The notes under the pieces were generated by a model. It made no database searches. It saw only the letters and a list, made by a program, of their open reading frames with translations, and was not told where the DNA came from. Below are positions 1 to 64,000 of a DNA stretch of 64,000 bases, piece after piece. Made by a program: the position numbers and the translations under genes. The stretch spans positions 63,966 through 127,965 of the forward strand of contig DATJPE010000063.1 in the NCBI GenBank assembly GCA_035506535.1, read 5' to 3'. Numbering within the stretch: the stretch's first letter is position 1; every line of letters begins with the position of its first letter. The DNA comes from Actinomycetes bacterium. GTDB taxonomy: Bacteria; Actinomycetota; Actinomycetes; DATJPE01.

Positions 1-253
1 CGACAGCCTCCTCGCGAAGGTCGTCGTACGGGCGCACGACCGTGACGCCGCGGTCGCAGCCGCGCGCGCCGCCGTCGACTCCACCGTGGTCGAGGGGATC
101 GCGACGTCGACGGACGTGCACCGGGCCGTTCTCGGAGACCCGGCCTTCCGCCGGGGCGGGGTGAGCACCGCCTGGCTGGCCGAGGTCTGGCCCCCCGCTC
201 CGCTGCAGGCCCCCTCGGGGTTGGGCGACCGGACGGCGGAGGTGGCCGGATGA
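1..253 (+). CDS. Biotin carboxylase (acyl-CoA carboxylase alpha subunit), C-terminal fragment; the 5' end lies outside the window
   Basis: Frame-2 translation ...DSLLAKVVVRAHDRDAAVAAARAAVDSTVVEGIATSTDVHRAVLGDPAFRRGGVSTAWL matches the conserved C-terminal tail of biotin carboxylases (..TN..F...L....F..G...T.FL). The TGA at 251-253 overlaps the ATG of the next gene. Confidence 0.55.
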   Translation, partial: DSLLAKVVVRAHDRDAAVAAARAAVDSTVVEGIATSTDVHRAVLGDPAFRRGGVSTAWLAEVWPPAPLQAPSGLGDRTAEVAG

Positions 254-1791
254 CGCGACCGCGCGTACGCCTCGTCGACACCAGCACGCGGGACGGCAAC
301 CAGAGCCTCTGGGGCGCGGCGGGACTGACCACGGGGATGGTCGAGGCGCTGGGTCCCGACCTCGAGGCCGCCGGATTCGTCGCGCTGGACTTCACCTCCT
401 CCACGCACCTGTCCGTCGGGGTCCGCTGGCACAAGGAGGACCCCTGGGAGCGGATCGCGCGGATGCGCGCCGTCGTCCCCACGACGCGGCTCAGCGTCAT
501 CACGACGGGCATGCGGTTCATGTCGTGGGACCGCTCGCCGGTCTCGCTCATGCGGATGTCCATGCGCGCGCTCGTCGACGCGGGCGTCCGTCGCCTGCAG
601 ATCGCCGAGCCGATGAACGACACGGCGGCCGCGAGCGCGGTCGCGCGCATGGCCAAGGACGAGGGGATGGAGGAGGTCGTCGGTGCGCTGACCTTCACGG
701 TCTCCCCTGTCCACGACGACTCGCTGTACGCCGCCTGCGCGAAGGCGCTCGCGCACGACGAGTCGGTCGACGTCGTCTACCTCAAGGACCCCGGGGGCCT
801 GCTGACCCCGGAGCGGATCCAGCACCTGGTGCCGGAGATCCAGGCCGCGCTCGGCACGACGCCCTTCGAGCTGCACAGCCACTGCACGACCGGCCTGGCG
901 CCGGAGGTGTACGTCCTGGCGGCCCAGCTCGGCGTCGAGGTCCTCCACACCGCCATCGGGGCCCTCGCGAACGGGACCAGCCAGCCCTCGGCGATCCGGC
1001 TCGTCGAGAACCTCGACGCCGTGGGCATCGACGTCGACGTCGACGTGGACGCCGTACGGCGCGCAGAGCGCACCATCGACGTGATCGCCGCCAGCCAGGG
1101 GCTCGAGCCGGGGCGACCCACCGAGCTCGACCTGTCCTACCAGCGCCACCAGGTCCCCGGCGGGATGATGGGCACGCTGCGTCGGCAGCTGAACGAGATC
1201 GGCCAGATCGCGCTGCTGCCCAGGGTGCTCGACGAGGTCGGCCGCGTCCGGGCCGAGCTCGGCTACCCGATCATGGTGACGCCCTACAGCCAGTACGTCG
1301 GCAGCCAGGCCGTGCTGAACGTCCTGGCGGAGCAGGCGGGCCAGCAGCGCTGGTCGCGGATGCCGGACGAGATCCTGCGCTACCTGCTCGGCCACTTCGG
1401 CACGCCCCCGGGTCCCGTCGACCCGCTGGTCCGCGAGCGAGCCGCGGCGAACCCGCGCACCCGAGAGCTCGACGTCCCGCTCCCGGAGCCCAGCGCGGAG
1501 GAGGTCCGGGCCAAGGTCTACGCCGCCGTCGGCGGTCGCGTCCCGGACCACGAGGTGGTCCTGCGCAGCGTCCTGCCCACCGCCCAGGTCGAGGCGATGC
1601 ACGCCGCGGGCCGGGCCCCCCGCTGGTCGCCGGAGCGCGCCCGCGGCGGACCCGCGGGTCCGGTCCGCACGGCGCGCGAGTTCGTCGACGCGGTCACGGC
1701 ACTGCCGAACTGGCGCTCCATCGACGTCGAGCTGGGCGACGAGCGGGTGCGCCTGCGGCGCGGGGCCGACCAGGAGGGGAGCAGCGCATGA
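250..1791 (+). CDS. Carboxyltransferase subunit (pyruvate carboxylase subunit B / oxaloacetate decarboxylase alpha-like, HMGL-like TIM barrel)
   Basis: 513-aa ORF. The N-terminal LVDTSTRDGNQS motif matches the pyruvate carboxyltransferase DTTxRDGxQS signature. There is no biotinyl AMKM motif. It is translationally coupled (ATGA overlap) to the upstream biotin carboxylase. Confidence 0.7.
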   Translation: MTRPRVRLVDTSTRDGNQSLWGAAGLTTGMVEALGPDLEAAGFVALDFTSSTHLSVGVRWHKEDPWERIARMRAVVPTTRLSVITTGMRFMSWDRSPVSLMRMSMRALVDAGVRRLQIAEPMNDTAAASAVARMAKDEGMEEVVGALTFTVSPVHDDSLYAACAKALAHDESVDVVYLKDPGGLLTPERIQHLVPEIQAALGTTPFELHSHCTTGLAPEVYVLAAQLGVEVLHTAIGALANGTSQPSAIRLVENLDAVGIDVDVDVDAVRRAERTIDVIAASQGLEPGRPTELDLSYQRHQVPGGMMGTLRRQLNEIGQIALLPRVLDEVGRVRAELGYPIMVTPYSQYVGSQAVLNVLAEQAGQQRWSRMPDEILRYLLGHFGTPPGPVDPLVRERAAANPRTRELDVPLPEPSAEEVRAKVYAAVGGRVPDHEVVLRSVLPTAQVEAMHAAGRAPRWSPERARGGPAGPVRTAREFVDAVTALPNWRSIDVELGDERVRLRRGADQEGSSA

Positions 1792-2666
1792 TGGACGCGG
1801 GCCTGCGCGCGCGCCTTGCCGACGTCCGGGGCGTCGTCTTCGACATCGACGGCTGCCTGATTCTCTCCGACCAGCCGGCCGGCCATGACGGGCTCGTGCT
1901 GCCCGGAGCCGTCGCGGCCGTGCACGACGTACGGGCCAGCGGGCGGCGGGTCCTCGCCTTCACCAACGCCTCCAGCCGCCCGCCCGCCGAGATCGCCGCC
2001 TCCCTGAACGAGCTGGGCTTCGCCTTCGGCGACGGGGAGGTGCTCACGCCCTCGGTCGTCGCCGCACAGGTCGTCCTCGACCGCTACGGGGACGCGCCCG
2101 TGCTTGCCTTCGGCGGGGACGGCCTCGTGGCGGTGCTCCGGGAGGCAGGGGTGCGCCTGGCCGACCCGGACCAGCCGGGCGAGGTGGCCGCCGTCGTGGT
2201 CGGCTGGGACGTCGCCTTCGACCAGGCCAAGCTGCAGTCCGCCGCCGAGGCGATCTGGCACGGGGCCCCGCTCCTGGTCACCAGCGACGCACCCGCGTTC
2301 GCGACCAGGGGCCGGCGCACGGCGGGAGCGGCGGGCTTCATCGCCAACGGCCTGGCACACGTGACGGGCGCCTCGTACGAGGTCGTCGGCAAGCCCTCGG
2401 CCGTCGCGCTACGCACCGCAGCGCGCCTGCTCGACGTGGCGCCGGAGGCGATGCTCGTCGCCGGGGACGACCTCACCCTCGAGGTCGCGATGGCCCGGCG
2501 GGGTGGTGGGGTGGGCGTGCTCGTGACGACCGGGATGCACACCGAGCGCGACGCCCGCCAGGCCCCGGAGGAGCAGCGTCCCGACCTCGTCGTCGGCGGC
2601 CTCGCCGAGCTGGTCGAGAGCCTGCTGGAGGCCGACAGCGCCCGGACGACCGCGGGGGCGGGCTGA
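1788..2666 (+). CDS. HAD superfamily hydrolase, subfamily IIA (NagD-like sugar-phosphatase)
   Basis: The tail of ORF 525..2666 starting at ATG 1788 gives MMDAGLRARLADVRGVVFDIDGC... with the DxDG motif and VVGKPS (the HAD-IIA GKP motif). Its start overlaps the previous stop, which suggests an operon. The upstream part of the 713-aa ORF is an Arg-rich alternate-frame artefact. Confidence 0.7.
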   Translation: MMDAGLRARLADVRGVVFDIDGCLILSDQPAGHDGLVLPGAVAAVHDVRASGRRVLAFTNASSRPPAEIAASLNELGFAFGDGEVLTPSVVAAQVVLDRYGDAPVLAFGGDGLVAVLREAGVRLADPDQPGEVAAVVVGWDVAFDQAKLQSAAEAIWHGAPLLVTSDAPAFATRGRRTAGAAGFIANGLAHVTGASYEVVGKPSAVALRTAARLLDVAPEAMLVAGDDLTLEVAMARRGGGVGVLVTTGMHTERDARQAPEEQRPDLVVGGLAELVESLLEADSARTTAGAG

Positions 2667-2763
2667 GCCCCCGCGCGACGTACCCGGCGACCGTCACGAT
2701 CTTCACAGCCCACGCACAGGCTCCTCTGAGGCCCGCTGAAGGTCCGCTTGGGAGAAAGGATCC

Positions 2764-4155
2764 GTGAACCCGACCGCCAGCGCGTCCGCCGTGGACGCCC
2801 GAGTCGCGGTCCGGGGAGGCGAGGCGAGCGCGCCCGCACCTGTGCGAGCCCATCCCACGGTGGTCCTCACGGTGATCGCGGCGGGCGCCCTCGCCGCGAT
2901 CGGTCTGTGGTGGGTCCACACCCCCGCGATCCACGGGCTCGGTGACTGGCTGACGAACGCCGGGCGCATCACGGGGCTGCTGGCCGGCTACGGCGTCGTG
3001 GTCCTGGTCGCGCTCATGGCCCGCATCCCGCCGCTGGAGCGTGGCATCGGTGCCGACCAGCTCGCGCGGTGGCACTCCATGGGCGGTCGCTATGTCGTCA
3101 GCCTGGTCGTCGCCCACGCGCTGCTCATCACCTGGGGGTACGCCGTCACGGCGCACACCACCGTGGTGACCCAGACCAAGACGCTGCTGACCAGCTATCC
3201 GGACGTCCTCATGGCGACGGTGGCGGGCCTGCTGCTCCTCGGCGTGGGGCTGGTCTCGATGCGGGCGGCACGGCGCCGCGTCCGGTACGAGACCTGGTAC
3301 TACCTGCACTTCTACACCTACCTCGCCGTGGCGCTGGCCTTCAGCCACCAGTTCGCCGACGGCGCGGAGTTCATGAGCAACCGCCCGGCGCGCGTGGCCT
3401 GGGCCGCGATGTACGCCGCCGTCGCGGCCGCCATCCTCTGGTACCGCTTCGCCACACCGGTGCGGCAGGCCTTCCGGCATCGGATGCGAGTGCTGTCGGT
3501 ACGTCGCGAGGCGCCCGGCGTCGTCACCGTCGAAATCACCGGCGAGCACCTCGAGGAGCTCGGCGCCGAGCCTGGCCAGTTCTTCCGCTGGCGCTTCCTC
3601 ACCCGCGAGCTGTGGTGGACCGCCACGCCGTACTCGCTGTCCGCCCCGCCTCGCCCCGACCGGCTGCGCATCACCGTGAAGGACCTGGGCGACGCCAGCC
3701 ACGCCCTCGCGTCGGTCCAGCCCGGGACTCGGGTGGTCGCCGAGGGCCCCTATGGCGCCCTCACCGCCGCCCTCCGTCGTCGCCGCAAGGTGCTCCTCGT
3801 CGGAGGCGGCGTCGGCATCACGCCGCTGCGAGCGCTGTTCCAGACGATCCCGGCCGGACCGGGAGAGCTGGGCCTGATCTATCGCGCGAGCGCGGAGCGC
3901 GACGTCGTGTTCCGCCGTGAGCTCGAGCGGATCGCGGAGAAGCGCCGGGCCAAGCTGTGGATCATCCCTGGCCGGCGCAGCGACCTCGGCGGCGACCCGC
4001 TCTCCGCCGAGCAGTTCGCGGCGCACGTACCGGACATCGCCGAGCACGAGGTGTACCTGTGCGGCCCGGCCGGCATGACCGCCTCGGTGACCGCGGCGTT
4101 GCGGGCCGCGGGCGTGCCCCGGCGGCAGATCCACCACGAGTCGTTCGAGTTCTGA
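2764..4155 (+). CDS. Ferric reductase-like transmembrane flavocytochrome (FRD domain plus FAD-binding and NAD(P)-binding domains)
   Basis: 463 aa. The N-terminal half is multi-pass hydrophobic with conserved His residues. The C-terminal half has FAD/NAD motifs (RxYS-like PYSLS, GGGVGITP, CGPAGM). Confidence 0.75.
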   Translation: MNPTASASAVDARVAVRGGEASAPAPVRAHPTVVLTVIAAGALAAIGLWWVHTPAIHGLGDWLTNAGRITGLLAGYGVVVLVALMARIPPLERGIGADQLARWHSMGGRYVVSLVVAHALLITWGYAVTAHTTVVTQTKTLLTSYPDVLMATVAGLLLLGVGLVSMRAARRRVRYETWYYLHFYTYLAVALAFSHQFADGAEFMSNRPARVAWAAMYAAVAAAILWYRFATPVRQAFRHRMRVLSVRREAPGVVTVEITGEHLEELGAEPGQFFRWRFLTRELWWTATPYSLSAPPRPDRLRITVKDLGDASHALASVQPGTRVVAEGPYGALTAALRRRRKVLLVGGGVGITPLRALFQTIPAGPGELGLIYRASAERDVVFRRELERIAEKRRAKLWIIPGRRSDLGGDPLSAEQFAAHVPDIAEHEVYLCGPAGMTASVTAALRAAGVPRRQIHHESFEF

Positions 4156-4169
4156 GGAGATCTCCCACC

Positions 4170-4649
4170 ATGCGCCGCGTCGTCCTCGCCACCGTCAGCA
4201 CGGTCGCGGGCCTCGTCATGCTCCTGACCTTCAAGACCCACGACGCCACCGCTGCGGCGGGGCCGGTCGCGACCGGAGGTGGCACGACCAGCGGGTCGAC
4301 GTCGGGCTCGGGCAGCGGCTCGTCCTCCGGGTCCGGCACCGGGTCGACGTCGGGCTCGGGGAGCGGCTCGACGACCGGCACCAAGACGGCCACGGGCGAT
4401 CCGGCCGACACGCAGTACGGCCCGGTGCAGGTGCAGGTGACGGTCGCCGACGGCAAGATCACCGACGTCCAGGCGGTCGAGTACCCGCAGAACTCCCCCC
4501 GCGACCAGCAGATCAACGCCTATGCGATCCCAGCGCTCAACCAGGAAGCGGTGCAGGCCGGGAACGCGAACATCGACATGATCTCCGGGGCGACGTTCAC
4601 ATCCGAGGGCTACATCCAGTCCCTGCAGAGCGCCCTGTCGAGGATCTGA
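4170..4649 (+). CDS. Extracytoplasmic FMN-binding domain protein (FMN_bind), membrane-anchored, with a Ser/Gly/Thr-rich linker
   Basis: ATG at 4170 after GGAGATCTCCCACC. It has an N-terminal TM/signal (MRRVVLATVSTVAGLVMLL), a low-complexity SGST linker, and a C-terminal ...ISGATFTSEGYIQSLQSAL, which is the FMN_bind signature. It sits 15 nt downstream of the ferric reductase gene. Confidence 0.7.
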   Translation: MRRVVLATVSTVAGLVMLLTFKTHDATAAAGPVATGGGTTSGSTSGSGSGSSSGSGTGSTSGSGSGSTTGTKTATGDPADTQYGPVQVQVTVADGKITDVQAVEYPQNSPRDQQINAYAIPALNQEAVQAGNANIDMISGATFTSEGYIQSLQSALSRI

Positions 4650-4661
4650 CTGCCGCGGCGG

Positions 4662-5045
4662 TCACCCGGGCTCGATGAGGTCCCACAGGTTCCCGTAGCG
4701 GTCCGCGAACACGAGCACCCGGCCGTAGCTCTCCACGCGCGGCCCGTCCACGATCCGCACGTCGCGTCGTCGGAGCCTGGCGTGGTCGTCGTCGAAGCGG
4801 TCCGTGTGCAGGAAGAACCCCACCCGCCCGCCGGTCTGGCGACCGATCACCTCGGCCTGCGCCGCCGTGGCTGCTCGCGCCAGCAGCACGTGCGGCCCGT
4901 CCTCACCCGAGGGTGCCACCCGGACCCAACGCTTGCCCTGTCCGAGAGGCGTGTCCTCGACCAGCTCGAACCCGAGGTCGTCGACGAAGTGAGCGATCGC
5001 CCGGTCGTAGTCGTCCACGACGACCGTCACGCCCGCCAACCTCAC
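4662..5045 (-). CDS. VOC family protein (glyoxalase/bleomycin-resistance fold)
   Basis: 127-aa ORF with the betaalphabetabetabeta-type pattern (VVDDYDRAIAHFVDDLGFELVED...). Its size is typical of the family. Confidence 0.65.
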   Translation of the reverse strand: MRLAGVTVVVDDYDRAIAHFVDDLGFELVEDTPLGQGKRWVRVAPSGEDGPHVLLARAATAAQAEVIGRQTGGRVGFFLHTDRFDDDHARLRRRDVRIVDGPRVESYGRVLVFADRYGNLWDLIEPG

Positions 5046-5232
5046 CCGGCGAATCTAGAGGCTGCCGTCGTCCGACAGCAGCGCGCCCGCGGTGGCGGTG
5101 GGCTATGAACTCGAGCTGTGCGTGTCCGGCTGGTGTGGGCCTGGACCGGCGTGTGATGCATAGTCGCAGGTCAGGGGCCTGGGAGTGGCGGCCCGTGACC
5201 CACTCGTCCCACCGCCGGGCGAGCACGTGCAA

Positions 5233-5679
5233 TCAGGTCAGGGCGGCGCAGTCGGCGCACGTGCCGAAGATCTCCAAGGTGTGGCTGACGTCAACGAATC
5301 CGTTGTCGCCGGCAACCCGTTGGGCCCAGCGCTCGACCGCGGGGCCGTCCACCTCCACAGTGCGCCCGCAGCGACGACAGACGAGGTGGTGGTGGTGGTG
5401 ACCGGTGCTGCAACGGCGGTAGGCGATCTCCCCGTCGGCACTTCGCAGGACGTCGACCTCGTGGGCGTCAGCCAGCATCTGCAGCGACCGGTAGACGGTG
5501 GTCAGCCCGACACGGTCGCCACGCTGCCTGAGCAGGTCGTGGACCTGCTGGGCGCTGCGAAAGTCGTCGATCTCGTCGAGCACCGCTGACACGGCGGCGC
5601 GTTGGCGGGTCAAGCGGATCGGAGGCCCCGTCCTGGCGATGGTCACAGCTTCCTCCGTTGTCCGTGAGCCAGCTGGCAT
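5233..5679 (-). CDS. zur: Fur-family metalloregulator, probably the zinc uptake regulator Zur
   Basis: It has a winged-helix N-terminus and HHHH...C..C and C..C metal sites (STGHHHHHLVCRRCGRTVEVD...CADCAA). It is divergent from a Zn-type ABC importer. The true start may be the internal GTG near 5646, which has the better RBS (GGAGGAAGCT). Confidence 0.75.
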   Translation of the reverse strand: MPAGSRTTEEAVTIARTGPPIRLTRQRAAVSAVLDEIDDFRSAQQVHDLLRQRGDRVGLTTVYRSLQMLADAHEVDVLRSADGEIAYRRCSTGHHHHHLVCRRCGRTVEVDGPAVERWAQRVAGDNGFVDVSHTLEIFGTCADCAALT

Positions 5680-5763
5680 CCAGGGCTAGTCAGACGGCCG
5701 TCGTGGACATCGACCTTACGTGGATCCGCTGTGCCGCGGTATGGGACATCAGGTTGACTTACA

Positions 5764-5789
5764 AAATGAAATCCGATGTCATTTCAGTG
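5764..5789. promoter_or_regulatory. Candidate Zur box: AT-rich inverted repeat TGAAAT-N8-ATTTCA in the zur/znuA divergent intergenic region
   Basis: aaaATGAAATccgatgtcATTTCAgtg is the only AT-rich palindrome in a GC-rich spacer. A TTGACT -35-like hexamer lies just upstream (about 5754). The site sits between the Fur-family gene and the metal ABC operon. Confidence 0.45.
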
Positions 5790-5834
5790 TACGTCGTTCA
5801 CGCACATCCGATCCACGCCCAGAGGAGGCGCGTC

Positions 5835-6782
5835 GTGCGCACCAGGATCCGTGTTCTCGCCGGACTCTCGGCCGCCCTCGTTGTGTCTGTGACCGGCTGC
5901 AGCACCGGTTCCTCGCCGAGCGGAGCGACCTCGTCGGCGACCGGATCTGCGGCCGCGACGTCCAGGGTGATCCAGGTGGTCGCTGCAGAGAACTTCTGGG
6001 GAAGCATCGCAGCGCAGCTCGGGGGCAAGCACGTAAAGGTCACCAACATCATCGACAACCCGGATGCGGACCCACACGACTACGAGCCCACAGCCGCGGA
6101 CGGGCGTGCAATCGCTGGGGCGGACTTCGTCCTGATCAACGGGATTGGCTACGACACGTGGGCTACCAAGCTGGCAGACGCCAACCCGAATTCCTCACGC
6201 ACGGAGTTGACGGTGGGGGAGCTGCTCGGGGTTGCGGCGGGTGGCAACCCGCATCGCTGGTACAACCCCGACGACGTGCAGAAGGTCGTGGATGCGATCG
6301 CGACGGACTACGAGAAGCTCGATCCGGCCGACGCAGCGTACTTCGAGGCCCAGCAGGCCGCCTTCGAAGACACCGCGACTGCGGACTACAAGTCGGTGAT
6401 CGCCGACATCAAGGCCAAGTACTCCGGCACGCCAGTCGGAGCCTCGGAGTCGATCTTCGCGATGATCGCGCCGGCGCTCGGGCTGAACCTGCTCACGCCA
6501 CCGGACTTCCTCAAGGCGATCAGCGAGGGCACCGATCCGACGGCGGCGGACAAGGCGACGATCGACGAGCAGATCAAGGACAAGAAGATCAAGGTGTATG
6601 TGTACAACTCGCAGAACGCCACTCCGGACATCCAGCGGCAGGTCGATGAGGCGAAGGCGGCCGGCATCCCGGTGTCCACCATCACCGAGACGATGACTCC
6701 TGCGACTGACACGTGGGAGCAGTGGCAGACCACGCAACTGCGTAAGTTGCGGGACGCGTTGGCCCAGGCGGCAGGCTCTTGA
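5835..6782 (+). CDS. znuA: Metal (Zn/Mn) ABC transporter substrate-binding lipoprotein, ZnuA/TroA family
   Basis: GTG start after the AGAGGAGG RBS. It has a lipobox (LVVSVTGCS), a cluster A-I SBP fold with a His/Asp-rich stretch (DNPDADPHDYEP), and adjacency to zur. Confidence 0.8.
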   Translation: MRTRIRVLAGLSAALVVSVTGCSTGSSPSGATSSATGSAAATSRVIQVVAAENFWGSIAAQLGGKHVKVTNIIDNPDADPHDYEPTAADGRAIAGADFVLINGIGYDTWATKLADANPNSSRTELTVGELLGVAAGGNPHRWYNPDDVQKVVDAIATDYEKLDPADAAYFEAQQAAFEDTATADYKSVIADIKAKYSGTPVGASESIFAMIAPALGLNLLTPPDFLKAISEGTDPTAADKATIDEQIKDKKIKVYVYNSQNATPDIQRQVDEAKAAGIPVSTITETMTPATDTWEQWQTTQLRKLRDALAQAAGS

Positions 6783-7660
6783 GCGCCGCGACTGACGGTG
6801 TCCTTGCTGAGAGGATGCCGCGCGTGGACAGTCCGGACGACACGGTCATCGAGCTCCACGACGCCGCCGTCCGGTTGGGCGACCGGACGCTGTGGAGCGG
6901 CGTGGACGTGGACGTCCGCTCCGGGGAGTTCGTCGCGGTGCTGGGGCCCAACGGTGTCGGCAAGTCCACGCTGGTCAAGGTCATCCTGGGGCTCCTGCCG
7001 CTGTCGGCTGGCTCGATCCGCGTCCTAGGGGGCGCGCCTGGCTCGATGAACCAGCAGATCGGGTACCTGCCGCAGAGGCGCAGTTTCGACCCGCAGCTGC
7101 GGATCCGGGGCACCGATGTGGTCCGGCTGGGACTGGACGGCGACCGCTGGGGCATCCCGCTGCCCGGTGGCCGGCGAGTCAGTCCGCGCGCCCGAGCCGC
7201 TGCCACCCGGGTCGAGGAGGTCATCGACTTGGTCGACGCGGCCGCCTACGCCGGCCGCCCGGTCGGGCGGCTCTCTGGGGGGGAACAACAACGCCTGCTG
7301 ATCGCGCAGGCGCTCGCATCCGAACCGCGCCTCCTGTTGCTGGACGAGCCGTTGGACAGCCTGGACCTGCCCAACCAGAGCGCCGTCGCAGCGTTGATCG
7401 CCCGGATCTGCGAACGGGAAGGCGTGACGGTGCTGATGGTGGCTCACGACGTGAACCCGATCCTCAGCTACCTGGACCGGGTCGTGTACATAGCCTCCGG
7501 CGGAGCAGCCGTCGGCACTCCGGCACAGGTGATCACCGGCCCTACCCTCACTCGGTTGTACGACAACCCGATCGAGGTCCTCACCACATCAGACGGACGC
7601 CTGGTCGTCGTCGGCCAACCCGAGGCCCCCGCCCACCACGCCGACCGGCACGCACCATGA
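6779..7660 (+). CDS. znuC: Metal ABC transporter ATP-binding protein
   Basis: Walker A (GPNGVGKST), the ABC signature (LSGGEQQR) and Walker B (LLLLDEP) are present. Its start overlaps the znuA stop. Confidence 0.8.
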   Translation: MSAATDGVLAERMPRVDSPDDTVIELHDAAVRLGDRTLWSGVDVDVRSGEFVAVLGPNGVGKSTLVKVILGLLPLSAGSIRVLGGAPGSMNQQIGYLPQRRSFDPQLRIRGTDVVRLGLDGDRWGIPLPGGRRVSPRARAAATRVEEVIDLVDAAAYAGRPVGRLSGGEQQRLLIAQALASEPRLLLLDEPLDSLDLPNQSAVAALIARICEREGVTVLMVAHDVNPILSYLDRVVYIASGGAAVGTPAQVITGPTLTRLYDNPIEVLTTSDGRLVVVGQPEAPAHHADRHAP

Positions 7661-8574
7661 CGCACGTGATGTCCGTCGCGTCGGCTGGGAGTCTTCAGCC
7701 GCAGCCCAGCTGGAACCTGCTCGAGGACGTCCGCCAGGCGTTCATGTACCCGTTCATGGTCAACGCGTTCCGGGCCGGCGCCATCGTCGCCGTGCTCGCC
7801 GGACTCATCGGCTGGTTCATGGTCCTGCGTCGACAGACCTTCGCCGGGCACACACTGGCCATTGTTGGTTACCCGGGCGCCGCCGGCGCGGTCCTGGTCG
7901 GCATCAGCGCCACCTACGGACTGTTCGCCTTCGCATCCATCGCAGCACTGGTCATTGGCCTGGTCCCCAACACCGGCGGCCGCGGATACAGCGAGGAGTC
8001 GGCAGTCACCGGCACCGTCCAAGCCTTCGCCCTAGCCTGTGGGTTCCTGTTCGTCACCCTCTACGGCGGATTCCTCAGCGGCGCCAACGCACTACTGTTT
8101 GGCAGCTTTCTGGGCATCACCAGCGATCAGGTCATTGCCCTGCTCCTCGTTGCACTCGCCGCCGCCGCCGTACTCGCAGTCATCGCCAGGCCGCTGCTGT
8201 TCGCCTCGATCGACCCTGACGTCGCGCGTGCCCGCGGCGTACCCGTGCGTGGCCTGTCCATCGGCTTCCTGGTGCTTCTGGGCGTCGCAGCCGCCGAGGT
8301 CAGCCAGATCACCGGGACCCTGCTGGTGTTCGCCCTGCTGGTTGTCCCCGCCGCGACTGCCCAGACCTGGACCACTCGGCCAGTACTGAGCGTCTTGCTC
8401 ACCGTCCTCATCGGGGTCTCGGTGACCTGGATCTCGTTGCTGGTGGCCTACTACTCGCCGTACCCGATCGGGTTCTTCCTGACCACCTTCGCGTTCGCGG
8501 CATATCTCATCTCCGTCGGATGGCGCAGGCTGCATACCGAGGAGCGCCGTGCGCCACTATCGGTGCGCGCATGA
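7657..8574 (+). CDS. znuB: Metal ABC transporter permease (ABC-3 family)
   Basis: The ATG at 7657 overlaps the znuC stop. The polytopic membrane protein is typical of ZnuB/MntC-family permeases. Confidence 0.8.
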   Translation: MTHVMSVASAGSLQPQPSWNLLEDVRQAFMYPFMVNAFRAGAIVAVLAGLIGWFMVLRRQTFAGHTLAIVGYPGAAGAVLVGISATYGLFAFASIAALVIGLVPNTGGRGYSEESAVTGTVQAFALACGFLFVTLYGGFLSGANALLFGSFLGITSDQVIALLLVALAAAAVLAVIARPLLFASIDPDVARARGVPVRGLSIGFLVLLGVAAAEVSQITGTLLVFALLVVPAATAQTWTTRPVLSVLLTVLIGVSVTWISLLVAYYSPYPIGFFLTTFAFAAYLISVGWRRLHTEERRAPLSVRA

Positions 8575-9503
8575 GCGGCTCGGGCACCCTCCTCGCAACC
8601 GGAACCGGGCTAACCGAGCTGTTCAGCCACGCCTTCATGGTCGACGCGCTCCTCGCCGGCGTGCCGATTGCAGCCCTCGCCGGGCTCGTCGGCTACTTCA
8701 TGGTGCTTCGCAGCCAGATCTTCACCGGTGACGCGCTCAGCCACGCCGCCTTCACCGGCGCTCTGGGCGCTTTGGCCTTCGGGATCGACGCCCGGCTCGG
8801 GCTGTTCACCGTCACTCTTGCGGTCGCAGCCGGACTCGGACTACTCGGCAACCACGGCCGCGCCGACGACGTCGTGATCGGCACCGTGTTCGCCTGGGTT
8901 CTCGGACTGGGCGTGCTCGCCCTGTCGGTCTACGCCTCCAGCTACCACGCCACCTCCAACGGCGCAGCCGGCGTCACCGTCCTGTTCGGCTCGATATTCG
9001 GAATCAGCTCAACCCAGGCGACCCTGGCAGCCGCAATCGCCTTCGTCCTAATAGGACTGATGCTCGGCATCGCTCGACCCCTCCTCTTCGCCAGCCTCGA
9101 TCAGGCAATCGCGGCCGCCCGCGGCGTGCCCGTGCGTGGCCTCGGGGTCGTCTTCCTGCTGATCGTCGGCGCCACCGCAGCCGAAGCGACCCAAGCCGTC
9201 GGCGCACTTCTGCTGCTGGGCCTGCTCGCCGCACCCGCCGGAGCCGCGCAACGCCTGACCACACGTCCGTACGTCGGGATGACCCTCGCAGCCGCCCTAT
9301 CGATGCTCGCCATGGTCACCGGACTGCTCACCAGCTACCTCATCCCGAAGGTGCCGCCCAGCTTCGCGATCCTCGCGGTCGCGACCCTGATCTACGCAGC
9401 CACGTTCCTGCGGCGTATCAACTACCCATCAACCGGCACCAACACCGCCCCCTCCGAGCAGGTTGACCGCCCAGACCGGTCCCACAGCGGAGTCCCCGGA
9501 TGA
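8571..9503 (+). CDS. Second metal ABC transporter permease (ABC-3 family), paralogous to the upstream permease
   Basis: The ATG at 8571 overlaps the previous stop. It is similar to the upstream permease (e.g. the shared ...ARGVPVRGL... motif). The two-permease arrangement resembles TroCD/MntCD. Confidence 0.75.
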   Translation: MSGSGTLLATGTGLTELFSHAFMVDALLAGVPIAALAGLVGYFMVLRSQIFTGDALSHAAFTGALGALAFGIDARLGLFTVTLAVAAGLGLLGNHGRADDVVIGTVFAWVLGLGVLALSVYASSYHATSNGAAGVTVLFGSIFGISSTQATLAAAIAFVLIGLMLGIARPLLFASLDQAIAAARGVPVRGLGVVFLLIVGATAAEATQAVGALLLLGLLAAPAGAAQRLTTRPYVGMTLAAALSMLAMVTGLLTSYLIPKVPPSFAILAVATLIYAATFLRRINYPSTGTNTAPSEQVDRPDRSHSGVPG

Positions 9504-9851
9504 AGCCGCACATGCCACCGACTTCCCGACCCCGTCCCGGGAACGAAGCCCGGGTCGTCCTCGACACTCACGAATCCCGGAACCGAACGTAATCGTCGGT
9601 GACGCATGCGTCGACGACGCCGCGTCAGTGAACGCGCGGCCTGGCGTGGAGCAACAGTCGACGCGGGCCCGCACCATCCGCCGCAAGGCTGCCTCCGGGG
9701 TTCGCCCGCAGAGTCAGTCAATTCACGTTACGCGACCCACTGCCGAACGGCGGGCGCCAGCAAACTCAACGGGGCGGTTCCTTGGCAACCGGCGGCTCTC
9801 AAGCATCGACAGCGGACAGTCGACGTCGAGAGGGTGGCTGGTGTGGTCAGG

Positions 9852-11117
9852 ATGACTCGAGGTTGCCGGGCGCTCCTCGTTGTCGTGCTGGCAGCCGCCA
9901 TGCTCGCGGCGGGCACCGACCACGCTGTGGCTACCGACGGGGCACCCGACGGCCAGCCAGGGGCGTCGGCCGCAGGCTTGCTGCCACTGCCCGCGTGGTG
10001 GCATGGAAAGGTCTGCGACACGGGGCTAAGCCCGGGATCGAAGCCACTGGGCGCGAGCCTGGACGGGGTGATGGCCTGCGGTCCGATGCCCTCGGACGGC
10101 GCGGGCGAGGCATTGGTGCGGTTCCCCGACGGGTGGGGCGAGAAGGAATGGCAGTGCGTCGAGTTGGCGATGCGCTGGCTATACCTGGCCTACGGGGTCA
10201 AGACCTACCAAGCCAACGGCAACCAGGTCGTCAGCCATTATCGGACCGCCTATGGCGGTGGGCTGGTCAAGGTCACCAACGGCACGGTGGGCGAGGCCCC
10301 CGCAACGGGTGACGTCTTGTCCTTCGCGGGCACCACGAGTAACCCATACGGGCACACGGCCGTGGTGATCGGCTCCACCGTTGATGCCTCGGGCAATGGC
10401 GCGATCTCACTCATGGAGCAGAACTTTCACGCTGACGGCAGCGCCACCCTCCCGGTCAAGGGTTGGGTCGTGAAGACGGTGGCCACGGATGGGTCCCGCT
10501 ACCCCGGTGCAGTGTCCTGGCTGCACCATCCTTTGCCGCTTGACCTGACCCTGACGACCTCGTCGGCGCGGCTCGCCACCGGCTCCACGGTCACGGTGAC
10601 CGCCCACGCGGCGCAAGGTGGGCGTCCGCTGGCCGGAGTCTCGGTGCAGCTGATGGCCAGCACCGTCGACGGCACGGAGCTGTTCCTACCCGATGTGACC
10701 ACGGATGCCTCGGGGGACGCAGCGTTCAGTTTTCCCGCAGAGCTGGACACCACATTCAGGGCACATGCTGCCTCGAGCTGGGCTAACCCGGACACCTACT
10801 CCCCGCCCGCCTCGGTCTCGGTGCACGCTCTGGTGTCGATCCGCGTTCCAGCCGCGCGCCCCGCGGCCGGGGACCGGATCCAGATCCATGGCATCGCGAC
10901 ACCTGCGCGTCCGGGTCTGGTGGTCCAGCGGCAGCGGCTGGTCCATGGCAGCTGGGTCACCCTCGCTAGCGCGATCACCGACGCCAAGGGCCGGGTCGTG
11001 TTCGAGATCACTCCAGGCCGCAAACACACCCTGTACACCTACCGGCTGCGGATCCAACCCAGCCCCGGTCTCGGCGGGGCCGTCTCCACCGTGGCCACCG
11101 TCCGCACCCTCAAGTGA
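9852..11117 (+). CDS. Secreted CHAP-domain peptidoglycan hydrolase with a C-terminal beta-rich (Ig-like) domain
   Basis: Signal peptide MTRGCRALLVVVLAAAMLAAG. The catalytic Cys is in QCVELAMRWL and the His in NPYGHTAVVIG, with CHAP-like spacing. The in-frame upstream extension (9606-9851) looks non-coding. Confidence 0.65.
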   Translation: MTRGCRALLVVVLAAAMLAAGTDHAVATDGAPDGQPGASAAGLLPLPAWWHGKVCDTGLSPGSKPLGASLDGVMACGPMPSDGAGEALVRFPDGWGEKEWQCVELAMRWLYLAYGVKTYQANGNQVVSHYRTAYGGGLVKVTNGTVGEAPATGDVLSFAGTTSNPYGHTAVVIGSTVDASGNGAISLMEQNFHADGSATLPVKGWVVKTVATDGSRYPGAVSWLHHPLPLDLTLTTSSARLATGSTVTVTAHAAQGGRPLAGVSVQLMASTVDGTELFLPDVTTDASGDAAFSFPAELDTTFRAHAASSWANPDTYSPPASVSVHALVSIRVPAARPAAGDRIQIHGIATPARPGLVVQRQRLVHGSWVTLASAITDAKGRVVFEITPGRKHTLYTYRLRIQPSPGLGGAVSTVATVRTLK

Positions 11118-11445
11118 GCCGACGTCTGATCGACACGGCTAGTGACGAGCTGATCCACTTCGGAGTCGCATCACGGAGGCGGCGCCGTCACGCCAGCCCA
11201 GGGCGGTCACCGGCCGACACGCCCGGACCTCAAGAGCCCGAGGCGAGCTCTTCAAGCCGGGTCCAGCACTGATTCGACGTCCATCCAGAGCCCTCTGATG
11301 CCAGAACGTGTACCTCGGCTCTCGTGTCGGCCGAACCGGAGTAGTCACGGAAGGTCCTGTGACCACTTCTGTGAGCAGAGCACCCTTTCGGCCACGATGA
11401 AGGCACCCCATCAGGCATGCGACCTGCGGAAACACCTGGGAAGCT

Positions 11446-11535
11446 TGGCGGTGGCGGTGGGATTTGAACCCACGGAGGGGTTGCCCCCTCACACGCTTTC
11501 GAGGCGTGCTCCTTAGGCCGCTCGGACACGCCACC
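11446..11535 (-). tRNA. tRNA-Ser (anticodon CGA), 3' CCA encoded
   Basis: Reverse complement: GGTGGCGTGTCCGAGCGGCCTAAGGAGCACGCCTCGAAAGCGTG-TGAGGGGGCAACCCCTC-CGTGGGTTCAAATCCCACCGCCACC-G-CCA. The cloverleaf has a long variable arm and a CGA anticodon. Confidence 0.85.
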
Positions 11536-11558
11536 GCCGAGGAGGGTACCCGGTCCGC

Positions 11559-12080
11559 TCAGGTGGAGGCAGTCGCGCCCGGGTCCCGCCGGCCCGCGAA
11601 CCACCCTGACAGCACGTGCGCGCACTCAGCTTCCAGCACCCCCGGCACCACCTCGACCTGATGACCGGTACGCCGGTCCCGCACGACGTCCCACACCGAA
11701 CCGGCCGCGCCGGCGTCGGGACTCCACGCCCCCATGACCAGCCGCGAGACACGGGCGAGGACCAGGGCGCCGGCGCACATCGCGCACGGCTCGAGGGTGA
11801 CCACCAGGGTGCAGCCGTCCAGGCGCCAGGTGCCGAGGTTCGCCGCCGCCTCCCGCAACGCGACCACTTCGGCGTGCGCCGTGGGGTCGCCCGACCGCTC
11901 GCGCTCGTTGCGGCCGCGGCCGACGACCCGCCCGTCGCAGGCCACGACGACGGCGCCGACCGGCACCTCGTCCTCCTCGACCGCCCGCCTCGCCTCGGCC
12001 AGGGCCAGGCGCATCCAGGCCTCGTCGGGGGCGTGCACGGCGTCGGCTTCAGCTGCGCCGGCGTCGATGACTTCAGCCAA
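11559..12080 (-). CDS. tadA: tRNA-specific adenosine(34) deaminase TadA
   Basis: Zn-dependent CDA motifs HAEVVAL and PCAMCAGAL are present. The gene sits directly 3' of a tRNA-Ser gene, as is common in actinobacteria. Confidence 0.85.
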
Positions 12081-12573
12081 GGGCTGCGTCGACGATCGTC
12101 TCGTACTGCTCCCCGAAGCCGAGCCGGGTGGCGATGGAGCCGATCTGCTCGTCGGGATAGAGGTCGAGGTCCTCGCACAGCATGGCCAGCTCCATCGCCG
12201 GCAGCCCGAGGTCGGCGAAGATCTCCAGGTCGCCCGCAGGCGTCGACTCCTCCAGCTCCGGACCCTCGGGGGCGCTGAGCCCGAGCCGGACCAGCACCTC
12301 GGCCGCCAGCGGCCAGTCGGGGACGCAGGTCACGTCGGAGAGCAGCAGACGTACCTCCTCGCCGCGCACCCTCGCCGCGACGAAGAAGTCCTCGGCCACC
12401 GACACGAATCCCAGCGTGCCCACCTCGCCGGGCTGCTGGCGCAGGGCGTGGAGGAACGCCTCGAGCTCGGCACCCGTCCGCGGCGGCAGCGGGGAGACCT
12501 GCCAGATCCCGTCCTCGCGGACCGCGGCGATCGCGAAGTCGATCGCGGCATCGTCGAGGGCGCTCGCGTCCAT
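12073..12573 (-). CDS. tRNA adenosine deaminase-associated protein (actinobacterial TadA-neighbour family)
   Basis: 167 aa from ATG 12573 ([31 protein letters not shown]...). It is acidic and overlaps the tadA start by 8 nt. The longer 237-aa N-terminal extension is Pro/Arg-rich and is probably not translated. Confidence 0.55.
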
Positions 12574-12747
12574 GGGGGCATCGTCGCAGACCGCGGGGCG
12601 TCGTGGGCCGGCCGGGCGTACTCCGGTGGAGGATTCCGGGGCTGGGAGGACGGCCGGGGTCGGAGCCGGCCGGAGTGGATCTGGCGCCGGCCCCCGGCGA
12701 GCCCGGCGCGCTCCGAGACCCGGTCCGGCGGTGGATACGCTCCGGGG

Positions 12748-13383
12748 ATGCGGACCCTGGTCGTGGACCATCCCCTGGTCGCGCACAAGCTGACCAGCCT
12801 GCGCGACGAACGTACCGACTCGCCGACGTTTCGGCGGCTGGCCGACGAGCTGGTCACGCTGCTGGCCTACGAGGCGACCCGTGAGGTCCGTACCGTCGCC
12901 AAGAAGGTGCGAACGCCCGTCGGGGACGCGACCGGGGTACGTCTCGCGCAGCCGAAGCCGCTGGTCGTCCCGATCCTGCGAGCGGGGCTGGGCATGCTCG
13001 ACGGGATGGTGCGCCTGCTGCCCACGGCCGAGGTGGGCTTCCTCGGCATGGTGCGCGACGAGGCGACGCTGACGGCGTCGACGTACGCCAACCGCATCCC
13101 CGACGACCTGTCGCAGCGGCAGTGCTACGTGCTGGACCCGATGCTGGCCACCGGGGGGACGCTCATCGCGGCCGTCCGCCTGCTGCTCGGCCGGGGCGCT
13201 CGGGACGTGACGGCGATCTGCCTACTCGCCGCACCGGAGGGGCTGGTGGCGCTGGAGGAGGAGTTCGGCGCCGACGTACCGCTGCACGTCGTCATGGCCG
13301 GCCTGGACGAGCGCCTCAACGAGAAGGGCTACATCGTCCCCGGGCTCGGCGACGCCGGTGACCGCCTCTACGGCGTGGTCTGA
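12748..13383 (+). CDS. upp: Uracil phosphoribosyltransferase
   Basis: [20 protein letters not shown]... carries the PRPP-binding motif ([12 protein letters not shown]). It is the last 212 codons of ORF 11734..13383; the rest of that ORF is an artefact. Confidence 0.85.
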
Positions 13384-13396
13384 CCCCCCGTCCCTT

Positions 13397-13453
13397 TTGC
13401 AATGAACGCGGCGTTCCTCCAATAGGTTCGACTGAACGCCGCGTTCATTCCAA
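13397..13453. repeat. Double-palindrome intergenic repeat, copy A (TTGCAATGAACGCGGCGTTC-cTCCAATAGGTtCGACT-GAACGCCGCGTTCATTCCAA)
   Basis: Arms of 17-20 bp are nearly perfect inverted repeats. The element is flanked by a C-run and a G-run. It lies in the convergent spacer between upp and pntB. It is one of 9 copies in the window. Confidence 0.8.
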
Positions 13454-13474
13454 GAGAAGCGGGGGGACGGGCGG

Positions 13475-14854
13475 CTACAGGCCCTTGACGGCGGCGACGA
13501 CCTTGGTGAGGGAGTCCTTGGCGTCACCGAAGAGCAGGGTGGTGTTCGGTTGGTACAGCAGCTCGTTGTCGATGCCGGCGAAGCCGGGGCGCATCGAGCG
13601 CTTGAGGAAGACCACGTTCGCCGCCTGCGCGACGTCGAGGATCGGCATGCCGTAGATCGGGCAGCCAGGGTCGGTACGGGCCGCCGGGTTGACGACGTCG
13701 TTGGCTCCCACGACGAGCGCGACATCCGTCGATGCCAGCTGCGGGTTGACCTCCTCGGCCTCGTGCAGCGCCTCGTAGGGGACGTTCGCCTCGGCCAGCA
13801 GGACGTTCATGTGGCCGGGCATGCGGCCGGCCACCGGGTGGATGCCGTAGATGACGTCGACGCCGCGTTCCCCGAGCAGGTCGGCGAGCTCGCGCAGGGC
13901 GTGCTGGCCCTGGGCGACGGCCAGGCCGTACCCGGGGACGATGACCACCCTGCGGGCGTACCCGAGCAGGATGGCGACGTCCTCCGGGCTGCCCGAGCGG
14001 ACCGGGCGGTCGCTCACCGTTCCGCCACCGATCGTCGAGGCGCCGGAGAACGCACCGAACAGGGTCTTGGTCAGAGGGCGCCCCATGGCCGTGGCCATCA
14101 TCCGGGTCAGCAGCGTGCCGGAGGCCCCGACGAGGGTGCCGGCCACGAGGAGCAGCACGTTGTTCAGGACGTAGCCGCTCGCGGCCACGCTGAGGCCGGT
14201 GAAGGCGTTGAGCAGTGAGATGACGATGGGTACGTCGGCGCCGCCGACGGGCAGCACGAACAGCACACCCAGCACCAGCGAGACCAGCGCCAGGGCGACC
14301 AGTACGGCCATCGACCTCGAAGGCACCACGGCGACCGCGAGCGCCACGGCAGCGAGGGCGACCCCGATCGAGACCCAGCGCCCGAACGGCACGACGACTG
14401 GGCGGGTCGTGATGAGCTCCTGCAGCTTGAGGAAGGTGACCACCGAGCCGCTGAACGAGACGGACCCGACGAGCACGGTGAACGCGCTCGCCGCGAGGTA
14501 GCGGCTCGAGGCGTGGGACCCGCCGTCGTCGAACTCGATGAGGGCGACGAGTGCGGCAGCGGCTCCACCAACGCCGTTGAACATGGCGACCAGCTGGGGC
14601 ATCGCGGTCATCGCCACGCGGCGGGCCGCCGGGACGGCCACTGCCGCGCCCACGGCGATCGCGACGAGGACGAGCAAGAGGTGCTGGGCGTCGAGGTCCT
14701 CGTGAACGATCGTCACGATGACGGCGAGCGCCGCGCCCGCAGCGCCGATCAGGTTGCCGTTGCGGGCCGTCCTCGGCGAGGAGAGCCCCTTGAGGGCGAG
14801 GATGAAGCAGACGGCTGCGACCAGGTACAGCAGCCGGACCCACGTGTCGCTCAC
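13475..14854 (-). CDS. pntB: NAD(P) transhydrogenase subunit beta
   Basis: 459 aa. The N-terminus is polytopic and the C-terminal domain III is an NADP(H)-binding domain (GYGLAVAQGQH..., GANDVVNPAA). Confidence 0.9.
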   Translation of the reverse strand: MSDTWVRLLYLVAAVCFILALKGLSSPRTARNGNLIGAAGAALAVIVTIVHEDLDAQHLLLVLVAIAVGAAVAVPAARRVAMTAMPQLVAMFNGVGGAAAALVALIEFDDGGSHASSRYLAASAFTVLVGSVSFSGSVVTFLKLQELITTRPVVVPFGRWVSIGVALAAVALAVAVVPSRSMAVLVALALVSLVLGVLFVLPVGGADVPIVISLLNAFTGLSVAASGYVLNNVLLLVAGTLVGASGTLLTRMMATAMGRPLTKTLFGAFSGASTIGGGTVSDRPVRSGSPEDVAILLGYARRVVIVPGYGLAVAQGQHALRELADLLGERGVDVIYGIHPVAGRMPGHMNVLLAEANVPYEALHEAEEVNPQLASTDVALVVGANDVVNPAARTDPGCPIYGMPILDVAQAANVVFLKRSMRPGFAGIDNELLYQPNTTLLFGDAKDSLTKVVAAVKGL

Positions 14855-15162
14855 GCCTGAGGTCTCCCGTCCGGGGTGGCCTTGGGCGCCTGTCTCGGCT
14901 TGAACATCTGCAGCATCCGGTCGGTGACCACGAAGCCCCCGACCATGTTCACCGTGGCCAGTACGACGGCCACCAGTCCGAGCCCGAGCTCGAGGCCGTG
15001 CGCGTGACCGGTGACCACGATCGCCCCGACGAGGATCACGCCATGGATGGCGTTGGCGCCCGACATCAGCGGGGTGTGCAGGGTCGTCGAGACCTTCGAG
15101 ATGACCTCGAAGCCGACGAACACCGAGAGCACGAAGACCGTGAGCAGGCCGATGCCGTCCAT
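14851..15162 (-). CDS. pntAB: NAD(P) transhydrogenase subunit alpha part 2 (membrane segment)
   Basis: About 103 aa from ATG 15162 (MDGIGLLTVFVLSVFVGFEVISKV...). There is an ATGA overlap with the pntAA stop and a 4-nt overlap with the pntB start. Confidence 0.8.
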   Translation of the reverse strand: MDGIGLLTVFVLSVFVGFEVISKVSTTLHTPLMSGANAIHGVILVGAIVVTGHAHGLELGLGLVAVVLATVNMVGGFVVTDRMLQMFKPRQAPKATPDGRPQA

Positions 15163-16289
15163 CAGGCGGGGTCCTCCCCGGGCAGGGTGATTCCGTCGCG
15201 CAACGTCCCGTCCCGGGTCACCCAGGACCCGGCCACGATCTCGTCCTCCCACCGGGGCGCGAGCGAGCCGTCCTCGCCGGCCAGCAGCGCGAGGAGCGCG
15301 AAGACGTTCGCGGAGTACAGCTTGGCGGCGTGTACGGGCAGCTGCGAGGCGACGTCCCGCGCGCCCCACACCAGCACGCCGTGGTGGTCGACCTCCTCGC
15401 CGGGGCGCGAGACGTCGCAGTTGCCGCCGCTCTCGGCGGCGAGGTCGACGACGACCGACCCGGGCTTCATCCCGGCGACCATGTCGCCGGTCACCAGCAG
15501 CGGGGCGCGGCGCCCGGGGACGGCCGCGGTGAGGATGAGGGCGTCGGCGGCAGCGACGTACGGCGCCAGCAGCTCGCGCTGCCGCTGCGCGCGGTCCTCG
15601 GTCATCTCCCGGGCGTACCCCCCGGCGCCCTCCAGGGAGTCCAGGTCGAGCTCGACGAACGTCGCGCCCATGGAGCGGACCTCCTCGGCCGCCGCGGCCC
15701 GCACGTCGTAGGCCTCAACGACGGCGCCGAGCCGCCGGGCGGTCGCGATCGCCTGCAGGCCGGCCACGCCGGCACCCAGGACGAGCACCTTGGCGGGCGG
15801 GACGGTGCCCGCGGCGGTCATGAGGAGCGGGAAGAAGCGCGGCAGCCGGTCCGCGGCGACCAGCGCCGAGCGATAGCCGGTCACCAGGGCCTGGGAGGAC
15901 AGCGCGTCCATCGACTGGGCGCGCGAGATCCGGGGCAACAGCTCGAAGGCGAAGCTGGTGACGCCGCGCGCGAGCGCGGCGCGTACGGCTGCCGGCTCGC
16001 CGGTCGGCGAGCAGAAGCCGAGCGTCACGCCGGTCGGGGCCAGCCGCGCGATGCGCGCGGGGTCCAGGGCGGCGACGTGGACGACGACGTCGGCGGCGAG
16101 CGCCTCGGCCTCGTCGCAGGGGTGCGCGCCCGCGGCGACGTAGGCGTCGTCGTCCGCGAGGGCTGCCCGGCCGGCCCCGCGCTCGACGGCGACCTCGTGA
16201 CCGTCCTTCACCAGCCGCTGGACGTGCTCGGGCACGAGGGCGACCCGGCGCTCGCCCGGGCGCGACTCGGCGGGGACCCCGATCCTCAT
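15162..16289 (-). CDS. pntAA: NAD(P) transhydrogenase subunit alpha part 1 (NAD(H)-binding domain I)
   Basis: 375 aa. Alanine dehydrogenase/PNT N- and C-domains with a Rossmann GxGxxG motif (VLVLGAGVAGLQA). Confidence 0.9.
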   Translation of the reverse strand: MRIGVPAESRPGERRVALVPEHVQRLVKDGHEVAVERGAGRAALADDDAYVAAGAHPCDEAEALAADVVVHVAALDPARIARLAPTGVTLGFCSPTGEPAAVRAALARGVTSFAFELLPRISRAQSMDALSSQALVTGYRSALVAADRLPRFFPLLMTAAGTVPPAKVLVLGAGVAGLQAIATARRLGAVVEAYDVRAAAAEEVRSMGATFVELDLDSLEGAGGYAREMTEDRAQRQRELLAPYVAAADALILTAAVPGRRAPLLVTGDMVAGMKPGSVVVDLAAESGGNCDVSRPGEEVDHHGVLVWGARDVASQLPVHAAKLYSANVFALLALLAGEDGSLAPRWEDEIVAGSWVTRDGTLRDGITLPGEDPA

Positions 16290-16436
16290 CGCGGACTCTC
16301 CACCCGGGTGGCGGATCGCTCGAGGGCGCTCATCCCGACCTCATGCGCGCACCCTAGGCGACGCGGGTGCCGAGATCGCGGAGGGGTCGCCGGGCGGCGG
16401 GAACCCGGCGGGCGTACGGCCAGGACTGGGAGGAGG

Positions 16437-17864
16437 TCAGTCCCGGCCGTACGACCGCTCGGCGGACGCCCGGAGGGGGTCAGGCTCGGCGGTGATGCCG
16501 GCCTGGTCGAGCGCCCGTTCGAGACAGACCAGCGCGGCCTGCTCGTCCCCCAGCCGACGCAGCACGTCGGCTGAGTGTCGCCACGCCAGCGCGGTCACGC
16601 GGGAGGGCGGCAGCCCGGCGAGGGCTTCCACCGCCTCTCCTACGTGCTCGCGGGCGAGGCTGTGATCCCCGGTCACGGTCCATGCGTCCGCCGCGGCGAG
16701 GCTGGCGGAGACGCTCTCGACGCGGTGTCCCGCGGAGAGCAGGGCAGCGGCCTCGGTGGCCTCCGCGAGGGCGGCTTCGGCGTCCCCGAGCATCAGGAGC
16801 GCACGCGAGAGCTCGGTGTGCGCGTAGGCCCGGTCGGTGACCGTGCCGTGCTCATGCAGGGTGACCGCCGCGTCGCGAAGCAGCCCGACCGCGCGGGACA
16901 CCTGCGGGGGCTGCGAGCGCAGCAGCACCCAGGCGAAGGCGACCCTGGCCCGCGCGAGGTTGCGCTCGTTGTCCTGGTCGGCCAGCAGGCTCACCGCACG
17001 CTCGGCCCACGACAGCGCCTTGTCGAGGTGCCCGCGGCGCTGCGCGAGCAGGCTGGCGTTCCAGTACGCCGCCGCTCGCGCGCGCGGACTGCCCAGCCGG
17101 TCCGCCGCCTGCAGGAGGTCCTCGGCGAGCTGGGCCGCTCGGGCGGCGTCGCCGCGTCGCTCGTAGCAGCCGACGAGGGTTGACACGAGCTCGGCGTGCT
17201 CGGCGGTGCCGTCCAGCCCCTGCTCGCGGGCCGCCGCCAGGGCGCTCTCGGCGACGTCCACCGCCCGGTGCAGGTCCCCGATCTCGGCCGAGCACCGGGC
17301 CGCCGTCACCGCGGCGGGCAGCCACAGGGGGTGGTCGGGGCGCAGGTCGTCGCGCAGGTGCTCCAGGTCGACCAGCGCCTCCTCGAGGCGGCCCTCGGCC
17401 TCCAGCGCACGGACGCGGCCCCATCGGGCCCGCTCGACCAGGCCCAGGCGCACCCGGTCGCGGCCGGGACCCCCGGCCTCGGCCGCGTCCGGGTGCCGGG
17501 CCAGCCGCTCTCCCGCCGCGGCGAAGGCGTCGACGGCGGCGTGCGCCTCACCGGAGCGCAGGGCGAGCTCGGCGTAGTCGAGCTCGAGTCTGGACTCCCG
17601 CAGCTCGGGGTCCTCGACCCCGGTCAGGAGGGTCTCGACCGAGACCCCGAGGAGGCCGGAGAGGGCGGCGAGGACCGGTGGAGTCGGCTGGCGACGGCCG
17701 GACTCCAGCAAGGAGACGTAGCTGGCCGAGACCCCCGGGCAGACCAGATCGGACTGCAGCAGACCCCGCTCCGTGCGCAGGTGGCGCAACCGCGCCCCGA
17801 AGGACTCCTCCATTCGGGCGAAGCCTGGTGGACGGTCTGTAGCCTTCCCGCCTCCCCGTGTCAT
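16437..17864 (-). CDS. XRE-family HTH transcriptional regulator with a large C-terminal TPR-like helical-repeat domain (RNPP/PlcR-like architecture)
   Basis: HTH_XRE at the N-terminus (FGARLRHLRTERGLLQSDLV...VSASYVSLLESGRRQPT) is followed by about 400 aa of Ala/Leu-rich helical repeats. ATG 17864 is preferred because it follows an AGGTGAG RBS. The ORF's upstream extension to 18002 lacks an RBS. Confidence 0.7.
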   Translation of the reverse strand: MTRGGGKATDRPPGFARMEESFGARLRHLRTERGLLQSDLVCPGVSASYVSLLESGRRQPTPPVLAALSGLLGVSVETLLTGVEDPELRESRLELDYAELALRSGEAHAAVDAFAAAGERLARHPDAAEAGGPGRDRVRLGLVERARWGRVRALEAEGRLEEALVDLEHLRDDLRPDHPLWLPAAVTAARCSAEIGDLHRAVDVAESALAAAREQGLDGTAEHAELVSTLVGCYERRGDAARAAQLAEDLLQAADRLGSPRARAAAYWNASLLAQRRGHLDKALSWAERAVSLLADQDNERNLARARVAFAWVLLRSQPPQVSRAVGLLRDAAVTLHEHGTVTDRAYAHTELSRALLMLGDAEAALAEATEAAALLSAGHRVESVSASLAAADAWTVTGDHSLAREHVGEAVEALAGLPPSRVTALAWRHSADVLRRLGDEQAALVCLERALDQAGITAEPDPLRASAERSYGRD

Positions 17865-17896
17865 ATTCTCACCTGACTGCACATGACACATGACAC
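17858..17896. promoter_or_regulatory. Operator-like heptamer repeats GTGTCAT-N18-ATGACAC-ATGACAC in the 52-bp divergent spacer between the XRE/TPR regulator and the small peptide gene
   Basis: The inverted repeat GTGTCAT/ATGACAC plus a tandem third copy overlaps the regulator start codon and precedes the peptide gene RBS. Confidence 0.4.
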
Positions 17897-17916
17897 CACA
17901 GACCTCGGGAGATGTC

Positions 17917-18060
17917 ATGAAGCGCCGCCTGATCGCAGTAGTGGCCGTGTCGGCCGTCGCGGTCCTCGGCTTCCCGTCGATGGCCTCGGCCACGACGGCC
18001 AAGCCGCACGTGACTCATGCGGTGCACACGCTCATGGCCGGCCCGCCGTTCTGCTGCTGA
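17917..18060 (+). CDS. Small secreted peptide precursor (47 aa; Sec signal peptide, then a His-rich 22-aa mature peptide ending in FCC). It is absent from the ORF track because it is under 60 aa.
   Basis: ATG 17917 follows GGGAGATGTC. Translation: MKRRLIAVVAVSAVAVLGFPSMASA|TTAKPHVTHAVHTLMAGPPFCC*. The n/h/c regions of the signal peptide are canonical, with an AxA cleavage site. It is divergent from the XRE/TPR regulator. Confidence 0.4.
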   Translation: MKRRLIAVVAVSAVAVLGFPSMASATTAKPHVTHAVHTLMAGPPFCC

Positions 18061-18139
18061 CGGCGTGGCCAGCACCTACCGGACCCGTACCGCGTCGCCC
18101 GTGACCGGCCGACGCGTCCAGACCATCGAAAGGCATCCC

Positions 18140-18418
18140 ATGGCGACCAGGACCCAGCCTCGCGTCCCCCAACCTCGGGTCACGGGCGGGACCGCTGTCG
18201 CCCCAGCACCGGCCTGCGCCGCCGACGCCCCATGGGCAGCGCTGACCGAGGACGAGCACGCCGAGCTCGTGCGCCTGCGCGCCGAGAAGGCGCAGCTGCA
18301 GAACCGGGTCCATGACCTGAACCTGGAGCTCACGCTCGTCAAGGCCGCCGCCGCCCTCTTCGTCGGAGAGCACGGTCGGCTCGGCCCCAGACACCTCGCC
18401 GCTCCCGAGGTGGCCTGA
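18140..18418 (+). CDS. Hypothetical small protein (92 aa) with a Pro-rich N-terminus and a predicted coiled-coil (EHAELVRLRAEKAQLQNRVHDLNLELTLVKAAAA)
   Basis: ATG 18140 follows GAAAGG. It is co-oriented with the peptide gene and ends 50 nt before a strong terminator. The call rests on coding potential only. Confidence 0.35.
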   Translation: MATRTQPRVPQPRVTGGTAVAPAPACAADAPWAALTEDEHAELVRLRAEKAQLQNRVHDLNLELTLVKAAAALFVGEHGRLGPRHLAAPEVA

Positions 18419-18467
18419 CCGTCCCCCCCGGTCGGGTACCGCGGCGTCGCGTCCGGTGTGCCCGAGG

Positions 18468-18505
18468 GAGGGGCCGCTGCTTCCAGCAGCGGCCCCTCCT
18501 TCTTC
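18468..18505 (+). terminator. Intrinsic terminator hairpin GAGGGGCCGCTG-cttccag-CAGCGGCCCCTC followed by CTTCTTCG
   Basis: A perfect 12-bp GC-rich stem with a 7-nt loop and a T-rich tail lies downstream of the 18140..18418 gene. Confidence 0.6.
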
Positions 18506-18645
18506 GAGGTCTCCGACGTGTCGGCCCCGCCAACTTGTTAGGCGTTGGGGGGTCGATAGACGCTCCAACGCCTAACAGTTCGTGAGGAGCAGCGGGTCAC
18601 GGGGGCAGCGGGTCGCCCCGTCGCCCGAGTCGTGGACGGCCGACG

Positions 18646-20028
18646 TCACAAGACCTTGCCCGGGTTGAGGACGCCGAGGGGGTCCAGCGTGTGCTTGATC
18701 GCCCGCTGCACCCGAAGCGCCGTCGGCGACAGCTCGCGCTCCAGCCATTCGCGCTTGAGCACGCCCACGCCGTGCTCACCGGTGATCGTGCCCCCGAGAC
18801 TCAGCCCGAGCTCCATCACCGCGCCGAAGGCGGCGTACGCGCGTCGCTCCACGTCGGCGTCCCCGCGCTCGAAGACCACCGTGGGGTGCATGTTCCCGTC
18901 GCCCGCGTGGCCCGCGCACGTGATGAGGACGCCCTGCTCCTCCCCGATCCGGGCCAGCCCGTCGACGAGGTCGACCAGGCGAGCCCGAGGCACGCACACG
19001 TCCTCCACGAGGGTGGAGCCGAGCGCGTCGACCCCCCAGTGCACGAGCCGCCGGGCCTCGAGCAGCAGCTCGGACTCGGTCGCGTCGCTCGCGACGGCCA
19101 GGTCCAGCGCGCCGGCCTCGCGGCACACCGCGGCCATCGCCTCGAGGTCCTCCGGCGCGTGCGGCCCCCGGTCGGACTGGGCCACCAGCAGCGCGCCGGT
19201 GTCGGTCGGCAGCCCGAGGTCGCGATAGGCCTGCACGGCCCGTACCGTCTCGCGGTCGAGGAACTCGAGCAGGCTCGGCGGCTGCCCGCTCGCCATGATC
19301 GTGGCCACGGCGGCCATCGCGGCATGGGTCGACGGGAACACCGCCGCCAGGGTCAGCGCCGGCTCGGGGAGCGGGCGCAAGGTGAGCGTCGCCTCGGTGA
19401 CCACGCCGAGGGTGCCCTCAGACCCCACGAACAGGCGGGTCAGGTCGTAGCCGGCGACGCCCTTGGCGGTCGACGTACCGGTGCGCAGCACCTCGCCGTC
19501 GGCGAGGACGACCTCGAGCCCGCGTACGGCTTCGCGCGTGACGCCGTACTTCAAGCAGCGCATCCCGCCGGCTCCGGTGGCCACGTTGCCGCCGATCGTG
19601 CTCTCGCGAAACGACGAGGGGTCGGGGGGGAAGAACAGCCCGTGCTCGCCCGCCGCCTCCTGCAGCGTCGCGTTGACCACGCCCGGCTGCACCACCGCCA
19701 GCTGCTCAGCCGGGTCCAGGCGCAGGATGCGGTCCATCCGTTCGAGGCAGACGACGATGCAGCCGTCGACCGCGTTGGCCGCCCCGGCCAGGCCGGTACG
19801 GGCGCCCTGCGGCACCACCGGCGTACGGTGCGCGCTGGCCACCCGGAGCACGCCCGCGACCTCCTCGGTGCTACCTGGGTGGACGACGGCCAGCGGTACG
19901 CCCGCCGGGCAGAAGCGCGCGTGGTCGTGGCGGTAGGCCTCGGTGCTGGCCTCCTGGGTGAGCACCGAGGCCGTGACCGCTTCCAGGTCGCGGATCACCG
20001 CGTCCCGCCCGAGCACCTGCACCGACAT
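18646..20028 (-). CDS. FAD-linked oxidase, GlcD / D-lactate dehydrogenase family (FAD-binding PCMH domain)
   Basis: 461 aa from ATG 20028 (MSVQVLGRDAVIRDLEAV...). It has FAD-binding type 4 motifs and a C-terminal FAD-oxidase domain (HGVGVLKREWL). The upstream 190 codons of the 652-aa ORF are non-coding. Confidence 0.8.
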   Translation of the reverse strand: MSVQVLGRDAVIRDLEAVTASVLTQEASTEAYRHDHARFCPAGVPLAVVHPGSTEEVAGVLRVASAHRTPVVPQGARTGLAGAANAVDGCIVVCLERMDRILRLDPAEQLAVVQPGVVNATLQEAAGEHGLFFPPDPSSFRESTIGGNVATGAGGMRCLKYGVTREAVRGLEVVLADGEVLRTGTSTAKGVAGYDLTRLFVGSEGTLGVVTEATLTLRPLPEPALTLAAVFPSTHAAMAAVATIMASGQPPSLLEFLDRETVRAVQAYRDLGLPTDTGALLVAQSDRGPHAPEDLEAMAAVCREAGALDLAVASDATESELLLEARRLVHWGVDALGSTLVEDVCVPRARLVDLVDGLARIGEEQGVLITCAGHAGDGNMHPTVVFERGDADVERRAYAAFGAVMELGLSLGGTITGEHGVGVLKREWLERELSPTALRVQRAIKHTLDPLGVLNPGKVL

Positions 20029-20078
20029 GCTCCGACGGTAGCCCCACCCTCGCCGACCTTCCGCCCGCCCAACCCCCC

Positions 20079-20123
20079 GCTTTCGTTGCAATGAACGTGG
20101 GCGACGAAGGAGGGCGACGAAAG
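20079..20123. repeat. Degenerate half-copy of the double-palindrome repeat (copy B): CTTTCGTTGCAATGAACGtGG...GCGACGAAAG hairpin
   Basis: It contains the TTGCAATGAACG arm and is flanked by its own inverted repeat CTTTCGTtGC/GCGACGAAAG. It sits in the 5' leader of the GlcD-like gene. Confidence 0.5.
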
Positions 20124-20259
20124 AGGGGGACGGCGGGCGGGGGCCGGGTGGCAGGGGGCGGCTGGGCTCAAGGAGGCGGCGGGATGGGTCGACATCTCCT
20201 CCACGGGGGCGTCGTCCGAACCCGGAGGACGTACGAGACCGTGCTCGGGGGGAGCACCC

Positions 20260-21534
20260 ATGGGCCTGGCCACGGCCACCGACACCGGCCTCGGCGACGA
20301 GCTGGCCGCCGTGATCGGCCGTCGTTCGGTCACGCCCGCCTACCAGCCCATCGTCGACCTCGAGACGGGGGAGACGGTCGCCTTCGAGGCGCTGGCCCGC
20401 GGGCCCGAGGGCTCGCCCCTGGAGAACCCCGCCGCCCTGTTCGCCACGGCTCGGACCAACGGCCGCCTGGGCGAGCTCGACGCCCTGTGCCGCCAGCGCG
20501 CGATCGAGGGGATGCTCGCGGCCGACCTGCCCCGCGAGGTGGTCCTGTTCGTCAACGTCGAACCGTCCTCCCTCGGCTTCGAGGACGTCACCAGGCCGCT
20601 CCACCCGAGCGAGGACGGTACGTCCGCCGGCCGCATGCGCATCGTCATGGAGATCACCGAGCAGTCCCTCACCTCGCGGCCCGCCGAGCTGCTCGCCCTG
20701 GTCGAACGCTCCCGTGCTCGGGGCTGGGGCATCGCGTTGGACGACGTCGGGTCCGACTCACGGGCGCTGGGCCTGATCTCCCTCATCGAGCCGGACGTGT
20801 TCAAGATCGACCTGCGGCTGGTGTCCTCCCGGGCCACGACGGAGATCGCCGGCGTCGTGGCCGGCGTCGAGGCGCAGGCCGAGCGGACCGGCGCGCTGAT
20901 CCTCGCCGAGGGGATCGAGACCGAGGAGGACGTCGAGCTGGCCCGGGGGATGGGGGCGCGTCTCGGGCAGGGCTGGTACTTCGGCCGGCCGGCGGCCCTG
21001 CCGCACGACCTCTCCGGAGGCCCCTCCGCCCTCGCCCTGACCGGAGCGAGCCTGAGCTCGCGACGCAGCCCGTTCGAGATCGCCGCGGCGAGCCGGCCGG
21101 TACGTCGTGCCGGCAAGCGCCAGCTGCTCGCCATGAGCCACCACCTGGAGCACGAGGCGCTCGGACTCGGCGTCAAGGCCGCCGTGTTCGCCTCCTTCCA
21201 GCACGTCCGCAACTTCACCGCGGCGACCCGCGCGCGCTACGCCCAGCTCGGGACCGGCACCGCCTTCGTCGGGGTCTTCGCGCAGAACATGACGCCGGCC
21301 CCGCTGCGCGGTGTGTGGGGGGCGCGGCTGGGCGAGGACGACCCGCTGCGCGAGGAGTGGGACCTGGCGGTGGTCGGGCCGCACTTCGCCGCGGCGCTCG
21401 TGTCGCGCGACCTCGGCGACGAGGGCGCCGAGGAGGACCGCCGCTTCGACTACGTGATGACCTACGACCGCGACATCGTCGTCGAGGTCGCCCGCAGCCT
21501 CATGAGCCGGCTCGACCGAGCCCCCGCTCCCTGA
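20260..21534 (+). CDS. EAL-domain c-di-GMP phosphodiesterase with a C-terminal domain of unknown function
   Basis: The EAL signature (FEALAR), DDVG(S) (the DDFGTG equivalent) and EGIETEE (the EGVE equivalent) are present. There is no GGDEF domain. The C-terminal 150 aa are unassigned. Confidence 0.75.
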   Translation: MGLATATDTGLGDELAAVIGRRSVTPAYQPIVDLETGETVAFEALARGPEGSPLENPAALFATARTNGRLGELDALCRQRAIEGMLAADLPREVVLFVNVEPSSLGFEDVTRPLHPSEDGTSAGRMRIVMEITEQSLTSRPAELLALVERSRARGWGIALDDVGSDSRALGLISLIEPDVFKIDLRLVSSRATTEIAGVVAGVEAQAERTGALILAEGIETEEDVELARGMGARLGQGWYFGRPAALPHDLSGGPSALALTGASLSSRRSPFEIAAASRPVRRAGKRQLLAMSHHLEHEALGLGVKAAVFASFQHVRNFTAATRARYAQLGTGTAFVGVFAQNMTPAPLRGVWGARLGEDDPLREEWDLAVVGPHFAAALVSRDLGDEGAEEDRRFDYVMTYDRDIVVEVARSLMSRLDRAPAP

Positions 21535-21565
21535 CGCGGAGCGTGAGACCCGGGTACGCACTACC

Positions 21566-22231
21566 GTGCCCGGCATGGCCAGGTCGCGTGATGCGCTCGA
21601 CGACCCGGGGCGGGCCGAAGCCTTCAGCGACGGGGTCTTCGCCATCGCCATCACCCTGATCGTGCTCGAGATCGGCGTCCCCCATGTCGAGTCCGACCAG
21701 AGCCTGTGGTCGGCGCTGGGGAAGCAGTGGCCGTCCTACGCCGCCTACGTCGTCAGCTTCCTCGTCATCGGGATCGTGTGGGCCAACCACCACACGCTGT
21801 TCAGCTACATCGCGCGCGTCGACCGCACCCTGCTCTTCCTCAACCTGCTCATCCTGCTGACCGTCGCCCTGATCCCCTGGCCGACCAGCCTGGTGGCCGA
21901 CTACCTCGACACCGGAGGCTCCCAGGCCAAGGTCGCCGTCGCGGTCTACAGCATGGTCAACGTCGCGATGGCGGCGACGTTCTCGCTGTTCTGGTGGTAC
22001 GTCGTGCGCCGGGCACCCCACCTCCTGCACGACGACGTCGACCGTGCCGCGGCGAGTGCGTCACTGCACCGGTTCTCCCTGGGGCTGCTCGTCTATCCCC
22101 TCACCGTGCTGCTCGCCTTCGTGGTGCCGATCGCGACCATGGCCGTGCACGGCGTGATCGCCGTCTACTACGCCTTCAACCAGCTCTCGATCCCACGCTC
22201 CGGCGCGGCACCCGCCGAGGAGACCGCGTGA
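21566..22231 (+). CDS. TMEM175-family (DUF1211) potassium channel-like membrane protein
   Basis: The hallmark N-terminal motif RAEAFSDGVFAIAITLIVLE and a repeated 6-TM-like architecture are present. Confidence 0.7.
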   Translation: MPGMARSRDALDDPGRAEAFSDGVFAIAITLIVLEIGVPHVESDQSLWSALGKQWPSYAAYVVSFLVIGIVWANHHTLFSYIARVDRTLLFLNLLILLTVALIPWPTSLVADYLDTGGSQAKVAVAVYSMVNVAMAATFSLFWWYVVRRAPHLLHDDVDRAAASASLHRFSLGLLVYPLTVLLAFVVPIATMAVHGVIAVYYAFNQLSIPRSGAAPAEETA

Positions 22232-23148
22232 GCCTCGGCCAGCCCGCCTGGCCGACCGAGACCGCGCTCGTGGTGTCTGCCCCCGGACCAGGGCCCGGCC
22301 ACTGGGCGGGGGCCCCGAGCGCCGTCGTCGACGGCGACCTCACCTACCTCGCCTACCGGCTCCGCAGGCCAGTCGAGGAGGGACGCGGCCACGGCAACGT
22401 GCTGGCCCGCTCCACCGACGGCGTCACCTTCGAGACCGTGGGCGTGCTCGCCAAGGAGACCTTCGGCGCCGAGTCGCTCGAGCGTCCCGCGCTGGTGCGC
22501 GCCGAGGACGGTCGGTGGCGGCTGTACGTCTCCTGTGCGACGCCGGGCACGAAGCACTGGCGCGTCGACCTGCTCGAGGCGGACACGATCGAGGGCCTCG
22601 CCACGGCCGTGCCGCGTACGACGCTGACCGGCGACGCGACGTACGGCGTCAAGGACCCGGTGCTGCTGCGCCACCGCGGCGTCTGGCACCTCTGGGCCTC
22701 GTGCCACCCGCTGGAGGACCCCGACGCGACGGACCGGATGACCACCGAGCACGCGACCAGCGAGGACGGGATGGGGTGGACCTGGCACGGCACGGCGCTG
22801 GCCGGCCGGCCCGGGCGCTGGGACGCCCGCGGGGTGCGGATCAGCTCGGTCTGGTTCGACGGGACGACCCCGATGGCCCTCTACGACGGCCGCGCGAGCG
22901 CCGCGGAGAACTGGGAGGAGCGGACCGGCCTCGCCGTCGGAGCCGACGTCGGCCTCGGCCGCTTCGAGGCTGTCGGCGAGGCGCCGGTGGCCGAGTCGAG
23001 CTACGCCGGGAACGGCCTTCGGTACGTCAGCGTGGTCGAGGTCGGCGGCGTCCACCGGGCGTACTACGAGGTGGCCAGGCCTGACGGCGCGCACGAGCTC
23101 CGGATGGCGGTGCTGCCCCGATTCCACGTCCCGGTCGCTCCCGGCTGA
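22228..23148 (+). CDS. BNR/Asp-box repeat protein (sialidase/glycoside-hydrolase-like beta-propeller)
   Basis: The GTG at 22228 overlaps the channel's stop (GTGA). Asp-box motifs are RSTDGVTFE and TSEDGMGWTW (SxDxGxTW). It is the tail of ORF 21706..23148. Confidence 0.5.
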   Translation: MSLGQPAWPTETALVVSAPGPGPGHWAGAPSAVVDGDLTYLAYRLRRPVEEGRGHGNVLARSTDGVTFETVGVLAKETFGAESLERPALVRAEDGRWRLYVSCATPGTKHWRVDLLEADTIEGLATAVPRTTLTGDATYGVKDPVLLRHRGVWHLWASCHPLEDPDATDRMTTEHATSEDGMGWTWHGTALAGRPGRWDARGVRISSVWFDGTTPMALYDGRASAAENWEERTGLAVGADVGLGRFEAVGEAPVAESSYAGNGLRYVSVVEVGGVHRAYYEVARPDGAHELRMAVLPRFHVPVAPG

Positions 23149-23284
23149 GCCGCGCGGGGGTACGGCTCACCCACCGTGCATCGGAAACAACCGACCGTTG
23201 GCGAATTCTCGATCAACTGACTAGCGGGTCAGTCCCACGTACGGCACGATCCGAGTGCGCACCCCCGCCACCAGGAGCCAGCCC

Positions 23285-24505
23285 ATGAGCAGAAGCCGCC
23301 TCTCCCGCCGGATCTGGATCGCCTCGATCGCCGTAGCCGCGCTCGGCGCAGGCACCGTCCTCTCGGTCGCCACCAGCGCACCGGCCGCGACCGTGCCCCA
23401 GGTCACCATCGGCACCAGCGTCAACGGCATCGCCGGCGACCCGATGTACACCGGCCTCAACGAGGCCGTGGGTCTCACCGTCACCAACAACTCGACGACC
23501 AAGGCCAAGCTCGGCCTGTTCACCATCGTCATCCCGGCCGGCTATCCGACAGTCACGCCGGGCAGTGTTTCCCCCAGTACGTGGGGCGAGACGTACACGA
23601 CGAAGTGCGGCCTGGTGAAGAACTGCTCGGCGCTCATCTTCGTGGCGCCGAAGGTGCCGCTCGCCTCCGCGCTGATCCCGGTCGGCGGCTCGGTGACCGC
23701 TACCTTCTCCTTCACCGCCCCGAGCAGCGCGCAGACGCTGAGCTTCCCGGTCATCGGCATCGGCCTCGGCAACGGCGTCTTCACCGGCTCCGGCAACGTG
23801 GTCGTCCAGGCCATCGCCGCAGGCCAGGCGGAGATCCTCACGCCGGGTTCCCCGCCGAAGGTGCCGCTGAGCGTCACCGTGCCGTCCGGTACCAACCTGC
23901 CTGTGACGAATGCTGCTGCGGGCCTCCCCAACGGCGCTGTCGGCGGGACCGTCCTGACCGTGGCCCCCTGCACCGACCCTGCGTGCGCTCAGTCCGCACC
24001 CTCCCCCAGCGGCGACGACGAGATCACCCCGGCGTCGACGTCGTCGACGGAGATCACCCTCTCGGGCATCTTCACCGACCCCAAGCTCGGTGAGCTCTAC
24101 ACCGACACGGCTCCAGGCTCGGTGAGCTGGACCTGCCCGAACTCCAAGTGCCCGCACGCTGACTCGGTCGAGTCCGAGGGTGGCACCAACTACCTGTACA
24201 ACTTCGGCGCGACCGGCGACGAGGAGGAGCAGTACGAGGACTACCTCGCCTACCCCGTGTATGTGGGGATCCGCGATCCGCAGACCCAGTCCTACGTGTT
24301 TTCTCCCAACCCCGCGCCCGCATGCCGCGACAACGATGACTCGGAGCAAGCCGGGCAGACCGGCCAGATCGTCAGCACGGCAGCCGTCGCCGCCGGGTAC
24401 TGCGTCGACGTGTACGCGATGAGCCGCACGGATAACTCATTCACCGGTGACCTGACGATGACGCTGTTGTTCGTCGAGGACCCGAAGCTGCGGACCACGC
24501 CGTAG
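23285..24505 (+). CDS. Secreted hypothetical protein (signal peptide, Thr/Ser/Gly-rich, multiple Cys pairs)
   Basis: MSRSRLSRRIWIASIAVAALGAGTVLSVATSAPAA is a signal peptide. The protein contains 8 Cys, and no known catalytic motif was recognised. Confidence 0.5.
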   Translation: MSRSRLSRRIWIASIAVAALGAGTVLSVATSAPAATVPQVTIGTSVNGIAGDPMYTGLNEAVGLTVTNNSTTKAKLGLFTIVIPAGYPTVTPGSVSPSTWGETYTTKCGLVKNCSALIFVAPKVPLASALIPVGGSVTATFSFTAPSSAQTLSFPVIGIGLGNGVFTGSGNVVVQAIAAGQAEILTPGSPPKVPLSVTVPSGTNLPVTNAAAGLPNGAVGGTVLTVAPCTDPACAQSAPSPSGDDEITPASTSSTEITLSGIFTDPKLGELYTDTAPGSVSWTCPNSKCPHADSVESEGGTNYLYNFGATGDEEEQYEDYLAYPVYVGIRDPQTQSYVFSPNPAPACRDNDDSEQAGQTGQIVSTAAVAAGYCVDVYAMSRTDNSFTGDLTMTLLFVEDPKLRTTP

Positions 24506-24512
24506 TAGAAGG

Positions 24513-27500
24513 TCAGATCTCGAGCGGCCCTGGTCGCCTCGGGTACCGCCGGCTCCCGGCGAACCCGAGGCGGTCCAGGGCCTGTTCGCTCTCGGCGTCC
24601 CAACGCCGGGCCGACTCCTCGTCACCCCGCATCCGCGCCACCCGCGCCAACTCGGCGAGGATGAACCCGCACTCGACCCGGCCCTGGGCGTCCGCCGTCT
24701 CCAGCGCTCGATGCAGCGTCTCCTCGGCGATGTCGACGTCGCCGAGGTCCACCTCGGCCGCGCCCTGCAACCGGAGCAGCCACGGCAGCAGGTAACCGGC
24801 GTCCAGCGCGGTCGCACGTACGGCTGCGTCGTCGGCGAGGTCCCGCGCCTCCTGGGCCCGCCCCTCGCCGAGCAGGCCGAGGGCGATCGCGGCGTCGGTC
24901 TCCGCTACCTCGGACGGCTCGCCGAACTCGATGAACATCGCGCGCGCTCCTTCCAGTTCGGCTTGGCCCTCGTCGTGCTGCCCCTCGAGGACCAGCGCGA
25001 GCCCGAGCGCGCGGTGGGCGACAGCGATGAAGTCGCCGACACCGGCTCCCTGCAGGGTGGGGATGAGCCGGCGCAGGATGTCCTCCGCCTCGCGGGTACG
25101 GCCGAGCCGGACGAGGACGTCACCCACGTTGCACCCGGTCTGGGCCGCACCGACCGTGTCGCCGGACTCCTCGGCGAGGCGCTGGGCGCGCTCGAACATC
25201 TCCAGCGCCTCCTGGCCGCGCCCCTGGATCCACGCCAGGACGGCGAGGTTGTTGAGCGCGCGCGATTGCCCGGCGCGAAAGCCGAGGTGCTCGTAGAGCT
25301 CCAGCGCCTGCTGCCCGTACGGCCGGTCCGGCTCGCCCCCGAGCATGGACGTCACGCCGTGCAGCGCCTCCAGCGCATCCGCCAGAGCAGCGGTGTCGCC
25401 GGAGGCCTCGGCGTCGCGTTCGGCCAGACGAGCCCACTGGAGGGCGTCCCGGTAGCGGCCCTGGTTCTCCCGGACGACCGCGTACACGCCCTCGAGCCGG
25501 CTGCGCGCGGCCAGGCTCTGGGCGTCGCCGTGCCCGTCGAGCAGCCGCAGGCCCCGTGTCACGCTTCGCAGTGCAACCGGCTGGCGGCCAAGGCGGTTCT
25601 GGATCGCCGCCTCCTCCTTGAGCACGAGGGCGGCTCGGGCCGGGTAGCCCTTGAGCCGCGCGCGTGCCCCCTTCAGCGCGACGAGCGCGGCCTCGTTGCG
25701 CCCCAACCGGTTCCGCGCCTCACCGAGGGAGAGGTAGGCCGACGCCACCTGTTCGTCGGGGACGTCGCGGAGCCCGCGCACCGAGGCGACCGCGCGCTCG
25801 AGGTGCTCCTCGGCCTCGACGTAGGCGTACTTCTCCGCCGCGCGCTCCCCGGCGAGCCGCGCGTAGTACCACGCCTTGTCGTGACGGGCCGCGTGGAAGT
25901 AGTGCAGCGACAGCAGCTCGGCCACGTCGTCCGGGTCCGACGTCCGCGCCTCGATCACCTCTCCCGCCCGCCCGTGCAGCTCGCGCCGCAGGCGGAACGG
26001 CAGTCCCTCGTACGCCGTGTCGCGCAGCAGCTGGTGGTCGAAGTGGAATCGCCCGTGCCCCTCGGCCTGGATGAAGAACGACATCCGCCGCAGCGCCGCC
26101 CGGCTCGTCGGCAGCGGGTGCCCCTGGAGCAGCGCCCGCAGCGTCGCCTCGTCGAAACGCATGCCGAGCACCGAGGCGAAACGCAGCACGGTGCGCTCGT
26201 CCGGGGGCAGGCGGTCGATCTGGCTGGTGATGAGCGCCTCGACGGTGCTCGGCAGCGCGTCGAGCGAGGCGCCTTCACGGGCCGCCAGGGCGAGGCCGCG
26301 CAGGAACAGGGGGTTGCCGTTGGCTCGGGCCGCCAGCGCGGCGACGTCGTGCGGGGCTAGCGCGGTGTCGGCGAGCGCGGCCATGACCAGCGAGCTCGCG
26401 GCTGCGGCGTCGAGCGGCGCCGGTCGGACCTCGACGACCGGGTAGCGCGGCGACGGGCGGAACCCCTCCCCGACGTCGCGGCGGGTGACCACCACGAGCC
26501 AGGGCCGACCCGCCAGGCCGAGGCACAGCTGCTCGAGCAGGTCCACGGACGCCTCGTCCATGAGGTGGACGTCGTCGAAGACCAGCACGGCCTGACCGGG
26601 CTGAACCGCCGTCGCGAGGCGTACCACCACCTCCTCGGTCCGTGACCGGCGGAACCGCTCGTCGAGCGCGTCCACCTCGGGCGTGCTCGGCAGGTCCACG
26701 TCGAGCACCTGTCCCACCAGCGGCAGCCAGGGCAGCAGCGAGGGGTCGGCACGCGTAGCGCTCTCGACCAGCGCGGCGACCAGCGTCTCCTCGTCGGCCT
26801 CCTCGGAGACGTCGAGCAGCTCGCCGAGCAGCGCCCGGAACGGCCAGTACGGCGTCGCCGTCTGGAACTCGTCGCACCGCGTGGTGAGCACCCGCGCAGG
26901 GGTGTCCCGCAGCATCTCCTCGACCAGACGCGACTTGCCGATGCCCGGCTCCCCCACGAGGTCCACGAGCTGGCCGCTGCCCGCCGCTGCCTTCTCCGCC
27001 GCCTCGCGCAGGACGCCCAGCTCGGCCTCGCGACCGATGAACGGCGAGTCCTCCCTGCCCCGACGCTCGCTGAGCAGGCGCCCGAGGCTGAACGCGTGCA
27101 CCGGCTCGGACTTGCCCTTGACCAGGAACGGCGGCATCGCCTCGGCGTCGAAGCGTGCCGCCGAGGCCTCGACCACCGCGGCCGTGGCGAGGACCTGCCC
27201 GGGCTCGGCCTTGCCCATCACCCGGGCCGCCAGGTTGATGGCGTCGCCCTTGACCGAGAACGTCTTGCGGAACGACGGGCCGAAGTCACCGGCGAAGACG
27301 GGTCCGCAGTTAACGCCGATCCGGATGGGGAGCTGCCCGACCAGGTCGACGACGTGCCGGGCCGCGCGCAGCATCCGCTCCTCGTCGTTGCCGAGGCTGA
27401 CCGGGGCCCCTGCAGTGAGCATGATCTTGCCGCCGTCACGGTTGATGTCGGACTCGAAGAAGGTCACCCCGTGCCGCTCGGTGGCGTCCTGCACGTTGCG

Positions 27501-28340
27501 CACGCACTCGTCGAGCGCCTCGGCGAGGGCCTGCGGCCCACGTTCGGCGAGGACCGCGTCGGTTCCGGAGAACTGCACGAAGGCCACCGCGATCCGCCGG
27601 TGCTCGGGCTCGCCGGACGCGCTGAGCAGGTGGGCGCGGATGTTCGGAGGGATGAGCGTGGCGAGGTCCAGACCCGCCGTCGACGGCCGCGGGACGACCT
27701 CGCTGTCCTCGACCACGGGGTCGGCCGCGAGGAGGAAGCCCCCGCCCTTGGCGTCCCCCACGCTCGACGCCTCGAGCAGGGCGGCGGTCTCGGGGGACAC
27801 GACGACCTCGCCCGCCTCGGCGATCGCCTCCATCTCGGCCGTACGGCTCGCGGCCGGCCCGCTGACGATGAGCTCGCGGTGCACGGCGGGGTCGCCGACG
27901 AGGAAGAAGTGGAACGCTCCGCTGTGAATGCCCACGGACATGCGGAGCTCGACGCGTCCCGAGCCGGTGCTGAGCTGGCCGATCCGGCGCAGCCGGGCCC
28001 GCATCCGCGAGCTGGCCAGCGCCGCCCGAGCGGCGTGGTCGGGGCCCTCGAACAGCAGGAGCACGGCGTCGCCGCCCCACTTCACCAGGCCGGCGCCCGT
28101 CGGGTAGGCAACCGAGAGCAGGTCGGCGAAGGTGGCGTTGAGAATGTCGCTCATCTCCTCCGCGCCGACCTTGCCCTTGCGGGCGAGTCGCTCGGTCAGC
28201 GCGGTGAAGCCGGAGATGTCGACGAACGCGAGCGAGCCGTCGACCTCGCGCCAGAGGGCATCGGGGGTGTCGCGCAGCCAGGTCAGGGCGAGCCGGGGGA
28301 CGTACGGCTCCAGCAGGGCCACGTCCGCGCGCTCCGCCAT
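24513..28340 (-). CDS. Multidomain STAND-type signalling protein with two class III adenylate/guanylate cyclase domains, an AAA+/NB-ARC-like ATPase and TPR repeats. It has no C-terminal HTH.
   Basis: 1275 aa. The first cyclase domain is FVDISGFTALTERL...WGGDAVLLLF and the second is IAVAFVQFSGTDAV...GDAINLAARV. The P-loop is GEPGIGKSRLVEE. About 500 aa of TPR-like repeats follow. Unlike the mycobacterial Rv0386-type proteins it lacks a LuxR HTH. Confidence 0.8.
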   Translation of the reverse strand: MAERADVALLEPYVPRLALTWLRDTPDALWREVDGSLAFVDISGFTALTERLARKGKVGAEEMSDILNATFADLLSVAYPTGAGLVKWGGDAVLLLFEGPDHAARAALASSRMRARLRRIGQLSTGSGRVELRMSVGIHSGAFHFFLVGDPAVHRELIVSGPAASRTAEMEAIAEAGEVVVSPETAALLEASSVGDAKGGGFLLAADPVVEDSEVVPRPSTAGLDLATLIPPNIRAHLLSASGEPEHRRIAVAFVQFSGTDAVLAERGPQALAEALDECVRNVQDATERHGVTFFESDINRDGGKIMLTAGAPVSLGNDEERMLRAARHVVDLVGQLPIRIGVNCGPVFAGDFGPSFRKTFSVKGDAINLAARVMGKAEPGQVLATAAVVEASAARFDAEAMPPFLVKGKSEPVHAFSLGRLLSERRGREDSPFIGREAELGVLREAAEKAAAGSGQLVDLVGEPGIGKSRLVEEMLRDTPARVLTTRCDEFQTATPYWPFRALLGELLDVSEEADEETLVAALVESATRADPSLLPWLPLVGQVLDVDLPSTPEVDALDERFRRSRTEEVVVRLATAVQPGQAVLVFDDVHLMDEASVDLLEQLCLGLAGRPWLVVVTRRDVGEGFRPSPRYPVVEVRPAPLDAAAASSLVMAALADTALAPHDVAALAARANGNPLFLRGLALAAREGASLDALPSTVEALITSQIDRLPPDERTVLRFASVLGMRFDEATLRALLQGHPLPTSRAALRRMSFFIQAEGHGRFHFDHQLLRDTAYEGLPFRLRRELHGRAGEVIEARTSDPDDVAELLSLHYFHAARHDKAWYYARLAGERAAEKYAYVEAEEHLERAVASVRGLRDVPDEQVASAYLSLGEARNRLGRNEAALVALKGARARLKGYPARAALVLKEEAAIQNRLGRQPVALRSVTRGLRLLDGHGDAQSLAARSRLEGVYAVVRENQGRYRDALQWARLAERDAEASGDTAALADALEALHGVTSMLGGEPDRPYGQQALELYEHLGFRAGQSRALNNLAVLAWIQGRGQEALEMFERAQRLAEESGDTVGAAQTGCNVGDVLVRLGRTREAEDILRRLIPTLQGAGVGDFIAVAHRALGLALVLEGQHDEGQAELEGARAMFIEFGEPSEVAETDAAIALGLLGEGRAQEARDLADDAAVRATALDAGYLLPWLLRLQGAAEVDLGDVDIAEETLHRALETADAQGRVECGFILAELARVARMRGDEESARRWDAESEQALDRLGFAGSRRYPRRPGPLEI

Positions 28341-28379
28341 CGCCTCCCCACATCCTCTGGCCGGCCCCGTGCCCGGAGT

Positions 28380-30038
28380 CTATGAGCCTGACGGGGGCTC
28401 CTGCCTGAGCGCCGAGGCGAGGTCTCGGGCCCGGTGGGCGTCAGCGACCTCGCTGGCGAGCGCGTGGCCGTCCGCACTGCCGGTCACAGCCGCCAAGAAG
28501 TCGGCACCGCTCAGCACGAGCAGCCGGGCCGGGGACCGCGCCGTCACGGTGGCCGTGCGGGGCACCGACCGCAGCAGGGCCACCTCCCCGAAGGCGTGGC
28601 CCGGTGCCAGCGTCTGTGGCCGGGCGACCCCGTCGACCGTGACCGTGAACAGGCCGTCCGCGATGACGTAGAAGTCCTGCGCGTCCTCGCCCTGCACCAC
28701 GACGTCGGTGCCGGCCGTGACCTCCGTCCACCGCGCGTTCCGGGCCAGGCGCTCCAGCTCGAACTCGGGGAGCACGGCGAGGAAGCCGACGGTCCGCAGG
28801 AGGCGGATCTCGTAGGGAAGGTAGACAGCGCGGTCGTCCAGGCGCCGGATGAACCATGCGCTCCCCAGGGCGAGGGCCACGGCGCCCGCTCCCAGCGGCA
28901 CGAAGGTCTGGGCGGGATCGAGCCAGCCGAGCAGCAGCGACACGGAGGCGGCGCCGACCGCCAGCCCGACCAGCGACATCCCCTCCTGCACGGCGAAGAC
29001 CCGCGCCAGCACGGCGTCGTCGATCGCGCGTTGCAGCAACGTCCGACCGCAGACCATGAGCATCGCCTCCGCGGCCCCGACGAGGGCGATCACGACCATG
29101 GCAGCACCGAGGCCGGACACGACCGACACGACGGCGAACCCGGCACCTTCGGCCACGCCCAGGAGGACGATCGCCGGTCCGAGCCGGCGCCGCCGAGCGA
29201 TGAGCGCCGCAGCGGCTGCACCCACCAGGCCGCCGATGCCGATGGCCCCCACGACCAGGCCCGCGCCGGACTGGCCGTGGTGCAGGGTGTCGACCGAGAA
29301 CGCGACGCCGAGCACGTCCAGCGCCCCGGCGAGGAAGAACGTCGTGGTCAGCAGGACGAGCAGGGTCAGGGCGGGCCAGTCCCCGCGCAGCGAACGCAGC
29401 CCCTGGAAGGCAGCCCGCCACCCGTCGGCCTCCTCGTCGGCCGCGGCCCGACCGAGGTGCAGCCCGCTGGAGAGCAGGGTGGCGACGGCCGCCGCGATAG
29501 CCGCGCCGGCGAACACCAGCCACGGGCCGGCGTACGCGGCACCGAAGCCGGCGAGCACGGGGCCGAGGAAGGCGGCGACGCCGTCGAGCACCGAGGACAG
29601 CGAGTTCGCGGAGACGAGGTGGTCGCTGGTCCGCGACAGCTGGGGCAGGGCGGCGAAGTGGATCGGCCGCACGACGGCCACGGCGACCGTGGCCGTCGTC
29701 GACGCGGCCACGACCAGGGGCAGGGGCGCGGAGGCCAGGATGGCGATCAGGGTGAGGGTGACGGTCGCGGTCACCCCGGCGTAGGCGAGCGCGAGCGCGC
29801 GCCCTCTCGGCAGCCGGTCGCCGATCGCGGCGAGGGCCGGGGCGAGCATCGAGGCAGGGACCAGCTGGATGACGGTGACGACGCCCGCCGTGCGGGCCCC
29901 GTCGGCCGCGAAGACGTACAGGATGACCGCGAGCCAGATCGAGAACTCGACCAGCCCATAGAGGCCATAGGCCACCAGCACCCTGCGCAGCCCCGTCCGC
30001 GCCTGCAACGCCCGCAGGGTCACGGGAAGAGCACGCAT
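28380..30038 (-). CDS. MFS transporter fused to a C-terminal cyclic nucleotide-binding (CAP-effector) domain
   Basis: About 552 aa from ATG near 30038 (MRALPVTLRALQARTGLRRVLVAYGLYGL...). It has 12 predicted TM helices. The C-terminal cNMP-binding signature is FGEVALLRSVPRTATVTARSPARLLVL. Confidence 0.7.
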   Translation of the reverse strand: MRALPVTLRALQARTGLRRVLVAYGLYGLVEFSIWLAVILYVFAADGARTAGVVTVIQLVPASMLAPALAAIGDRLPRGRALALAYAGVTATVTLTLIAILASAPLPLVVAASTTATVAVAVVRPIHFAALPQLSRTSDHLVSANSLSSVLDGVAAFLGPVLAGFGAAYAGPWLVFAGAAIAAAVATLLSSGLHLGRAAADEEADGWRAAFQGLRSLRGDWPALTLLVLLTTTFFLAGALDVLGVAFSVDTLHHGQSGAGLVVGAIGIGGLVGAAAAALIARRRRLGPAIVLLGVAEGAGFAVVSVVSGLGAAMVVIALVGAAEAMLMVCGRTLLQRAIDDAVLARVFAVQEGMSLVGLAVGAASVSLLLGWLDPAQTFVPLGAGAVALALGSAWFIRRLDDRAVYLPYEIRLLRTVGFLAVLPEFELERLARNARWTEVTAGTDVVVQGEDAQDFYVIADGLFTVTVDGVARPQTLAPGHAFGEVALLRSVPRTATVTARSPARLLVLSGADFLAAVTGSADGHALASEVADAHRARDLASALRQEPPSGS

Positions 30039-30180
30039 CCGGCCGTCCCCGTCTGCTCGCCTCTTGTTTGCTGCGAGGATAGGAGGTCTGGCCACAGGAG
30101 CGCAGCGGGAACGCCGCGTCGGCGCACCAAAGGGCTGATACGTTCGAAGCACGCGTGGTGCGCCGGCGAAGGAGGGTGCG

Positions 30181-30597
30181 GTGACGCCGTACGAGATGCT
30201 CGCGCAGGTGGACCTGTTCAAGACCCTGCCGAGCGACGTCATCTACGAGATGGTCGAACGCAGCTCGACGCACCGGACCGCGCCGGGAGCGGTGCTGGTC
30301 GAGCAGGGCAGCCCCGACTCGGGCCTGCGTCTGATCATCGAGGGGACCGCGACCGTCTCGGTCAACGGGGTGGAGCGAGGCGAGATGAAGACCGGCGACT
30401 ACTTCGGCGAGATCTCCCTCATCGACTCACAGCCGCGTTCGGCGACGGTCATCGCCGGCCCGGAGGGCGTACGGACGCTCGCCATGTCGCCGCTGACCTT
30501 CTCGCAGCTGCTCGACGCTCACCCGCAGATCGCCCGCAAGCTGTTGCCGGTGCTCACGGCGCGGATCCGTCGCATCGAGGCGGCCCAGCACGACTAG
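30181..30597 (+). CDS. Stand-alone cyclic nucleotide-binding domain protein
   Basis: 138 aa. The signature is GDYFGEISLIDSQPRSATVIA (the FGE...RSA phosphate-binding cassette). There is no output domain. Confidence 0.7.
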   Translation: MTPYEMLAQVDLFKTLPSDVIYEMVERSSTHRTAPGAVLVEQGSPDSGLRLIIEGTATVSVNGVERGEMKTGDYFGEISLIDSQPRSATVIAGPEGVRTLAMSPLTFSQLLDAHPQIARKLLPVLTARIRRIEAAQHD

Positions 30598-30608
30598 GTG
30601 GTGGTGAC

Positions 30609-31439
30609 GTGCGGCTGACGCTGCTGGGGGTGCGTGGCTCCACGCCCGCGCCCGGGCGAGACTTCGTGCGCTACGGCGGGCACACCTCGTGCATCGCGGT
30701 GACGCGTGACGACGAGGACCTGCCGGATCTGGTGCTCGACGCCGGCACCGGCTTCCGCGGACTTCCCGGGCTGCTCGGCGGAGCCGCGTACGACGGCTCG
30801 ATCCTGCTCAGCCACCTGCACTGGGACCACGTCCAGGGGATCCCGTTCTGCCCCTCCGGGGACCGCGACGACTCCCGGGTCGATGTGTTCCTGCCCGCGC
30901 AGGAGGGCCTGAGCGGGCGCGACCTGTTGGCCCAGCTGATGGCACCCCCGGCGTTCCCGATCACCCCGGAGGGCCTGCGCGGTGACTGGTCCTTCCACGC
31001 GGTGCAGCCGGGAATGTTCGAGACCGACGGATACGTCGTCACCGCCTGCGAGGTGACGCACAAGGGCGGTCGCACGTACGCCTACCGCGTCGAGGCGGAC
31101 GGTGCCTCCCTCGCCTACGCCCCGGACCACGCCCCCGCGCTCGGCCTCGACGATGCCACCCTGCGCACCATGGAGGGCGTCGACCTGCTCGTTCAGGACG
31201 CGCAGTTCATCGACCGCGAACGGCTGATCGCCGACGACTACGGGCACGCGACCGTCCGGGACGCCGTCGAGCTCGCCCAGCGCGTCCATGCGCGTGCCGT
31301 CCTGCTCTTCCACCACGGGCCGGGGCGCAAGGATGACGACCTCGACCGCATCGCCGACGACATCGCCGCGGACGTCACGGTCCTCACCGCCTACGAGGGC
31401 ATGGTCCTCGACGTGACGAGCCGGACCATGAGCCGGTGA
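30609..31439 (+). CDS. MBL-fold metallo-hydrolase (candidate class II-like cNMP phosphodiesterase or nuclease)
   Basis: GTG 30609 follows AGGTGGTGA. The SHLHWDHVQG motif matches HxHxDH. It is the last 277 codons of the artefactual 1001-aa ORF 28434..31439. Its stop overlaps the next gene's start. Confidence 0.7.
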   Translation: MRLTLLGVRGSTPAPGRDFVRYGGHTSCIAVTRDDEDLPDLVLDAGTGFRGLPGLLGGAAYDGSILLSHLHWDHVQGIPFCPSGDRDDSRVDVFLPAQEGLSGRDLLAQLMAPPAFPITPEGLRGDWSFHAVQPGMFETDGYVVTACEVTHKGGRTYAYRVEADGASLAYAPDHAPALGLDDATLRTMEGVDLLVQDAQFIDRERLIADDYGHATVRDAVELAQRVHARAVLLFHHGPGRKDDDLDRIADDIAADVTVLTAYEGMVLDVTSRTMSR

Positions 31440-31918
31440 GCGAGCTCCTCGCGCTGTGCGCCGACCTGCCCGTCGAGGCTGTTCCGCCCGGACAGACCCT
31501 CATCGTCGAGGGTGACGCCCCGGGCCCGATGTACGTGCTGCGCACCGGCAGCGTCAGCGTCGAACGCGACGGCGTACCGGTGGCCCGCATCCACGCCTCC
31601 GGTGCGGTCCTCGGCGAGATGTCCGTCGTCCTGGAGCGACCCGCCACCGCGACGGTACGCGCGGAGCAGGAGGTGACGGTCCACGTCGTCGAGGACCCTC
31701 ACGACTTCCTCAGCGCCAACCCTGGCGCCGCGCTGGCGGTGCTGCGCACGACGGCGGCGCGGCTCGACGGGATGACGCAGTACCTCGTGGACGTCAAGCA
31801 GCAGTACGCCGGTCTGGGCGGCCACCTGGCGATGGTCGACCAGATCCTGGACGCCCTGGTCCACCACCAGCCGTCGACCGCGCGGACCGGGTCCGTCCGT
31901 GACCCCGAGGTGGGCTGA
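31436..31918 (+). CDS. Stand-alone cyclic nucleotide-binding domain protein (second copy)
   Basis: 160 aa. The signature GEMSVVLERPATATVRAEQEVTV is a cNMP-binding cassette. There is an ATGA overlap with the MBL hydrolase gene. Confidence 0.7.
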   Translation: MSELLALCADLPVEAVPPGQTLIVEGDAPGPMYVLRTGSVSVERDGVPVARIHASGAVLGEMSVVLERPATATVRAEQEVTVHVVEDPHDFLSANPGAALAVLRTTAARLDGMTQYLVDVKQQYAGLGGHLAMVDQILDALVHHQPSTARTGSVRDPEVG

Positions 31919-31967
31919 GGGTCCGCCGGCGAGGCCGGCCGACGCGGAGCCCTGCGATCCGGAAGCC

Positions 31968-32687
31968 TCAGGCCAGGTCCACCGTCTGCCGGTCGAAGAC
32001 GCCGTACCACTCCGCGGTGCCCCGCTCGGTGTCGAGGGTGATGTGCGGGGGCACCGGGCCGACCTGGCGCCCGGCGTTGAACACCCACGTCGAGCCGATC
32101 CGGGCATGCCACGAGCCGCCCTCGACCCACGGCGCCTGGTGGATGTGCCCGCACAGCACCGCGAACGGCTGGTAACGCTCGATCCAGGACGTGAGGTCGT
32201 GGTCGGGGAACTCGCGCCGGCCGTCGCTGCACAGCACCGTGCCGGCGGGCGGGGCGTGGTAGAGCCACACCCACGTGTCCGGCCGGTCCACCGCGGCCGC
32301 TTGCAGCAGGGCGTCGACCTCGGCCCTGGCCGTCGGCCCGTCCCACCAGGGGCAGACCGTGAAGCGCACGCCGTCGATGTCGACCGAGGCGCCGTCCGCG
32401 TGCAGGCCGGGCGCGCTGAGCAGGCGCAGCCAGCCGGCGACCTGCTCGCCGTCGCGACCCGGCCCGTCGAGGTCGTGGTTGCCGGACGCGGCGAGGACGG
32501 TGGCTCGCTCGGCCAGCTGTCCGAGATAGCGCTCGAGGACGACGACCTGGACCTCGTGCGGCACCGGGCTCACCACGTCGGCGAGGTCGCCGGGCAACGC
32601 GACCACGTCGACGTCCGCGGCGGCCTGGACGAGCCAGTCGTAGTGCGGCAGCCGGTAGTGCAGGTCCGAGGCCACGAGGACGCGCAC
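31968..32687 (-). CDS. Calcineurin-like metallophosphoesterase, CpdA/Rv0805-like class III cyclic nucleotide phosphodiesterase candidate
   Basis: 239 aa from GTG 32687. The motifs D-x-H (ASDLHY), GD (LPGDL), GNHD (ASGNHDLD) and GH..GHIH (CGHIHQ) match the class III PDE signature set. Confidence 0.6.
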   Translation of the reverse strand: MRVLVASDLHYRLPHYDWLVQAAADVDVVALPGDLADVVSPVPHEVQVVVLERYLGQLAERATVLAASGNHDLDGPGRDGEQVAGWLRLLSAPGLHADGASVDIDGVRFTVCPWWDGPTARAEVDALLQAAAVDRPDTWVWLYHAPPAGTVLCSDGRREFPDHDLTSWIERYQPFAVLCGHIHQAPWVEGGSWHARIGSTWVFNAGRQVGPVPPHITLDTERGTAEWYGVFDRQTVDLA

Positions 32688-32738
32688 CCGCGGATCGTCG
32701 CAGCCTCGTGTTACGCCGGTGGGAACGCGCGATCTCGG

Positions 32739-33482
32739 ATGTGGTTCCTGGATCGGCCTACCCTGGGCACCGTGACGACGTACGGGCTCGTCCACGGCGC
32801 CTACCACGGGGCATGGTGCTGGTCCGACGTCGTGACCGAGCTCGAGCGACGGGGGCACCGCGCGCTGACCGTGGACCTGCCCTCGGAGGACCCCACGGCC
32901 GCGGGCCGGGAGTACGCCGCTGCCGCGCTCGAGGCGTTCTCCTCGGCCGGCGAGGACCTCGTCCTCGTCGGCCACTCCCTGGGTGGGCTCACCATCCCCC
33001 TGGTGGCCGCCGCGCGGCCGGTCGCCCACCTGGTGTTCGTCGCCGCGATGCTGCCGCGGGTGGGGCGCAGCCTGGACGAGGTGCTGGCCGAGGAGGCCGA
33101 CATGGTCCTGCCCGGACCGCCGCACGGCGCGTACGTCGACGCGGCCGGGCTCGTCCGCTTCCACCCGGAGGTGGCGGCCGCCTGGTTCTTCGCGGACTGC
33201 TCGCCCGCGGTGGCCGCGCGTGCCGCCGCCCGGCTGCGGGGCCAGTGGTGGGGCATCAGCAACGAGGTCACCCCGCTCCAGGCCTGGCCTGACGTGCCGA
33301 TGACCTACGTCCTCGGGGTGGCCGACCCGGTCATCAACCCCGCCTGGTCGCGACGGGTCGTCCCGGCGGTGCTCGGCGGGCGACCGGTCGAGCTCCCCGG
33401 CGGGCACTCGCCGTTCCTGGCCCGGCCGGGCGAGCTGGTCGACGCCCTCCTCCTGGCGTGCGAGGGCTCCTCCGACGGCTGA
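32739..33482 (+). CDS. Alpha/beta hydrolase fold protein
   Basis: It has the nucleophile elbow GHSLGG. It is the tail of ORF 31899..33482, which is otherwise antisense to the phosphoesterase. Confidence 0.65.
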   Translation: MWFLDRPTLGTVTTYGLVHGAYHGAWCWSDVVTELERRGHRALTVDLPSEDPTAAGREYAAAALEAFSSAGEDLVLVGHSLGGLTIPLVAAARPVAHLVFVAAMLPRVGRSLDEVLAEEADMVLPGPPHGAYVDAAGLVRFHPEVAAAWFFADCSPAVAARAAARLRGQWWGISNEVTPLQAWPDVPMTYVLGVADPVINPAWSRRVVPAVLGGRPVELPGGHSPFLARPGELVDALLLACEGSSDG

Positions 33483-33492
33483 CACTGGAGGG

Positions 33493-34404
33493 GTGCCCGC
33501 CCTCCTCGACGTCGCCCGCGTCCTCCCGGTGAACCCGGTGGCGCGAACGTTCCGCCGGATCGTCTCCGGCGACCCGCAGGGGCGACCCGAGTGGATCCGG
33601 GCGCTCGAGGACGGAACGGACGCCGGCCTCTTCGGCCCCGGGTCCGCGCCGTGGGCGGTGCACGGCAGCACGACGACGCTCATCGGAGGCGTACGTGCGC
33701 TGCTCCTCCAGGCCCTGCACCCGGCAGCGCTGGCCGGGGTCCGGGACCACTCGCGCTATCGCGACGATGCCCTGGGCCGCCTGGCCGGCACGTCGCGGTG
33801 GCTGGTGACGCTCACCTTCGGCGACTCCCGGGCGGTGGAACGCGAGTCGGCACGCGTGCGCGGGATGCACACCAGGGTCCGGGGGCTGATGCTGGACCCT
33901 CAGGGCGACCTGCGACCGTACGCCGCGAGCGACCCGCACCTGCTGCGCTGGGTGCACCTGGCCTTCACCGACTCCTTCCTGGTGGCCCACGAGGTGTGGG
34001 GCGCCGCGATCCCCGGAGGCCCCGACGCCTACGTCGGTGAGTGGGGGCGGGCGGCTGAGCTGCTCGGCCTCGACGACCCGCCGCGATCGGTCGTCGAGCT
34101 GCGCGATCAGCTGCACGGCTACGACGACGAGCTCGACGGCGGGACTGACGCCCGGGAGGTCGCGCGCTTCATCCTCAACCCTCCCCTGCCGCTGGCGGCC
34201 CGGCCTGCCTACGCCGTCCTCGCGAGCGCCGCGGTGTCCACACTGGAGCCGCGGCACCGCGAGCTGCTCGAGCTGACCGCGCTCCCGCTGACGCTCACCC
34301 GCCCGATGGCCGGCGCCCTGCTCAGGGGGCTGGGCGTGGCGCTGGGATCGACCTCGCCCAGCGAGCGCGCCGCGCGGCAGCGGCTGGACCGGGTCCTCGC
34401 CTGA
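33493..34404 (+). CDS. DUF2236 / MpaB-family oxygenase-like protein
   Basis: 303 aa. The conserved HP...R.H motifs and length are typical of the ER-bound oxygenase mpaB/DUF2236 family. The assignment rests on pattern recognition only. Confidence 0.5.
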   Translation: MPALLDVARVLPVNPVARTFRRIVSGDPQGRPEWIRALEDGTDAGLFGPGSAPWAVHGSTTTLIGGVRALLLQALHPAALAGVRDHSRYRDDALGRLAGTSRWLVTLTFGDSRAVERESARVRGMHTRVRGLMLDPQGDLRPYAASDPHLLRWVHLAFTDSFLVAHEVWGAAIPGGPDAYVGEWGRAAELLGLDDPPRSVVELRDQLHGYDDELDGGTDAREVARFILNPPLPLAARPAYAVLASAAVSTLEPRHRELLELTALPLTLTRPMAGALLRGLGVALGSTSPSERAARQRLDRVLA

Positions 34405-34418
34405 GCGAGGATGGTGCG

Positions 34419-35267
34419 ATGCGGCTCGACACCGCCTCGCGCGTCGATGCCCTCGCCGAGCTCGTGGCGGGCGGCGACGTCGTGGTGCTCAGCGGCGCGG
34501 GCCTGTCGACCGAGTCCGGCATCCCGGACTATCGCGGGCCGAGCGGGGCGAGCCGGCGCCGACCGCCGATGACCTATCGCGCCTTCGTGGACGACCCGGT
34601 GGCCCGCCGCCGCTACTGGGCGCGCAGCCATCTCGGCTGGCGGCACCTCTCGAGCGTCGGACCGAACGCCGGCCACCGCGCCGTGGCCGCCCTCGAGCAC
34701 AGCGGCGTGCTCGTGGGCACGATCACCCAGAACGTCGACGGCCTCCACCAGCGGGCCGGGTCGCACGGGGTGCTCGACCTGCACGGCCGCCTCGACCGCG
34801 TGGTCTGCCTGGACTGTCGCGCCGTGGTGTCCCGCGAGGAGGTGGCGGCCCGGATGAGCGCAGCCAACGCCTCGTGGGACGCCGAGGCGACGGCGCTGAA
34901 CCCCGACGGCGACGCCGACGTACCCGATGGGCAGCTCGACGGCTTCGTCGTCGTGGCCTGCGAGCGCTGCGGCGGGACGTTGAAGCCGGACGTCGTCTAC
35001 TTCGGCGAGAACGTCCCGGTGGCGCGGGTCGCGGCGGCCAACGACTGGGTCGACTGGGCCCGCGCGGTGCTCGTGCTGGGATCCTCGCTGACGGTGTTCT
35101 CCGGCCGTCGGTTCGTGATTCGGGCCGCCCGCGCGGGCAAGGCCGTCGCGATCGTCAACGACGGGCCCACCCGCTGCGACGACCTGGCGGGGATCCGGCT
35201 GCACGGCCGGCTCGGCGTCACCCTGACGCGGTTGGCCGACGCGATCGGGTCAGGCGCCGGGCTCTGA
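34419..35267 (+). CDS. NAD-dependent protein deacylase, Sir2 family (sirtuin)
   Basis: Motifs GAGLSTESGIPDYRG, TQNVDGLH and the Zn ribbon CxxC...CxxC (CLDC...CERC). Confidence 0.85.
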   Translation: MRLDTASRVDALAELVAGGDVVVLSGAGLSTESGIPDYRGPSGASRRRPPMTYRAFVDDPVARRRYWARSHLGWRHLSSVGPNAGHRAVAALEHSGVLVGTITQNVDGLHQRAGSHGVLDLHGRLDRVVCLDCRAVVSREEVAARMSAANASWDAEATALNPDGDADVPDGQLDGFVVVACERCGGTLKPDVVYFGENVPVARVAAANDWVDWARAVLVLGSSLTVFSGRRFVIRAARAGKAVAIVNDGPTRCDDLAGIRLHGRLGVTLTRLADAIGSGAGL

Positions 35268-37253
35268 CTCGTCCTTCAGCGAAACGGACAACGCCCCGAG
35301 GCTCTCCGCGGTGAACAGCTTGTCGCGGACTTCCTCGCGGGCCTGGAGCGCGGCCTCGATCGCCTCGATCTGGGTCTTCGTGGCCGGCAGGTCGTACACC
35401 TCGCTGATGAACCGGGTGAGGTCGGGCCGGTAGTCGTGCGCCCAGGCCCGGTAGGCCCCCGGGATCTGCGCGTTCTTCATGTCGACCATGGACTGCAGGA
35501 ACGTCGTCAGCGGCCGCCACCGCATCCGGGCGGGGATCCCCCGCGGGCTCGCGCCGGGCACGACCTCGACCCGCGGCCGCTCGTCGCTCAGCCAGGCCGG
35601 GCGGGTGGCCACCAGGTCGGCGCCGAACTTCGTGACCCCGTCGTTGTCGTGGCTGACCATGACGTAGCGCAGCTTCTGCCGTCGCTCCTCCGGCATCGAC
35701 TCGACCTGGCCGAAGTCGTTGACCATCACGACGACGTCCGGGTCCACGTCGGGGCGGGGCGGGCCGGTGACCTCGTGCATCCAGCCGCTGCCGTACGGCG
35801 TCCCGATCCACAGTGCCCGCTCGATGCCGAGCGCCTGCGGCCCGAGCGTGCCCCAGTGCAGGAGCACGTCCTGGCTGGTGTGCGCGCCGAGGCTCTCCCC
35901 GAAGAGCACGACCTTGGGCCGGTGGGTGCGCCCGATGAGCCGCTCGCTGATCCGCAGCCACAGCAGGCGGTTCTGCTCGCGGGCATCCTTCACCTTGAAG
36001 AGCGAGAGCGGCGACGGGCGCTTGGAGTACTGCAGGGTCACCGTCGCGATGTCGCCGAGGGTCAGGTACTCCGCGGCCGCCGTGGCGCAGTAGTTGACGT
36101 AGCCGGTCCCGGTCGGGGAGATGAGCATGAGCACCGAGCGGTCCCACGCGCCGGTACGGTCCATCTCGGCCAGCGCGAGATCGACGCGTTCGGCAGCCGT
36201 GGGCGCGCTGTCCAGGCCGACGTACACCTGGACCGGCTCGGTCTTGGCCTCCTGGCCCATCACCGTCTCGATCGAGAGGTCGGGCAGCCCCGCGGGGCGG
36301 TCCTCGACCGGGCGGGGACGCACGTACGCGAACGCGTGCCGGCGTCCCTCGCGGCCGAGGGTGTCCCACGGGACGAGGCTGCCAGGTCCCCCGCTGACGT
36401 TCCCGCCGACCCATCGGGCTGCCACCGCGTCGTCGAGGATCGGCTCGATCCTCGACGTCCCCGCCTCGATCTTCGCCACCGTCCGGTTGAACAGCGCGGT
36501 TCCGCCAGCAGCGAGCCCGCCGAGGACCAGCGCGTGCCCCGCCGGACGCCACAGCCGAGACGAGCCGGGGAGGACGCTGGCCAACCCGGCGGCGATCGCG
36601 CGGACCAGCTCGTGCTCGCCGTAGGCGACGAGCGTGAGCGCGAGGCTGGCGCCGATCCCCGCCCCGACGGACTCGACCGGCTTGAGCGTCGTGGCTTCGC
36701 CGACCTCGATCTCCTCGGGCAGGCCCTGACGGCGGCGCGACTCGACGACGAAGGCGAGCAGCAGCCCGGCCGGGATCGCGACCGGCATCCTCGCGATCCG
36801 CCCGTTGGCGCCGAGCAGGCGGTCCAGGGTCTCGGTGCCGAGCTGGACGGCGGCGAAGGTCGCCCCGCCGACACCGGTGGCCGCTGTACGCCATGCTGAC
36901 TGCCGGAGCGCGCCGCGCGCCACGGCCTCGCCGGGTCGCTTGGGGATCGCCCGTTGTGCGAGCAGGCCGGCCGGGATCACCGCGAGGTCGAGCAGCATCG
37001 CGGCGTTACGCTGCCTTGCCTCGGCGCTCGCTCCTGGCACGGACTCCGCGAACAGCGAGGCGGCGGCCTCGATGGCGTCCTGGGTGCCAACCGTGAGGAC
37101 GTAGGTCAGCGTCGTGGCGAGCCCGGTGATGATGCCCTGGTCGACCAGGCTGCGGGGGACCAGAGACGGCTCGAAGGTTCCCGGTGTGACGGCCGCGGCC
37201 GCAAGAAGCCCCGTCTGCTCGCCCCGCCCGCTGAGACCGCTTCCGTTGGCCAT
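35250..37253 (-). CDS. Membrane-anchored alpha/beta-hydrolase family protein (Abhydrolase_9-like: N-terminal TM domain plus C-terminal GxSxG hydrolase)
   Basis: About 667 aa from ATG 37253 (GGGAGG RBS). It has an N-terminal polytopic region and a C-terminal lipase motif VLFGESLGAHTS. The upstream 113 codons are Arg/Gly-rich non-coding sequence. Confidence 0.55.
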   Translation of the reverse strand: MANGSGLSGRGEQTGLLAAAAVTPGTFEPSLVPRSLVDQGIITGLATTLTYVLTVGTQDAIEAAASLFAESVPGASAEARQRNAAMLLDLAVIPAGLLAQRAIPKRPGEAVARGALRQSAWRTAATGVGGATFAAVQLGTETLDRLLGANGRIARMPVAIPAGLLLAFVVESRRRQGLPEEIEVGEATTLKPVESVGAGIGASLALTLVAYGEHELVRAIAAGLASVLPGSSRLWRPAGHALVLGGLAAGGTALFNRTVAKIEAGTSRIEPILDDAVAARWVGGNVSGGPGSLVPWDTLGREGRRHAFAYVRPRPVEDRPAGLPDLSIETVMGQEAKTEPVQVYVGLDSAPTAAERVDLALAEMDRTGAWDRSVLMLISPTGTGYVNYCATAAAEYLTLGDIATVTLQYSKRPSPLSLFKVKDAREQNRLLWLRISERLIGRTHRPKVVLFGESLGAHTSQDVLLHWGTLGPQALGIERALWIGTPYGSGWMHEVTGPPRPDVDPDVVVMVNDFGQVESMPEERRQKLRYVMVSHDNDGVTKFGADLVATRPAWLSDERPRVEVVPGASPRGIPARMRWRPLTTFLQSMVDMKNAQIPGAYRAWAHDYRPDLTRFISEVYDLPATKTQIEAIEAALQAREEVRDKLFTAESLGALSVSLKDESEPGA

Positions 37254-37270
37254 GCCCAACCTCCCGCCCT

Positions 37271-37996
37271 TCAGCGCGACGCGGCGTCGCGTTCGCTGCC
37301 CGCCGGTCGCCTGGCCGAGCGAGCACCCTTGCGCCACGCTATCGCGACCCCCATCCCGTTGACTGCCCAGTGCAGACCCACGGGCGGGAGCAGGCTGTCG
37401 CTCCACAGACGCAGCCCGGCGAACAGGACGCCGGCGGCGGCGGTGAAGGCGACCGTGCCGGCGACGGCGACCGCCCGCCCACGGCGTCCTCCACCCGCGA
37501 GGGAGCCGAACGCCTCGTGCTCCGCATGCATGGTGCGGGCGGGGAGCACGTGCCAGAGGCCGAAGACCACCGAGCTGAGCGCCACGGCCCATCCCGTACC
37601 GACGTCACGCCGCAGCTCCGCGAGCAGCACGCCGCGGAAGGCGGTCTCCTCCAGCAGCACGGTGCCGAGGGGGATCGCGACGAGGACCCGCGCCGCGATC
37701 TGCCGCCCGGTCGAGGTCATCGCGCGGCGATCGGAGAACGCCGCGCCGAGGTGGGGGATCGAGGCGGCGACGACGTACCCGGCGATGACCAGCACGACCA
37801 GGACCGCGGCCCACAGCAGACCCTTGCCGATCGTGCCTTTGCCCAGGCCGAGGTCGGCCCTGGTCAGCCCGCTGCGCAGCCCAAGGGCGACGAGCACGCC
37901 GGCCGAGACCACGCAGACGGGGACGTACCAGCGCTGGGCCAGCAGGTTGGTCAGCAGGTTGGCGGCGACCAGCACCGCCAGCACGACGACCAGCAC
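37271..37996 (-). CDS. CPBP family intramembrane glutamic endopeptidase (CAAX protease-like)
   Basis: Motifs EETAFRG and FGLWH. Confidence 0.7.
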   Translation of the reverse strand: MLVVVLAVLVAANLLTNLLAQRWYVPVCVVSAGVLVALGLRSGLTRADLGLGKGTIGKGLLWAAVLVVLVIAGYVVAASIPHLGAAFSDRRAMTSTGRQIAARVLVAIPLGTVLLEETAFRGVLLAELRRDVGTGWAVALSSVVFGLWHVLPARTMHAEHEAFGSLAGGGRRGRAVAVAGTVAFTAAAGVLFAGLRLWSDSLLPPVGLHWAVNGMGVAIAWRKGARSARRPAGSERDAASR

Positions 37997-38036
37997 CCGT
38001 GGTCACCTCCCCGTCCGCCGCGGCCACCCCACCTTC

Positions 38037-38092
38037 TCGAATGAACGCGACATTCCTCCAATAGGACCGTAGGAACGCCGCGTTCATTCGAA
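38037..38092. repeat. Double-palindrome intergenic repeat, copy C
   Basis: TCGAATGAACGCGaCaTTC-CTCCAATAGGACCGTAG-GAACGCCGCGTTCATTCGAA. It lies between the CPBP protease start and the BBE oxidase stop. Confidence 0.8.
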
Positions 38093-38110
38093 GAGTAGGC
38101 AGCCCGCGGG

Positions 38111-39487
38111 TCAGGTGGTCGAGGGCGGGATGTTCTGGTTGTGCCGGAACATGTTCGTCGGGTCGTACCGGTCCTTGAGCGCCTGCAACCGGGCGAACTT
38201 CTCCGGTCCGAACGCCTCGCGGACGCGGTCGATGCCCTCGTCGCCGAGGTAGTTCAGGTACGCGCCCTGCCTGGTCCACGGCTTCATGCGGGCGCCGAAG
38301 TCCTTCACCCACCCGATCTGCTCGGCGTCCATCGACGGGTCGGGAGGCCACATGTTGAGCAGGTGGATGTTGAACGGCGCCTGGCGCTGACCGAACGCCA
38401 TCGCGTCGTTCTCGACGCGGGCGACCGCTCCGCCACCGGCGACCATCAGGCTCTGGGACAACGGCGACGTGTGGGTGTTGGCGACGGCGGCGAAGGTCTC
38501 GCACGCCTCGTCGGGCAGGTCCACGAAGTCCGACGTCCAGTAGTTGCGCATGCCCGGCGCGTTGGCCCCGTCGAGCATCTGCTGCACGGCGACGTAGGGC
38601 ATGGGCTGCACGAGGTTGACGGCAGGTGGCCCCCACTCCAGCAGCGGCCGCAGGACCTCCTGCCCCTTGTCCGGGTCCCCGACGTACACCACGACGAGGC
38701 CGATGACCGGATGCCCGCGCACCGGCTCAGGAACGAAGTCGGCTGGTGGCGCGGAGATGAACGCGATGGCGGAGTTCACCTCGTCCGGGGCGACGAGCAT
38801 GAAGTCACGCCAGAACTTCAGCAGGTCGGCGCCGCGCGGCGCCGGGTGGAGGACCAGCCCGGCGAGGAGCAGCGGCGGGATCGCACGCAGGGTGAACTCG
38901 AAATCCGTGACCACACCGAAGTTGCCGCTTCCGCCCCGCAGACCCCAGAACAGCTCGGCGTTCTCCGACTCGCTGGCACGGACCACGGTGCCGTCGGCGA
39001 CGACGACCTCGCAGCTCGTGAGGCTGTCGCAGGTCAGACCGTACGTCCGCTCGAGCCAGCCGCTCCCGGAGCCGAGCGTCAGCCCGCCGACGCCAGTACT
39101 ACCGACCCGCCCGCCGGTGACGGCGAGACCATGAGCAGTGGTGGCTGCGTCGACGACCCGCCAGGTCGCACCGCCTTGCACATGCGCGGTGCTGGTGACC
39201 GGGTCGACATCGACGCCGTCGAGAGGGCGGAGGTCGATGACGACGCCGCCGTCGTTGACGCCCGCACCGGTGACGCTGTGGCCACCGCCGTAGACGGACA
39301 CGTCCGCACCGCCGTCGCGCGCGACGTTGACCGCCGCGACGACGTCCGCCGTCGAGGCACAGCGCAGGATCGCGGCCGGCCGTCTGTCGACCATGCCGTT
39401 GAAGACGTGACGAAGCTCGTCGTAGTCCGCGTCCCCCGGTCGGACGACGGCCCCGCCGAAGCCGGCGAGGTCGAGGGTTGAGGTCAT
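38111..39487 (-). CDS. FAD-binding oxidoreductase, berberine-bridge-enzyme-like (FAD_binding_4 plus BBE domain)
   Basis: 458 aa. FAD-binding PCMH motifs are present, and the C-terminal ...YLNYLGDEG...LKDRYDPTNMFRHNQNIPP is a BBE domain. Confidence 0.75.
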   Translation of the reverse strand: MTSTLDLAGFGGAVVRPGDADYDELRHVFNGMVDRRPAAILRCASTADVVAAVNVARDGGADVSVYGGGHSVTGAGVNDGGVVIDLRPLDGVDVDPVTSTAHVQGGATWRVVDAATTAHGLAVTGGRVGSTGVGGLTLGSGSGWLERTYGLTCDSLTSCEVVVADGTVVRASESENAELFWGLRGGSGNFGVVTDFEFTLRAIPPLLLAGLVLHPAPRGADLLKFWRDFMLVAPDEVNSAIAFISAPPADFVPEPVRGHPVIGLVVVYVGDPDKGQEVLRPLLEWGPPAVNLVQPMPYVAVQQMLDGANAPGMRNYWTSDFVDLPDEACETFAAVANTHTSPLSQSLMVAGGGAVARVENDAMAFGQRQAPFNIHLLNMWPPDPSMDAEQIGWVKDFGARMKPWTRQGAYLNYLGDEGIDRVREAFGPEKFARLQALKDRYDPTNMFRHNQNIPPSTT

Positions 39488-39597
39488 GCGTGCCCCCTTC
39501 GCTAGGTCGGGGCTCGCCGCGGCGGACTAGAGCGCGCGGGCTGGCACGACCGTAGTGCCCGCCGTCACCCTGAGGCCAGAGCCGCCCCACCCTCTCC

Positions 39598-39652
39598 TGC
39601 AATGAACACGGCGTTGTGCCACTAGGCGGGCAACTACGCCGCGTTCATTGCA
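39598..39652. repeat. Double-palindrome intergenic repeat, copy D (variant core GTGCCACTAGGCGGGCAAC)
   Basis: TGCAATGAACaCGGCGTTG-tgccactaggcgggc-AACtACGCCGCGTTCATTGCA. It has the same arms but a different loop from copies A, C and F. It overlaps the 3' end of the GH32 gene. Confidence 0.75.
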
Positions 39653-40814
39653 ACGGGAAGGGGAGGCCGACTACGGCGTTGCCGGTGCAGACCTCGAGCA
39701 CGGGGCCGTCGACGAGCACGTCGACCGGCCCGGCGGGGTCCGGCACGTCCACGTCGTGCCCCGGAGCCGAGACGCGCACCGACGCCGGCCCCACGGTGAC
39801 GGACACGGTCTCGTCGAGACGTGCCTCCGCTTCCAGCTCGTCAGTCGCGATCCGCCAGTGGCGGACACCCGGGCGCGCCGACCGGAGGGGTTCGCTCACC
39901 GACGGGTGCGGCTCCAGGTGGACCCGTCCGTCCACCAGCGACATCCGGTACGGGATGCTCAGCGCGCCCGTCCACCGTCCACCCGGGTCGGCGACGCCGC
40001 GGATCCAGAACATGAGCGCGGGTCGGCCCTCGGCGTCGGTGAAGGCGGCAGGTGCGTAGTGACCCGGGCCGTACGTCAGCTGCTGCCAACGCTCCACGTC
40101 CAGCCGGCCCTCGGCGTAGGTACCGACGGCCGCGAGCACGTTCAGGTTCACGTTCGGCTGCCACGCGGACACGATCATCACGCACCGCTCGCCGAGATCG
40201 ACCAGCTGCGGGCACTCCCAGGCCTCGCCCGATGCCAGGCCGCCCGTCGGGCTGGTCCGCGAGCTGGCCAGCACCCCGTCGTAGGTCCACCCAGACAGAT
40301 CCGCGGACGTGTAGCTCACCGCCGCCGCGGTCCCGTCGCTGAGTCCGGCGCCGACGAACATCCGCCAGTGGTCGGCCTCGCGACGAACGACCGGGTCGCG
40401 GAACACGCGGATCCCTTCGCCCTGCGGAGCACGTACGACGGTGCCGGCTCTCTCCCACCGCTGCCACTCGGCGTCGACGGCACGGGCCGTGCGGATCTCG
40501 CCGATGTCGAAGGCGGGGCCTCGCACCGAGGTATAGAAGATCGTCGGCTCGCCGGTGACCGGATCAGGGACCAAGGTCCCCGACCAGCACCCGTCCTCGT
40601 CGTCACCTGGGACGAGCACCGACCCGTGATGGGTCCAGGTCACCAGGTCGGGACTGGTGGCATGACCCCACTGACAGCGAGGGTTCCAGTGGCTCTCGCC
40701 CGGAAGCGATTGGTAGAACAGCTCGTAGTGGCCGTCGCGATAGGTGATGCCGAGCGGGTCGTTGAGCCATCCGTGCGGCGCCGTGAGGTGCAGCGCCGGC
40801 CGTGCCTCGTGCAT
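39645..40814 (-). CDS. Glycoside hydrolase family 32 (beta-fructofuranosidase / levanase-like)
   Basis: The N-terminal motif HLTAPHGWLNDPLG (WMNDPNG type) and the RDP and EC motifs (FRDPVV, WECP) are present. The start is assigned to ATG 40814. Confidence 0.7.
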   Translation of the reverse strand: MHEARPALHLTAPHGWLNDPLGITYRDGHYELFYQSLPGESHWNPRCQWGHATSPDLVTWTHHGSVLVPGDDEDGCWSGTLVPDPVTGEPTIFYTSVRGPAFDIGEIRTARAVDAEWQRWERAGTVVRAPQGEGIRVFRDPVVRREADHWRMFVGAGLSDGTAAAVSYTSADLSGWTYDGVLASSRTSPTGGLASGEAWECPQLVDLGERCVMIVSAWQPNVNLNVLAAVGTYAEGRLDVERWQQLTYGPGHYAPAAFTDAEGRPALMFWIRGVADPGGRWTGALSIPYRMSLVDGRVHLEPHPSVSEPLRSARPGVRHWRIATDELEAEARLDETVSVTVGPASVRVSAPGHDVDVPDPAGPVDVLVDGPVLEVCTGNAVVGLPFPLQ

Positions 40815-41007
40815 CGACGGTTCGAGTGCCGACCCATCGACGTCCGATCCGGCCAGCGCCCTCACCCTCCCTCTCACGCGTCGGCCACGATAGCCAGGCG
40901 CGCGAGTCCCGTTCAGCCGGATGTGCCACGTCGACCCTGCACCCTCACGACGCGACGTACCGATCACGCCTGGTGCTTCCGTTCACCACGCGTACGGTGA
41001 AGTGCTC

Positions 41008-42462
41008 CTAGGCCGGCTTGGCCGACCCTCTCCCTCTGCCGCGACTGCCGCCGCGCCGGCCTGCCGAGAACTCGGCCACGGACATGGTCGGTACCCGCGG
41101 AGCCTCCGTACGTCCTCGGTCGTTCGCCCCGGACGGTCGAGACGCTGACTTGCTCTGCACCCCATGCTTGGCGACGCCATGTCCGCGTCGGCGCGGCCCC
41201 TCGGAGGCACTGCCACGGTTACGGCCCTCGTTCCGCCGGGGCTCGCGCGGCAGCGGCAGCGGGGCTACGAGGTCGGCGCGAGGACCGGTGAGCGCGACCA
41301 CCTCGCGCGATCCGGGAGTCACGGTGCGCAGCGTGGGCGTGATCCCGGCTCTGCGGGTCATCGAGGCGACCTCCGCACGCTGGGAAGTGGTCTGCACCGT
41401 CACCACGACCCCGCTGGCGCCCGCACGCCCGGTACGGCCGGAACGATGCAGATAGGCCTTGTGCTCCACCGGGGGATCGACGTGCACGACGAGCGCGACG
41501 TCGTCGACGTGGATCCCGCGGGCAGCCACGTCGGTCGCGACCAGCACGCGCACCCGGCCGTCCCTGAAGAGCGCGAGGTTGCGGTCACGGGCGGCCTGGC
41601 TCAGGTTGCCATGGAGGTCGACCGCGGGTACGCCCGACTGGGTCAGGTCCCGCGCCAGCTTGCGCGCGGAGTGCTTGGTACGCGTGAACAGAACCGTGCG
41701 ATCCCGACCCGACGCGAGCTCGGTCACGATGCTCGGCTTGTCCGAGGCCGCCACCGTCAGGACGTGGTGCTCGATGTCGAGCTGCGTGCGGGCATCACCG
41801 TCCACCGAGTGACGGACCGGGTCGCTGAGGTAGCGCCTCACCAGGACGTCCACCCCGTTGTCCAGTGTCGCCGAGAACAGCAGACGCTGGCCATGACGGT
41901 CGGTCGCGTCCAGGATGCGCCGAACCGCTGGGAGGAAGCCGAGGTCGGCCATGTGATCGGCTTCGTCGACCACCGTGACGGCGACGGCATCGAGGTGCAC
42001 GCAGCGTTGCCGCATCAGGTCCTCGAGCCGGCCCGGGCAGGCGATCAGTACGTCGACGCCTCGGGTGAGGGCGCTCACCTGGGGGCGCTGGCTGACGCCG
42101 CCGAAGATCGTGGTGGTCGTGAGGCCCATCGCCGCCGCCAGCGGGGCCATCGCTGTCTGAACCTGAGTGGCGAGCTCCCGTGTGGGGACGAGAACGAGAC
42201 CGTGCGGGTGCCCGGCGGAGGATCGGGACGGCATCGCCGCGATCCGAGTCAGCAGCGGGATCGAGAACGCGAGGGTCTTCCCGCTGCCGGTCCGGCCGCG
42301 GCCGAGCACGTCGCGGCCGGCGAGTGCGTCAGGCAGCGTGGCCACTTGGATCGGGAATGCGGAGGTGATGCCTTGCGCCGAGAGAACGTCGACCAGCCGG
42401 GCTGGTACGCCCAGGTCGGCGAAGTCGGGCAGGACGGTGATGGTGGCGGGGTCGAGCCCCAT
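41008..42462 (-). CDS. DEAD-box ATP-dependent RNA helicase with an Arg/Gly-rich C-terminal tail
   Basis: 484 aa from ATG 42462 (GGAGAGG RBS). It has the Q motif, Walker A GRTGSGKT, DEAD (VVDEADHM), SAT and HRSGRTGRAG motifs. Confidence 0.85.
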   Translation of the reverse strand: MGLDPATITVLPDFADLGVPARLVDVLSAQGITSAFPIQVATLPDALAGRDVLGRGRTGSGKTLAFSIPLLTRIAAMPSRSSAGHPHGLVLVPTRELATQVQTAMAPLAAAMGLTTTTIFGGVSQRPQVSALTRGVDVLIACPGRLEDLMRQRCVHLDAVAVTVVDEADHMADLGFLPAVRRILDATDRHGQRLLFSATLDNGVDVLVRRYLSDPVRHSVDGDARTQLDIEHHVLTVAASDKPSIVTELASGRDRTVLFTRTKHSARKLARDLTQSGVPAVDLHGNLSQAARDRNLALFRDGRVRVLVATDVAARGIHVDDVALVVHVDPPVEHKAYLHRSGRTGRAGASGVVVTVQTTSQRAEVASMTRRAGITPTLRTVTPGSREVVALTGPRADLVAPLPLPREPRRNEGRNRGSASEGPRRRGHGVAKHGVQSKSASRPSGANDRGRTEAPRVPTMSVAEFSAGRRGGSRGRGRGSAKPA

Positions 42463-42989
42463 GATGATGCCTCTCCGAGGTGGAAGTCGGTGCTGTTCGC
42501 GGCGGACAGCAGACGGCCAATGCCGTCCCCAGTCCAGATCGCGGCCAGAGCCTGGTGCACGTCCCGTTCGGGGGCACCGCGCCCGGTCACTGAGCCGGAA
42601 GCCCGAGGCTGCACCTGCTGCGCTACCTCGGCAAGTTCGTGGTTCGCCGGTGGGTCCAGTGCTACCCATCACCCGGCGACGACAACGATTCTATCGCACC
42701 TGCATCACCGGCTGCCTCTGGGGGCGAGCCCTACATCCTTCGAGGAGGAGCCCTCAGCCTCAGCCTCAGCCTCGGTGGCCCAGGTCCATCGCGTCCACGG
42801 CGCGAGCCGGTCCGACGGCACGCCTGTCGCAGTGAAGGTGTCGGACGTCGGAAAGGCGTCCAAGGGTGCCGGGGCTCGTCGCCGCTGAGAACTCCGGCGA
42901 GCCGGCCCTGCACGTGAGGATCAGGCGCCTTGCGGGCCGGAAGCCGTTCCGCTGATGAGGAGACGGGCTGCGGCATGCAGTGGCTCTTG

Positions 42990-43062
42990 CGCGCCCGAAG
43001 GGATTCGAACCCCCAACCTTCTGATCCGTAGTCAGATGCTCTATCCGTTGAGCTACGGGCGC
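42990..43062 (-). tRNA. tRNA-Arg (anticodon ACG)
   Basis: Reverse complement: GCGCCCGTAGCTCAACGGATAGAGCATCTGACTACGGATCAGAAGGTTGGGGGTTCGAATCCCTTCGGGCGCG. The cloverleaf has anticodon ACG. CCA is not encoded. Confidence 0.85.
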
Positions 43063-43194
43063 AGCGCCGGGTACGTCCTACTCGGCGGGAAGCGCCAGTG
43101 TAGCCGCCGACGTACCCCGGCCCGTAACCGAGATCATCAGCGACCGCGGGCCCCCGGTAGTGCCGCGAACGGGTGCGGGCGCGACGATGGCCCC

Positions 43195-44157
43195 ATGCGT
43201 GTCGTGATCGCCGCCCGCCACGGCGGGCCAGAGGTGCTCGAGATCCAGGACCGCCCGACGCCCACCCCGGGCTCGGGCGAGGTGCTCGTCGACGTACGGG
43301 CCGCCGGTGTCAACTTCACCGACGTCTACACCCGTACCGGTGTGTACGGCTCCGAGATGCCGACCGTCATGGGCCAGGAGGGCGCTGGCGTCGTCGCGGC
43401 GGTCGGCCCCGACGTCACCGACCTCGCCGTCGGCGACCGCGTGGCCTGGACGTCGGCACCCGGCAGCTACGCCGACCAGGTCGTCGTGCAGGCAGCCGCC
43501 GCAGTACCCGTGCCGGCGGGGCTCGGGGACGACGTCGCGGCCGGTGCGCTGCTGCAGGGGATGACCGCGCACTACCTGCTCAACTCGACGTACGCGGTCG
43601 AGCCCGGGGACACCATCCTCGTCCACGCCGCAGCCGGCGGGGTCGGGCTGCTCCTCGTCCAGATGGCCAAGGCCAAGGGCGCCCGGGTGATCGCCACGGT
43701 GTCCACCGACGGGAAGGAGCGGCTGGCCCGCGAGGCGGGAGCCGACGAGGTCCTGCGCTACGAGGGGTTCGCGGAGCGCGTACGCGCCCTGACCGGTGGC
43801 GAGGGCGTCCCCGTCGTCTACGACAGCGTCGGTGCCGCGACCTTCGACGGCAGCCTCGCCAGCGTGCGTACCCGCGGCTTGCTCGTCATGTTCGGCCAGT
43901 CCAGCGGGGTCGTGCCGCCCTTCGAGCTGCGGCGGCTGATGAACTCCGGGTCGCTGTACCTCACCCGTCCGACCCTCGGGCACTACATCGCGACCACCGA
44001 GGAGCTGCGCGAGCGGGCGTCGGCGGTCTTCGGCGGCATCCTCGACGGGTCGCTGTCGCTGCGGATCGGGGGCCGGTACGCCCTCACGGACGCGGCGGAC
44101 GCCCACCGCGACCTCGAAGGCCGACGCACGACGGGCAAGCTGCTGCTCATCCCCTGA
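43195..44157 (+). CDS. NADPH:quinone oxidoreductase (zeta-crystallin-like, MDR superfamily)
   Basis: 320 aa from ATG 43195. It has the ADH_N/ADH_zinc_N fold with AAGGVGLLLVQMAKAKGARV. Confidence 0.8.
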   Translation: MRVVIAARHGGPEVLEIQDRPTPTPGSGEVLVDVRAAGVNFTDVYTRTGVYGSEMPTVMGQEGAGVVAAVGPDVTDLAVGDRVAWTSAPGSYADQVVVQAAAAVPVPAGLGDDVAAGALLQGMTAHYLLNSTYAVEPGDTILVHAAAGGVGLLLVQMAKAKGARVIATVSTDGKERLAREAGADEVLRYEGFAERVRALTGGEGVPVVYDSVGAATFDGSLASVRTRGLLVMFGQSSGVVPPFELRRLMNSGSLYLTRPTLGHYIATTEELRERASAVFGGILDGSLSLRIGGRYALTDAADAHRDLEGRRTTGKLLLIP

Positions 44158-44267
44158 CCGGGCGTCCCCGCAACAGGGTCGCTCGTCCCTTGCGGGACGT
44201 ACCGCTCAGCGCCACGATCGGGCCGACCGCCGGAGCGACCGGACCAGCGTCTCGAAGGAGCACGCCC

Positions 44268-44474
44268 ATGAGCGTCTATCGCGTCACCGAGCTGATCGGC
44301 ACCAGCACCACCTCGTGGGAGGACGCCGCGGCCGGCGCCATCAAGACCGCGCAGCAGACCTTGCGCGACCTGCGGGTGGCCGAGGTCGTCGCGCAGGACG
44401 TCACCATCGACGACGCCGGCACCCTCACCTACCGCACGAAGGTGCGCCTGTCCTTCAAGTACGAAGCCTCCTGA
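44268..44474 (+). CDS. Dodecin (small flavin-binding protein)
   Basis: 68 aa. MSVYRVTELIGTSTTSWEDAAAGAIKTAQQTLRDLRVAEVVAQDVTIDDAGTLTYRTKVRLSFKYEAS aligns along its full length with mycobacterial dodecin (the YRV.E..GTS....A...A. pattern). Confidence 0.7.
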   Translation: MSVYRVTELIGTSTTSWEDAAAGAIKTAQQTLRDLRVAEVVAQDVTIDDAGTLTYRTKVRLSFKYEAS

Positions 44475-44489
44475 GGCCGCGCGCCCTGC

Positions 44490-45521
44490 CTACCCGGCCG
44501 AACCGCCGGCGCGGAGGTCGGAGACCACCTGGTCGACGACGTCCGCGTCGAGCTCCGCCGGGGTGTACAGGGAGATACGCGTCATGACGTCGCCGTAGCG
44601 GCGCAGCAGCTCGCCGGCGACGCGGTCCGGCTCGGCCACGACGCAGAACGCGTTCAGGACGTCGTCGTCGATCGCCTCGCCCATCTCTCGCCAGCGGCCC
44701 GCGACCGACATCGCGTGCAGCTCGTCGGACAGCCCGCCCCAGCCGTGGGCCTCGAGGACCGGGCGGTACGCCGGCGTCGAGGCATAGAACGCGATCTGCT
44801 CGCGCACGCCGCGGCAGGCGCGGGCGATCTGCTCCTCGTCGCGACCGGTGGCCACGAACGGCGCCCCGACCACGTCGAAGCCGGCGAGCCCGTCGGTACG
44901 CCCGGCGGCGGCGCGGCCCTCCTCCAGGGCCGGCACGGTCACGGTTCGCAGGTACGTCTCGGTCGTGAAGCCGTGGCACAGGAACCCGTCGGCCACCTCG
45001 CCGGCGACCCGCGTCATCACCTCGCCGACGCCGGCGAGGAGGACCCGCGGAGCGCCGTACGGGTTGGGACCGGGCGAGAAGAACGGTGTCATCAGCGTGT
45101 GGGAGTAGTACTCGCCGCGGAAGTCGAGCGGGGTGTTGGTGTTCCAGCAGTCCCAGATCGCGCGCATGGCGAGGATGTACTCGCGCATGCGGGGGGCCGG
45201 GTGCGACCAGGGCATGCTGAAGCGCCGGCTGATGTGGGCCTTGATCTGAGAGCCGAGCCCGAGCAGGAGGCGGCCGCGCGAGAGCAGCTGGACGTCGTTG
45301 GCCGCGACCGCCGTCGTCATCGGGTTGCGGGCGAACGCCACCGTGATGGCGGTGCCCACCTCGATCGTGTCGGTCGCCGAGGCCGCGAGGGAGACGGCGA
45401 TGAACGGGTCGTGCTTGGTCTCGCTCGTCCACACCGCCGCGTAGCCGGCGTGCTCGGCACCGACCGCGACCGCGCGCGTGTCGACCGGGCCTTCCGGGTT
45501 GAACGTCGCGTCGACCTTCAC
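44490..45521 (-). CDS. Luciferase-like monooxygenase (LLM) class F420-dependent oxidoreductase
   Basis: About 343 aa from GTG near 45521 (VKVDATFNPEG...). It has the TIM-barrel LLM fold, and its neighbours are other F420 genes. Confidence 0.7.
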   Translation of the reverse strand: MKVDATFNPEGPVDTRAVAVGAEHAGYAAVWTSETKHDPFIAVSLAASATDTIEVGTAITVAFARNPMTTAVAANDVQLLSRGRLLLGLGSQIKAHISRRFSMPWSHPAPRMREYILAMRAIWDCWNTNTPLDFRGEYYSHTLMTPFFSPGPNPYGAPRVLLAGVGEVMTRVAGEVADGFLCHGFTTETYLRTVTVPALEEGRAAAGRTDGLAGFDVVGAPFVATGRDEEQIARACRGVREQIAFYASTPAYRPVLEAHGWGGLSDELHAMSVAGRWREMGEAIDDDVLNAFCVVAEPDRVAGELLRRYGDVMTRISLYTPAELDADVVDQVVSDLRAGGSAG

Positions 45522-45622
45522 GTCATCACCTCGGTGCGATGGGCCGGCCGGTGCCGCCACGGGCCGGTCGGGGCGGGTCCTGGGAGCATACTTACTGACG
45601 AGTAGCAAACCAGGAGGTCGCC

Positions 45623-46783
45623 GTGCCCGCTCGTGACGCCGTCATCGTCGACGCCGTACGCACCCCCGTCGGCAAGCGTGGAGGGTCGCTGGCCGCGGTC
45701 CACGCCGTGGACCTGTCCGCGCACGTCCTGGGCGCGCTGGTGGAGCGGACCGGGATCGACCCCGCGGTCGTCGACGACGTCATCTGGGGCTGCGTGCAGC
45801 AGGTGGGCCAGCAGAGCTTCAACGTGGGCCGCAACGCGGTGCTCGCCGCTGGCTGGCCCGAGTCGGTGCCGGGGACGACGATCGACCGGCAGTGCGGGTC
45901 CTCCCAGCAGGCCGTCCACTTCGCCGCCGCGGGCCTGGTCGCCGGACACTACGACGTGGTCGTCGCCGGGGGCGTCGAGATGATGACCGCGATCCCGCTC
46001 GGCGCCGCCGCGCGTGACCCCGAGCTCGGGGAGCCGTACGGCCCGCTCGTCGACGCCCGCTATGGCGTGCCGTTCCACCAGGGACTGGGCGCGGAGATGA
46101 TGGCGGAGAAGTGGGGCTTCACGAGGGCGGAGCTCGACGAGTTCGCCGGCGCCTCGCACGCCAAGCTCGCCGCGGCGGTCGACGAGGGTCGTCTGGCCGG
46201 CCAGATCACGCCGGTACGCCTCCCCGAGGGTGGCACGCTCTCCGCCGACGAGGGCCTGCGCCGCGGCACGACGCCGCAGACGCTGGCCGGGCTGCGGCCG
46301 GCGTTCAAGCCCGACGGGGTCCTGCACGCCGGCAACTCCTCGCAGATCAGCGACGGGTCCGCGGCCGTCCTCCTGACAACCTCGGAGAAGGCTCGTGAGC
46401 TGGGCTTGACGCCGCTGGCCCGGGTGCACACGGCCGTCCTTGCCGGCGACGACCCGGTGATGATGCTGAGCGCGCCGATCCCGGCGACCCAGCGGGCGCT
46501 GGCCCGGGCCGGCCTCGGCATCGGCGACATCGACGTCTTCGAGGTCAACGAGGCCTTCGCGCCGGTGCCGATGGCCTGGCTCGCCGAGACCGGAGCCGAC
46601 CCGGCGCGCCTGAACCCGAACGGCGGCGCGATCGCCATCGGGCACCCGCTCGGCGCGTCGGGGGCTCGGCTGATGACCGCGCTGGTCCACGAGATGGCCG
46701 ACCGCGGGCTGCGTTACGGCCTGCAGACCATGTGCGAGGGCGGCGGCATGGCCAACGCGACCATCCTGGAGCGCCTCGCCTGA
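45623..46783 (+). CDS. Acetyl-CoA C-acyltransferase (thiolase)
   Basis: 386 aa. The thiolase active-site Cys is in DRQCGSSQQA and the C-terminal motifs are NEAFA and GHPLGASGAR. Confidence 0.9.
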   Translation: MPARDAVIVDAVRTPVGKRGGSLAAVHAVDLSAHVLGALVERTGIDPAVVDDVIWGCVQQVGQQSFNVGRNAVLAAGWPESVPGTTIDRQCGSSQQAVHFAAAGLVAGHYDVVVAGGVEMMTAIPLGAAARDPELGEPYGPLVDARYGVPFHQGLGAEMMAEKWGFTRAELDEFAGASHAKLAAAVDEGRLAGQITPVRLPEGGTLSADEGLRRGTTPQTLAGLRPAFKPDGVLHAGNSSQISDGSAAVLLTTSEKARELGLTPLARVHTAVLAGDDPVMMLSAPIPATQRALARAGLGIGDIDVFEVNEAFAPVPMAWLAETGADPARLNPNGGAIAIGHPLGASGARLMTALVHEMADRGLRYGLQTMCEGGGMANATILERLA

Positions 46784-46804
46784 CCCCACCCGGCGCCATG
46801 TTCT

Positions 46805-46934
46805 GACTGAACGCGGCGTTCCCCCGGACCTATTGGAGGAATGTCGCGTTCAGTCGAAGCACGCGGGGGCCGAGGAGCCGACTCAACGCGGCGTTCAGTC
46901 GGACCTATTGGAGGAATGCCGCGTTCAGTCGGAA
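46805..46934. repeat. Tandem pair of double-palindrome repeats (copies E1 46805..46858 and E2 46880..46934) in inverted orientation relative to copy A
   Basis: GACTGAACGCGGCGTTC-ccccGGACCTATTGGAGGAATG-tCGCGTTCAGTCGAA and GACTcAACGCGGCGTTC-AGTCGGACCTATTGGAGGAATG-CCGCGTTCAGTCGGAA, separated by 21 bp. They lie in the convergent spacer between the thiolase and the SDR gene. Confidence 0.8.
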
Positions 46935-46993
46935 ACCGGCGGGGGCGCTTCCCGTCGCACCGGGAGAAGCGGGGCGGGGGCTGGGCGGGACGG

Positions 46994-47755
46994 TCAGCGG
47001 GGGCCCATCCGGATGGCCCCGTCGAGGCGGATCGTCTCGCCGTTGAGCATCGGGTTGCGCACGATGTGCTCGACGAGGGCGGCGTACTCCGAGGGGTCGC
47101 CCAGCCGGGACGGGTGCGGCACCTGCGCCTCGAGGGAGGCGATCGCCTCCGGCGGCAGCGAGGCGAACAGCGGGGTGTTGAACAGCCCGGGCGCGATGGT
47201 GACGACCCGGATCTTGTGCTGGGCGAGGTCGCGCGCCACCGGCAGGGTCAGGCCCACGACGCCGCCCTTGGATGCCGAGTACGCCGCCTGCCCGATCTGG
47301 CCGTCGAACGCCGCCACCGAGGCCGTGTTGACGATGACCCCCCGCTCGCCGTCGACCTCCGGCGTCGCGGCGATGCGCTGGGCAGCCAGCCGGATCACGT
47401 TGAAGGTGCCGATGAGGTTGACCTGGATGACGCGTGCGAAGCCGTCGAGCGGGAACGGCCCCTCCTTGCCGAGCGTTCGGATCGCGTTGGCGATCCCGGC
47501 GCAGTTGACCGCGATCCGCAGCGTCCCCAAGGACTCGGCGGCGTCGAGCGCAGCCCGTACGTCGTCCTCGGCCGTGACGTCACCCGGGGCGAACAGCGCC
47601 CGGTCGCCGAGCGCAGCGGCCTCGGTCGCGCCGGCCGAGGACGGCAGGTCCAGCAGGACCACCCCGGCCCCCTCGGCGTGCAGCCGCGTGGCGGTGGCCA
47701 GGCCGAGCCCGGAGGCCCCGCCCGAGACGACGGCGACGCTGCCCTCGATCTTCAT
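46994..47755 (-). CDS. SDR family oxidoreductase (3-hydroxyacyl-CoA dehydrogenase type-2-like)
   Basis: 253 aa from ATG 47755 ([22 protein letters not shown]...). It has the TGxxxGxG-type NAD motif and the catalytic YxxxK (YSASK). Confidence 0.8.
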
Positions 47756-47885
47756 GGCGCTCTCCTCGATCGATTCCGCCAGGCGCAGCCCGGCCCTCTG
47801 ACCGGGCAGTCTCGCAGCCGCCCCGCGCGGGCGACGGCGCGGGGTTGGCATGATCGGGCGGAGGACACCCGCACACGAGGAGCCC

Positions 47886-49037
47886 ATGCCTGCGACCGAC
47901 TCGCCCACGCCCCAGGGGCCGCTGCGCGGCGTGCGGGTGATCGAGCTCGCGGGCATCGGACCGGGACCGTTCGCGGCGATGGTGCTCGCCGACCTCGGCG
48001 CGAGCGTGCTGCGGATCGACCGCCCGGGCCCCCAGCCCATCGAGCCCGAGGGTGCCGTCATCAACCGCGGTCGGCGCTCCGCCGTCCTGGACCTCAAGCA
48101 CCCGAGGGCCGTCGACGCCCTCCTGCGCCTCGCGGACCGGGCCGACGTCCTGCTCGAAGGCCTGCGCCCCGGGGTGACGGAACGCCTCGGCATCGGACCG
48201 GACACCTGCCTCGACCGCAACCCGCGCCTGGTCTACGCCCGGATGACCGGCTGGGGCCAGGACGGGCCGATGGCCCTGCGGGCCGGCCACGACCTCGGCT
48301 ACATCGCCCGCGCGGGCGCCCTGCACGGCTTCGGCCGGGCGGGCGGACCGCCGCAGTTCCCGGGCAACCTGCTCGGGGACTTCGGCGCCGGCGGGATGCT
48401 CGCCGCGCTCGGCATCTGCGCCGCCCTGGTCGAGCGCGGGTCGTCAGGCCGAGGTCAGGTCGTGGACGCCGCCATCGTCGACGGCGTCGCATCCCTGCTC
48501 ACCATGCCGTTGATGCTGCTCGCACAGGGGCACTGGCTCGACGAGCGCGGTGTCAACCTCCTCGACGGCGGCGTCCCCTGGTACGACGTCTACCAGACCG
48601 CCGACGACGAGTGGGTCGCCGTCGCCGCCCTGGAGCCGCCGTTCTACGCGGCGCTGCTGGCCGGCCTCGGGCTGGCGGACGTCCCTGACCGGGCAGACCC
48701 CGCGAACTGGCCCGAGTTGCGCCGCCGCTTCGCCGAGCGCTTCCGGGAGCGCACCCGCGAGGAGTGGGCCGGCCTGTTCGCCGGCACCGACGCGTGCGTG
48801 GAGCCGGTGCTGTCACTCACCGAGGCGACCCGGGACGAGCACCTGCTGGCCAGGGGCACCTACGTGCTGCGCGACGGCACGCCCGAACCCGCCCCCGCGC
48901 CCCGCTTCTCCCGCACCCCTGGGGTCCTGTCCTCCCCGCCGCCGCTCCCTGGCGAGCACACCAGGGAGGCGCTCACCGACTGGGGTCTCGGCGACGTCGA
49001 GGACCTGATCGCCGACGGGGCCGCGGTCCAGGCCTGA
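47886..49037 (+). CDS. CoA-transferase family III protein (CaiB/BaiF; alpha-methylacyl-CoA racemase-like)
   Basis: The N-terminus [25 protein letters not shown] and the family III fold are typical. The preferred start is ATG 47886. Confidence 0.75.
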
Positions 49038-49044
49038 CCGGGGC

Positions 49045-49713
49045 TCAGTGCCCGTCGACGCCGACGACGCGGATCCCGGAGCGGGTCTTGTACTTCTTGT
49101 TGATGTTGATCAGAGCAGCGGTCAGCGGCTCGAGCTGGCGCGCCAGCCGCAGCGAGCCGGCATCGATGCCCGCCCGTCCGGTCACCGACCGCGCGAGCTC
49201 GATGGCGACGGCCTTCGCCTGCTCGTCGTCGCCGCACACGAGCACGTCCTCGTGGTCGAGCAGCTCGGCCTCGCCCCACAGGCTGACCGCCGAGAGGTGG
49301 TGGAAGGCGCCGACCAGCCGGGCGCTCGGCACGATGCGCTGCGCCTCCTCGGCGGCGCTGCCGTCGGGGACCGGCAGGCCGTACGAGCCCTGCTTGTCGA
49401 AGCCCAACGGGTTGACGCAGCTGATGACGACCTTGCCGGCCAGCACCTCGGCAAGCGAGGCCACCAGCTCGTCGTGGCCGGCATAGGGGACGGCGATGAG
49501 CGCGACCTCGGCCTCCGCGACCGCCACGGCGTTGGCCGCCCCCGTCACCGCCGCCGACCCGTCGAGCCGCTCGTTGATCTGCGCGGCCGTCTCCTCGGCG
49601 CGCTCGGCGGCGCGCGAGCCGATCACCACCCGGTGGCCCGCCCGGGCGAAGCGGTAGGCGAGCCCCTTGCCCTGCGGGCCGGTCCCGCCCACGACCGCGA
49701 CGTACTGGCCCAC
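49045..49713 (-). CDS. NADPH-dependent F420 reductase (NpdG/Fno family)
   Basis: 222 aa. The N-terminus VAVVGGTGPQGKGLAYRFARAGHRVVIGSR has the dinucleotide-binding fold typical of F420:NADP oxidoreductases. Confidence 0.7.
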   Translation of the reverse strand: MGQYVAVVGGTGPQGKGLAYRFARAGHRVVIGSRAAERAEETAAQINERLDGSAAVTGAANAVAVAEAEVALIAVPYAGHDELVASLAEVLAGKVVISCVNPLGFDKQGSYGLPVPDGSAAEEAQRIVPSARLVGAFHHLSAVSLWGEAELLDHEDVLVCGDDEQAKAVAIELARSVTGRAGIDAGSLRLARQLEPLTAALININKKYKTRSGIRVVGVDGH

Positions 49714-49823
49714 CGACGCCTCCTCGGCTCGCTCCGCCCCTGGATGGACGCAGCATGGCAGCCGGTGAGGGACCGCCTCCGACCGGGTGCGGCGGCTAGA
49801 GTCGCGGACAGGGAGGCGCGGCG

Positions 49824-50978
49824 GTGAAGCGAGGGCTCTTCGAGGCGGACCACGAGGTCTTCCGCGACGTGGTGCGCGAGTTCGTGGCCCGCGAGGTCCT
49901 GCCCCACCAGGAGCGCTGGGACCGCGAGCACATCATCGACCGCTCGACCTGGCTCGCGGCGGGCAAGCAGGGCGTCATCGGGCTGCCGGTCCCCGAGCGG
50001 TACGGCGGTGTCGGGACCGACGACTTCCGCTTCCGCTGCGTCGTCGCCGAGGAGCTCGCCCGGGTCGGCGCGTCCTCGCTCAGCTCGGGCTTCGGCCTGC
50101 AGGACGACATCGCGCTGCCGTACCTCACCGACCTCGGGACCGAGGAACAGCGCGCCCGGTGGCTGCCCGGGGTTGCCTCCGGCGAGCTGATCCTCGCCAT
50201 CGCGATGACCGAGCCGGGCGCGGGCAGCGACCTGCAGGGTGTGCGGACCACGGCGAGGCGCGACGGCGACGAGTGGGTGATCAACGGCAGCAAGACGTTC
50301 ATCACCAACGGCATCCACTCCGACCTGGTCATCGTCGTGGCGCGGACCGACGCCGGCGCCGGCGCCCGCGGCTTCAGCCTGCTCGCCGTCGAGCGCGGGA
50401 CCCCCGGCTTCAGCCGTGGGCGACAGCTCGAGAAGCTCGGCCTGGTCGCGCAGGACACCGCGGAGCTGTTCTTCGACGAGGTGCGCGTCCCGGCCGCGAA
50501 CCTGCTCGGGACGGAGGGCTCCGGTTTCGTCCATCTCATGGAGCGACTGCCACGGGAACGCATGTCGATCGCCTACGCCGGCCTCGCGGGCGCCCGGGCG
50601 GCGCTGGACTGGACGGTGGCCTACACCCGCGAGCGCAGTGCGTTCGGGCGGCCGCTCGCGGCGTACCAGAACACCCAGTTCGAGCTGGCCGAGCTGGTGA
50701 CCGAGGTGGACGTCCTCGAGGCCTTCATGGACAAGGCGGTGCTGGAGCTCAACGACGGCACCCTGACCGCGGTGGACGCGGCGAAGGCGAAGCTGTGGGC
50801 GACCGAGGTCCAGGGGCGGGTGGTCGACCGCTGCCTGCAGCTGTTCGGCGGGTACGGCTACATGCTCGAGTACCCCATCGCGAGGGCCTGGGCCGATGCG
50901 CGCGTGCAGCGGATCTACGGCGGGACGTCGGAGATCATGAAGACGATCATCGCCCGCGACCTCACCGGGCTGCGTTAG
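49824..50978 (+). CDS. Acyl-CoA dehydrogenase
   Basis: 384 aa. The ACAD N, middle and C domains are present, with the catalytic Glu in the C-terminal ...YGGTSEIMKTII region. Confidence 0.9.
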   Translation: MKRGLFEADHEVFRDVVREFVAREVLPHQERWDREHIIDRSTWLAAGKQGVIGLPVPERYGGVGTDDFRFRCVVAEELARVGASSLSSGFGLQDDIALPYLTDLGTEEQRARWLPGVASGELILAIAMTEPGAGSDLQGVRTTARRDGDEWVINGSKTFITNGIHSDLVIVVARTDAGAGARGFSLLAVERGTPGFSRGRQLEKLGLVAQDTAELFFDEVRVPAANLLGTEGSGFVHLMERLPRERMSIAYAGLAGARAALDWTVAYTRERSAFGRPLAAYQNTQFELAELVTEVDVLEAFMDKAVLELNDGTLTAVDAAKAKLWATEVQGRVVDRCLQLFGGYGYMLEYPIARAWADARVQRIYGGTSEIMKTIIARDLTGLR

Positions 50979-50988
50979 CCGCGACGCG

Positions 50989-51810
50989 ATGAGCGAGACG
51001 CCCGCCGATCACGAGACCGGCTTGCTCGATCTGCTCGACCTCGAGCAGATCGAGGAGGACCTGTTCCGCGCGAACTTCCTCGTCCAGGAGGAGTTCGCGC
51101 TCTATGGCGGACAGGTCGCCGCGCAGGCGCTCCTCGCGGCGGGGAGCACCGTCGACCGCGAGCGCCAGCCGCACTCCCTGCACGGCTACTTCCTGCGCGG
51201 CGGCGACCCCCTGCGGCCCACCGTGTTCCAGGTGTTCCGGGACCGCGACGGCGGGTCGTACTCGGCCCGGCGGGTCATCGCGATCCAGCAGGGGGCGGTC
51301 ATCTTCAACATGGCCTGCTCGTTCCACCGGCCCGAGGAGAGCCCGAGCTGGCAGGTCGAGCAGCTGCCGGCCACGGCGCCGCCGGACGGGCTCGAGCCGG
51401 GTCGCTTCCACCGACTCTTCTCGGTGGAGCACCGGATGCCCGAGCAGCCGTACGACCGGGGCTGGCCGACCCGCTTCTGGGCGCGTGTCAGCGTGCCGCT
51501 GCCCGACGACCCGCTGATCCACGCCTGCGCGCTGACCTACCTGTCGGACGTCTCGACCGGCGTCCTGCCGGCCGAGGACGGCTCGGCGGGACCGGGGTCG
51601 AGCATCGACCACGCGGTGTGGTTCCACCGCCCGGTCGACATGACGGACTGGACGCTGACCGAGTACCACCCGCGGATCGCGACTGGCGGTCGCGGCTGGT
51701 ACACCGGCTCGGTGTTCACCGCCGACGGGACGCTGGTGGCCAGCCTCACCCAGGAGGCGCTCTTCCGCGGCGGGCGGCCCGCCTGGGACCGGAGACCTAC
51801 GACCGGCTGA
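50989..51810 (+). CDS. Acyl-CoA thioesterase II (TesB-like double hotdog)
   Basis: 273 aa. The TesB pattern LLDLLDLEQIEEDLFRA...HSLHGYFLRGGD is present. It lies 11 nt downstream of the ACAD gene. Confidence 0.8.
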   Translation: MSETPADHETGLLDLLDLEQIEEDLFRANFLVQEEFALYGGQVAAQALLAAGSTVDRERQPHSLHGYFLRGGDPLRPTVFQVFRDRDGGSYSARRVIAIQQGAVIFNMACSFHRPEESPSWQVEQLPATAPPDGLEPGRFHRLFSVEHRMPEQPYDRGWPTRFWARVSVPLPDDPLIHACALTYLSDVSTGVLPAEDGSAGPGSSIDHAVWFHRPVDMTDWTLTEYHPRIATGGRGWYTGSVFTADGTLVASLTQEALFRGGRPAWDRRPTTG

Positions 51811-51958
51811 CCCCGGCGCGTCGCGCTCGGCTCGAAGCGTCACCTGACAACCGGCCCGGCCTCCCTGCGGACAGCCAGCGTCACCCGACAAGCAGCGTCA
51901 GCCGACAACCAGCCCACTCCCGAGCCGCGACCCGTCGGGCAACCCGCAGCCACAACAG

Positions 51959-52048
51959 CGGAGGCGGAGGGATTTGAACCCTCGATGGGCTTTAGACCCA
52001 AACCGCATTAGCAGTGCGGCGCCATAGACCGGACTAGGCGACGCCTCC
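51959..52048 (-). tRNA. tRNA-Ser (anticodon GCT)
   Basis: Reverse complement: GGAGGCGTCGCCTAGTCCGGTCTATGGCGCCGCACTGCTAATGCGG-TTTGGGTCTAAAGCCCATC-GAGGGTTCAAATCCCTCCGCCTCC-G. It has a long variable arm and anticodon GCT. CCA is not encoded. Confidence 0.85.
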
Positions 52049-52112
52049 CCGCGGCCTCCCGACCGCCCGGACAGGGTACCGAGGCGTTCCGGGGACGGGC
52101 AAAGTACGTCCG

Positions 52113-52775
52113 GTGGGAAGCGCGACGACCTCCGGCGATGGGGCAGGTCGGCACGGGCGCGACGTACGTCCGCCTGACGTCGCGCCGGTCGACGTCGTCG
52201 CGGTCGGCGCCGACGGGTGGGCGCGGCTCGAGGCGTTCTTCGGGCCCTCGGGGGCGTACTCGCACTGCTGGTGCACCTGGTGGCGGCAGCCGTCGGCGGC
52301 CTTCGACGCCGGGTGCAGGGACGGCGGGGCGGGCAACCGCGCGCTGCTCGAGTCGCTGGTGCGGGCCGGCCGCGAGCCCGGGCTGGTCGCCCTCGAGTCG
52401 GGGGCGCCGGTGGGGTGGGTGAGCGTCGCGCCGCGAACGGAGTACGTCCGGCTGGCTCGCTCGCCGTTGCTGCGCGGTACCGGCGACCTCGCCGACGACG
52501 GGGTCTGGGCGCTGCCGTGCTTCTGGGTCCCGCGCGCGCACCGCGGCCGCGGCGTGGCCTCGACGCTGCTGGCGGCGGCGGTGGACCACGCGAAGGCGCG
52601 CGGCGCCCGGGTGCTCGAGGCTTACCCGGTTGCGGCCGCGGGTCGGCTGGCCGCAGCGGAGGCGTACACGGGGACCGTCACCCTGTTCTCGCGTTTCGGC
52701 TTCCGCGTGGTGCGACGGCCGCCGACCGGACGACGCGTGGTGGTGCGCCGTGACCTCGGCGAGGCCCTACGGTGA
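52113..52775 (+). CDS. GNAT family N-acetyltransferase
   Basis: The acetyl-CoA binding motif region is ...WVPRAHRGRGVASTLLAAAVDHAKARGARVLEAYPV. The start is uncertain and may be an internal GTG near 52180. Confidence 0.55.
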   Translation: MGSATTSGDGAGRHGRDVRPPDVAPVDVVAVGADGWARLEAFFGPSGAYSHCWCTWWRQPSAAFDAGCRDGGAGNRALLESLVRAGREPGLVALESGAPVGWVSVAPRTEYVRLARSPLLRGTGDLADDGVWALPCFWVPRAHRGRGVASTLLAAAVDHAKARGARVLEAYPVAAAGRLAAAEAYTGTVTLFSRFGFRVVRRPPTGRRVVVRRDLGEALR

Positions 52776-53494
52776 CGGGCATGGCGGACCTCGACGCCGT
52801 GACGTCGGCCAAGAAGGCGGCGGCGGACTACGCCGTCGACACCTTCGTGGCTTCGGGGATGCGGGTCGGGCTCGGTACCGGCTCGACCGCGGTCTGGGCC
52901 GTCCGCCGGGTCGGGGAGCGGTTCGCGTCGGGGGCGCTCGCCGACGTGCTCGCCGTACCGACGTCGGAGGCGACCGCGGCGGAGGCGGCGCGGTGCGGCG
53001 TACCGCTGACCTCCCTGGACGACCACCCGGTCCTCGACGTGACCATCGACGGCGCCGACGAGGTCGACCCCGAGCTGGACTGCATCAAGGGCGGCGGCGG
53101 GGCGCACCTGCGGGAGAAGCTCGTCGCGCAGGCGAGCCGGCGGCTGGTGATCGTGGTCGACGACTCCAAGCGGGTGCCCGTGCTCGGGACGGCGTTCCCG
53201 CTGCCGGTCGAGGTGGTGCGCATGGCGCGCGTACCGGAGACGCTGTACGTGCGCTCGCTCGGCTTCGACGTGACGTGGCGCCGACGCGACGGGGCGCCCT
53301 TCGTGACCGACGAGGGCAACTGGATCCTCGACGTGGCCACCGGCCCGATCCTCGACAAGGACGGGCTGCTCGACCGGTTGCTGCGACGAGCCGGCGTCGT
53401 CGAGGTCGGCCTGTTCCTCGGGATGGCCTCCGACCTGGTCGTCGCCCACCCCGGCCGCGACGTCGAGCACCTGACCCGAGCCCCGAGCACCTGA
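52772..53494 (+). CDS. rpiA: Ribose-5-phosphate isomerase A
   Basis: Motifs GLGTGSTAV, DGADEVD and KGGGGAHLREK. GTG 52772 overlaps the GNAT stop; the alternative start is ATG 52781. Confidence 0.85.
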   Translation: MTGMADLDAVTSAKKAAADYAVDTFVASGMRVGLGTGSTAVWAVRRVGERFASGALADVLAVPTSEATAAEAARCGVPLTSLDDHPVLDVTIDGADEVDPELDCIKGGGGAHLREKLVAQASRRLVIVVDDSKRVPVLGTAFPLPVEVVRMARVPETLYVRSLGFDVTWRRRDGAPFVTDEGNWILDVATGPILDKDGLLDRLLRRAGVVEVGLFLGMASDLVVAHPGRDVEHLTRAPST

Positions 53495-53508
53495 CCCGCC
53501 CCTCCCTT

Positions 53509-53564
53509 CCGAATGAACGCGGCGTTCAGTCGGACCTATTGGAGGAATGCCGCGTTCATTCGAA
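53509..53564. repeat. Double-palindrome intergenic repeat, copy F (near-consensus)
   Basis: CCGAATGAACGCGGCGTTC-AGTCGGACCTATTGGAGGAATG-CCGCGTTCATTCGAA. It lies in the convergent spacer between rpiA and the bfaB-like gene and is flanked by C-rich and G-rich runs. Confidence 0.85.
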
Positions 53565-53575
53565 AACGGCGGGGG

Positions 53576-54856
53576 TCAGAACCAGGGGCGGAGGGGGACG
53601 CCGGCTTGGCCGGGGGGGAACTCGGGGGCGGCCTTGCCGATCTTGCCGCCCGGCTCGCAGCGGACGGCCAGCACCTGGTGGAGCTCGATGCGGCGGGTGT
53701 CGAAGCCGAGTCGCGACGCCGCCATGTACAGCCGCCACACCCGGGCCTTGGCGATGCCGACCTCGCGCACCGCCTCCTCCCAGTGCTCCTCGAGGTTGGC
53801 GCCCCAGTCGCGCAGCGTCAGCGCATAGTGCTCGCGCAGGTTCTCCTCGTGGCGCACCTCGAAGCCGTTGTCCTGGATGGCCGAGATGATCGTGCCGACG
53901 CCCTCGAGCTCACCGTCGGGGAACACGTAGCGGTTGATGAAGCCGCCCGCGGTGTTCTTCTCCTTGGTCGTGGGCCGAGTGATGCAGTGGTTGAGCAGGC
54001 GGCCCTCGGGACGCAGCCGGGACGCGAGGAAGGAGACGTACGACGGCAGGTTCGCCAGCCCGATGTGCTCGGTGAGCCCGATCGAGGAGATGGCGTCGAA
54101 GCGCTGCTCCGGGACGTCCCGGTAGTCGAGGTAGCGCACCTCCGCGAGGTCCTTCAGCCCGGCCTCGTGGATCGCGTCCTGGGCCCACTCGGCCTGCCGC
54201 TCGGACAAGGTGACGCCGAGGGCCCTCACGCCGTACTCCCGGGCAGCGTGGATGACCATGCCGCCCCAGCCGCAGCCGACGTCGAGCAGCGTCATCCCCG
54301 GCTCGAGGCCGAGCTTTCGCGCGACGAGGTCGAACTTCTCGTACTGCGCCTCCTCGAGGCTGGCCTCCGCCTTCGGGTAGCACGCGCAGGTGTACGCCAT
54401 CGAGGGGCCGAGCACCCAGCGATAGAAGCGGTTAGAGACGTCGTAGTGGTGCGAGATGGCCTCGGCGTCACCGCGCCGGGAGTGGCGCCGGACGAGACGG
54501 GACCGTACGTGCTCCTCGCGCGGCAACGGCGGCCGCCGGAAGGCGCTCACCCCGCCCGCGGCCTTGACCACCTCCGTGCGCTGCGCCCACGAGAGGTCCC
54601 CGATCTGGCCCTCCGTCAGCAGCTTGAGCGCGGTGTACATGTCGCCGTGCACCTCCAGATGCCCAGTGACGTACGCCCGCGCGAGGCCGAGGTCCCCCGG
54701 CGAGGTGATGATGTAGCGCAGCGCCAGCGGCGAGCGCACCTCCAAGGTGATGGCCGCGTCCTCGGGTCCGGACCGTGAGCCGTCGTACGCCGTGAACGCC
54801 ACCGACCCGCCGGCCGCGCCGCCGATGACCCGCTCGAAGACCTCCGCCAACCCCAT
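53576..54856 (-). CDS. Cyclopropane-fatty-acyl-phospholipid synthase family SAM-dependent methyltransferase (BfaB/TmsB-like, 10-methylene fatty acid forming)
   Basis: 426 aa. The CFA-synthase fold has the SAM motif LLDVGCGWGGMVIHAARE. It sits immediately downstream of a FAD oxidoreductase, which is the bfaA-bfaB (tmsA-tmsB) arrangement. Confidence 0.7.
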   Translation of the reverse strand: MGLAEVFERVIGGAAGGSVAFTAYDGSRSGPEDAAITLEVRSPLALRYIITSPGDLGLARAYVTGHLEVHGDMYTALKLLTEGQIGDLSWAQRTEVVKAAGGVSAFRRPPLPREEHVRSRLVRRHSRRGDAEAISHHYDVSNRFYRWVLGPSMAYTCACYPKAEASLEEAQYEKFDLVARKLGLEPGMTLLDVGCGWGGMVIHAAREYGVRALGVTLSERQAEWAQDAIHEAGLKDLAEVRYLDYRDVPEQRFDAISSIGLTEHIGLANLPSYVSFLASRLRPEGRLLNHCITRPTTKEKNTAGGFINRYVFPDGELEGVGTIISAIQDNGFEVRHEENLREHYALTLRDWGANLEEHWEEAVREVGIAKARVWRLYMAASRLGFDTRRIELHQVLAVRCEPGGKIGKAAPEFPPGQAGVPLRPWF

Positions 54857-54863
54857 CGCTGCT

Positions 54864-56231
54864 CTACCTCCGTCTCACGGTCTTCTCGTAGAGGTCGAGG
54901 AGCCGCCCATCCGGGTCGTAGTCCTTCTTGACCAGGTGGTAGCCCTCGCCGTTGTACGTCGCCCAGAACTCCTCTTCCGGATAGAACGCCGTCGAGTACA
55001 GCGACTTGTGGCCCCCGAGCTCGGCGACCTTCTCCTCGATGCGGCGGTTGTGGAAGCCCTCGACCTGTCCGGGCGGCAGGTCGACGGCGGACCAGAAGCC
55101 GACGTTGGTCCAGGTGACGTCGTGGTCGATGTCGAACAGGGTCCACGACGGTGAGCCAGCCCGCGCGCGCATCGGGCAGACCCAGACCGGGCTGATGCGG
55201 ATCTCGCGGTGGAAGAACTCCAGGAACTCGGGCAGGCGCTGGACCGGCACCTCGACGTCTTGCACCACCGGCTCCTGCGCGGGCCGTCCGAGCCGGGCGT
55301 CCAGCCGCGCCTTCCACTGGTGGCGTCGCTCGAAGCCGATCACCTTCCAGTAGACGTCAGAGCGCAGGAACCGCTTGGGCACCAGCGGACGTACCCACGG
55401 CTTCTGCACCTGCAGGGCGCGGGAGCACCAGAACCAGTCGGTGTCCCAGCGCCAGAGGTAGTCGCGGACCCTCAGGTGGTCGACCGCCTTCGCCTGGATG
55501 GAGCGGTAGTAGATGCGGTTACCCGTGTAGTCGGACACCGCCGGGACGCGCTGCGCCCACGAGCCGACGCTCAGGTACATCTCGCGCGGCCCGAACACCG
55601 TGCCGTCGAGGAAGTCGACGGCCGAACCGGCGTACGTGCGCTGCGCGACCGCCGACGCGACCGCGTCGGCGAACGCGTCCGCGTCCTCGAAGCGGTGGTG
55701 GTGCAGCTCGACGTAAGGGTGGACCTGCTCCAGGTCGATGCGCAGCCGCAGGGCGTACCCGAGCGTGCCGTAGGAGTTCGGGAACGCCCGGAACAGCTCC
55801 GCGTGCTCGTTGGTCGGCGAAGCCGTCACGACGCGTCCGTCCCCGGTGAGCACGTCCATCTCCAGGACCGACTCGTGGGGGAAGCCGCTGCGAAACGACG
55901 TCGACTCGATCCCGACGCCGGCGACCGCACCGCCGAGGGTGATGGTCTTCAGCTCGGGGACGACCAGCGGCATGAAGCCGTACGGCAGCAGCGCGTCGAC
56001 CAGGTGCTCGTAGGTCGTCATCCCCAGGACGTCCGCGGTACGCCGTTCCGGGTCGACCGAGAGCACTCCGTCGAAGCCGGTGACGTCCAGCCGAGGCACG
56101 GTGTCGGAGGTGCGCGTCCGGAACAGGTTCGAGGTCCGCTTCGCGAGGCGTACCGGCTCGCCGGGCGGGATGGCGGCGTACTGCGCCTGCAGGTCCCTGA
56201 CCCGGCCGGCGTAGTCGACGGTCGCGCTCAT
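54864..56231 (-). CDS. FAD-binding oxidoreductase (BfaA/TmsA-like candidate 10-methylene-acyl reductase)
   Basis: 455 aa. It has the FAD_binding_4 PCMH domain (ITLGGAVAGVGIESTSFRSG). It ends 8 nt before the methyltransferase gene. Confidence 0.65.
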   Translation of the reverse strand: MSATVDYAGRVRDLQAQYAAIPPGEPVRLAKRTSNLFRTRTSDTVPRLDVTGFDGVLSVDPERRTADVLGMTTYEHLVDALLPYGFMPLVVPELKTITLGGAVAGVGIESTSFRSGFPHESVLEMDVLTGDGRVVTASPTNEHAELFRAFPNSYGTLGYALRLRIDLEQVHPYVELHHHRFEDADAFADAVASAVAQRTYAGSAVDFLDGTVFGPREMYLSVGSWAQRVPAVSDYTGNRIYYRSIQAKAVDHLRVRDYLWRWDTDWFWCSRALQVQKPWVRPLVPKRFLRSDVYWKVIGFERRHQWKARLDARLGRPAQEPVVQDVEVPVQRLPEFLEFFHREIRISPVWVCPMRARAGSPSWTLFDIDHDVTWTNVGFWSAVDLPPGQVEGFHNRRIEEKVAELGGHKSLYSTAFYPEEEFWATYNGEGYHLVKKDYDPDGRLLDLYEKTVRRR

Positions 56232-56479
56232 CGCGGCGGCCTCGGCGCGCGCAGCGGGCGCTGGCCGCCCGGTTGCTGCGGCGGCTTCATGACGCGCAGG
56301 CCGATGGCGACCATGACGCCGGCGATGACGAGGTCGGACACGACGACGAGCCAGGACAGCCCCTTGATCGCCTGCGCGATCGCGAGCCCGACGGTCAGCA
56401 CGGCCATGACGAAGAACACGGGCGCGAGGTAGCGCTGCCGCGAGGGCTCCTGCGGCGGGGGCTTCGGGGCGGCGCTCAC
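56228..56479 (-). CDS. Small membrane protein (83 aa, two TM helices), probably co-transcribed with the bfaA-like gene
   Basis: MSAAPKPPPQEPSRQRYLAPVFFVMAVLTVGLAIA...VIAGVMVAIGL. Its stop overlaps the downstream gene's start (ATGA). Confidence 0.4.
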   Translation of the reverse strand: MSAAPKPPPQEPSRQRYLAPVFFVMAVLTVGLAIAQAIKGLSWLVVVSDLVIAGVMVAIGLRVMKPPQQPGGQRPLRAPRPPR

Positions 56480-56573
56480 GACTCGAGCCTACCGAGGCGA
56501 CGCCCTCGCCACCCCGGTGCTCCTCACCTCCGCGGCGATGACCGGCCCGGCGCCGCCGACGGCGCGGGCACGG

Positions 56574-57470
56574 TCAGGCGCTGGGCACCGCCGCGCGCTG
56601 CAGGCGCGCGACCGCGTCGTCGTCCACGCCGGCGAAGAAGCCGCCCACGACGTCCTCGACGTGGGCGAAGGAGTCCGCGCAGAACAGCACCGGCTGGTAG
56701 TGGGTGATGTCGTAGGTCTGCACCCCCATCCGCGCGACCTCCAGCGGGCGCAGGTGGGCGGCACGGAACTCCTGGATCTCCCCGTAGCTGGACAGCAGCC
56801 CGGCGCCGTACGTCTTCACGCCGTCGGGCTCGCGCAGCACCCCGAACTCCAGGGAGAACCAGAACACCTTGGAGACGAACTCCAGCGCCTCCGCCGACTC
56901 GACGCGGCGCGCGGCCTCCCCCGCCACCTGGTAGAGCGCGGCGAAGCGCGGTGACGCCAGGCAGTTCGCGTGCCCCACCACCTCGTGCACGACGTCGGGC
57001 TCCGGGGTGTACAGCGGGACCGAGTGGTGGCGGATGTACTGCGTGGAGTGGAACACCCGGTCGGCCAGCGAGCCGTAGAAGACGAGGAGGGGGACCAGGC
57101 CGGCCGCGGGGACGTACCGGAATCCGGTGAGCGGCTGCAGCAGATCGCTCACCTCGTCGAGCTGCGGGACGTGGTCCTCCGGCAGCCGCAGCGCCGCTTT
57201 GCCCTCGAGGTACTCCCGGCAGGCCAGCGTCTCGTGCAGCTCGTGCAGGTGCGCGCACGCCACCCGCCACACCTCGTGCTCCTCGTCGGTGTACTCGGCG
57301 TGCGGGATCGGGTCACCGGGGCGCCACGCCAGGGCGAGGGCCGCGATCGCGTTGCGGCGGGAGCGGTACACCGGGTCGGTCGCGCCCGGGTGGTCGGCGG
57401 CGAGGTGCACCTCGACGTCGCCGTCGGCGCTGCGGGTGACCGGCGCGTACAGCTGGGCTTCCTCGAACAT
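56574..57470 (-). CDS. phhA: Phenylalanine 4-monooxygenase (biopterin-dependent aromatic amino acid hydroxylase)
   Basis: 298 aa from ATG 57470 (MFEEAQLYAPV...). It has the Biopterin_H fold with iron ligands H...H (HEVVGH) and the conserved PEPDVVHE and FWFSLEFG regions. Confidence 0.8.
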   Translation of the reverse strand: MFEEAQLYAPVTRSADGDVEVHLAADHPGATDPVYRSRRNAIAALALAWRPGDPIPHAEYTDEEHEVWRVACAHLHELHETLACREYLEGKAALRLPEDHVPQLDEVSDLLQPLTGFRYVPAAGLVPLLVFYGSLADRVFHSTQYIRHHSVPLYTPEPDVVHEVVGHANCLASPRFAALYQVAGEAARRVESAEALEFVSKVFWFSLEFGVLREPDGVKTYGAGLLSSYGEIQEFRAAHLRPLEVARMGVQTYDITHYQPVLFCADSFAHVEDVVGGFFAGVDDDAVARLQRAAVPSA

Positions 57471-57596
57471 GGCCCCTCCCGGGTGACGGCGGGACGAACG
57501 ACGCCGTTCCGGGTCACGGCGACGGCGCCGTAGGACCAGCGTGGCACATCCGCGCCCCGTCGGCGCTGACCTGCCCGGGGGATAGGCCGCCGATCC

Positions 57597-58199
57597 GTGC
57601 AGCACGATAGGCCGGTGGGGCGGATCGGGATCCTCGTCGTGGCCGGCGGAGCGGGCCGACGGGCGGGGGGCGTCGACAAGGCGCTGCTTGCGCTGGACGG
57701 GCGGCCGTTGCTGGCGCACGTCCTCGACTCGGTACGGGCGGCCGAGCAGGCTCGGCCCTCCGACGAGGTGGAGGCCGTGGTCGTCGGCCCGCGGCGGGAC
57801 GGCTTCGCTGGCGTTCGCTGGGCCCAGGAGTCCCCGCCCGGCGGCGGCCCGCTGGCCGCCGTCGCGGCGGGCGAGGCCGTGCTGACGGCAGACGTGTCCA
57901 CGGTGCTGGTCCTGGGCGGGGACATGCCGTACGTCTCTCGCGCCGTCCCCGCGCTGCTGGCCGCGCTCGACGAGGGCCCCGCCGCGGCGGTCCTCGTCGC
58001 GGGGCAGCCGCAGCCGCTCGCCAGCGCGTGGCGGCGAGCCGCGCTCGCCACGGCTCTTGACGAGCTCGCTCCGCCGGAGGGCGTACCGCTGCGCCGTCTC
58101 CTCGACCGGGTCGACGCCGCCGCCGTGCCCGACCTCGACGGCGCGAGCGCCGACGTCGACGCCCTGGCGGACCTCGACGGCCCCGAGGCGGTGCAGTGA
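57597..58199 (+). CDS. MobA-like NTP transferase (molybdenum cofactor guanylyltransferase family)
   Basis: The N-terminus LVVAGGAGRRAGGVDKALL matches the LAGGxxxRMGGxDKxL motif of MobA-type nucleotidyltransferases. Confidence 0.55.
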   Translation: MQHDRPVGRIGILVVAGGAGRRAGGVDKALLALDGRPLLAHVLDSVRAAEQARPSDEVEAVVVGPRRDGFAGVRWAQESPPGGGPLAAVAAGEAVLTADVSTVLVLGGDMPYVSRAVPALLAALDEGPAAAVLVAGQPQPLASAWRRAALATALDELAPPEGVPLRRLLDRVDAAAVPDLDGASADVDALADLDGPEAVQ

Positions 58200-60181
58200 G
58201 CCAGGTCGAGCACCACGTGCGGCCGCTGCTGCATCTGGAGCGGCGGGTGCTCGACCCTGCGGTGGCCGTCCGGCACGGCCTGGTGGTGGCGCTGGCCCTG
58301 GCCCTCGGCTTCGCCTTCGACGAGCCGAAGCTCGGCTTCACCGCCGCGATGGGCGCGCTGCAGCTGGGCTTCTACGACAACCGCGAGCCGTACCTCGCGC
58401 GGCTGGAGACGATGGCTGCGGTGACGCTCGCCCTGGCGGTGGCGGCGGTGATCGGTACCCAGGCCCGGCACACGCCCACGGTCACCGTCGTCACGGTGGG
58501 AGTCGCCTTCGTCGGCGGGCTGATGACCGCGATCGGGCCGAATGCAGCGCTGGCCGGGCTGCACTCCACGGTGTTGGTCCTCGTGTTCTCCTCGGTGAGC
58601 GGCATCGGTGCCCTGGTCGTCGGCGGCGGGGTGCTGCTCGGCGGGGCGGTCCAGGCGCTGGTGTCCCTGGTCGGGTGGCCGGTGCACCCGTACCGCCCCG
58701 AGGAGCGAGCCCTCGTCGCCGCCTGGGAGGCCCTCGCCGACTTCGGCCGCCACGGGGACGACGAGCGCGACCGCGCCGCGATGGTGGCCCTGTCGGATGC
58801 CGGGACGACCCTGGCGCTGAGCTCGGCGCGAGGCGCGGCGGGGCAGCGGCTGCGCGGCCTGCTGGACCGCGGTGACGGGCTGCGGCTCGAACTGGTGGCC
58901 CTCGGCCGGCGCGCGGGGGAGGGGGCGGCCCGGCTGCGGGAGATGACGGGGGCGGCGGTGACCGGGCTCGCCGAGGCCCTGGTGGGACCGTCGGCCGACC
59001 GCGCGGCACGGGCCGAGATGGCGCTCGACCGTTTCCGAGCGGCTGTCGCGGGCACGCCGGCCGAGGCCGCGCTGCCGCCGGTACGTCTCACCGCCGTCGA
59101 GCGCGAGCTGTACGAGACCGCCGCGCTGATGGATCCGGGGTGGCAGGCGGACGCGCGTACCCCGCCGCTGCGGCGTCGGCACGGTCCGTCGGACGGCTGG
59201 CGAGCCCTGCGGGCGGCGGCGACGCCCGGATCGGCGCTGTTCCGGCATGCCGCCCGGCTCGCCCTGGCCGTCCTCATCGCGGACCTGGTCGCGGGTGGCT
59301 TCGGCCTGAGCCGGGGGTACTGGGTCGCGATGACCGTCGCCGTCGTCCTGCGCCCGGACTACAGCTCGACCCTCCAGCGCGGGGTGGGTCGCGTGGCGGG
59401 CACGCTCGCCGGTGTGCTCCTCGCGTGGGGCTGCGTCAGCCTGGTGGGGTCCGACCGCGGCTGGCTGGTCGTCCTGGTCGGCGCCTTCGCGTGCGCGACC
59501 TTCCTGCTCATGAAGGCGAACTTCGTCCTCGGGGCCGCCTCGCTGACCGCGCTGATCTCCTGCCTGCTCGAGGTGGAGGGCCAGCCGCTGAGCCAGACCG
59601 CCCCCGCCCGCCTGGTGGACACGGTCATCGGTGGGGCCATCGCCGTGGCGGTCTACCTCCTGTGGCCGACCTGGCAGGGAAGCGACCTGGCCGAGGTCGC
59701 CGCGCAGTCGGTGGACGCCAGCCGGGCGTGGGCGTCGAGCATCTTCGGTGCGCTCGCCGAGCGGGGGACGTACACCGCTGCGACGATCCGCGAGCTCGGG
59801 TCACGGGCGCGGGAGACGCGCGCCGAGGCCGAGATGGCCGTCGACGGTGCCCAGGGCGAGCCGCACCGGGGGCAGGTGCCGCTGGCGACCGTCGCCGCGG
59901 TGGTGGCTGCGAACCGTCGGCTCAACCGGGCGCTGGTGTCGCTGGAGGTGGTGGCCAAGGCGCCGACCCAGGACCGGCCGCGGCTGCTGGTGGCCGGCGC
60001 CGAGCTGGACCGGGCGCTGGCCGCGGTCGCAGCCCGGCTGCGGGCCACGACGGGCGTCCTGAGCCCGACCGGCTACGACGCGGTCGTCCGCGTGGACCAG
60101 GCCGCCCGGGACGACCCGATCACGGTCGAGGTCGGCCGAGCGCTGGACGCCGCCAGCGGTCTGCTCGACCTCACCCGCTGA
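58196..60181 (+). CDS. FUSC family protein (fusaric acid resistance / aromatic acid exporter-like inner membrane protein)
   Basis: 661 aa. There are two hydrophobic multi-TM blocks separated by a soluble Ala/Arg-rich region, as in YccS/YhfK/FUSC. Its start overlaps the previous gene's stop. Confidence 0.65.
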   Translation: MSQVEHHVRPLLHLERRVLDPAVAVRHGLVVALALALGFAFDEPKLGFTAAMGALQLGFYDNREPYLARLETMAAVTLALAVAAVIGTQARHTPTVTVVTVGVAFVGGLMTAIGPNAALAGLHSTVLVLVFSSVSGIGALVVGGGVLLGGAVQALVSLVGWPVHPYRPEERALVAAWEALADFGRHGDDERDRAAMVALSDAGTTLALSSARGAAGQRLRGLLDRGDGLRLELVALGRRAGEGAARLREMTGAAVTGLAEALVGPSADRAARAEMALDRFRAAVAGTPAEAALPPVRLTAVERELYETAALMDPGWQADARTPPLRRRHGPSDGWRALRAAATPGSALFRHAARLALAVLIADLVAGGFGLSRGYWVAMTVAVVLRPDYSSTLQRGVGRVAGTLAGVLLAWGCVSLVGSDRGWLVVLVGAFACATFLLMKANFVLGAASLTALISCLLEVEGQPLSQTAPARLVDTVIGGAIAVAVYLLWPTWQGSDLAEVAAQSVDASRAWASSIFGALAERGTYTAATIRELGSRARETRAEAEMAVDGAQGEPHRGQVPLATVAAVVAANRRLNRALVSLEVVAKAPTQDRPRLLVAGAELDRALAAVAARLRATTGVLSPTGYDAVVRVDQAARDDPITVEVGRALDAASGLLDLTR

Positions 60182-60473
60182 GCCTCGGGGTGGCGGGCGA
60201 TGGGCTCGCCGGCGCCGGCGAGGTGCCGCTGACTGGGGGGCGCGTGCGGTGGGCTCTCGCGGTGCCTGACGAAGTGCGCACTGCCTGGCGAGGTGTCAGA
60301 CGAAACGGGCGGCCCCGCGCCCCAGACGTCTGACAGGTGTCGCGCCCGCGAGCGCGGCTGGCAGGTGCAGGGCAACGGGTGCGGGAGCCGGTGGCTGAGG
60401 CAGGTTGCGATACTGGTCCGACGCCGCCTCGGGCCGACGTACGGCCCGTCCCTCATCCCCCTGGGGTCGCCCC

Positions 60474-60833
60474 GTGTCCGCCATCGACCCGGTCGAGACG
60501 CCGTCCGACGCGCCGAGGCTGCCCCTCGACCTGCGCGTGTACCGCGTGCTGGCCTACATCACCGGTGTGCTGCTGGTGATCCTCATCTTCGTCGGCATCC
60601 CGCTGAAGTACCTCGGCTCGATTCCGGAGGTCGACGCGGTCGTCGGCGTCGCGCACGGCGTGCTGTTCTTCCCGGCCTACATCCTGGCGACGCTGGTGGT
60701 GGGCTACCGCCGCAACTGGTCGATCATCAAGATCGTGATCGTCGCGGCGTGCGGGGTCATCCCGTTCGGGTCGTTCGTGGCCGAGCACCGGGTGGTGCAG
60801 GAGGAGCATCGGCGCGCAGCCGCTCCCGCCTGA
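60474..60833 (+). CDS. DUF3817-type small membrane protein
   Basis: About 120 aa from GTG 60474. LRVYRVLAYITGVLLVILIFVGIPLKYL... is the typical N-terminal pattern of this family. Confidence 0.45.
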   Translation: MSAIDPVETPSDAPRLPLDLRVYRVLAYITGVLLVILIFVGIPLKYLGSIPEVDAVVGVAHGVLFFPAYILATLVVGYRRNWSIIKIVIVAACGVIPFGSFVAEHRVVQEEHRRAAAPA

Positions 60834-61551
60834 CCGCGGTCACCCACATCCACACCGCGGCGAGCGCGAAGAACCACCACTCGAAGGTGTACGCCAGGCT
60901 CTGCACCGACCACCGGATGCCGGGCCTCGGCGGCGGGGGGGCGGGTACGGCCGCCAGCGTCGAGCTCGGCGTCTGAGCCGCGAGGCCGACGTAGCCGTCG
61001 ACGAGCCGGTAGGGCATCAGCGACAGCAGGGGGGCGGTGGAGATCGTCGCGACTTGTCCGGCGGGGAGCACCGCCGGCAGGTCCGCCGCACCTACCGGCG
61101 CGTCCGGATCCTCGGCGGGGGCCAGCCACCCGTGGACGTCCACCGGCCCGGCCGGCACGCTGGGCGCGCTGCTCGGCCGACCGGGCACCCAGCCGCGCAG
61201 GACGACGACGGCGTGGCCGCCGAGCCCGGGTACGCCGAGCAGGGGCGTCAGCACGTACGAGCCGTCCCGGCCGTCGAGGCTGCGACCAGGCACGAGGACC
61301 TGGTGGGCGGCGTCGTAGCGACCGGCTGCGGTCACTGCGCGCGCCGGCGTACCCGCGGGGACGGCGAGGGACGGGCCCAGGGCCTGCGCGACCGGGACCG
61401 GTGGCGCCTTCGTCAGGTCGACCGCGTGCGGGGTGTCCCGTGTCCGGGCGCGGTGCCACTGCCACGACCCCAGGCCGATGAACGCCGCGATGGCGAGCAG
61501 CGTCGCGATGCTGCCCGCGACCCAACGCGGGGTGCCCAGGAACCGGTACAC
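60757..61551 (-). CDS. SURF1-family protein (cytochrome oxidase assembly)
   Basis: 264 aa. N- and C-terminal TM helices flank a periplasmic domain with the GSWQWHRA motif (SURF1 GxWQ..R). Its 3' end overlaps the DUF3817 ORF convergently. Confidence 0.6.
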   Translation of the reverse strand: MYRFLGTPRWVAGSIATLLAIAAFIGLGSWQWHRARTRDTPHAVDLTKAPPVPVAQALGPSLAVPAGTPARAVTAAGRYDAAHQVLVPGRSLDGRDGSYVLTPLLGVPGLGGHAVVVLRGWVPGRPSSAPSVPAGPVDVHGWLAPAEDPDAPVGAADLPAVLPAGQVATISTAPLLSLMPYRLVDGYVGLAAQTPSSTLAAVPAPPPPRPGIRWSVQSLAYTFEWWFFALAAVWMWVTAVRRERLRADAPPAPPGARPRTTRTG

Positions 61552-61586
61552 CTCGACAACGCTAAGCCCACCTCAGTGACGCCTCA

Positions 61587-61642
61587 CCCCCCTGCCTGCT
61601 CTAGGCCCCCCTGCCTGCTCTAGGCCCCCCTGCCTGCTTTGG
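61587..61642. repeat. Three tandem copies of a 19-bp unit CCCCCCTGCCTGCTCTAGG (third copy slightly diverged)
   Basis: Units lie at 61587-61605, 61606-61624 and 61625-61642. They sit immediately upstream of the SURF1 start and directly abut repeat copy G. Confidence 0.75.
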
Positions 61643-61696
61643 AATGAACGCGGCGTTCAGTCGCACCTAATGGAAGAACGCCGCGTTCATCCGGAA
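61639..61696. repeat. Double-palindrome intergenic repeat, copy G (core AGTCGCACCTAATGGAAG)
   Basis: TTGGAATGAACGCGGCGTTC-AGTCGCACCTAATGGAAG-AACGCCGCGTTCATCCGGAA. It lies between the SURF1 start and the DUF2127 gene stop. Confidence 0.8.
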
Positions 61697-61708
61697 AAGA
61701 GGGAGGGG

Positions 61709-62521
61709 TCAGAGGGGGGTGGCGGGCTGGCGGGTCGGCTGCTCGACGGCGGGTGAGGCCTGCGCCGCGGCCGCCGCCTCCACCGTGAGCAGGGACGCTT
61801 CGTGGCGCTGGGCGGCGTACGCCGTCCCGCCACCGCGCACCCCGAACAACCGCTTGGTCAGGACGAGGTAGGCCACGAGCGCGATGTTGAGGAGGAACGC
61901 GGCGAGCCGCAGCGGGGTGACCTTGTCGATCAGCTCGTAGATCTCGAACGGCAGGAACACCGAGGTCGCGACGGCGGCCAGGTACTCCCCCCAGCGCTTC
62001 AGCGACCACAGGCCCACCCCCTCGGCCACCTGCAGGCACGCGTAGGCGAACAGCCCCGCCCCGATCCACGCCAGGGTGCGCGGATCGGTCTCCAGGAGCC
62101 GGTGGATGCGGGCGATGATCGGGCTGTGGTCGATGTCGAGGTCGAAGGCCTGGGCTAGCGGCCGCGCGGCCGGAAGGATCCGGTCGAAGGTCTGCTCGAG
62201 GGAGCTCTCGGACGTACGGAACTGCAGGACGGCGTAGCCGAGCAGCGCCAAGACGGTGGCTCGCACCCAGCGCTCGACCGCGAACAGGCGCAGGATCGTC
62301 GCCTCGCGCAGCTGGCGCCCCCGAAGGACGAGGGGTGCGTCCGCGGCCGGCCCGCCGCCCTGCGGCTCACCGAGCACGAACGTCCCGCAGCGCAGGCACC
62401 GCCACGCCTCGCCCGCTGGCGTCGGCGCGTGCAGCCGCGCCGCCAGGTCCGGCTCGTCGGGACGGAAGGTGACGTGGCCGTGGCGGGCGCACCCGCGCAG
62501 GCTCCAGTCCACGGCGACCAA
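61709..62521 (-). CDS. DUF2127-like membrane protein with an N-terminal zinc-ribbon
   Basis: The N-terminal C..H...C..C (CARHGH...CLRCGTF) is followed by four TM helices. Confidence 0.5.
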   Translation of the reverse strand: MVAVDWSLRGCARHGHVTFRPDEPDLAARLHAPTPAGEAWRCLRCGTFVLGEPQGGGPAADAPLVLRGRQLREATILRLFAVERWVRATVLALLGYAVLQFRTSESSLEQTFDRILPAARPLAQAFDLDIDHSPIIARIHRLLETDPRTLAWIGAGLFAYACLQVAEGVGLWSLKRWGEYLAAVATSVFLPFEIYELIDKVTPLRLAAFLLNIALVAYLVLTKRLFGVRGGGTAYAAQRHEASLLTVEAAAAAQASPAVEQPTRQPATPL

Positions 62522-62602
62522 GCCTAGGGGCGACAGATGGGGCGGCGGTGAGAGGCGAGGGGTCGCGAGAAGTCGTACGTCGCCGGCGAGCGGCCGCGCG
62601 GG

Positions 62603-63259
62603 TCAGGACCAGGGGGCGTCAGGCAGGTGCTCGTCGAGCAAGCCACCGGGGCGACACTCGCCGGAGACGTACCCGTCGGGCATGTCCGGGTAGACGACCC
62701 GCCAGTACGTCCGTGCCAGGTACAGGCCCGCGCCGGGAGTCGCGCCGAGCAGCTGGGCCATGCGGGCGTCGCGCTGCACCGCCGCGCACTCGGCGAGCGC
62801 CTCGTCGGTGATGCCGGACATGTGCATGGACTCGTGGGTCAGCACGTGGACCGCGATGACCTGGTCGAGGGTCGGGTGGACCTTCGAGGAGTGCAGGTAG
62901 CCCCGCAGGTCCGCGCACTGGTCGTGCTTGATCAGGGTCCTGTGCTCCGGTACGCCGCCCGCGCCCCACTTGACGTACCCCAGCTCGGTTCCGCCGTCGA
63001 CGAAGGCCTGGCCGAAGGTCTGGCAGTGGACCGACACCCGGATGCCAATGAGCTCCGACGCGGCGGCGGCCAGCTGCTTCTGCTCCGCGCGCCGGTGCAC
63101 CCCCGGGGTCGCGAACACCAGCGCGGGCAGCACCAGCGCGACGACGGCGATCGCCGGGAAGCGTCCGGGACGGCCGAGGGCGTCGACGCGGTGCAGACCC
63201 CAGCGCAGGGCGAGGAACAGCGCCGCGCACACCAGCACCTGAGCCAGCGCGTCGAGCAT
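62603..63259 (-). CDS. Membrane-anchored putative zinc metallopeptidase (HExxH motif)
   Basis: It has an N-terminal TM helix and a VLTHESMHMSG (HExxH) motif. There is no recognisable family beyond the motif. Confidence 0.45.
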   Translation of the reverse strand: MLDALAQVLVCAALFLALRWGLHRVDALGRPGRFPAIAVVALVLPALVFATPGVHRRAEQKQLAAAASELIGIRVSVHCQTFGQAFVDGGTELGYVKWGAGGVPEHRTLIKHDQCADLRGYLHSSKVHPTLDQVIAVHVLTHESMHMSGITDEALAECAAVQRDARMAQLLGATPGAGLYLARTYWRVVYPDMPDGYVSGECRPGGLLDEHLPDAPWS

Positions 63260-63390
63260 GTCGCCTCCCTGCGGACGTACCCCGGCTTCTGCCAGCCCAT
63301 CACCGGCCCTCCCGAGCCCGGCGGGACCCGGTACCGACCCGGTACCCGACCCTGCCGCCCTGCCGAGTCAGCCTCACCCTCGGATCGGCA

Positions 63391-63445
63391 GGAATGAACG
63401 CGGCATTCATCCAATAGGTCCGACTGAATGCCCCGTTCATTCGAA
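63391..63445. repeat. Double-palindrome intergenic repeat, copy H (orientation as copy A, slightly diverged arms)
   Basis: GGAATGAACGCGGCaTTCAT-CCAATAGGTCCGACT-GAATGCCcCGTTCATTCGAA. It lies between the HExxH gene start and the ABC ATPase stop. Confidence 0.75.
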
Positions 63446-63480
63446 ACAACCGGGGGCGGGTCGGGCTGCGGGGATCGGGT

Positions 63481-64000
63481 TCAGGCGGCGGGGGCGGGGT
63501 AGACCTCCGCCTCGGTGGCCTTGAGGCTGACCCACACGGGATGGCCGGGCGCCAGGTCGAGCGCCGCGACGGCGGCCGGCGTCACGTCGACCAGGGCGTT
63601 CGGGGGACCGGCGACCGCGACCCGTACCCGGTCCCCGAGTGGCTCGAGGCCGCTGACGCGGCCGGCCCACGCGTTGCGAGGTGAGCCGCCGGGCGCCGCG
63701 AGGTGCAGGCCGAGCGCGGCTGGGCGTACGGCCACCAGGACCGGCCCGTCCATCGACGTGTCGGCCACGACGACGTGCCCCCCGCCGGCCAGCACGACGT
63801 CGCCGTGAGCGGCCCGCCCCGGCCACAGGTTGAGGCCGAGCAGGCTGGCCACGTACGCCGTCGCCGGGCGCCGCCCCACCTCCGCCGGCGTCCCCCGCTG
63901 GGCGACCCTGCCCCCCTCGAGGACCAGCAGCGAGTCGGCCAGCACCATCGCCTCCACCGCGTCGTGGGTCACGACGAGAGACGGCCCGGAGAACGCGTGC
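63481..64000 (-). CDS. ABC transporter ATP-binding protein, C-terminal part with TOBE/Mop-like domain (molybdate/sulfate ModC/CysA type); the 5' end lies outside the window
   Basis: The frame stays open to the window edge. ...LVVTHDAVEAMVLADSLLVLEGGRV is the end of the ABC ATPase domain. The TOBE-like beta-rich tail follows. Confidence 0.6.
   Translation of the reverse strand, partial: HAFSGPSLVVTHDAVEAMVLADSLLVLEGGRVAQRGTPAEVGRRPATAYVASLLGLNLWPGRAAHGDVVLAGGGHVVVADTSMDGPVLVAVRPAALGLHLAAPGGSPRNAWAGRVSGLEPLGDRVRVAVAGPPNALVDVTPAAVAALDLAPGHPVWVSLKATEAEVYPAPAA

Follow-up and report, generated by a model that had tools for sequence, protein, structure and literature searches.

The window that we have studied is a stretch of 64,000 nt from an uncultured soil actinomycete. 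It contains eight full copies of a repeat at seven intergenic loci, which we locate by the 67-nt spans of our model. Copy A (13393..13459, + strand), together with its C-run and G-run, makes up the entire 91-nt gap between the convergent genes upp (stop at 13383) and pntB (stop at 13475). Copies E (46796..46862, − strand) and F (46871..46937, − strand) form a head-to-tail pair at a single convergent site, with E first and F 75 nt from it, between the stop codons of a thiolase (46783, +) and a short-chain dehydrogenase (46994, −). Copy G (53502..53568, − strand) is also found between convergent genes, rpiA (stop at 53494) and CMAS (stop at 53576). The other loci lie between tandem genes of the − strand. 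Copy C (38032..38098, + strand) is placed between the stop of an FAD/BBE oxidase (38111) and the start of an Rce1-like gene (37996), copy H (61633..61699, − strand) between a DUF2127 stop (61709) and the start of SURF1 (61551), and copy I (63385..63451, + strand) between the stop of an ABC-ATPase (63481) and the start of a 218-aa ORF (63259). Copy D (39593..39659, + strand) is found at the end of a GH32 gene.

The initial annotation had described nine copies at eight loci, all of them intergenic, in both orientations, mostly where two genes converge or in the space from one gene end to the following gene start. The two orientations and the position at gene ends are confirmed. The copies are in general intergenic, but one arm of copy D includes the GH32 stop codon (39645, −). 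The ninth copy was a half-copy, B (20079..20140, no strand assigned), in the divergent promoter region of an FAD-oxidase (−) and an EAL gene (+). We have dropped it: about 13–15 nt resemble one arm, the second arm and the core are absent, and the nhmmer profile does not recover it at E ≤ 1. The repeat also contaminates the ORF calls, as it had been noticed. Two genes take their stop codon from it.

The core was also thought to be replaced in copies D and G. This is the case for D, which belongs to a type-2 subfamily with core GTTGTGCCACTAGGCGGGCAAC; copy G has the standard core reversed (GTCGGACCTATTGGAGG) and is of type 1, like all the other copies in the window. The core of copy H has two substitutions. 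Short tandem duplications are found next to two of the copies. A 20-nt sequence, GAGCACCTGACCCGAGCCCC, present as two units (53456..53495, + strand), abuts copy G and reaches five units in a second population (L014). A 19-nt duplication, CTCTAGGCCCCCCTGCCTG (61600..61638, + strand), abuts copy H and takes in the G/C-run of the element itself.

Structure and folding of the repeat

The repeat has a length of roughly 60–80 bases: the conserved unit has 57 nt and the whole unit about 75–80 bp. In the 5' to 3' direction it is formed by a C-run, TTTYCG, the arm AATGAACGCGGCGTTC, a 17-nt asymmetric core CTCCAATAGGTCCGnnn, the inverted arm GAACGCCGCGTTCATT, CGRAA and a G-run. The arms are internally palindromic (GAATGAACGCGGCGTTC and GAACGCCGCGTTCATTC) and inverted with respect to each other, in agreement with the initial annotation. 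Such arms are far from a chance occurrence: the 17-nt arm motif has 24 matches in the window with up to 3 mismatches, whereas 0.18 are expected by chance, and none of 100 shuffles reaches 24. An average copy departs from the consensus at about 4 of 53 positions. At position 21, 13 of 31 copies have an A, apparently the marker of a subfamily.

The flanking runs had also been pointed out. We find the C-run on the 5' side and the G-run on the 3' side, both at a fixed distance: C is present at −6 and −5 in 26–27 of 31 copies, G at +69 and +70 in 23–24 of 31. Since their positions are fixed, and since they are missing from the empty sites described below, the runs are part of the element. The same follows from the complementarity of the two flanks of one copy, which is no higher than between flanks of different copies (longest complementary match 5.89 versus 6.09). 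We also considered insertion into pre-existing terminator hairpins, which is rejected: a C/G-run hairpin is missing from the empty sites, and the flank complementarity is generic.

Either strand of the whole element is predicted to form a single long hairpin, both as RNA and as single-stranded DNA. Every copy, taken as 100 nt of RNA, folds with −44 to −61 kcal/mol (z from −4.2 to −7.7), and none of 200 shuffles folds as well. The hairpin of copy A has −60.5 kcal/mol (z −6.9); the consensus as DNA has −31 kcal/mol (z −6.8). The arms, at positions 8–24 and 42–58, pair with each other: 82% of the stem cells are paired, versus 33–46% when the partner is slid by 1–3 columns. The stem has changed in a compensatory way, with 58 cells changed on both sides as compared with 27.8 ± 5.7 in shuffles, none of 500 reaching 58. 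Examples are column pair 9/61, where C-G becomes G-C (21 versus 9 sequences), and column pair 12/58, where A-U becomes C-G.

Dispersal in the species and in its relatives

The repeat is not confined to the window. We have found 27 metagenome contigs of the same species, 99.4–99.9% identical to the window where they overlap. The window and 24 other contigs, 25 sequence stretches in total, carry 37 distinct copies: 31 copies are of type 1, with core CCAATAGGTCCG, and 6 are of type 2, similar to copy D. The nearest relative of a copy is usually on another contig, with differences at 1–4 of 58 positions, so that the family is not accounted for by local duplication. All copies differ from one another, with a mean pairwise divergence of 11.8%, and recent bursts are therefore not apparent. 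Copies E and F might be taken as a recent local duplication; this is rejected, as the nearest relatives of both are on other contigs.

The possibility that the copies are limited to the contig of the window, by local duplication or as an assembly artefact, had to be considered, as the window derives from a metagenome assembly and the repeat does break short-read assemblies: contigs from JGI terminate at copies. This explanation is already refuted, and we give it practically no weight. The same copies are present in independent ENA, JGI and Logan assemblies with 99.4–100% identity, 29 additional copies sit on other contigs, and a difference of about 12% between copies also speaks against it.

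The copies are found 0–40 nt 3' of stop codons, with a typical distance of 14–40 nt from stop to core. The loci are 11 convergent, 9 tandem and 2 divergent. At tandem sites there is no preferred orientation relative to transcription (6 versus 3).

Comparison with relatives had been suggested in the initial annotation as a way to find empty orthologous sites, and three have been found. In the syntenic L043, site G (CMAS 78% identical) is a 14-nt gap and site H a 35-nt gap, both without the element. In L047 (PntB 88% identical) site A has an unrelated 102-nt spacer and there is no copy in 13 kb. A variant element is present at site G in L044 (CMAS 81% identical). From these three empty sites and one variant we conclude that copies are gained or lost; at 78–88% protein identity the comparisons give no clean insertion boundary, and loss looks the same as gain.

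Probable mobility and possible function

Our preferred reading is that these repeats are small mobile palindromic elements, non-autonomous and of REP/REPIN or MITE type, which we consider probable. The initial annotation had already taken the repeats for a dispersed family similar to REP/MITE elements, situated at gene ends and with no transposase in the vicinity, a proposal supported by the copies on further contigs, by the empty sites and by the lack of any match in Rfam. We infer that new intergenic sites would be reached by means of an enzyme whose gene lies elsewhere in the genome, outside the sequences studied here. The copies would survive mainly directly 3' of stop codons, where they may be harmless. 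There they would put a very stable hairpin on the 3' end of the transcripts of one or both neighbour genes, which would probably hinder 3'-exonucleases or be a target of RNase III; a role as a canonical intrinsic terminator is less likely.

Several features of a mobiliser were searched for. Gene calls and Pfam scans give no transposase and no Y1/RAYT domain among the genes of the window. The best match of E. coli RayT in a tblastn search against 334 kb of DNA of the species has E = 0.12, in a non-coding frame. Neither a transposase nor a parent insertion sequence whose ends match is seen in these ~334 kb. The genes that paired copies enclose in L025 and L036 were candidates for transposases and are rejected: one is a 126-aa ORF with no Pfam match, the other an AAA-type ATPase (Mg-chelatase/AAA_5 domains). 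Target-site duplications are not found either, as the longest direct match between flanks has an average of 4.62 nt, the same as in mismatched flank pairs (4.62 ± 1.43).

A different explanation is that the host selects the repeat as a terminator or as a stabiliser of mRNA 3' ends: it would be kept for its hairpin, not as a selfish mobile sequence, and its spread would be secondary. Nearly all copies have a stop codon within tens of nucleotides, at many positions the arms are the same in 31 of 31 copies, and the compensatory changes maintain the pairing of the stem. Canonical terminator-like sites in the region are not above chance (5 versus 2.6 ± 1.8 in shuffles), so that gene ends may need other hairpins here. 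Furthermore, the fold is more stable on the transcribed strand at sites C, D and I. In copy C the transcribed (−) strand has −61.4 kcal/mol and the other strand −43.9 kcal/mol, because two A·C mismatches turn into G·U pairs. Over the tandem sites, however, the G·U versus A·C asymmetry is in line with the transcribed strand twice and with the opposite strand once; this is not significant and gives no evidence of selection at the RNA level.

Other observations do not fit with such a signal. No copy has a 3' U-tract. The inner hairpin has TTTT 5' and an A-rich 3' side on both strands, the reverse of a bidirectional intrinsic terminator; in the consensus the 3' side is A/G-rich and the 5' side T-rich, which is not the form of a canonical intrinsic terminator. 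With the U-tract absent and the T-run on the wrong side, the terminator role that had been suggested is weak, and a terminator scan calls none of the 5 copies between 44.5 and 64 kb. A copy is present at only 2 of about 6 convergent junctions in the 43–64 kb region, relatives manage with the gaps of just 14 and 35 nt at the same junctions, two copies are found between divergent gene starts, and a mere hairpin does not need a conserved asymmetric loop sequence. We consider a host-selected signal unlikely.

The initial annotation also mentioned protein landing pads. The arms would then be operators for a dimeric DNA-binding protein, either a regulator or a nucleoid-associated protein. Each arm is a near-perfect palindrome of 13–21 bp (TGAACGC-N-GCGTTCA), a feature that is unnecessary for a simple hairpin, and the centres of the arms have a constant spacing of 30 bp. 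A solo palindrome adjoins a pair in L012. The same palindrome is found with other cores or contexts in further Actinomycetota, namely in a Terracoccus MAG, in two additional MAGs and in Glycomyces endophyticus, which has three tandem copies of it. On the other hand, the sites are 3' of stop codons and not at promoters, the neighbour genes have no functional relation, and the motif has no match in the searchable literature. The type-2 arms are less palindromic internally but retain the long hairpin, and the C-run and G-run lengthen the hairpin, not the palindromes. Both arms are matched at only 8 loci in 185,579 GTDB species genomes, none of them from the host organism: three are unrelated AT-variant sequences, and in three others the arms are the same, the cores are different and the neighbour genes share no context. 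Operators are a quite improbable explanation.

Within the mobile reading, we may also speculate on a REPIN-like intragenomic replicator in Actinomycetota with a driver other than a classical RAYT, which is proposed because the repeat has no GTAG head and ends in C-runs and G-runs. In this case a protein conserved in several orders of actinobacteria would recognise the arm palindrome ATGAACGCSGCGTTCAT. Such a protein would account for the same arms with unrelated cores in Terracoccus, in a Streptosporangiaceae-like genome and in other MAGs, but we regard this specific version as rather doubtful.

Comparison with known systems

The repeat is absent from the libraries that we have searched. At gathering thresholds, Rfam gives only two tRNAs in the window, so that a known structured RNA, which had been named as the alternative, finds no match; at permissive thresholds copies C and D have only a chance hairpin match with a plant miRNA model (20.8 bits versus a threshold of 79). 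The plasmid collection gives a single chance match of 27 nt (E = 2, Treponema) and the viral contigs none. The searchable literature has nothing relevant on actinobacterial REP, REPIN or MITE elements, nor on the motif.

Intrinsic I-shaped terminators, which have no U-tract, have been discussed for Actinobacteria. They share with our repeat a GC-rich hairpin straight after stop codons, often common to convergent genes, but here the sequence is repeated and conserved, including its loop, instead of being idiosyncratic to each site. The palindrome-associated elements (PATEs), derived from IS200/IS605, also have two similar hairpin-forming palindromes around a short interior, in both orientations and without target-site duplication. 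However, TnpA/TnpB and a conserved tetranucleotide target beside the copies are not seen here, and our palindromes are mutually inverted, whereas in IS200/IS605 both ends, left and right, have their hairpins on one and the same strand.

Bacterial MITEs include the Correia elements of Neisseria, ERIC/IRU, RUP, BOX and Nezha, which affect transcripts through their hairpins, as our repeat may also do. They are intergenic and non-coding, with a size of 60–150 bp and terminal inverted symmetry. Terminal inverted repeats in an element of 50–500 bp describe also our repeat, whose whole unit of 75–80 bp is inverted, runs included; this symmetry spans the entire element and not only its termini. The differences are again that target-site duplications are not found and that no parent insertion sequence is seen in the ~334 kb.

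REP sequences and REPINs, which are REP doublets forming hairpins, are mobilised by RAYTs and are found mainly in Pseudomonas and Enterobacteria (PMC3116915, PMC3337134, PMC5581495). They are short (20–40 nt) imperfect extragenic palindromes, with many dispersed copies per genome, mostly 3' of genes, as are the 37 copies found here on 25 stretches. The REPIN form, an inverted pair around a short spacer which gives one long hairpin, corresponds to our arms, which pair with compensatory changes. Tandem clusters and solo units now and then, a variant that a related lineage retains at the orthologous position, and the absence of both an internal transposase and target-site duplications are further likenesses. 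The differences are also clear: the consensus TTTYCGAATGAACGCGGCGTTCCTCCAATAGGTCCGACTGAACGCCGCGTTCATTCGGAA has no GTAG or GTGG head, its arms are near-perfect palindromes, the ends are a C-run and a G-run, no RAYT gene is found within 334 kb, and the host is an actinomycete, a group for which we found no REPIN system described in the searchable literature. In RAYT systems a GTAG-like 5' tetranucleotide of each REP is required for cleavage, and the RAYT (a Y1/HUH transposase) is a single-copy gene which is itself flanked by REPs.

Elements of the REP/REPIN type are well studied in Proteobacteria. In high-GC Gram-positive bacteria, whose genomes largely lack U-tract terminators, the empty and filled orthologous sites are a starting point to study what mobilises such elements, and they raise the question of whether these may substitute for U-tract terminators. 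The repeat also generates hypervariable tandem duplications at gene ends and could be a strain-typing marker for this uncultured soil lineage. The family leaves the general picture unchanged. It had been presented as previously unrecognised, which holds for the family itself but not for the kind of element: it looks like a new family of an ordinary kind, comparable to the small mobile palindromic repeats (REP/REPIN, MITE) known in other bacteria.

Copies in the window and in the rest of the genome

The repeats form a genuine, dispersed family. A search of the window for the 17-nt arm motif GAACGCCGCGTTCATTC that allows up to three mismatches gives 24 matches against 0.18 expected. No shuffle reaches this number, and all 24 matches are accounted for by eight elements. 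A nhmmer profile of these eight recovers them and no others in the window at E<=1. Their coordinates are given as spans of the 67-nt model. Copies A (13393–13459), C (38032–38098) and I (63385–63451) belong to type 1, as do E (46796–46862) and F (46871–46937), which form a head-to-tail pair with F 75 nt from E, and also H (61633–61699), which has two core substitutions. Copy G (53502–53568) is also of type 1, with its core in reverse orientation, while copy D (39593–39659) has a different core and represents type 2. The initial annotation described the core as replaced in both D and G; this holds for D, but G has the standard core turned around. It also counted a half-copy at 20079, which we do not retain: about 13–15 nt resemble one arm, with neither a second arm nor a core. 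That site lies between the divergently transcribed genes of a FAD oxidase and an EAL protein.

The assemblies of the same species in ENA, JGI and Logan are 99.4–100% identical to the window across their overlaps, and the G+C content of window DNA is 68–75%. An 11-nt indel (TGCCGGACATG) at 62812–62822 separates the window from the JGI contig L033. It falls inside a 218-aa ORF (62603–63259) with no Pfam match and is either a frameshifting polymorphism or an assembly error. The lineage is poorly sampled, since two window proteins have their nearest relatives on metagenome contigs, at 78–88% identity, and show 61–66% identity to named genera (Nonomuraea, Saccharothrix, Motilibacter and others).

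A core-based pattern, which leaves the arms mostly free and fixes the 4–5 positions next to the core, finds 27 metagenome stretches, of which a single JGI soil sample contributes 25. Three overlap the window; the others are different parts of the same genome. A profile search over all stretches gives 37 distinct copies: 31 of type 1, with core CTCCAATAGGTCCGnnn, and six of type 2, which resemble D; their core is around GTTGTGCCACTAGGTGTGCAAC, their inner arms are the same and their stem is longer. Confinement to the window, which would have suggested a local duplication, is thus set aside by copies on other contigs of the same genome. No two copies are identical; on average a pair diverges by 11.8%. 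A copy mostly has its nearest relative on another contig, with differences at 1–4 of 58 positions, which argues for dispersal and against local duplication.

The repeat breaks short-read assemblies. JGI contigs frequently terminate at or inside a copy, as is expected of a dispersed repeat. The contig pairs L013/L034, L018/L024, L021/L032 and L014/L031 stop in or beside copies, with mutual overlaps of 126–142 nt.

Structure and folding of the element

Two inverted palindromic arms enclose an asymmetric core of 17 nt. Positions 5–61 of the model are conserved as TTYCGAATGAACGCGGCGTTCCTCCAATAGGTCCGnnnGAACGCCGCGTTCATTCGRA, although the conservation of the core is in part due to the core-based search by which copies were found. 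Arm positions 8–21 and 47–60 lie outside the search pattern, and many positions of the arms show no variation among the 31 type-1 copies. No type-1 copy departing from the search pattern is found in about 330 kb. Within each arm lies a near-perfect palindrome, GAACGC-N-GCGTTC, and exactly 30 bp separate the two arm centres. Positions 39–41, at the loop-proximal end of the right arm (13431–13433 in the window, for example), are hypervariable: we find ACT, CAG, AAG, GAG, GGG, TAG, CTG and others. Their neighbours are invariant in 31 copies.

A C-run is found at −7 to −2 (C in 26–27 of 31 copies at −6 and −5) and a G-run at +68 to +74. Both might be taken as remnants of hairpins present before the element arrived. 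However, orthologous empty sites lack them, and flank complementarity shows no excess within a copy (5.89 nt, against 6.09 nt to the flanks of other copies). This rules out such remnants, and the runs belong to the element.

Each copy, on either strand, folds into one long hairpin, lengthened by TTTT/AAAA and by the runs. As RNA the copies reach −44 to −61 kcal/mol per 100 nt (z −4.2 to −7.7); the consensus folded as DNA gives −31 kcal/mol and z −6.8. In a 38-copy alignment, 82% of the cells of the 26-pair stem are standard pairs, a value which falls to 33–46% when partners are shifted by 1–3 columns. Changes on both sides are found in 58 stem cells, against 27.8±5.7 in shuffles (none of 500 reaches it), an excess which partly reflects the split into two subfamilies. 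This shows that the symmetry of the stem is maintained; covariation does not indicate whether at the level of single-stranded DNA, RNA or a dimeric protein.

No U-tract follows the hairpin at any copy. On both strands the inner hairpin has a T-run on its 5' side and an A-rich stretch on its 3' side, the reverse of the order in a bidirectional intrinsic terminator. A canonical terminator is rejected on these two grounds. A role in RNA, if there is one, would more likely be 3'-end protection or RNase III recognition than canonical termination.

Gene ends and orthologous sites

Gene context was taken from precomputed gene calls, Pfam scans and codon-position G+C. Convergent junctions account for 11 loci, tandem junctions (a gene end followed by the next gene start) for nine and divergent junctions for two. 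The core usually lies 14–40 nt from a stop codon. At tandem sites its orientation with respect to transcription is not fixed (6 vs 3). In two cases the stop codon is inside the arm (TCA within GTTCAT): GH32 at copy D (39645–39647) and the RpiA orthologue in the relative L044 (3083–3085). The last codons of these genes are therefore supplied by the element.

Tandem duplications of 17–20 nt abut the outer ends of several copies, at 53456–53495 and 61600–61638 in the window and around 10285–10330 in the stretch L020, and take in the G/C-run of the element or the adjacent stop codon. At copy G the window has two units of GAGCACCTGACCCGAGCCCC and a second population (L014) has five. The ends of the element thus appear to be slippage hot spots.

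The window also has a tRNA-Ser(CGA) at 11446–11535 on the minus strand, detected by ARAGORN and missed by the Rfam search at gathering threshold. A cyclic-nucleotide signalling cluster at 24513–31918 codes for a 1275-aa adenylate/guanylate cyclase with AAA and TPR domains, a fusion of an MFS transporter with a cNMP-binding domain and two small cNMP-binding proteins.

Empty sites in relatives, proposed in the initial annotation as a sign of mobility, are indeed found. At site G the window has 81 nt between stop codons, which are element throughout. The relative L043 (CMAS 78% identical, gene order shared over 11 genes) has 14 nt and no element there, and at site H it has 35 nt where the window has 157 nt. 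In L047 (PntB 88% identical) site A is occupied by an unrelated 102-nt spacer, and no copy is found in 13 kb. At site G, L044 (CMAS 81% identical) has a variant element with the same core orientation, in which the arm centre pair G-C has become C-G and the C/G runs are absent. This pattern is consistent with a mobile element which persists for long at some sites. Gain and loss are not separable at 78–88% protein identity.

Comparison with known elements

Gene calls and Pfam scans detect no transposase or Y1 domain among the window genes, in agreement with the initial annotation. E. coli RayT has no credible tblastn match in 334 kb of DNA from this species, and flank comparison detects no target-site duplication at the copies. 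The element matches no Rfam family. We found no relevant match in plasmid and viral collections, the motif is absent from the searchable literature, and literature searches gave no paper on actinobacterial REPINs or RAYTs.

Among 185,579 species genomes the strict two-arm pattern matches only eight loci, and this organism contributes none of them. The arm palindrome TGAACGCSGCGTTCA, once per locus and with unrelated cores, is found in three Actinomycetota MAGs, one of them from Terracoccus. Loci with the same arm palindrome are L005 2533–2598, L006 6428–6473, L010 171–216 and L008 1084–1150; those of L006 and L010 have a common core, oppositely oriented. In Glycomyces endophyticus three palindromes are arranged in tandem, 26 nt apart. 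The gene contexts of these loci in other Actinomycetota have nothing in common.

REPINs are inverted pairs of palindromic units which form a hairpin, are extragenic and have no internal transposase (PMC3116915, PMC3337134). Our element has the same architecture, also in the lack of target-site duplication. However, two features by which a REPIN is defined are not seen: the GTAG head is missing and no RAYT accompanies the element in the 334 kb, so that we file it as REP/REPIN-like and not as a member. In the metagenome stretch L012 two full copies in head-to-tail arrangement are followed directly by a solo arm palindrome (GCGATGAACGCCACGTTCATCGC) at 2304–2330. Single units thus coexist with doublets, as REP singlets do beside REPINs. 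The earlier REP/MITE-like reading was correct in kind: this is a dispersed palindromic gene-end repeat, new as a family and ordinary as a phenomenon.

What the first reader, a model, noticed from the sequence alone, without database searches (positions are those of the whole stretch)
16437..18505. Candidate RNPP-like peptide-signalling module: XRE-HTH/TPR regulator divergent from an unannotated 47-aa secreted peptide
The regulator (16437..17864, minus strand) has the architecture of Rap/NprR/PlcR/PrgX-type quorum-sensing receptors: an N-terminal XRE HTH followed by a long TPR-like domain. Only 52 bp away on the other strand is an ORF too short for the six-frame track. It encodes a textbook Sec signal peptide followed by a 22-residue His-rich peptide ending in Cys-Cys: MKRRLIAVVAVSAVAVLGFPSMASA|TTAKPHVTHAVHTLMAGPPFCC. 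Receptor-plus-adjacent-secreted-propeptide is the defining genetic signature of RRNPP systems. That signature is essentially undescribed in Actinobacteria. The His and Cys content also allows a secreted metal-binding or redox peptide. A small coiled-coil ORF (18140..18418) and a strong terminator close the unit.
Basis: partly seen in the sequence, partly recalled or inferred. Interest (0 to 1): 0.75.

Follow-up and report, generated by a model that had tools for sequence, protein, structure and literature searches.

The report
Actinobacterial receptor plus secreted Cys-Cys peptide
A DNA-binding regulator with a peptide-binding-type repeat domain sits next to a tiny gene for a secreted peptide ending in Cys-Cys, and the same pair recurs across Streptomyces, Nocardioides and other actinobacteria, which points to an undescribed peptide cell-to-cell signalling system in a phylum thought to signal with small molecules.

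Summary
A 475-aa XRE-HTH/TPR regulator (16437-17864, minus strand) lies 52 bp from a 47-aa ORF (17917-18060, plus strand). The ORF has a GGGAG ribosome-binding site, GC3 of 0.90, a Sec-type signal peptide and a C-terminal GPPFCC.

The small ORF is not chance:
- It is the only Cys-Cys-stop in all six frames of the 64-kb window.
- It is conserved beside every close regulator homologue recovered with enough flank. All share a signal peptide, a variable spacer and an invariant PPxCC.
- Among 80 genome loci with 34-45% identical regulators, 69 carry an adjacent signal-peptide ORF with a C-terminal or near-C-terminal Cys-Cys.
- Strict-criteria ORFs: 59 within 500 bp of a regulator end, 5 in 385 kb elsewhere.

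The residues before Cys-Cys follow regulator clades. No other neighbouring gene is conserved. A TTGAC-N7-GTCAA palindrome is enriched upstream of the peptide genes. The regulator profile matches PlcR, and its model resembles MalT domain III, Rap and NprR.

Best reading (about 0.55): an RRNPP-like signalling cassette. Peptide import and binding are untested. I found no paper describing it. The coiled-coil ORF is specific to the window's clade.

The parts
16437..17864 (-). Receptor/regulator gene, 475 aa (possibly 459 aa if translation starts at Met17, nt 17816)
   Evidence: ORF. Pfam HTH_31, HTH_3 and TPR_12. 142 homologues at E<=1e-3. 293 representatives of 50%-identity clusters at E<=1e-30.
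17622..17801 (-). XRE-type helix-turn-helix DNA-binding domain (residues 22-81)
   Evidence: Pfam. AF2 helices 22-81. Aligns with the PlcR HTH, including the S-x-VS-x-(I/L)ESG motif.
16503..17609 (-). TPR-type superhelical domain (residues 86-454), the presumed ligand-binding domain. It holds the family-invariant AAYWNAS motif (W268, N269).
17865..17916 (.). 52-bp divergent control region. Its length is the same, with no indels, in the window, L001, L084, L086 and L087.
   Evidence: Sequences compared.
17873..17889 (.). Candidate operator CTGAC-N7-GACAC. This is a degenerate copy of the TTGAC-N7-GTCAA palindrome found upstream of many peptide genes of the family.
   Evidence: The palindrome (<=1 mismatch) occurs upstream of 20 of 73 peptide genes and 3 of 213 other genes (Fisher p 1.4e-10). 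The strict search did not find it in the window itself. The degenerate copy was aligned by eye to L013, L084 and L002. Inferred.
17907..17911 (+). Ribosome-binding site GGGAG, 5 nt before the ATG
   Evidence: Similar GGAG-type sites precede most of the peptide ORFs of the family (read by eye).
17917..18060 (+). Propeptide gene, 47 aa plus stop
   Evidence: GC3 0.90. Conserved in relatives. The only Cys-Cys-stop in the window.
17917..17991 (+). Sec-type signal peptide MKRRLIAVVAVSAVAVLGFPSMASA (n-region KRR, 15-residue h-region, ASA cleavage motif)
   Evidence: Read from the sequence with a heuristic hydrophobicity and AxA scan. 64 of 68 family peptides have K/R in the first 8 residues. SignalP not run.
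17992..18057 (+). Exported part TTAKPHVTHAVHTLMAGPPFCC. The variable spacer is 17992-18039. The conserved C-terminal GPPFCC is 18040-18057 and is the presumed signal moiety.
   Evidence: Close-clade comparison shows spacer indels and substitutions but invariant PPxCC, with synonymous changes in the Pro codons. Family-wide: Cys at -1 and -2 in 68 of 68 by selection, Pro at -4 in 44 of 68, Trp or Leu at -3 in 42 of 68.
18091..18116 (+). Short hairpin (11-nt arms, 91%) between the peptide gene and the next ORF. It may attenuate read-through.
   Evidence: Function not tested.
18140..18418 (+). 92-aa ORF without a signal peptide, co-directional with the peptide gene. Its conserved helical core is LRAEKAQLQxRVxDLNLELTLVKAAAALFV. 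It is specific to this clade and may be the first regulated output.
   Evidence: Conserved in L001, L002, L084, L086 and L087 only. GC3 0.85. No Pfam or NCBIfam family.
18464..18502 (+). Terminator-like hairpin (18-nt arms, 3-nt loop, 94% complementary) followed by TTCTTC. It lies between this unit and the convergent FAD-oxidase gene.
   Evidence: Not called by the consensus terminator scan because there is no T-run.

Best explanation
This is a two-gene peptide signalling cassette that works like the RRNPP systems of Firmicutes.

Proposed steps:
1. The 47-aa product is exported by Sec and cleaved after ASA.
2. Its variable spacer is trimmed outside the cell.
3. A short C-terminal peptide ending in Pro-Phe-Cys-Cys accumulates.
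4. That peptide is taken up, presumably by an oligopeptide permease.
5. It binds the concave face of the TPR domain of the cytoplasmic XRE-HTH regulator and changes the regulator's binding to a palindromic operator in the shared 52-bp control region.
6. That operator controls the peptide gene (feedback) and, in this clade, the downstream 92-aa ORF.

Shown here:
- the architecture of both proteins;
- coding signatures of the small ORF;
- phylum-wide co-occurrence of the pair;
- C-termini that follow regulator clades;
- absence of any other conserved partner gene;
- a palindrome enriched upstream of the peptide genes.

Inferred only: cleavage and processing, uptake, direct peptide-TPR binding, the sign of regulation, and the role of the Cys-Cys pair. 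That pair could be a free C-terminal recognition handle, or a vicinal disulfide cap outside the cell that is reduced after uptake.
For: The module meets the five published RRNPP signature criteria from PMC10075063. These are a 10-100 aa propeptide (47 aa), a Sec tag, a 250-500 aa receptor (475 aa), TPRs, and adjacency within -60 to 400 bp (52 bp).

Conservation of the pair:
- Every close homologue recovered with enough flank has it: L001, L002, L084, L086 and L087.
- 61 of 80 distant genome loci have it under strict criteria, and 69 of 80 when a short tail after Cys-Cys is allowed.
- Two of the 11 negative loci are cut off where the peptide is expected.

Enrichment: 59 hits lie within 500 bp of regulator ends (86.5 kb). 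Five lie in 385 kb elsewhere, and those five are themselves homologous peptides.

The peptide C-termini follow the regulator tree: PPxCC in the window's clade, D(I/V)P(L/V)CC and FPPCC in Streptomyces, R(T/N)(V/I)WCC and DRNWCC in Nocardioides, KDDWCC in Frankiales.

Only the regulator clusters across loci. No modifying enzyme or transporter is conserved with it.

TTGAC-N7-GTCAA occurs upstream of 20 of 73 peptide genes and 3 of 213 other genes (p 1.4e-10).

Against: - No experiment or expression data supports any step.
- No RRNPP-specific Pfam or NCBIfam model is matched.
- An invariant Cys-Cys across all clades is unlike known RRNPP peptides. It could instead point to a shared chemical function outside the cell.
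- The palindrome is absent or degenerate in more than half of the loci, including the window.
- The Nonomuraea/Bailinhaonella clade has the regulator but no adjacent peptide.
- Co-variation of peptide and regulator may simply reflect shared descent.
- A peptide-receptor co-folding test could not be run.
Confidence: 0.55

Rival explanations
1. The regulator is a local transcription factor, and the secreted Cys-Cys peptide is its target rather than its ligand. The TPR domain senses something else, for example a small molecule as in MalT. The peptide acts outside the cell, for instance by binding a metal or reacting to redox state through its dithiol (plus His in some clades), and is not taken back up.
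For: - The invariant Cys-Cys suggests a shared chemistry rather than a code.
- His-rich spacers occur in the window's clade and in the Frankiales KDDWCC peptides.
- The palindrome upstream of the peptide gene shows regulation of the peptide, not sensing of it.
Against: - His is not conserved across the family (spacer His 4%).
- Only the last 5-6 residues are conserved while the spacer drifts freely. This is the pattern of a processed signal such as PapR or Phr, not of a folded metal site.
- No metal transporter or redox enzyme is conserved nearby.
- A two-gene unit of a TPR regulator plus a secreted peptide, kept across orders despite rearrangement (divergent, convergent, tandem), is what a ligand-receptor pair predicts.
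Confidence: 0.25
2. The small ORF is the precursor of a modified peptide natural product (RiPP). Its Cys-Cys end is processed by enzymes encoded elsewhere, and the regulator is the pathway regulator.
For: - The C-terminal Cys is a common site of peptide modification (my background knowledge).
- In some clades a candidate processing gene is nearby. Streptosporangiaceae have an S9 prolyl oligopeptidase. Twelve Streptomyces loci have an unknown 430-455 aa protein.
Against: - No modifying enzyme is conserved across the family. Only the regulator is.
- The peptide has a Sec signal peptide rather than a RiPP leader.
- There is no match to any precursor family in Pfam or NCBIfam.
Confidence: 0.08
3. 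The ORF is a cis-acting leader peptide that senses cysteine supply through its two terminal Cys codons, or it is a chance ORF.
For: Tandem codons for one amino acid at the end of a short ORF resemble attenuator leaders (my background knowledge).
Against: - In 43 loci the peptide gene converges on the regulator, so there is no downstream gene to attenuate.
- A conserved signal peptide with an AxA motif has no role in a leader.
- Chance is excluded by the single Cys-Cys-stop in the window and the 59 versus 5 enrichment.
Confidence: 0.02

Closest known systems
PlcR-PapR of the Bacillus cereus group (RRNPP family)
   Same: - An XRE-type HTH is fused to a TPR domain.
- The adjacent small gene encodes a Sec-exported propeptide.
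- The conserved, presumably active part is the extreme C-terminus. In PapR this is the C-terminal heptapeptide (PMC6568020 abstract).
- There is a palindromic operator candidate.
- PlcR is the best natural PDB sequence hit (E 5e-14 over the HTH plus the first TPRs).
   Different: - The receptor is about 180 residues longer, with about 9 repeats, closer to NprR.
- Sequence similarity beyond the first TPRs is not detectable.
- The phylum is Actinomycetota, not Firmicutes.
- The peptides end in an invariant Cys-Cys.
- Import and binding have not been shown.
NprR-NprX and Rap-Phr (RRNPP family)
   Different: Sequence identity is only 10-13%. Eukaryotic TPR proteins score similarly. Rap proteins lack the HTH. 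The gene order differs, and the peptides share no motif.
MalT domain III / MalT-like TPR sensor (Pfam PF17874)
   Different: MalT is a STAND ATPase with a LuxR-type HTH at the C-terminus, and it senses maltotriose. Here there is no ATPase, the HTH is XRE-type and N-terminal, and a secreted peptide gene is always next door.
Arbitrium AimR-AimP-AimX of Bacillus phages
   Different: The module here is chromosomal. No full-length homologue was found in IMG/VR viral contigs. The downstream ORF is restricted to one clade.

Membership tests
RRNPP(A) peptide quorum-sensing systems | Small propeptide gene (10-100 aa) | tested here: met
   47 aa here. Family range is 35-68 aa, median 49. Criterion taken from PMC10075063.
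RRNPP(A) peptide quorum-sensing systems | Propeptide carries a Sec signal (or uses PptAB) | tested here: inconclusive
   A basic n-region, a hydrophobic h-region and an AxA motif are present here and in most family members, by a heuristic scan. SignalP was not available and export was not shown.
RRNPP(A) peptide quorum-sensing systems | Receptor of 250-500 aa with a C-terminal TPR domain | tested here: met
RRNPP(A) peptide quorum-sensing systems | N-terminal XRE-type HTH (all subfamilies except Rap) | tested here: met
   HTH_31 and HTH_3. In-register alignment with the PlcR HTH.
RRNPP(A) peptide quorum-sensing systems | Receptor and propeptide genes directly adjacent (-60 to 400 bp) | tested here: met
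   52 bp here. Most family loci are 16-340 bp apart. Five Streptosporangiaceae loci have the peptide about 2.1 kb away, beyond an S9 peptidase gene.
RRNPP(A) peptide quorum-sensing systems | Sequence homology to a known subfamily (Rap, Rgg, NprR, PlcR, PrgX, AimR) | tested here: inconclusive
   A profile of the family hits PlcR at E 5e-14 over the HTH plus the first TPRs. HTH-only proteins reach about 1e-9. No RRNPP-specific Pfam or NCBIfam model was matched at E<=1.
RRNPP(A) peptide quorum-sensing systems | Mature peptide is re-imported (Opp) and binds the TPR domain, changing receptor activity | not testable with these tools
   This needs binding and genetic experiments.
RRNPP(A) peptide quorum-sensing systems | Described host range: Firmicutes and their mobile elements | tested here: not met
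   All homologues with a name are Actinomycetota. The literature describes RRNPP as Firmicutes systems.
NsdA family TPR-like regulators (NCBIfam NF053720) | Score at or above the curated cut-off (75 bits) | tested here: not met
   20.9 bits, N-terminal region only.
FxSxx-COOH system TPR protein (NCBIfam NF040586) | Score at or above the curated cut-off (300 bits) | tested here: not met
   23.6 bits. The peptides end in Cys-Cys, not FxSxx.
MalT-type sensor regulators (STAND/LAL) | NOD/ATPase module plus a TPR_MalT domain above the Pfam cut-off | tested here: not met
   No ATPase domain. TPR_MalT scores 25 bits against a cut-off of 45, although the fold match is the best one.
RiPP precursor with cluster-encoded tailoring enzymes | A conserved modifying enzyme next to the precursor | tested here: not met
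   Clustering of all neighbouring ORFs in the roughly 80 clustered loci finds only the regulator shared across them.

The most novel reading that the evidence does not exclude
Actinomycetota, including Streptomyces and Nocardioides, possess a phylum-wide and so far unrecognised family of RRNPP-type peptide quorum-sensing systems. The signals would be Sec-exported peptides defined by a C-terminal (Pro/Trp)-x-Cys-Cys end, with residues before it that differ between clades and act as the code. The Cys-Cys pair would add a redox-sensitive (disulfide or dithiol) or metal-sensitive layer that no known RRNPP peptide has.
Probability: 0.45. Interest if true: 0.9.

Novelty: new variant of a known kind. 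Interest (0 to 1): 0.8.

Why it matters
Peptide signalling through cytoplasmic TPR receptors is treated as a Firmicutes trait. Actinobacteria are described as signalling with small molecules (PMC10075063); γ-butyrolactones are the example I have in mind from background knowledge.

A conserved receptor-propeptide pair in Streptomyces, Nocardioides, Frankiales, Kutzneria, Kitasatospora and many uncultured lineages would extend this signalling logic to the main antibiotic-producing phylum. It would supply dozens of ready-made, clade-specific peptide-receptor pairs to test with synthetic peptides. It would also give a concrete candidate class for the extracellular peptide signals long inferred in Streptomyces development. 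That last link rests on my background knowledge of the BldK oligopeptide-permease work and was not tested here.

The small genes are mostly unannotated or named 'hypothetical', which would explain why the system has been overlooked.

Tried and rejected
- Protein-database search with the 47-aa peptide alone found nothing. A 34-peptide profile found only 7 'hypothetical' proteins, all close relatives of peptides already collected. The three whose context was checked lie next to an HTH-TPR gene.
- Pfam and NCBIfam have no family for the peptides or for the 92-aa ORF.
- The metagenome scan with the single regulator returned only one HTH fragment.
- Foldseek against the PDB gave generic TPR hits led by LGN and APC subunits, so it did not discriminate.
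- The consensus promoter and terminator scan found nothing in 16200-18800.
- Rfam found only two sub-threshold matches, neither over the small ORF.
- The viral-contig scan found only HTH-sized matches and no full-length receptor, so I rejected a phage-borne arbitrium-like origin.
- The 92-aa ORF was tested as a core component and rejected. tblastn finds it only in the window's clade.
- His-richness was rejected as a defining feature.
- A Tat signal was considered because of the KRR, but the twin-Arg is not conserved (L001 has KCR).
- A lipoprotein was rejected because there is no lipobox.
- Literature searches for RRNPP, PlcR, XRE-TPR or Cys-Cys peptides in Streptomyces and Actinobacteria found nothing relevant. 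Subscription-only papers were not searchable.
Full report
**1. What is in the window**

On the minus strand, 16437-17864 encodes a 475-aa protein. It has an XRE-type helix-turn-helix (Pfam HTH_31 E 2.5e-9, HTH_3 E 5.3e-8) and TPR repeats (TPR_12 E 3.2e-9). An AlphaFold2 model built on 16 homologues is confident (mean pLDDT 88.5, pTM 0.79). It shows an HTH at residues 22-81 followed by about nine helix pairs up to residue 454. Residues 1-17 and 460-475 are disordered. A 99%-identical metagenome protein was called 17 residues shorter, so the true start may be Met17.

Fifty-two bp away on the plus strand, 17917-18060 encodes MKRRLIAVVAVSAVAVLGFPSMASATTAKPHVTHAVHTLMAGPPFCC. GGGAG lies 5 nt upstream. 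GC by codon position is 0.62/0.56/0.90, like the regulator's 0.83/0.54/0.91. In the whole 72% GC window this is the only place in six frames where Cys-Cys is followed by a stop.

A 92-aa ORF follows at 18140-18418. An 18-nt-arm hairpin lies at 18464-18502. It lacks a T-run, so the consensus terminator scan did not call it.

**2. The small ORF is conserved in close relatives**

The peptide alone found nothing in the protein database. The contigs that encode close regulator homologues (56-81% identity) all carry the same divergent small ORF:
- L001: ...TRTQGPPYCC
- L086: ...TKTNGPPMCC
- L087: ...AKMAGPPYCC
- L084: ...VAMHVPPYCC
- L002: ...VVHLAPPLCC

The signal peptide and the terminal PPxCC are kept. 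The spacer between them changes in length and sequence. The Pro codons differ synonymously. The 52-bp intergenic length is identical in five of these loci. The 92-aa ORF and the downstream pntAA-pntAB-pntB genes are also syntenic in this clade.

**3. The pair is conserved across the phylum**

A scan of one genome per species returned 80 loci with regulators 34-45% identical to the query. They come from Streptomyces, Nocardioides, Nonomuraea, Kutzneria, Kitasatospora, Umezawaea, Frankiales, Mycobacteriales and many MAGs.

I searched these loci for ORFs of at most 120 aa with a hydrophobic N-terminus that end in Cys-Cys-stop. Together with L001 and L002, 63 of 82 loci had one, which is 61 of the 80 genome loci. 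Allowing a short tail after Cys-Cys adds eight more. Examples are ...PPHCCR...PPVCCISS, and GPGPCC followed by 6-12 residues. The total is 69 of 80. Two of the 11 negatives (L037, L063) are cut off where their sister loci carry the peptide.

Fifty-nine hits lie within 500 bp of a regulator end (86.5 kb searched). Five lie in the remaining 385 kb, and those five are themselves homologous peptides: a second copy in L006, and the Streptosporangiaceae peptides about 2.1 kb away.

The arrangement varies:
- divergent upstream: 10 loci, including L001 and L002 of the window's clade;
- same-strand upstream: 3 loci;
- convergent just downstream: 43 loci, mostly Streptomyces and Nocardioides;
- same-strand downstream: 3 loci.

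The partnership has therefore survived rearrangement.

**4. Anatomy of the peptide family**

The 68 unique peptides are 35-68 aa long (median 49). Sixty-four of them have Lys or Arg in the first eight residues. There is no other Cys after residue 25. Selected on the terminal Cys-Cys, their C-termini approximate (G/D)-x-P-(W/L/V)-C-C: Pro at -4 in 44 of 68, and Trp or Leu at -3 in 42 of 68. By eye, most are preceded by a GGAG-type ribosome-binding site.

On a neighbour-joining tree of the regulators, the residues before Cys-Cys follow clades:
- PPxCC around the window;
- D(I/V)P(L/V)CC, GFPPCC and DFPPCC in Streptomyces;
- R(T/N)(V/I)WCC and DRNWCC in Nocardioides;
- KDDWCC in Frankiales.

Neither Pfam nor NCBIfam has a family for these peptides. 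The database copies that exist are named 'hypothetical protein'.

**5. Nothing else is conserved with the pair**

I clustered all plausible ORFs of the loci. Only the regulator is shared (75 loci). The next largest cluster covers 12 loci.

Neighbours specific to individual clades are:
- a 430-455 aa protein without a domain, divergent from the peptide gene in Streptomyces;
- an S9 prolyl oligopeptidase between regulator and peptide in Streptosporangiaceae;
- a PAS histidine kinase in Nocardioides.

The 92-aa ORF is found only in the window's clade. The conserved unit is therefore the two-gene cassette. This argues against a RiPP cluster.

**6. A candidate operator**

TTGAC-N7-GTCAA (at most one mismatch) occurs in the 150 bp upstream of 20 of 73 peptide genes. 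It occurs upstream of 3 of 213 other genes in the same loci (Fisher p 1.4e-10). With looser spacing the figures are 31 of 73 against 105 of 3580 windows, and N7 dominates.

The strict search does not find the palindrome in the window itself. At the corresponding position the window has CTGAC-N7-GACAC (17873-17889), which is conserved in its clade (TTGAC-N7-GACAC in L084). I treat this as inferred.

**7. What the regulator resembles**

A profile of the family hits Bacillus thuringiensis PlcR as the best natural PDB sequence. The match is E 5.3e-14 over profile positions 3-186, which is the HTH plus the first TPRs, in register. HTH-only proteins reach about 1e-9.

The fold fits an RRNPP-type receptor but does not prove peptide binding. 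No RRNPP-specific sequence model is matched.

The family is well delimited: 293 representatives of 50%-identity clusters at E<=1e-30, nearly all about 440-470 aa. It is absent as a full-length protein from IMG/VR viral contigs.

**8. Interpretation**

The module meets the five published in-silico criteria for RRNPP systems (PMC10075063).

The most likely mechanism (about 0.55) has these steps:
1. Sec export and signal-peptide cleavage.
2. Trimming to a short C-terminal peptide.
3. Uptake of that peptide.
4. Binding to the TPR domain.
5. Altered binding of the HTH to a palindromic operator that controls at least the peptide gene and, here, the 92-aa ORF.

The steps from processing onwards are inferred.

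The main rival (about 0.25) is that the peptide is only a regulated, extracellularly acting thiol peptide and the TPR domain senses something else. The MalT-like fold and the invariant Cys-Cys favour this. The conservation pattern (free spacer, fixed last residues), the lack of any conserved partner gene and the persistence of the pair through rearrangements count against it.

A RiPP precursor (about 0.08) lacks a conserved enzyme. A cysteine-sensing leader peptide or a chance ORF (about 0.02) is contradicted by the convergent arrangements and the statistics.

**9. Novelty**

Searches of the held literature for RRNPP, PlcR, XRE-TPR or Cys-Cys peptides in Streptomyces, Actinobacteria or Actinomycetota found no description of such a system. 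The RRNPP surveys state that peptide systems are a Firmicutes feature and that Actinomycetota use small molecules. Papers in subscription journals could not be searched.

I class this as a new variant of a known kind. It works like an RRNPP system, but in a new phylum, with a new receptor subfamily and a new peptide class marked by the terminal Cys-Cys.

It remains the most useful next computation, followed by supernatant mass spectrometry and peptide-binding assays.

Noticed in passing
window 18536-18577: A second strong hairpin (19-nt arms, 89% complementary, 4-nt loop; TGTTAGGCGTTGGGGGGTC / GACGCTCCAACGCCTAACA) lies just after the terminator-like hairpin, in the gap before the convergent FAD-oxidase gene.
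   Followed up: no
window 13475-16289 (minus strand): pntAA-pntAB-pntB (NAD(P) transhydrogenase) lies directly downstream of the regulator on the same strand, separated by a 147-bp gap. This synteny holds in every close relative (L001, L002, L084, L086, L087). Whether the regulator controls it is unknown.
   Followed up: partly
L008 4746-6032 and 11 other Streptomyces/Kitasatospora loci: A 430-455 aa protein with no Pfam domain and only a weak alaS-like match (E 0.0015) is encoded divergently from the Cys-Cys peptide gene. It may be a regulated target or a processing factor.
   Followed up: partly
L034 4338-6185; also L037, L045, L051, L052: In Streptosporangiaceae an S9 prolyl-oligopeptidase-family gene sits between the regulator and the peptide gene. 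The peptide gene is divergent from it, about 2.1 kb from the regulator. A post-proline protease next to peptides with a conserved Pro before x-Cys-Cys is suggestive of processing.
   Followed up: partly
L006 4545-4697 and 4974-5126: Two copies of a gene encoding the identical 50-aa peptide (...EPGFPGCC) lie downstream of one regulator. The upstream sequences of the two copies differ.
   Followed up: no
L016 4349-4501, L022 4441-4623, L042 4611-4805: In one Streptomyces clade the motif is GPGPCC followed by a 6-12 residue tail, so Cys-Cys is not at the end of the primary product. L004, L031, L033 and L047 have tails of 1-4 residues.
   Followed up: partly
L061, L066, L071, L074, L076: The Nonomuraea/Bailinhaonella clade has the regulator but no adjacent signal-peptide or Cys-Cys ORF within 3 kb. 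These may be orphan receptors, or the peptide may be encoded elsewhere.
   Followed up: partly
L060 4714-6321 and sister Nocardioides loci: A PAS-HisKA histidine kinase gene lies just upstream of the peptide gene on the same strand.
   Followed up: no
L087 2501-3634: The regulator copy on this metagenome contig is N-terminally truncated as called (377 aa), and its C-terminus reads out of frame. This is either an assembly error or a pseudogene. The peptide and the 92-aa ORF beside it are intact.
   Followed up: no
window 20260-21534: An ORF here clusters with GGDEF-EAL proteins found near regulator homologues in three other loci (example L014 3458-5173). This is probably coincidental.
   Followed up: no

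What the first reader, a model, noticed from the sequence alone, without database searches (positions are those of the whole stretch)
24513..32687. Cyclic-nucleotide signalling island with synthesis, sensing and degradation modules
Within 8 kb lie a 1275-aa protein with two class III nucleotidyl cyclase domains fused to an AAA+/NB-ARC-like ATPase and TPR repeats, an MFS transporter carrying a C-terminal cNMP-binding domain, two stand-alone cNMP-binding proteins bracketing an MBL-fold hydrolase, and a CpdA/Rv0805-type metallophosphoesterase. The cNMP-binding/MBL/cNMP-binding triad is translationally coupled. The density of cNMP parts suggests a dedicated second-messenger circuit controlling transport. 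The architecture is cyclase plus cNMP-binding effectors plus a hydrolase. The cyclase domains sit on a STAND NTPase scaffold, and STAND NTPases are frequent in antiviral sensors. This superficially echoes Pycsar-type cNMP defence systems.
Basis: partly seen in the sequence, partly recalled or inferred. Interest (0 to 1): 0.7.

Follow-up and report, generated by a model that had tools for sequence, protein, structure and literature searches.

The report
Actinobacterial cyclic-nucleotide signalling gene cluster
This is a real cluster of genes for making, sensing and probably destroying a cyclic-nucleotide messenger in an uncultured actinobacterium; it looks like ordinary cell signalling rather than phage defence, but it points to an unstudied family of messenger-linked degrading enzymes.

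Summary
All six genes and their domains are present at the stated coordinates. The window's only cNMP-binding and cyclase domains found by my locally built HMMs lie in these 8 kb.

- **Cyclase:** the 1275-aa protein has the layout of soluble adenylyl cyclase (C1-C2-STAND-TPR). Complementary losses of catalytic residues leave one composite active site, so it is not dead.
- **MBL protein:** it carries the [T/S]HxHxDH signature of "atypical class II" cNMP phosphodiesterases and folds like YhfI, RNase Z and PhnP.
- **Neighbourhood:** in 80 genomes across Actinomycetota, 63 have a cNMP-binding or cyclase gene within 3 kb of this MBL gene. 26 have a cNMP-binding gene directly upstream on the same strand. 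Relatives exist as MBL fusions to cNMP-binding or GAF domains.
- **What is conserved:** the stable units are pairs, namely cNMP-binder→MBL and metallophosphoesterase/CNB2. The triad is not conserved.
- **CNB2:** it consistently lacks the phosphate-binding arginine.
- **"CpdA/Rv0805-type":** not established.
- **Pycsar resemblance:** limited to shared domains. There are essentially no phage homologues, no mobile-element signs, and the linkage spans the phylum.

Verdict: a housekeeping cNMP (probably cAMP) circuit. It likely includes a split, bacterial counterpart of the Dictyostelium cNMP-activated MBL phosphodiesterases. Moderately interesting.

The parts
24513..28340 (-). CYC: 1275-aa soluble-adenylyl-cyclase-like protein, with tandem class III cyclase domains (C1-like, C2-like), an AAA_16 STAND ATPase and TPR repeats
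   Evidence: Pfam, gene call on the ENA contig, translation.
27756..28244 (-). C1-like cyclase domain (aa ~33-195). It keeps both metal-binding Asp (D41, D91) and K87. The transition-state Asn and Arg are lost (S165, E169).
   Evidence: The best PDB sequence hit is the C1 domain of human ADCY10, E=5e-12; FVDISGFT and K-x-x-G-D align residue for residue. The pattern holds in 10 orthologues.
27066..27593 (-). C2-like cyclase domain (aa ~250-425). Both metal Asp are lost (Q256, G304). The transition-state N369 and R373 are kept. The base-specifying positions are N300 and S362.
   Evidence: Alignment to mycobacterial Cya/Rv1625c-type chains. Orthologue alignment.
24561..27044 (-). STAND ATPase (AAA_16; Walker A GEPGIGKS at aa 463, Walker B VLVFDD at aa 585) followed by TPR repeats
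   Evidence: Pfam AAA_16 at aa 433-612 and TPR_12. NCBIfam partial matches to the TOMM kinase/cyclase fusion and AfsR. Motif positions.
28380..30038 (-). MFS-cNMP: 552-aa EntS/DHA3-like MFS transporter with a C-terminal cNMP-binding domain. The cassette FGEVALLRSVPRTATV (aa 483-498) is canonical. A 39-nt gap separates it from CYC on the same strand, so the two are probably one operon.
   Evidence: Pfam, NCBIfam, gene call, cassette alignment, position.
30039..30180 (.). Divergent intergenic region between MFS-cNMP and CNB1. It contains a 13-nt inverted repeat (30117-30129 / 30156-30168).
   Evidence: No CRP-like site was found here. No sigma-70 consensus match.
30181..30597 (+). CNB1: 138-aa stand-alone cNMP-binding protein with a canonical cassette (G76-E77 ... 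R86-S87-A88)
   Evidence: Pfam. PDB hits to PKG, PKA-R and MlotiK1 cNMP-binding domains with the cassette aligned.
30609..31439 (+). MBL: 276-aa Lactamase_B_2 hydrolase, a putative cNMP phosphodiesterase. It has S68-H-L-H-W-D-H74, and conserved His/Asp at H151, D173, H174, H213, H235 and H236.
   Evidence: Pfam. Invariant columns. AF2 model pLDDT 85.6. Foldseek top hits are RNase Z, YhfI and PhnP. Signature motif as defined in PMC9293780.
31436..31918 (+). CNB2: 160-aa cNMP-binding-fold protein with a non-canonical cassette (G60-E61 ... P69-A70-T71-A72, Arg replaced by Ala) and a conserved C-terminal extension. Its start overlaps the MBL stop (GTGA).
   Evidence: Pfam, overlap, orthologue alignment, PDB alignment.
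31912..31952 (.). 19-nt imperfect hairpin between the convergent CNB2 and MPE genes, possibly a bidirectional terminator
   Evidence: It has no T-tract, so the consensus terminator scan does not call it.
31968..32687 (-). MPE: 239-aa calcineurin-like metallophosphoesterase with D8-x-H10, G33-D34, G69-N-H-D72, H144 and G180-H-I-H183. It is the conserved partner of CNB2.
   Evidence: Pfam. Invariant columns. AF2 model pLDDT 88.4. Foldseek. The MPE/CNB2 pair is seen.

Best explanation
This is a chromosomal housekeeping cluster for a cyclic-mononucleotide messenger, most likely cAMP. It is built from three sub-modules that recur, in rearranged order, across Actinomycetota.

1. **MFS-cNMP → CYC operon.** CYC is a bacterial soluble-adenylyl-cyclase-type enzyme. 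Its two cyclase domains form one pseudo-heterodimer with a single active site: the metal-binding Asp come from the C1-like domain, and the transition-state Asn and Arg from the C2-like domain. The STAND ATPase and TPR part presumably gates activity in response to an unknown ligand or partner (inferred).
2. **CNB1 → MBL.** The MBL enzyme is an 'atypical class II' type phosphodiesterase that hydrolyses the cNMP. The stand-alone cNMP-binding protein encoded just upstream senses the messenger and modulates the enzyme (inferred). This would give substrate-dependent feedback, as in Dictyostelium GbpA/GbpB, where the same two kinds of domain sit in one polypeptide.
3. **CNB2 / MPE.** A metallophosphoesterase is paired with a cNMP-binding-fold protein whose phosphate-binding arginine is replaced. 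This may be a second hydrolase/regulator pair, perhaps for another ligand (speculative).

The MFS transporter is gated through its own canonical cNMP-binding domain and belongs to an efflux-type family. Export of the messenger itself, or of some other solute under cNMP control, is possible (speculative).

Shown: domain content, intact catalytic and binding motifs, and recurrent gene linkage. Inferred: enzyme substrates, the CNB-MBL interaction, and the direction of regulation.
For: **Domains:**

**Cyclase:**
- Domain 1 best matches the C1 domain of human ADCY10 (E=5e-12). D41, K87 and D91 align to the conserved FVDISGFT and K-x-x-G-D motifs.
- Domain 2 aligns to Rv1625c-type cyclases with the Asn and Arg conserved and both Asp lost.
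- The same complementary pattern appears in all 10 orthologues examined.
- Walker A and B motifs are intact.

**MBL:**
- SHLHWDH fits the [T/S]HxHxDH signature that PMC9293780 uses to define atypical class II PDEs such as Rv1339, YhfI and C. glutamicum CpdA.
- The AF2 model (pLDDT 85.6) matches RNase Z, YhfI and PhnP at E~1e-13. YhfI prefers cAMP/cGMP (PMC9117128).
- In the RNase Z alignment, query residues 164-188 stand against chain residues 152-222. That is where I recall the tRNA-binding flexible arm lying, so the arm appears to be missing.

**Linkage of the MBL gene in 80 genome loci:**
- 63 of 80 have a cNMP-binding or cyclase domain within 3 kb.
- 26 of 80 have a cNMP-binding gene directly upstream on the same strand. 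In Nonomuraea it overlaps the MBL start by 4 nt and lies next to a divergent REC-cyclase gene.
- cNMP-binding domain density is 0.268 per kb within 1 kb, against 0.025-0.045 per kb at 3-10 kb.
- 21 of 80 have a STAND cyclase within 7 kb, and 20 of 80 have an MFS within 3 kb.
- In cultured Miltoncostaea oceani, MBL overlaps a downstream MFS-cNMP gene.

**Fusions:** family members occur as MBL+cNMP_binding+HTH_Crp, MBL+REC+cNMP_binding+GGDEF, MBL+GAF (three cases) and REC+MBL.

**Cassettes:** the upstream cNMP-binding proteins keep G-E ... R-[ST]-[AS].

**MPE/CNB2 pair:** present in 4 of 4 independently anchored contigs and in the 9 genome loci with an MPE hit.
Against: - No biochemical activity is known for this MBL family. 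It scores only 39.6 bits against the NCBIfam 'cyclic nucleotide-degrading phosphodiesterase' model, whose cutoff is 400.
- Its fold is as close to RNase Z and PhnP as to YhfI, so another phosphodiester substrate is possible.
- The base-specifying positions of the cyclase are N300 and S362, and they vary among orthologues. They match neither the Lys/Asp(Thr) pair of adenylyl cyclases nor the Glu/Cys pair of guanylyl cyclases, so the product is not predictable.
- 17 of 80 MBL loci show no cNMP gene within 3 kb.
- The 80 loci are the best-scoring of 516 relatives, and many are related MAGs, so the counts are not phylogenetically independent.
- The HMMs were trained on these same sequences.
- A physical CNB-MBL interaction was not tested.
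- The MBL fusions come from metagenomic gene calls and could include mis-joined genes.
Confidence: 0.68

Rival explanations
1. A Pycsar-like antiphage system. On infection the cyclase makes a cyclic (pyrimidine) nucleotide, which activates cNMP-binding effectors (the membrane protein, the MBL nuclease) to abort the infection.
For: - PADLOC PycC and PycTIR profiles give weak hits (33-72 bits).
- The cyclase sits next to a membrane protein carrying a cNMP-binding domain, on the same strand.
- STAND NTPases are common in immune sensors (general knowledge).
- The cyclase base-specifying residues are non-canonical.
- MPE hits a PADLOC candidate family, PDC-S10, at E=2.6e-10.
Against: - The PADLOC hits cover only the generic cyclase or cNMP-binding portion of the profiles (for example positions 28-140 of the 288-position PycTIR model). 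No TIR or short-TM effector part is matched.
- The membrane protein is a full 12-TM EntS/DHA3-type MFS transporter.
- The linkage is found across Actinomycetes, Acidimicrobiia, Thermoleophilia and Nitriliruptoria, with the genes at 45-75% identity. That is the pattern of vertical inheritance, not of patchy defence islands.
- There is no GC anomaly.
- The flanking genes I scanned are metabolic, with no mobile-element family among them.
- The MBL family is essentially absent from 50,697 phage records.
Confidence: 0.05
2. Coincidental co-location. Actinomycetes carry many cyclase and cNMP-binding genes, and these six merely happen to be neighbours without forming a circuit.
For: - Gene order and orientation differ between genomes.
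- The exact triad and the MFS→CYC operon are seen only in this contig, and the MFS→CYC operon also in L014.
- Two of four MPE/CNB2-anchored contigs have no MBL or cyclase within 8 kb.
Against: - Enrichment depends on distance: cNMP-binding domains are 6-10 times denser within 1 kb of MBL than at 3-10 kb, and cyclase domains 4-12 times denser.
- The same gene families re-associate in different orders in many lineages.
- Gene overlaps indicate operons.
- Domain fusions of MBL with cNMP-binding and GAF domains exist.
- My local HMMs find no other cNMP-binding or cyclase domain in the remaining 56 kb of the window.
Confidence: 0.12
3. The MBL protein is not a cNMP phosphodiesterase. It is a cNMP-controlled effector hydrolase, such as an RNase Z-like nuclease or a PhnP-like cyclic phosphate diesterase, switched by the neighbouring cNMP-binding protein.
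For: - The best fold and sequence matches are RNase Z.
- Among all NCBIfam models, RNase Z scores highest at 53.9 bits.
- JGI annotates family members as PhnP or RNase BN.
Against: - The region where I recall the RNase Z flexible arm lying is absent from the alignment.
- All NCBIfam scores are far below cutoffs.
- No phn genes were seen in the loci whose neighbouring genes I examined.
- The [T/S]HxHxDH signature and the YhfI-like fold fit cNMP PDEs.
- Fusion to GAF or cNMP-binding domains is the hallmark of regulated cNMP PDEs: Dictyostelium GbpA/B (PMC11988041), and mammalian PDE2/5/6 from general knowledge.
Confidence: 0.15

Closest known systems
Soluble adenylyl cyclase (mammalian ADCY10/sAC; Dictyostelium sGC; bacterial sAC-like cyclases such as that of Chloroflexus)
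   Same: - Tandem C1-C2 class III domains at the N-terminus.
- C1 is the best PDB match, with the metal Asp and the Lys equivalent to sAC K95 aligned.
- One composite active site arises from complementary degeneracy.
- A long C-terminal P-loop NTPase plus TPR region follows the catalytic domains. That full-length sAC has this layout is my own knowledge. Bacterial sAC relatives are mentioned in PMC11006738.
   Different: - The C2 base-contacting positions are Asn and Ser rather than Lys and Thr.
- The residue aligned to the sAC bicarbonate-site Arg176 is Ala, with an Arg two positions earlier, so bicarbonate regulation is uncertain.
- The product has not been tested.
Dictyostelium GbpA/GbpB (class IIb MBL-type cNMP phosphodiesterases activated through two cNMP-binding domains)
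   Same: An MBL-fold catalytic unit is combined with cNMP-binding domains. Here one cNMP-binding gene lies on each side of the MBL gene in the same transcription unit. Activation by the substrate is the proposed logic (PMC11988041).
   Different: Here the parts are separate polypeptides, although bacterial relatives fused to cNMP-binding or GAF domains exist. CNB2 has a degenerate cassette. Homology of the catalytic domains beyond the shared MBL fold was not tested, because no GbpA sequence was available.
Atypical class II phosphodiesterases (M. tuberculosis Rv1339, B. subtilis YhfI, C. glutamicum CpdA) and phage Apyc1
   Same: - Pfam PF12706.
- The [T/S]HxHxDH motif (SHLHWDH).
- A complement of invariant His/Asp consistent with a binuclear metal site.
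- YhfI is among the top structural matches.
- Faint PF23023 (Anti-Pycsar_Apyc1) hits on family members.
   Different: - A distinct, distant family: 39.6 bits against a cutoff of 400 for the NCBIfam PDE model.
- No sequence-level PDB hit to YhfI or Apyc1 at E<=0.01.
- Genomically tied to cNMP-binding and cyclase genes. As far as I know this is not reported for Rv1339.
Class III phosphodiesterases (Rv0805, E. coli CpdA/Icc)
   Same: MPE has every metallophosphoesterase metal-binding motif (D-x-H, GD, GNHD, H, GHxH). Rv0805 is the second-best structural match. JGI names family members 'Icc-related'.
   Different: - No NCBIfam hit.
- No sequence hit to Rv0805 in the PDB at E<=1.
- TM-scores of only 0.55-0.60, no better than Mre11 or TT1561.
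- It has an obligate CNB2 partner.
MFS transporters fused to cNMP-binding domains (M. tuberculosis Rv3239c/Rv3728 type)
   Same: An MFS efflux-type core with a C-terminal cNMP-binding domain. Longer MFS+cNMP+patatin versions sit next to MPE/CNB2 in related contigs. The Rv3239c/Rv3728 architecture is from my own knowledge.
   Different: The window protein lacks the patatin/esterase extension. Its substrate is unknown.
Pycsar (PycC cyclase plus PycTIR/PycTM effector)
   Same: A class III-type cyclase domain and a cNMP-binding sensor domain encoded side by side.
   Different: There is no TIR or short-TM killing domain. The cyclase is a 1275-aa sAC-like STAND protein. The genomic distribution is that of a conserved chromosomal gene set.

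Membership tests
sAC-like (ADCY10-type) class III cyclase | Two tandem class III catalytic domains forming a pseudo-heterodimer: C1 supplies the two metal Asp, C2 supplies the transition-state Asn and Arg | tested here: met
   D41 and D91 are kept in domain 1, while the Asn/Arg positions are S165 and E169. In domain 2 the Asp positions are Q256 and G304, while N369 and R373 are kept. The pattern is conserved in 10 orthologues.
sAC-like (ADCY10-type) class III cyclase | Long C-terminal region with a P-loop NTPase and TPR repeats | tested here: met
   AAA_16 at aa 433-612, Walker A and B motifs, TPR_12.
sAC-like (ADCY10-type) class III cyclase | Bicarbonate site (Lys95/Arg176 equivalents) and a Lys/Thr base-recognition pair | tested here: inconclusive
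   K87 aligns to sAC K95, but the Arg176 column is Ala. The base-recognition positions are N300 and S362.
Atypical class II cNMP phosphodiesterase (Rv1339/YhfI/CpdA-Cg) | PF12706 MBL fold with the signature [T/S]HxHxDH | tested here: met
   Lactamase_B_2 at E=3e-20. S68-H-L-H-W-D-H74 is invariant across 26 sequences. Motif definition from PMC9293780. YhfI is a top fold hit.
Atypical class II cNMP phosphodiesterase (Rv1339/YhfI/CpdA-Cg) | Equivalog-level similarity to characterised members | tested here: not met
   NF041851 scores 39.6 bits against a cutoff of 400. There is no YhfI sequence hit in the PDB.
Atypical class II cNMP phosphodiesterase (Rv1339/YhfI/CpdA-Cg) | Hydrolysis of 3',5'-cAMP or cGMP | not testable with these tools
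   Needs an enzyme assay.
Class IIb cNMP-activated PDE (Dictyostelium GbpA/GbpB) | MBL catalytic domain and two cNMP-binding domains in one polypeptide | tested here: not met
   These are separate genes here. Related bacterial proteins fused to cNMP-binding or GAF domains exist.
Class III PDE (CpdA/Rv0805) | Metallophosphoesterase motifs D-x-H, GD, GNH[DE], H, GHxH | tested here: met
   D8, H10, G33-D34, G69-N70-H71-D72, H144 and G180-H181-I182-H183 are invariant. These motifs are generic to the whole superfamily.
Class III PDE (CpdA/Rv0805) | Specific sequence or structural similarity to CpdA/Rv0805 above other metallophosphoesterases | tested here: inconclusive
   No NCBIfam hit. No PDB sequence hit. 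Rv0805 ranks second in Foldseek, but its TM-score of 0.55-0.60 is similar to Mre11 and TT1561.
cNMP-binding domain able to bind ligand | Phosphate-binding cassette G-E-x-x-x-x ... R-[ST]-A | tested here: met
   CNB1 has FGEISLIDSQPRSAT and the MFS has FGEVALLRSVPRTAT. The upstream cNMP-binding proteins of other loci keep the Glu and Arg.
cNMP-binding domain able to bind ligand (CNB2) | The cassette arginine | tested here: not met
   CNB2 has LGEMSVVLERPATAT, with A70 at the Arg position. The same substitution is present in all eight intact orthologues; a ninth, L008, is frameshift-split.
Pycsar | Effector with a cNMP-binding domain fused to a TIR or short transmembrane killing module | tested here: not met
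   PADLOC hits are confined to the cNMP-binding part of the PycTIR profiles. The membrane protein is a full MFS transporter.
Pycsar | Pyrimidine (cCMP/cUMP) cyclase product | not testable with these tools
   The PycC HMM hits are weak and, for the best-scoring profile, partial. The base-specifying residues are non-canonical and variable.
Pycsar | Patchy, defence-island or mobile distribution | tested here: not met
   The linkage is conserved across several classes. The GC profile is flat. The neighbours I scanned are metabolic.

The most novel reading that the evidence does not exclude
The CNB→MBL pair, together with its relatives fused to cNMP-binding or GAF domains, defines a phylum-wide, uncharacterised family of cyclic-nucleotide-regulated MBL phosphodiesterases in Actinomycetota. 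It would be a split bacterial counterpart of Dictyostelium GbpA/GbpB. It is often partnered with a soluble-adenylyl-cyclase-type enzyme and a cNMP-gated efflux-type MFS transporter, so degradation and export may together clear the messenger.

A bolder variant is also not excluded. The non-canonical cyclase base-specifying residues and the arginine-less CNB2 could mean that the circuit uses a nucleotide other than cAMP or cGMP.
Probability: 0.4. Interest if true: 0.6.

Novelty: new variant of a known kind. Interest (0 to 1): 0.45.

Why it matters
- **Known gaps.** Actinobacteria, including mycobacteria, devote many genes to cAMP. Their phosphodiesterases are few and were found late (PMC9293780). 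To my knowledge, how cAMP leaves the cell is unknown.
- **A testable candidate.** An MBL hydrolase family that is encoded across the phylum next to cNMP-binding proteins, cyclases and cNMP-gated efflux-type transporters is a concrete candidate for regulated messenger clearance.
- **An evolutionary parallel.** The pairing of an sAC-type cyclase with an MBL hydrolase plus cNMP-binding proteins mirrors the Dictyostelium sGC/GbpA circuit. This raises the question of whether such eukaryotic modules have bacterial roots.
- **A caution.** Cyclase + cNMP-binder + hydrolase + STAND is not enough to call a defence system.

Tried and rejected
- **CRP-type operator** (TGTGA-N6-TCACA, up to 2 mismatches): 4 hits in the window against 10.7 expected by chance. 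None lies in an intergenic region of the cluster.
- **Rfam scan of 22000-35500:** nothing.
- **Sigma-70 promoter and intrinsic terminator consensus scans:** nothing. This is unsurprising at 72% GC.
- **afdb50 fold library:** unavailable, so the MBL model could not be compared directly with Dictyostelium GbpA.
- **PF23023 (Apyc1) on the MBL:** not reproduced by my own Pfam scan, even at E<=1. It appears only as a 'faint' precomputed hit, so I treat it as a lead only.
- **Plain tblastn neighbourhood analysis**: it missed the cNMP-binding and cyclase neighbours of distant loci. Iterated local HMMs were needed.
- **Rhizobial chromid homologue (~34% identity):** the one example inspected (Rhizobium sp. 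NLR16a) lies beside pca genes with a cyclase 3.5 kb away. This says little.
- **The 416-aa ORF at 23255-24505,** next to the cyclase: no family found.
- **The long 620-aa version of the MFS ORF:** rejected. It would overlap CNB1, it lacks a coding GC3 signal upstream of about 30040, and it is not the gene called on the ENA contig.

Full report

The window has about 72% GC with a flat composition profile, so raw ORF lists are noisy. Third-position GC analysis and the gene calls on an identical ENA metagenome contig (ERZ27256505) agree on six genes:
- CYC, 24513-28340 (-), 1275 aa
- MFS-cNMP, 28380-30038 (-), 552 aa
- CNB1, 30181-30597 (+), 138 aa
- MBL, 30609-31439 (+), 276 aa
- CNB2, 31436-31918 (+), 160 aa
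- MPE, 31968-32687 (-), 239 aa

The junctions differ slightly from the description. CNB1 ends with TAG at 30595-30597 and MBL starts 11 nt later. MBL and CNB2 overlap in GTGA. Locally built HMMs find all three cNMP-binding domains and both cyclase domains of the 64-kb window inside this 8-kb stretch. NCBI names the source 'Actinomycetes bacterium', and I could not confirm Nocardioidaceae.

**2. The cyclase**

Domain 1 (aa ~33-195) has the C1 domain of human soluble adenylyl cyclase (ADCY10) as its best PDB match, at E=5e-12. FVDISGFT and K-W-G-G-D align to the sAC metal-binding Asp residues and to Lys95. Domain 2 (aa ~250-425) aligns to Rv1625c-type cyclases.

The key positions are:
- Domain 1 keeps D41, K87 and D91, but has S165 and E169 where the transition-state Asn and Arg should be.
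- Domain 2 has Q256 and G304 in place of the two Asp, but keeps N369 and R373.

This complementary degeneracy leaves one composite active site, as in mammalian adenylyl cyclases. It is conserved in all 10 full-length orthologues I could extract. The 'catalytically dead' refuter therefore fails.

The base-specifying positions are N300 and S362, and they vary among orthologues. The nucleotide specificity cannot be read from the sequence.

Downstream lie an AAA_16 ATPase with intact Walker A and B motifs and TPR repeats. This is the AfsR/MalT-type STAND group, with partial NCBIfam matches to AfsR and the TOMM kinase/cyclase fusion. From my own knowledge, C1-C2 followed by a P-loop NTPase and TPR repeats is the full-length sAC layout. 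Bacterial relatives of sAC are mentioned in PMC11006738.

**3. The MBL protein**

- It belongs to a large family. 6136 proteins reach E<=1e-10 among the 8000 candidates scored. 1332 cluster representatives reach E<=1e-30.
- S68-H-L-H-W-D-H74 is invariant, as are H151, D173, H174, H213, H235 and H236.
- PMC9293780 defines 'atypical class II PDEs' (Rv1339, YhfI, C. glutamicum CpdA; Pfam PF12706) by [T/S]HxHxDH. The window protein fits that motif.
- An AlphaFold model (pLDDT 85.6) matches RNase Z, YhfI (6KNS/6KNT), an ELAC homologue and PhnP at E~1e-13 to 1e-11.
- YhfI prefers cAMP and cGMP (PMC9117128).
- The RNase Z sequence alignment skips chain residues 152-222 against query residues 164-188. 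That is where I recall the tRNA-binding flexible arm lying, so the arm appears to be absent.
- The protein is not an equivalog of any named enzyme: RNase Z scores 53.9 bits against a cutoff of 293, and the NCBIfam PDE model 39.6 against 400.

**4. Co-conservation**

An alignment of 26 MBL homologues retrieved 80 loci from species-representative genomes, out of 516 relatives found. They span Actinomycetes, Acidimicrobiia, Thermoleophilia and Nitriliruptoria.

Plain tblastn shows that the closer loci repeatedly carry a sAC-like CYC gene divergent from MBL, MFS-cNMP genes on one or both sides, and an MPE/CNB2 pair. Iterated local HMMs extend this to the distant loci:
- 63 of 80 loci have a cNMP-binding or cyclase domain within 3 kb of MBL.
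- 26 of 80 have a cNMP-binding gene directly upstream on the same strand.
- 43 of 80 have a cyclase within 7 kb.
- 21 of 80 have the STAND type of cyclase within 7 kb.
- 20 of 80 have an MFS within 3 kb.
- cNMP-binding domain density falls from 0.268 per kb within 1 kb to 0.025-0.045 per kb at 3-10 kb. Cyclase density falls from 0.096 to 0.008-0.025 per kb.

Two cultured examples illustrate the pattern. In Nonomuraea the arrangement is a REC-cyclase gene divergent from a cNMP-binding gene that overlaps MBL by 4 nt. In Miltoncostaea oceani a GAF protein and a small ORF precede MBL, and MBL overlaps a 559-aa MFS-cNMP gene.

The cyclase architecture changes between lineages while the cNMP-binding and MBL genes stay. 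That is what one expects if the link is the messenger rather than shared ancestry of one operon.

Caveats: the loci are not phylogenetically independent, many are Nanopore MAGs with frameshifts, and the HMMs were trained on these same sequences.

**5. Fusions**

Among the top 150 cluster representatives, longer proteins with a full-length MBL match carry the following architectures:
- MBL + cNMP_binding + HTH_Crp
- MBL + REC + cNMP_binding + GGDEF
- MBL + GAF (three proteins)
- REC + MBL

Regulated cNMP phosphodiesterases are classically built this way. Dictyostelium GbpA and GbpB are MBL-type PDEs activated through two cNMP-binding domains (PMC11988041). Mammalian PDE2, 5 and 6 use GAF domains (my own knowledge).

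**6. The sensors**

CNB1 and the MFS C-terminal domain have textbook phosphate-binding cassettes. So do the cNMP-binding proteins upstream of MBL in other genomes.

CNB2 is a separate, tightly conserved family. Its cassette reads G-E-M-S-x-V-L-x-x-x-A-T-A-T, so the arginine is replaced by alanine in the window and in all eight intact orthologues; a ninth, L008, is frameshift-split. It also has a conserved C-terminal extension.

CNB2 is consistently the neighbour of MPE, and usually convergent with it. This holds in the 9 genome loci with an MPE hit. It also holds in 4 of 4 contigs retrieved through MPE alone, two of which have no MBL or cyclase nearby.

**7. MPE**

All metallophosphoesterase metal motifs are invariant. 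There is no NCBIfam hit and no PDB sequence hit to Rv0805 or CpdA. In the fold search, Rv0805 ranks second, but at TM 0.55-0.60 it is on a par with TT1561 and Mre11. 'CpdA/Rv0805-type' remains a hypothesis.

**8. Pycsar?**

- PADLOC hits to the PycC and PycTIR models are weak, and the effector hits are limited to the cNMP-binding segment.
- There is no TIR or short-TM effector.
- The membrane protein is an EntS/DHA3-like MFS transporter.
- The MBL has one marginal hit in 50,697 phage records.
- The flanking genes I scanned include an FAD oxidase, an EAL-DICT protein, a TMEM175-like channel, alpha/beta hydrolases, MpaB, Sir2 and a BBE oxidase. One flanking ORF has no family assignment. No mobile-element or defence family was found.
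- The linkage has the look of long vertical inheritance.

I put the defence reading at about 5%.

**9. Mechanism proposed**

- **Shown:** a cyclase with one intact composite active site; three sensor domains, two of them canonical; two metal-dependent phosphoesterases with intact motifs; operon-like junctions; recurrent linkage; domain fusions.
- **Inferred:** CYC makes cAMP or a related cNMP under control of its STAND/TPR module. The messenger binds CNB1, which modulates the MBL phosphodiesterase (feedback clearance). It also binds the MFS transporter's C-terminal domain (gated efflux).
- **Speculative:** CNB2 and MPE form a second regulator/hydrolase pair whose ligand may differ.

Overall confidence is about 0.68.

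**10. Novelty and score**

Each part belongs to a known kind: an sAC-like cyclase, an MFS-cNMP transporter, a PF12706 PDE-like MBL and a metallophosphoesterase. Two things appear undescribed in what I could search:
- the phylum-wide CNB→MBL module as a split analogue of GbpA/B;
- the obligate MPE/CNB2 pair with an arginine-less cassette.

I rate the finding a new variant of a known kind, with interest 0.45.

Noticed in passing
window 20260-22231: An EAL + DICT protein (c-di-GMP phosphodiesterase-like), immediately followed by a TMEM175-family potassium-channel homologue. A second nucleotide-messenger gene thus lies about 3 kb from the cluster.
   Followed up: no
window 23255-24505 (+): A 416-aa ORF convergent with the cyclase gene. 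It has a coding-like GC3 of 0.91 but an unusually low GC1 of 0.58, and no Pfam family. The ENA contig calls a gene on this strand.
   Followed up: partly
window 30117-30168: A 13-nt inverted repeat (CGTCGGCGCACCA / TGGTGCGCCGGCG, 26 nt apart) in the divergent MFS/CNB1 intergenic region, just upstream of the CNB1 ribosome-binding site. It could be an operator or a 5'-UTR hairpin.
   Followed up: no
window 34419-35267: A Sir2-family deacylase 1.7 kb from the cluster. In mycobacteria cAMP controls protein acetylation through Pat (my own knowledge), but tblastn with the window Sir2 found no match in the other loci.
   Followed up: partly
L085 206-3349; L088 5062-8061: MFS + cNMP_binding + Patatin proteins of about 1000 aa (the Rv3239c-like architecture) encoded beside or near the MPE/CNB2 pair in related MAG contigs.
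   Followed up: no
P0279, P0360, P0324, P0373, P0374, P0368: MBL-family proteins fused to cNMP_binding+HTH_Crp, REC+cNMP_binding+GGDEF, GAF (three proteins) or REC. Their source organisms and gene-call integrity were not checked.
   Followed up: partly
L090 3948-7483 (Miltoncostaea oceani megaplasmid NZ_CP064357.1): A GAF-domain protein, an 88-aa hypothetical protein, the MBL, and an overlapping 559-aa MFS-cNMP gene lie in one same-strand run in a cultured Thermoleophilia species. This organism could be used for experiments.
   Followed up: partly
L005-L009, L034 and other MFD MAG loci: The cyclase, MFS and cNMP-binding genes are split into several frame-shifted pieces in many long-read MAGs. 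These are probably assembly errors rather than pseudogenes, and they lower the apparent counts of intact neighbours.
   Followed up: no
plasmid collection hits H3-H13: Homologues at about 34% identity lie on rhizobial chromids and megaplasmids: 244 records, mostly Rhizobium and Sinorhizobium. In the one example inspected, the gene lies beside pca genes with a cyclase gene 3.5 kb away.
   Followed up: partly
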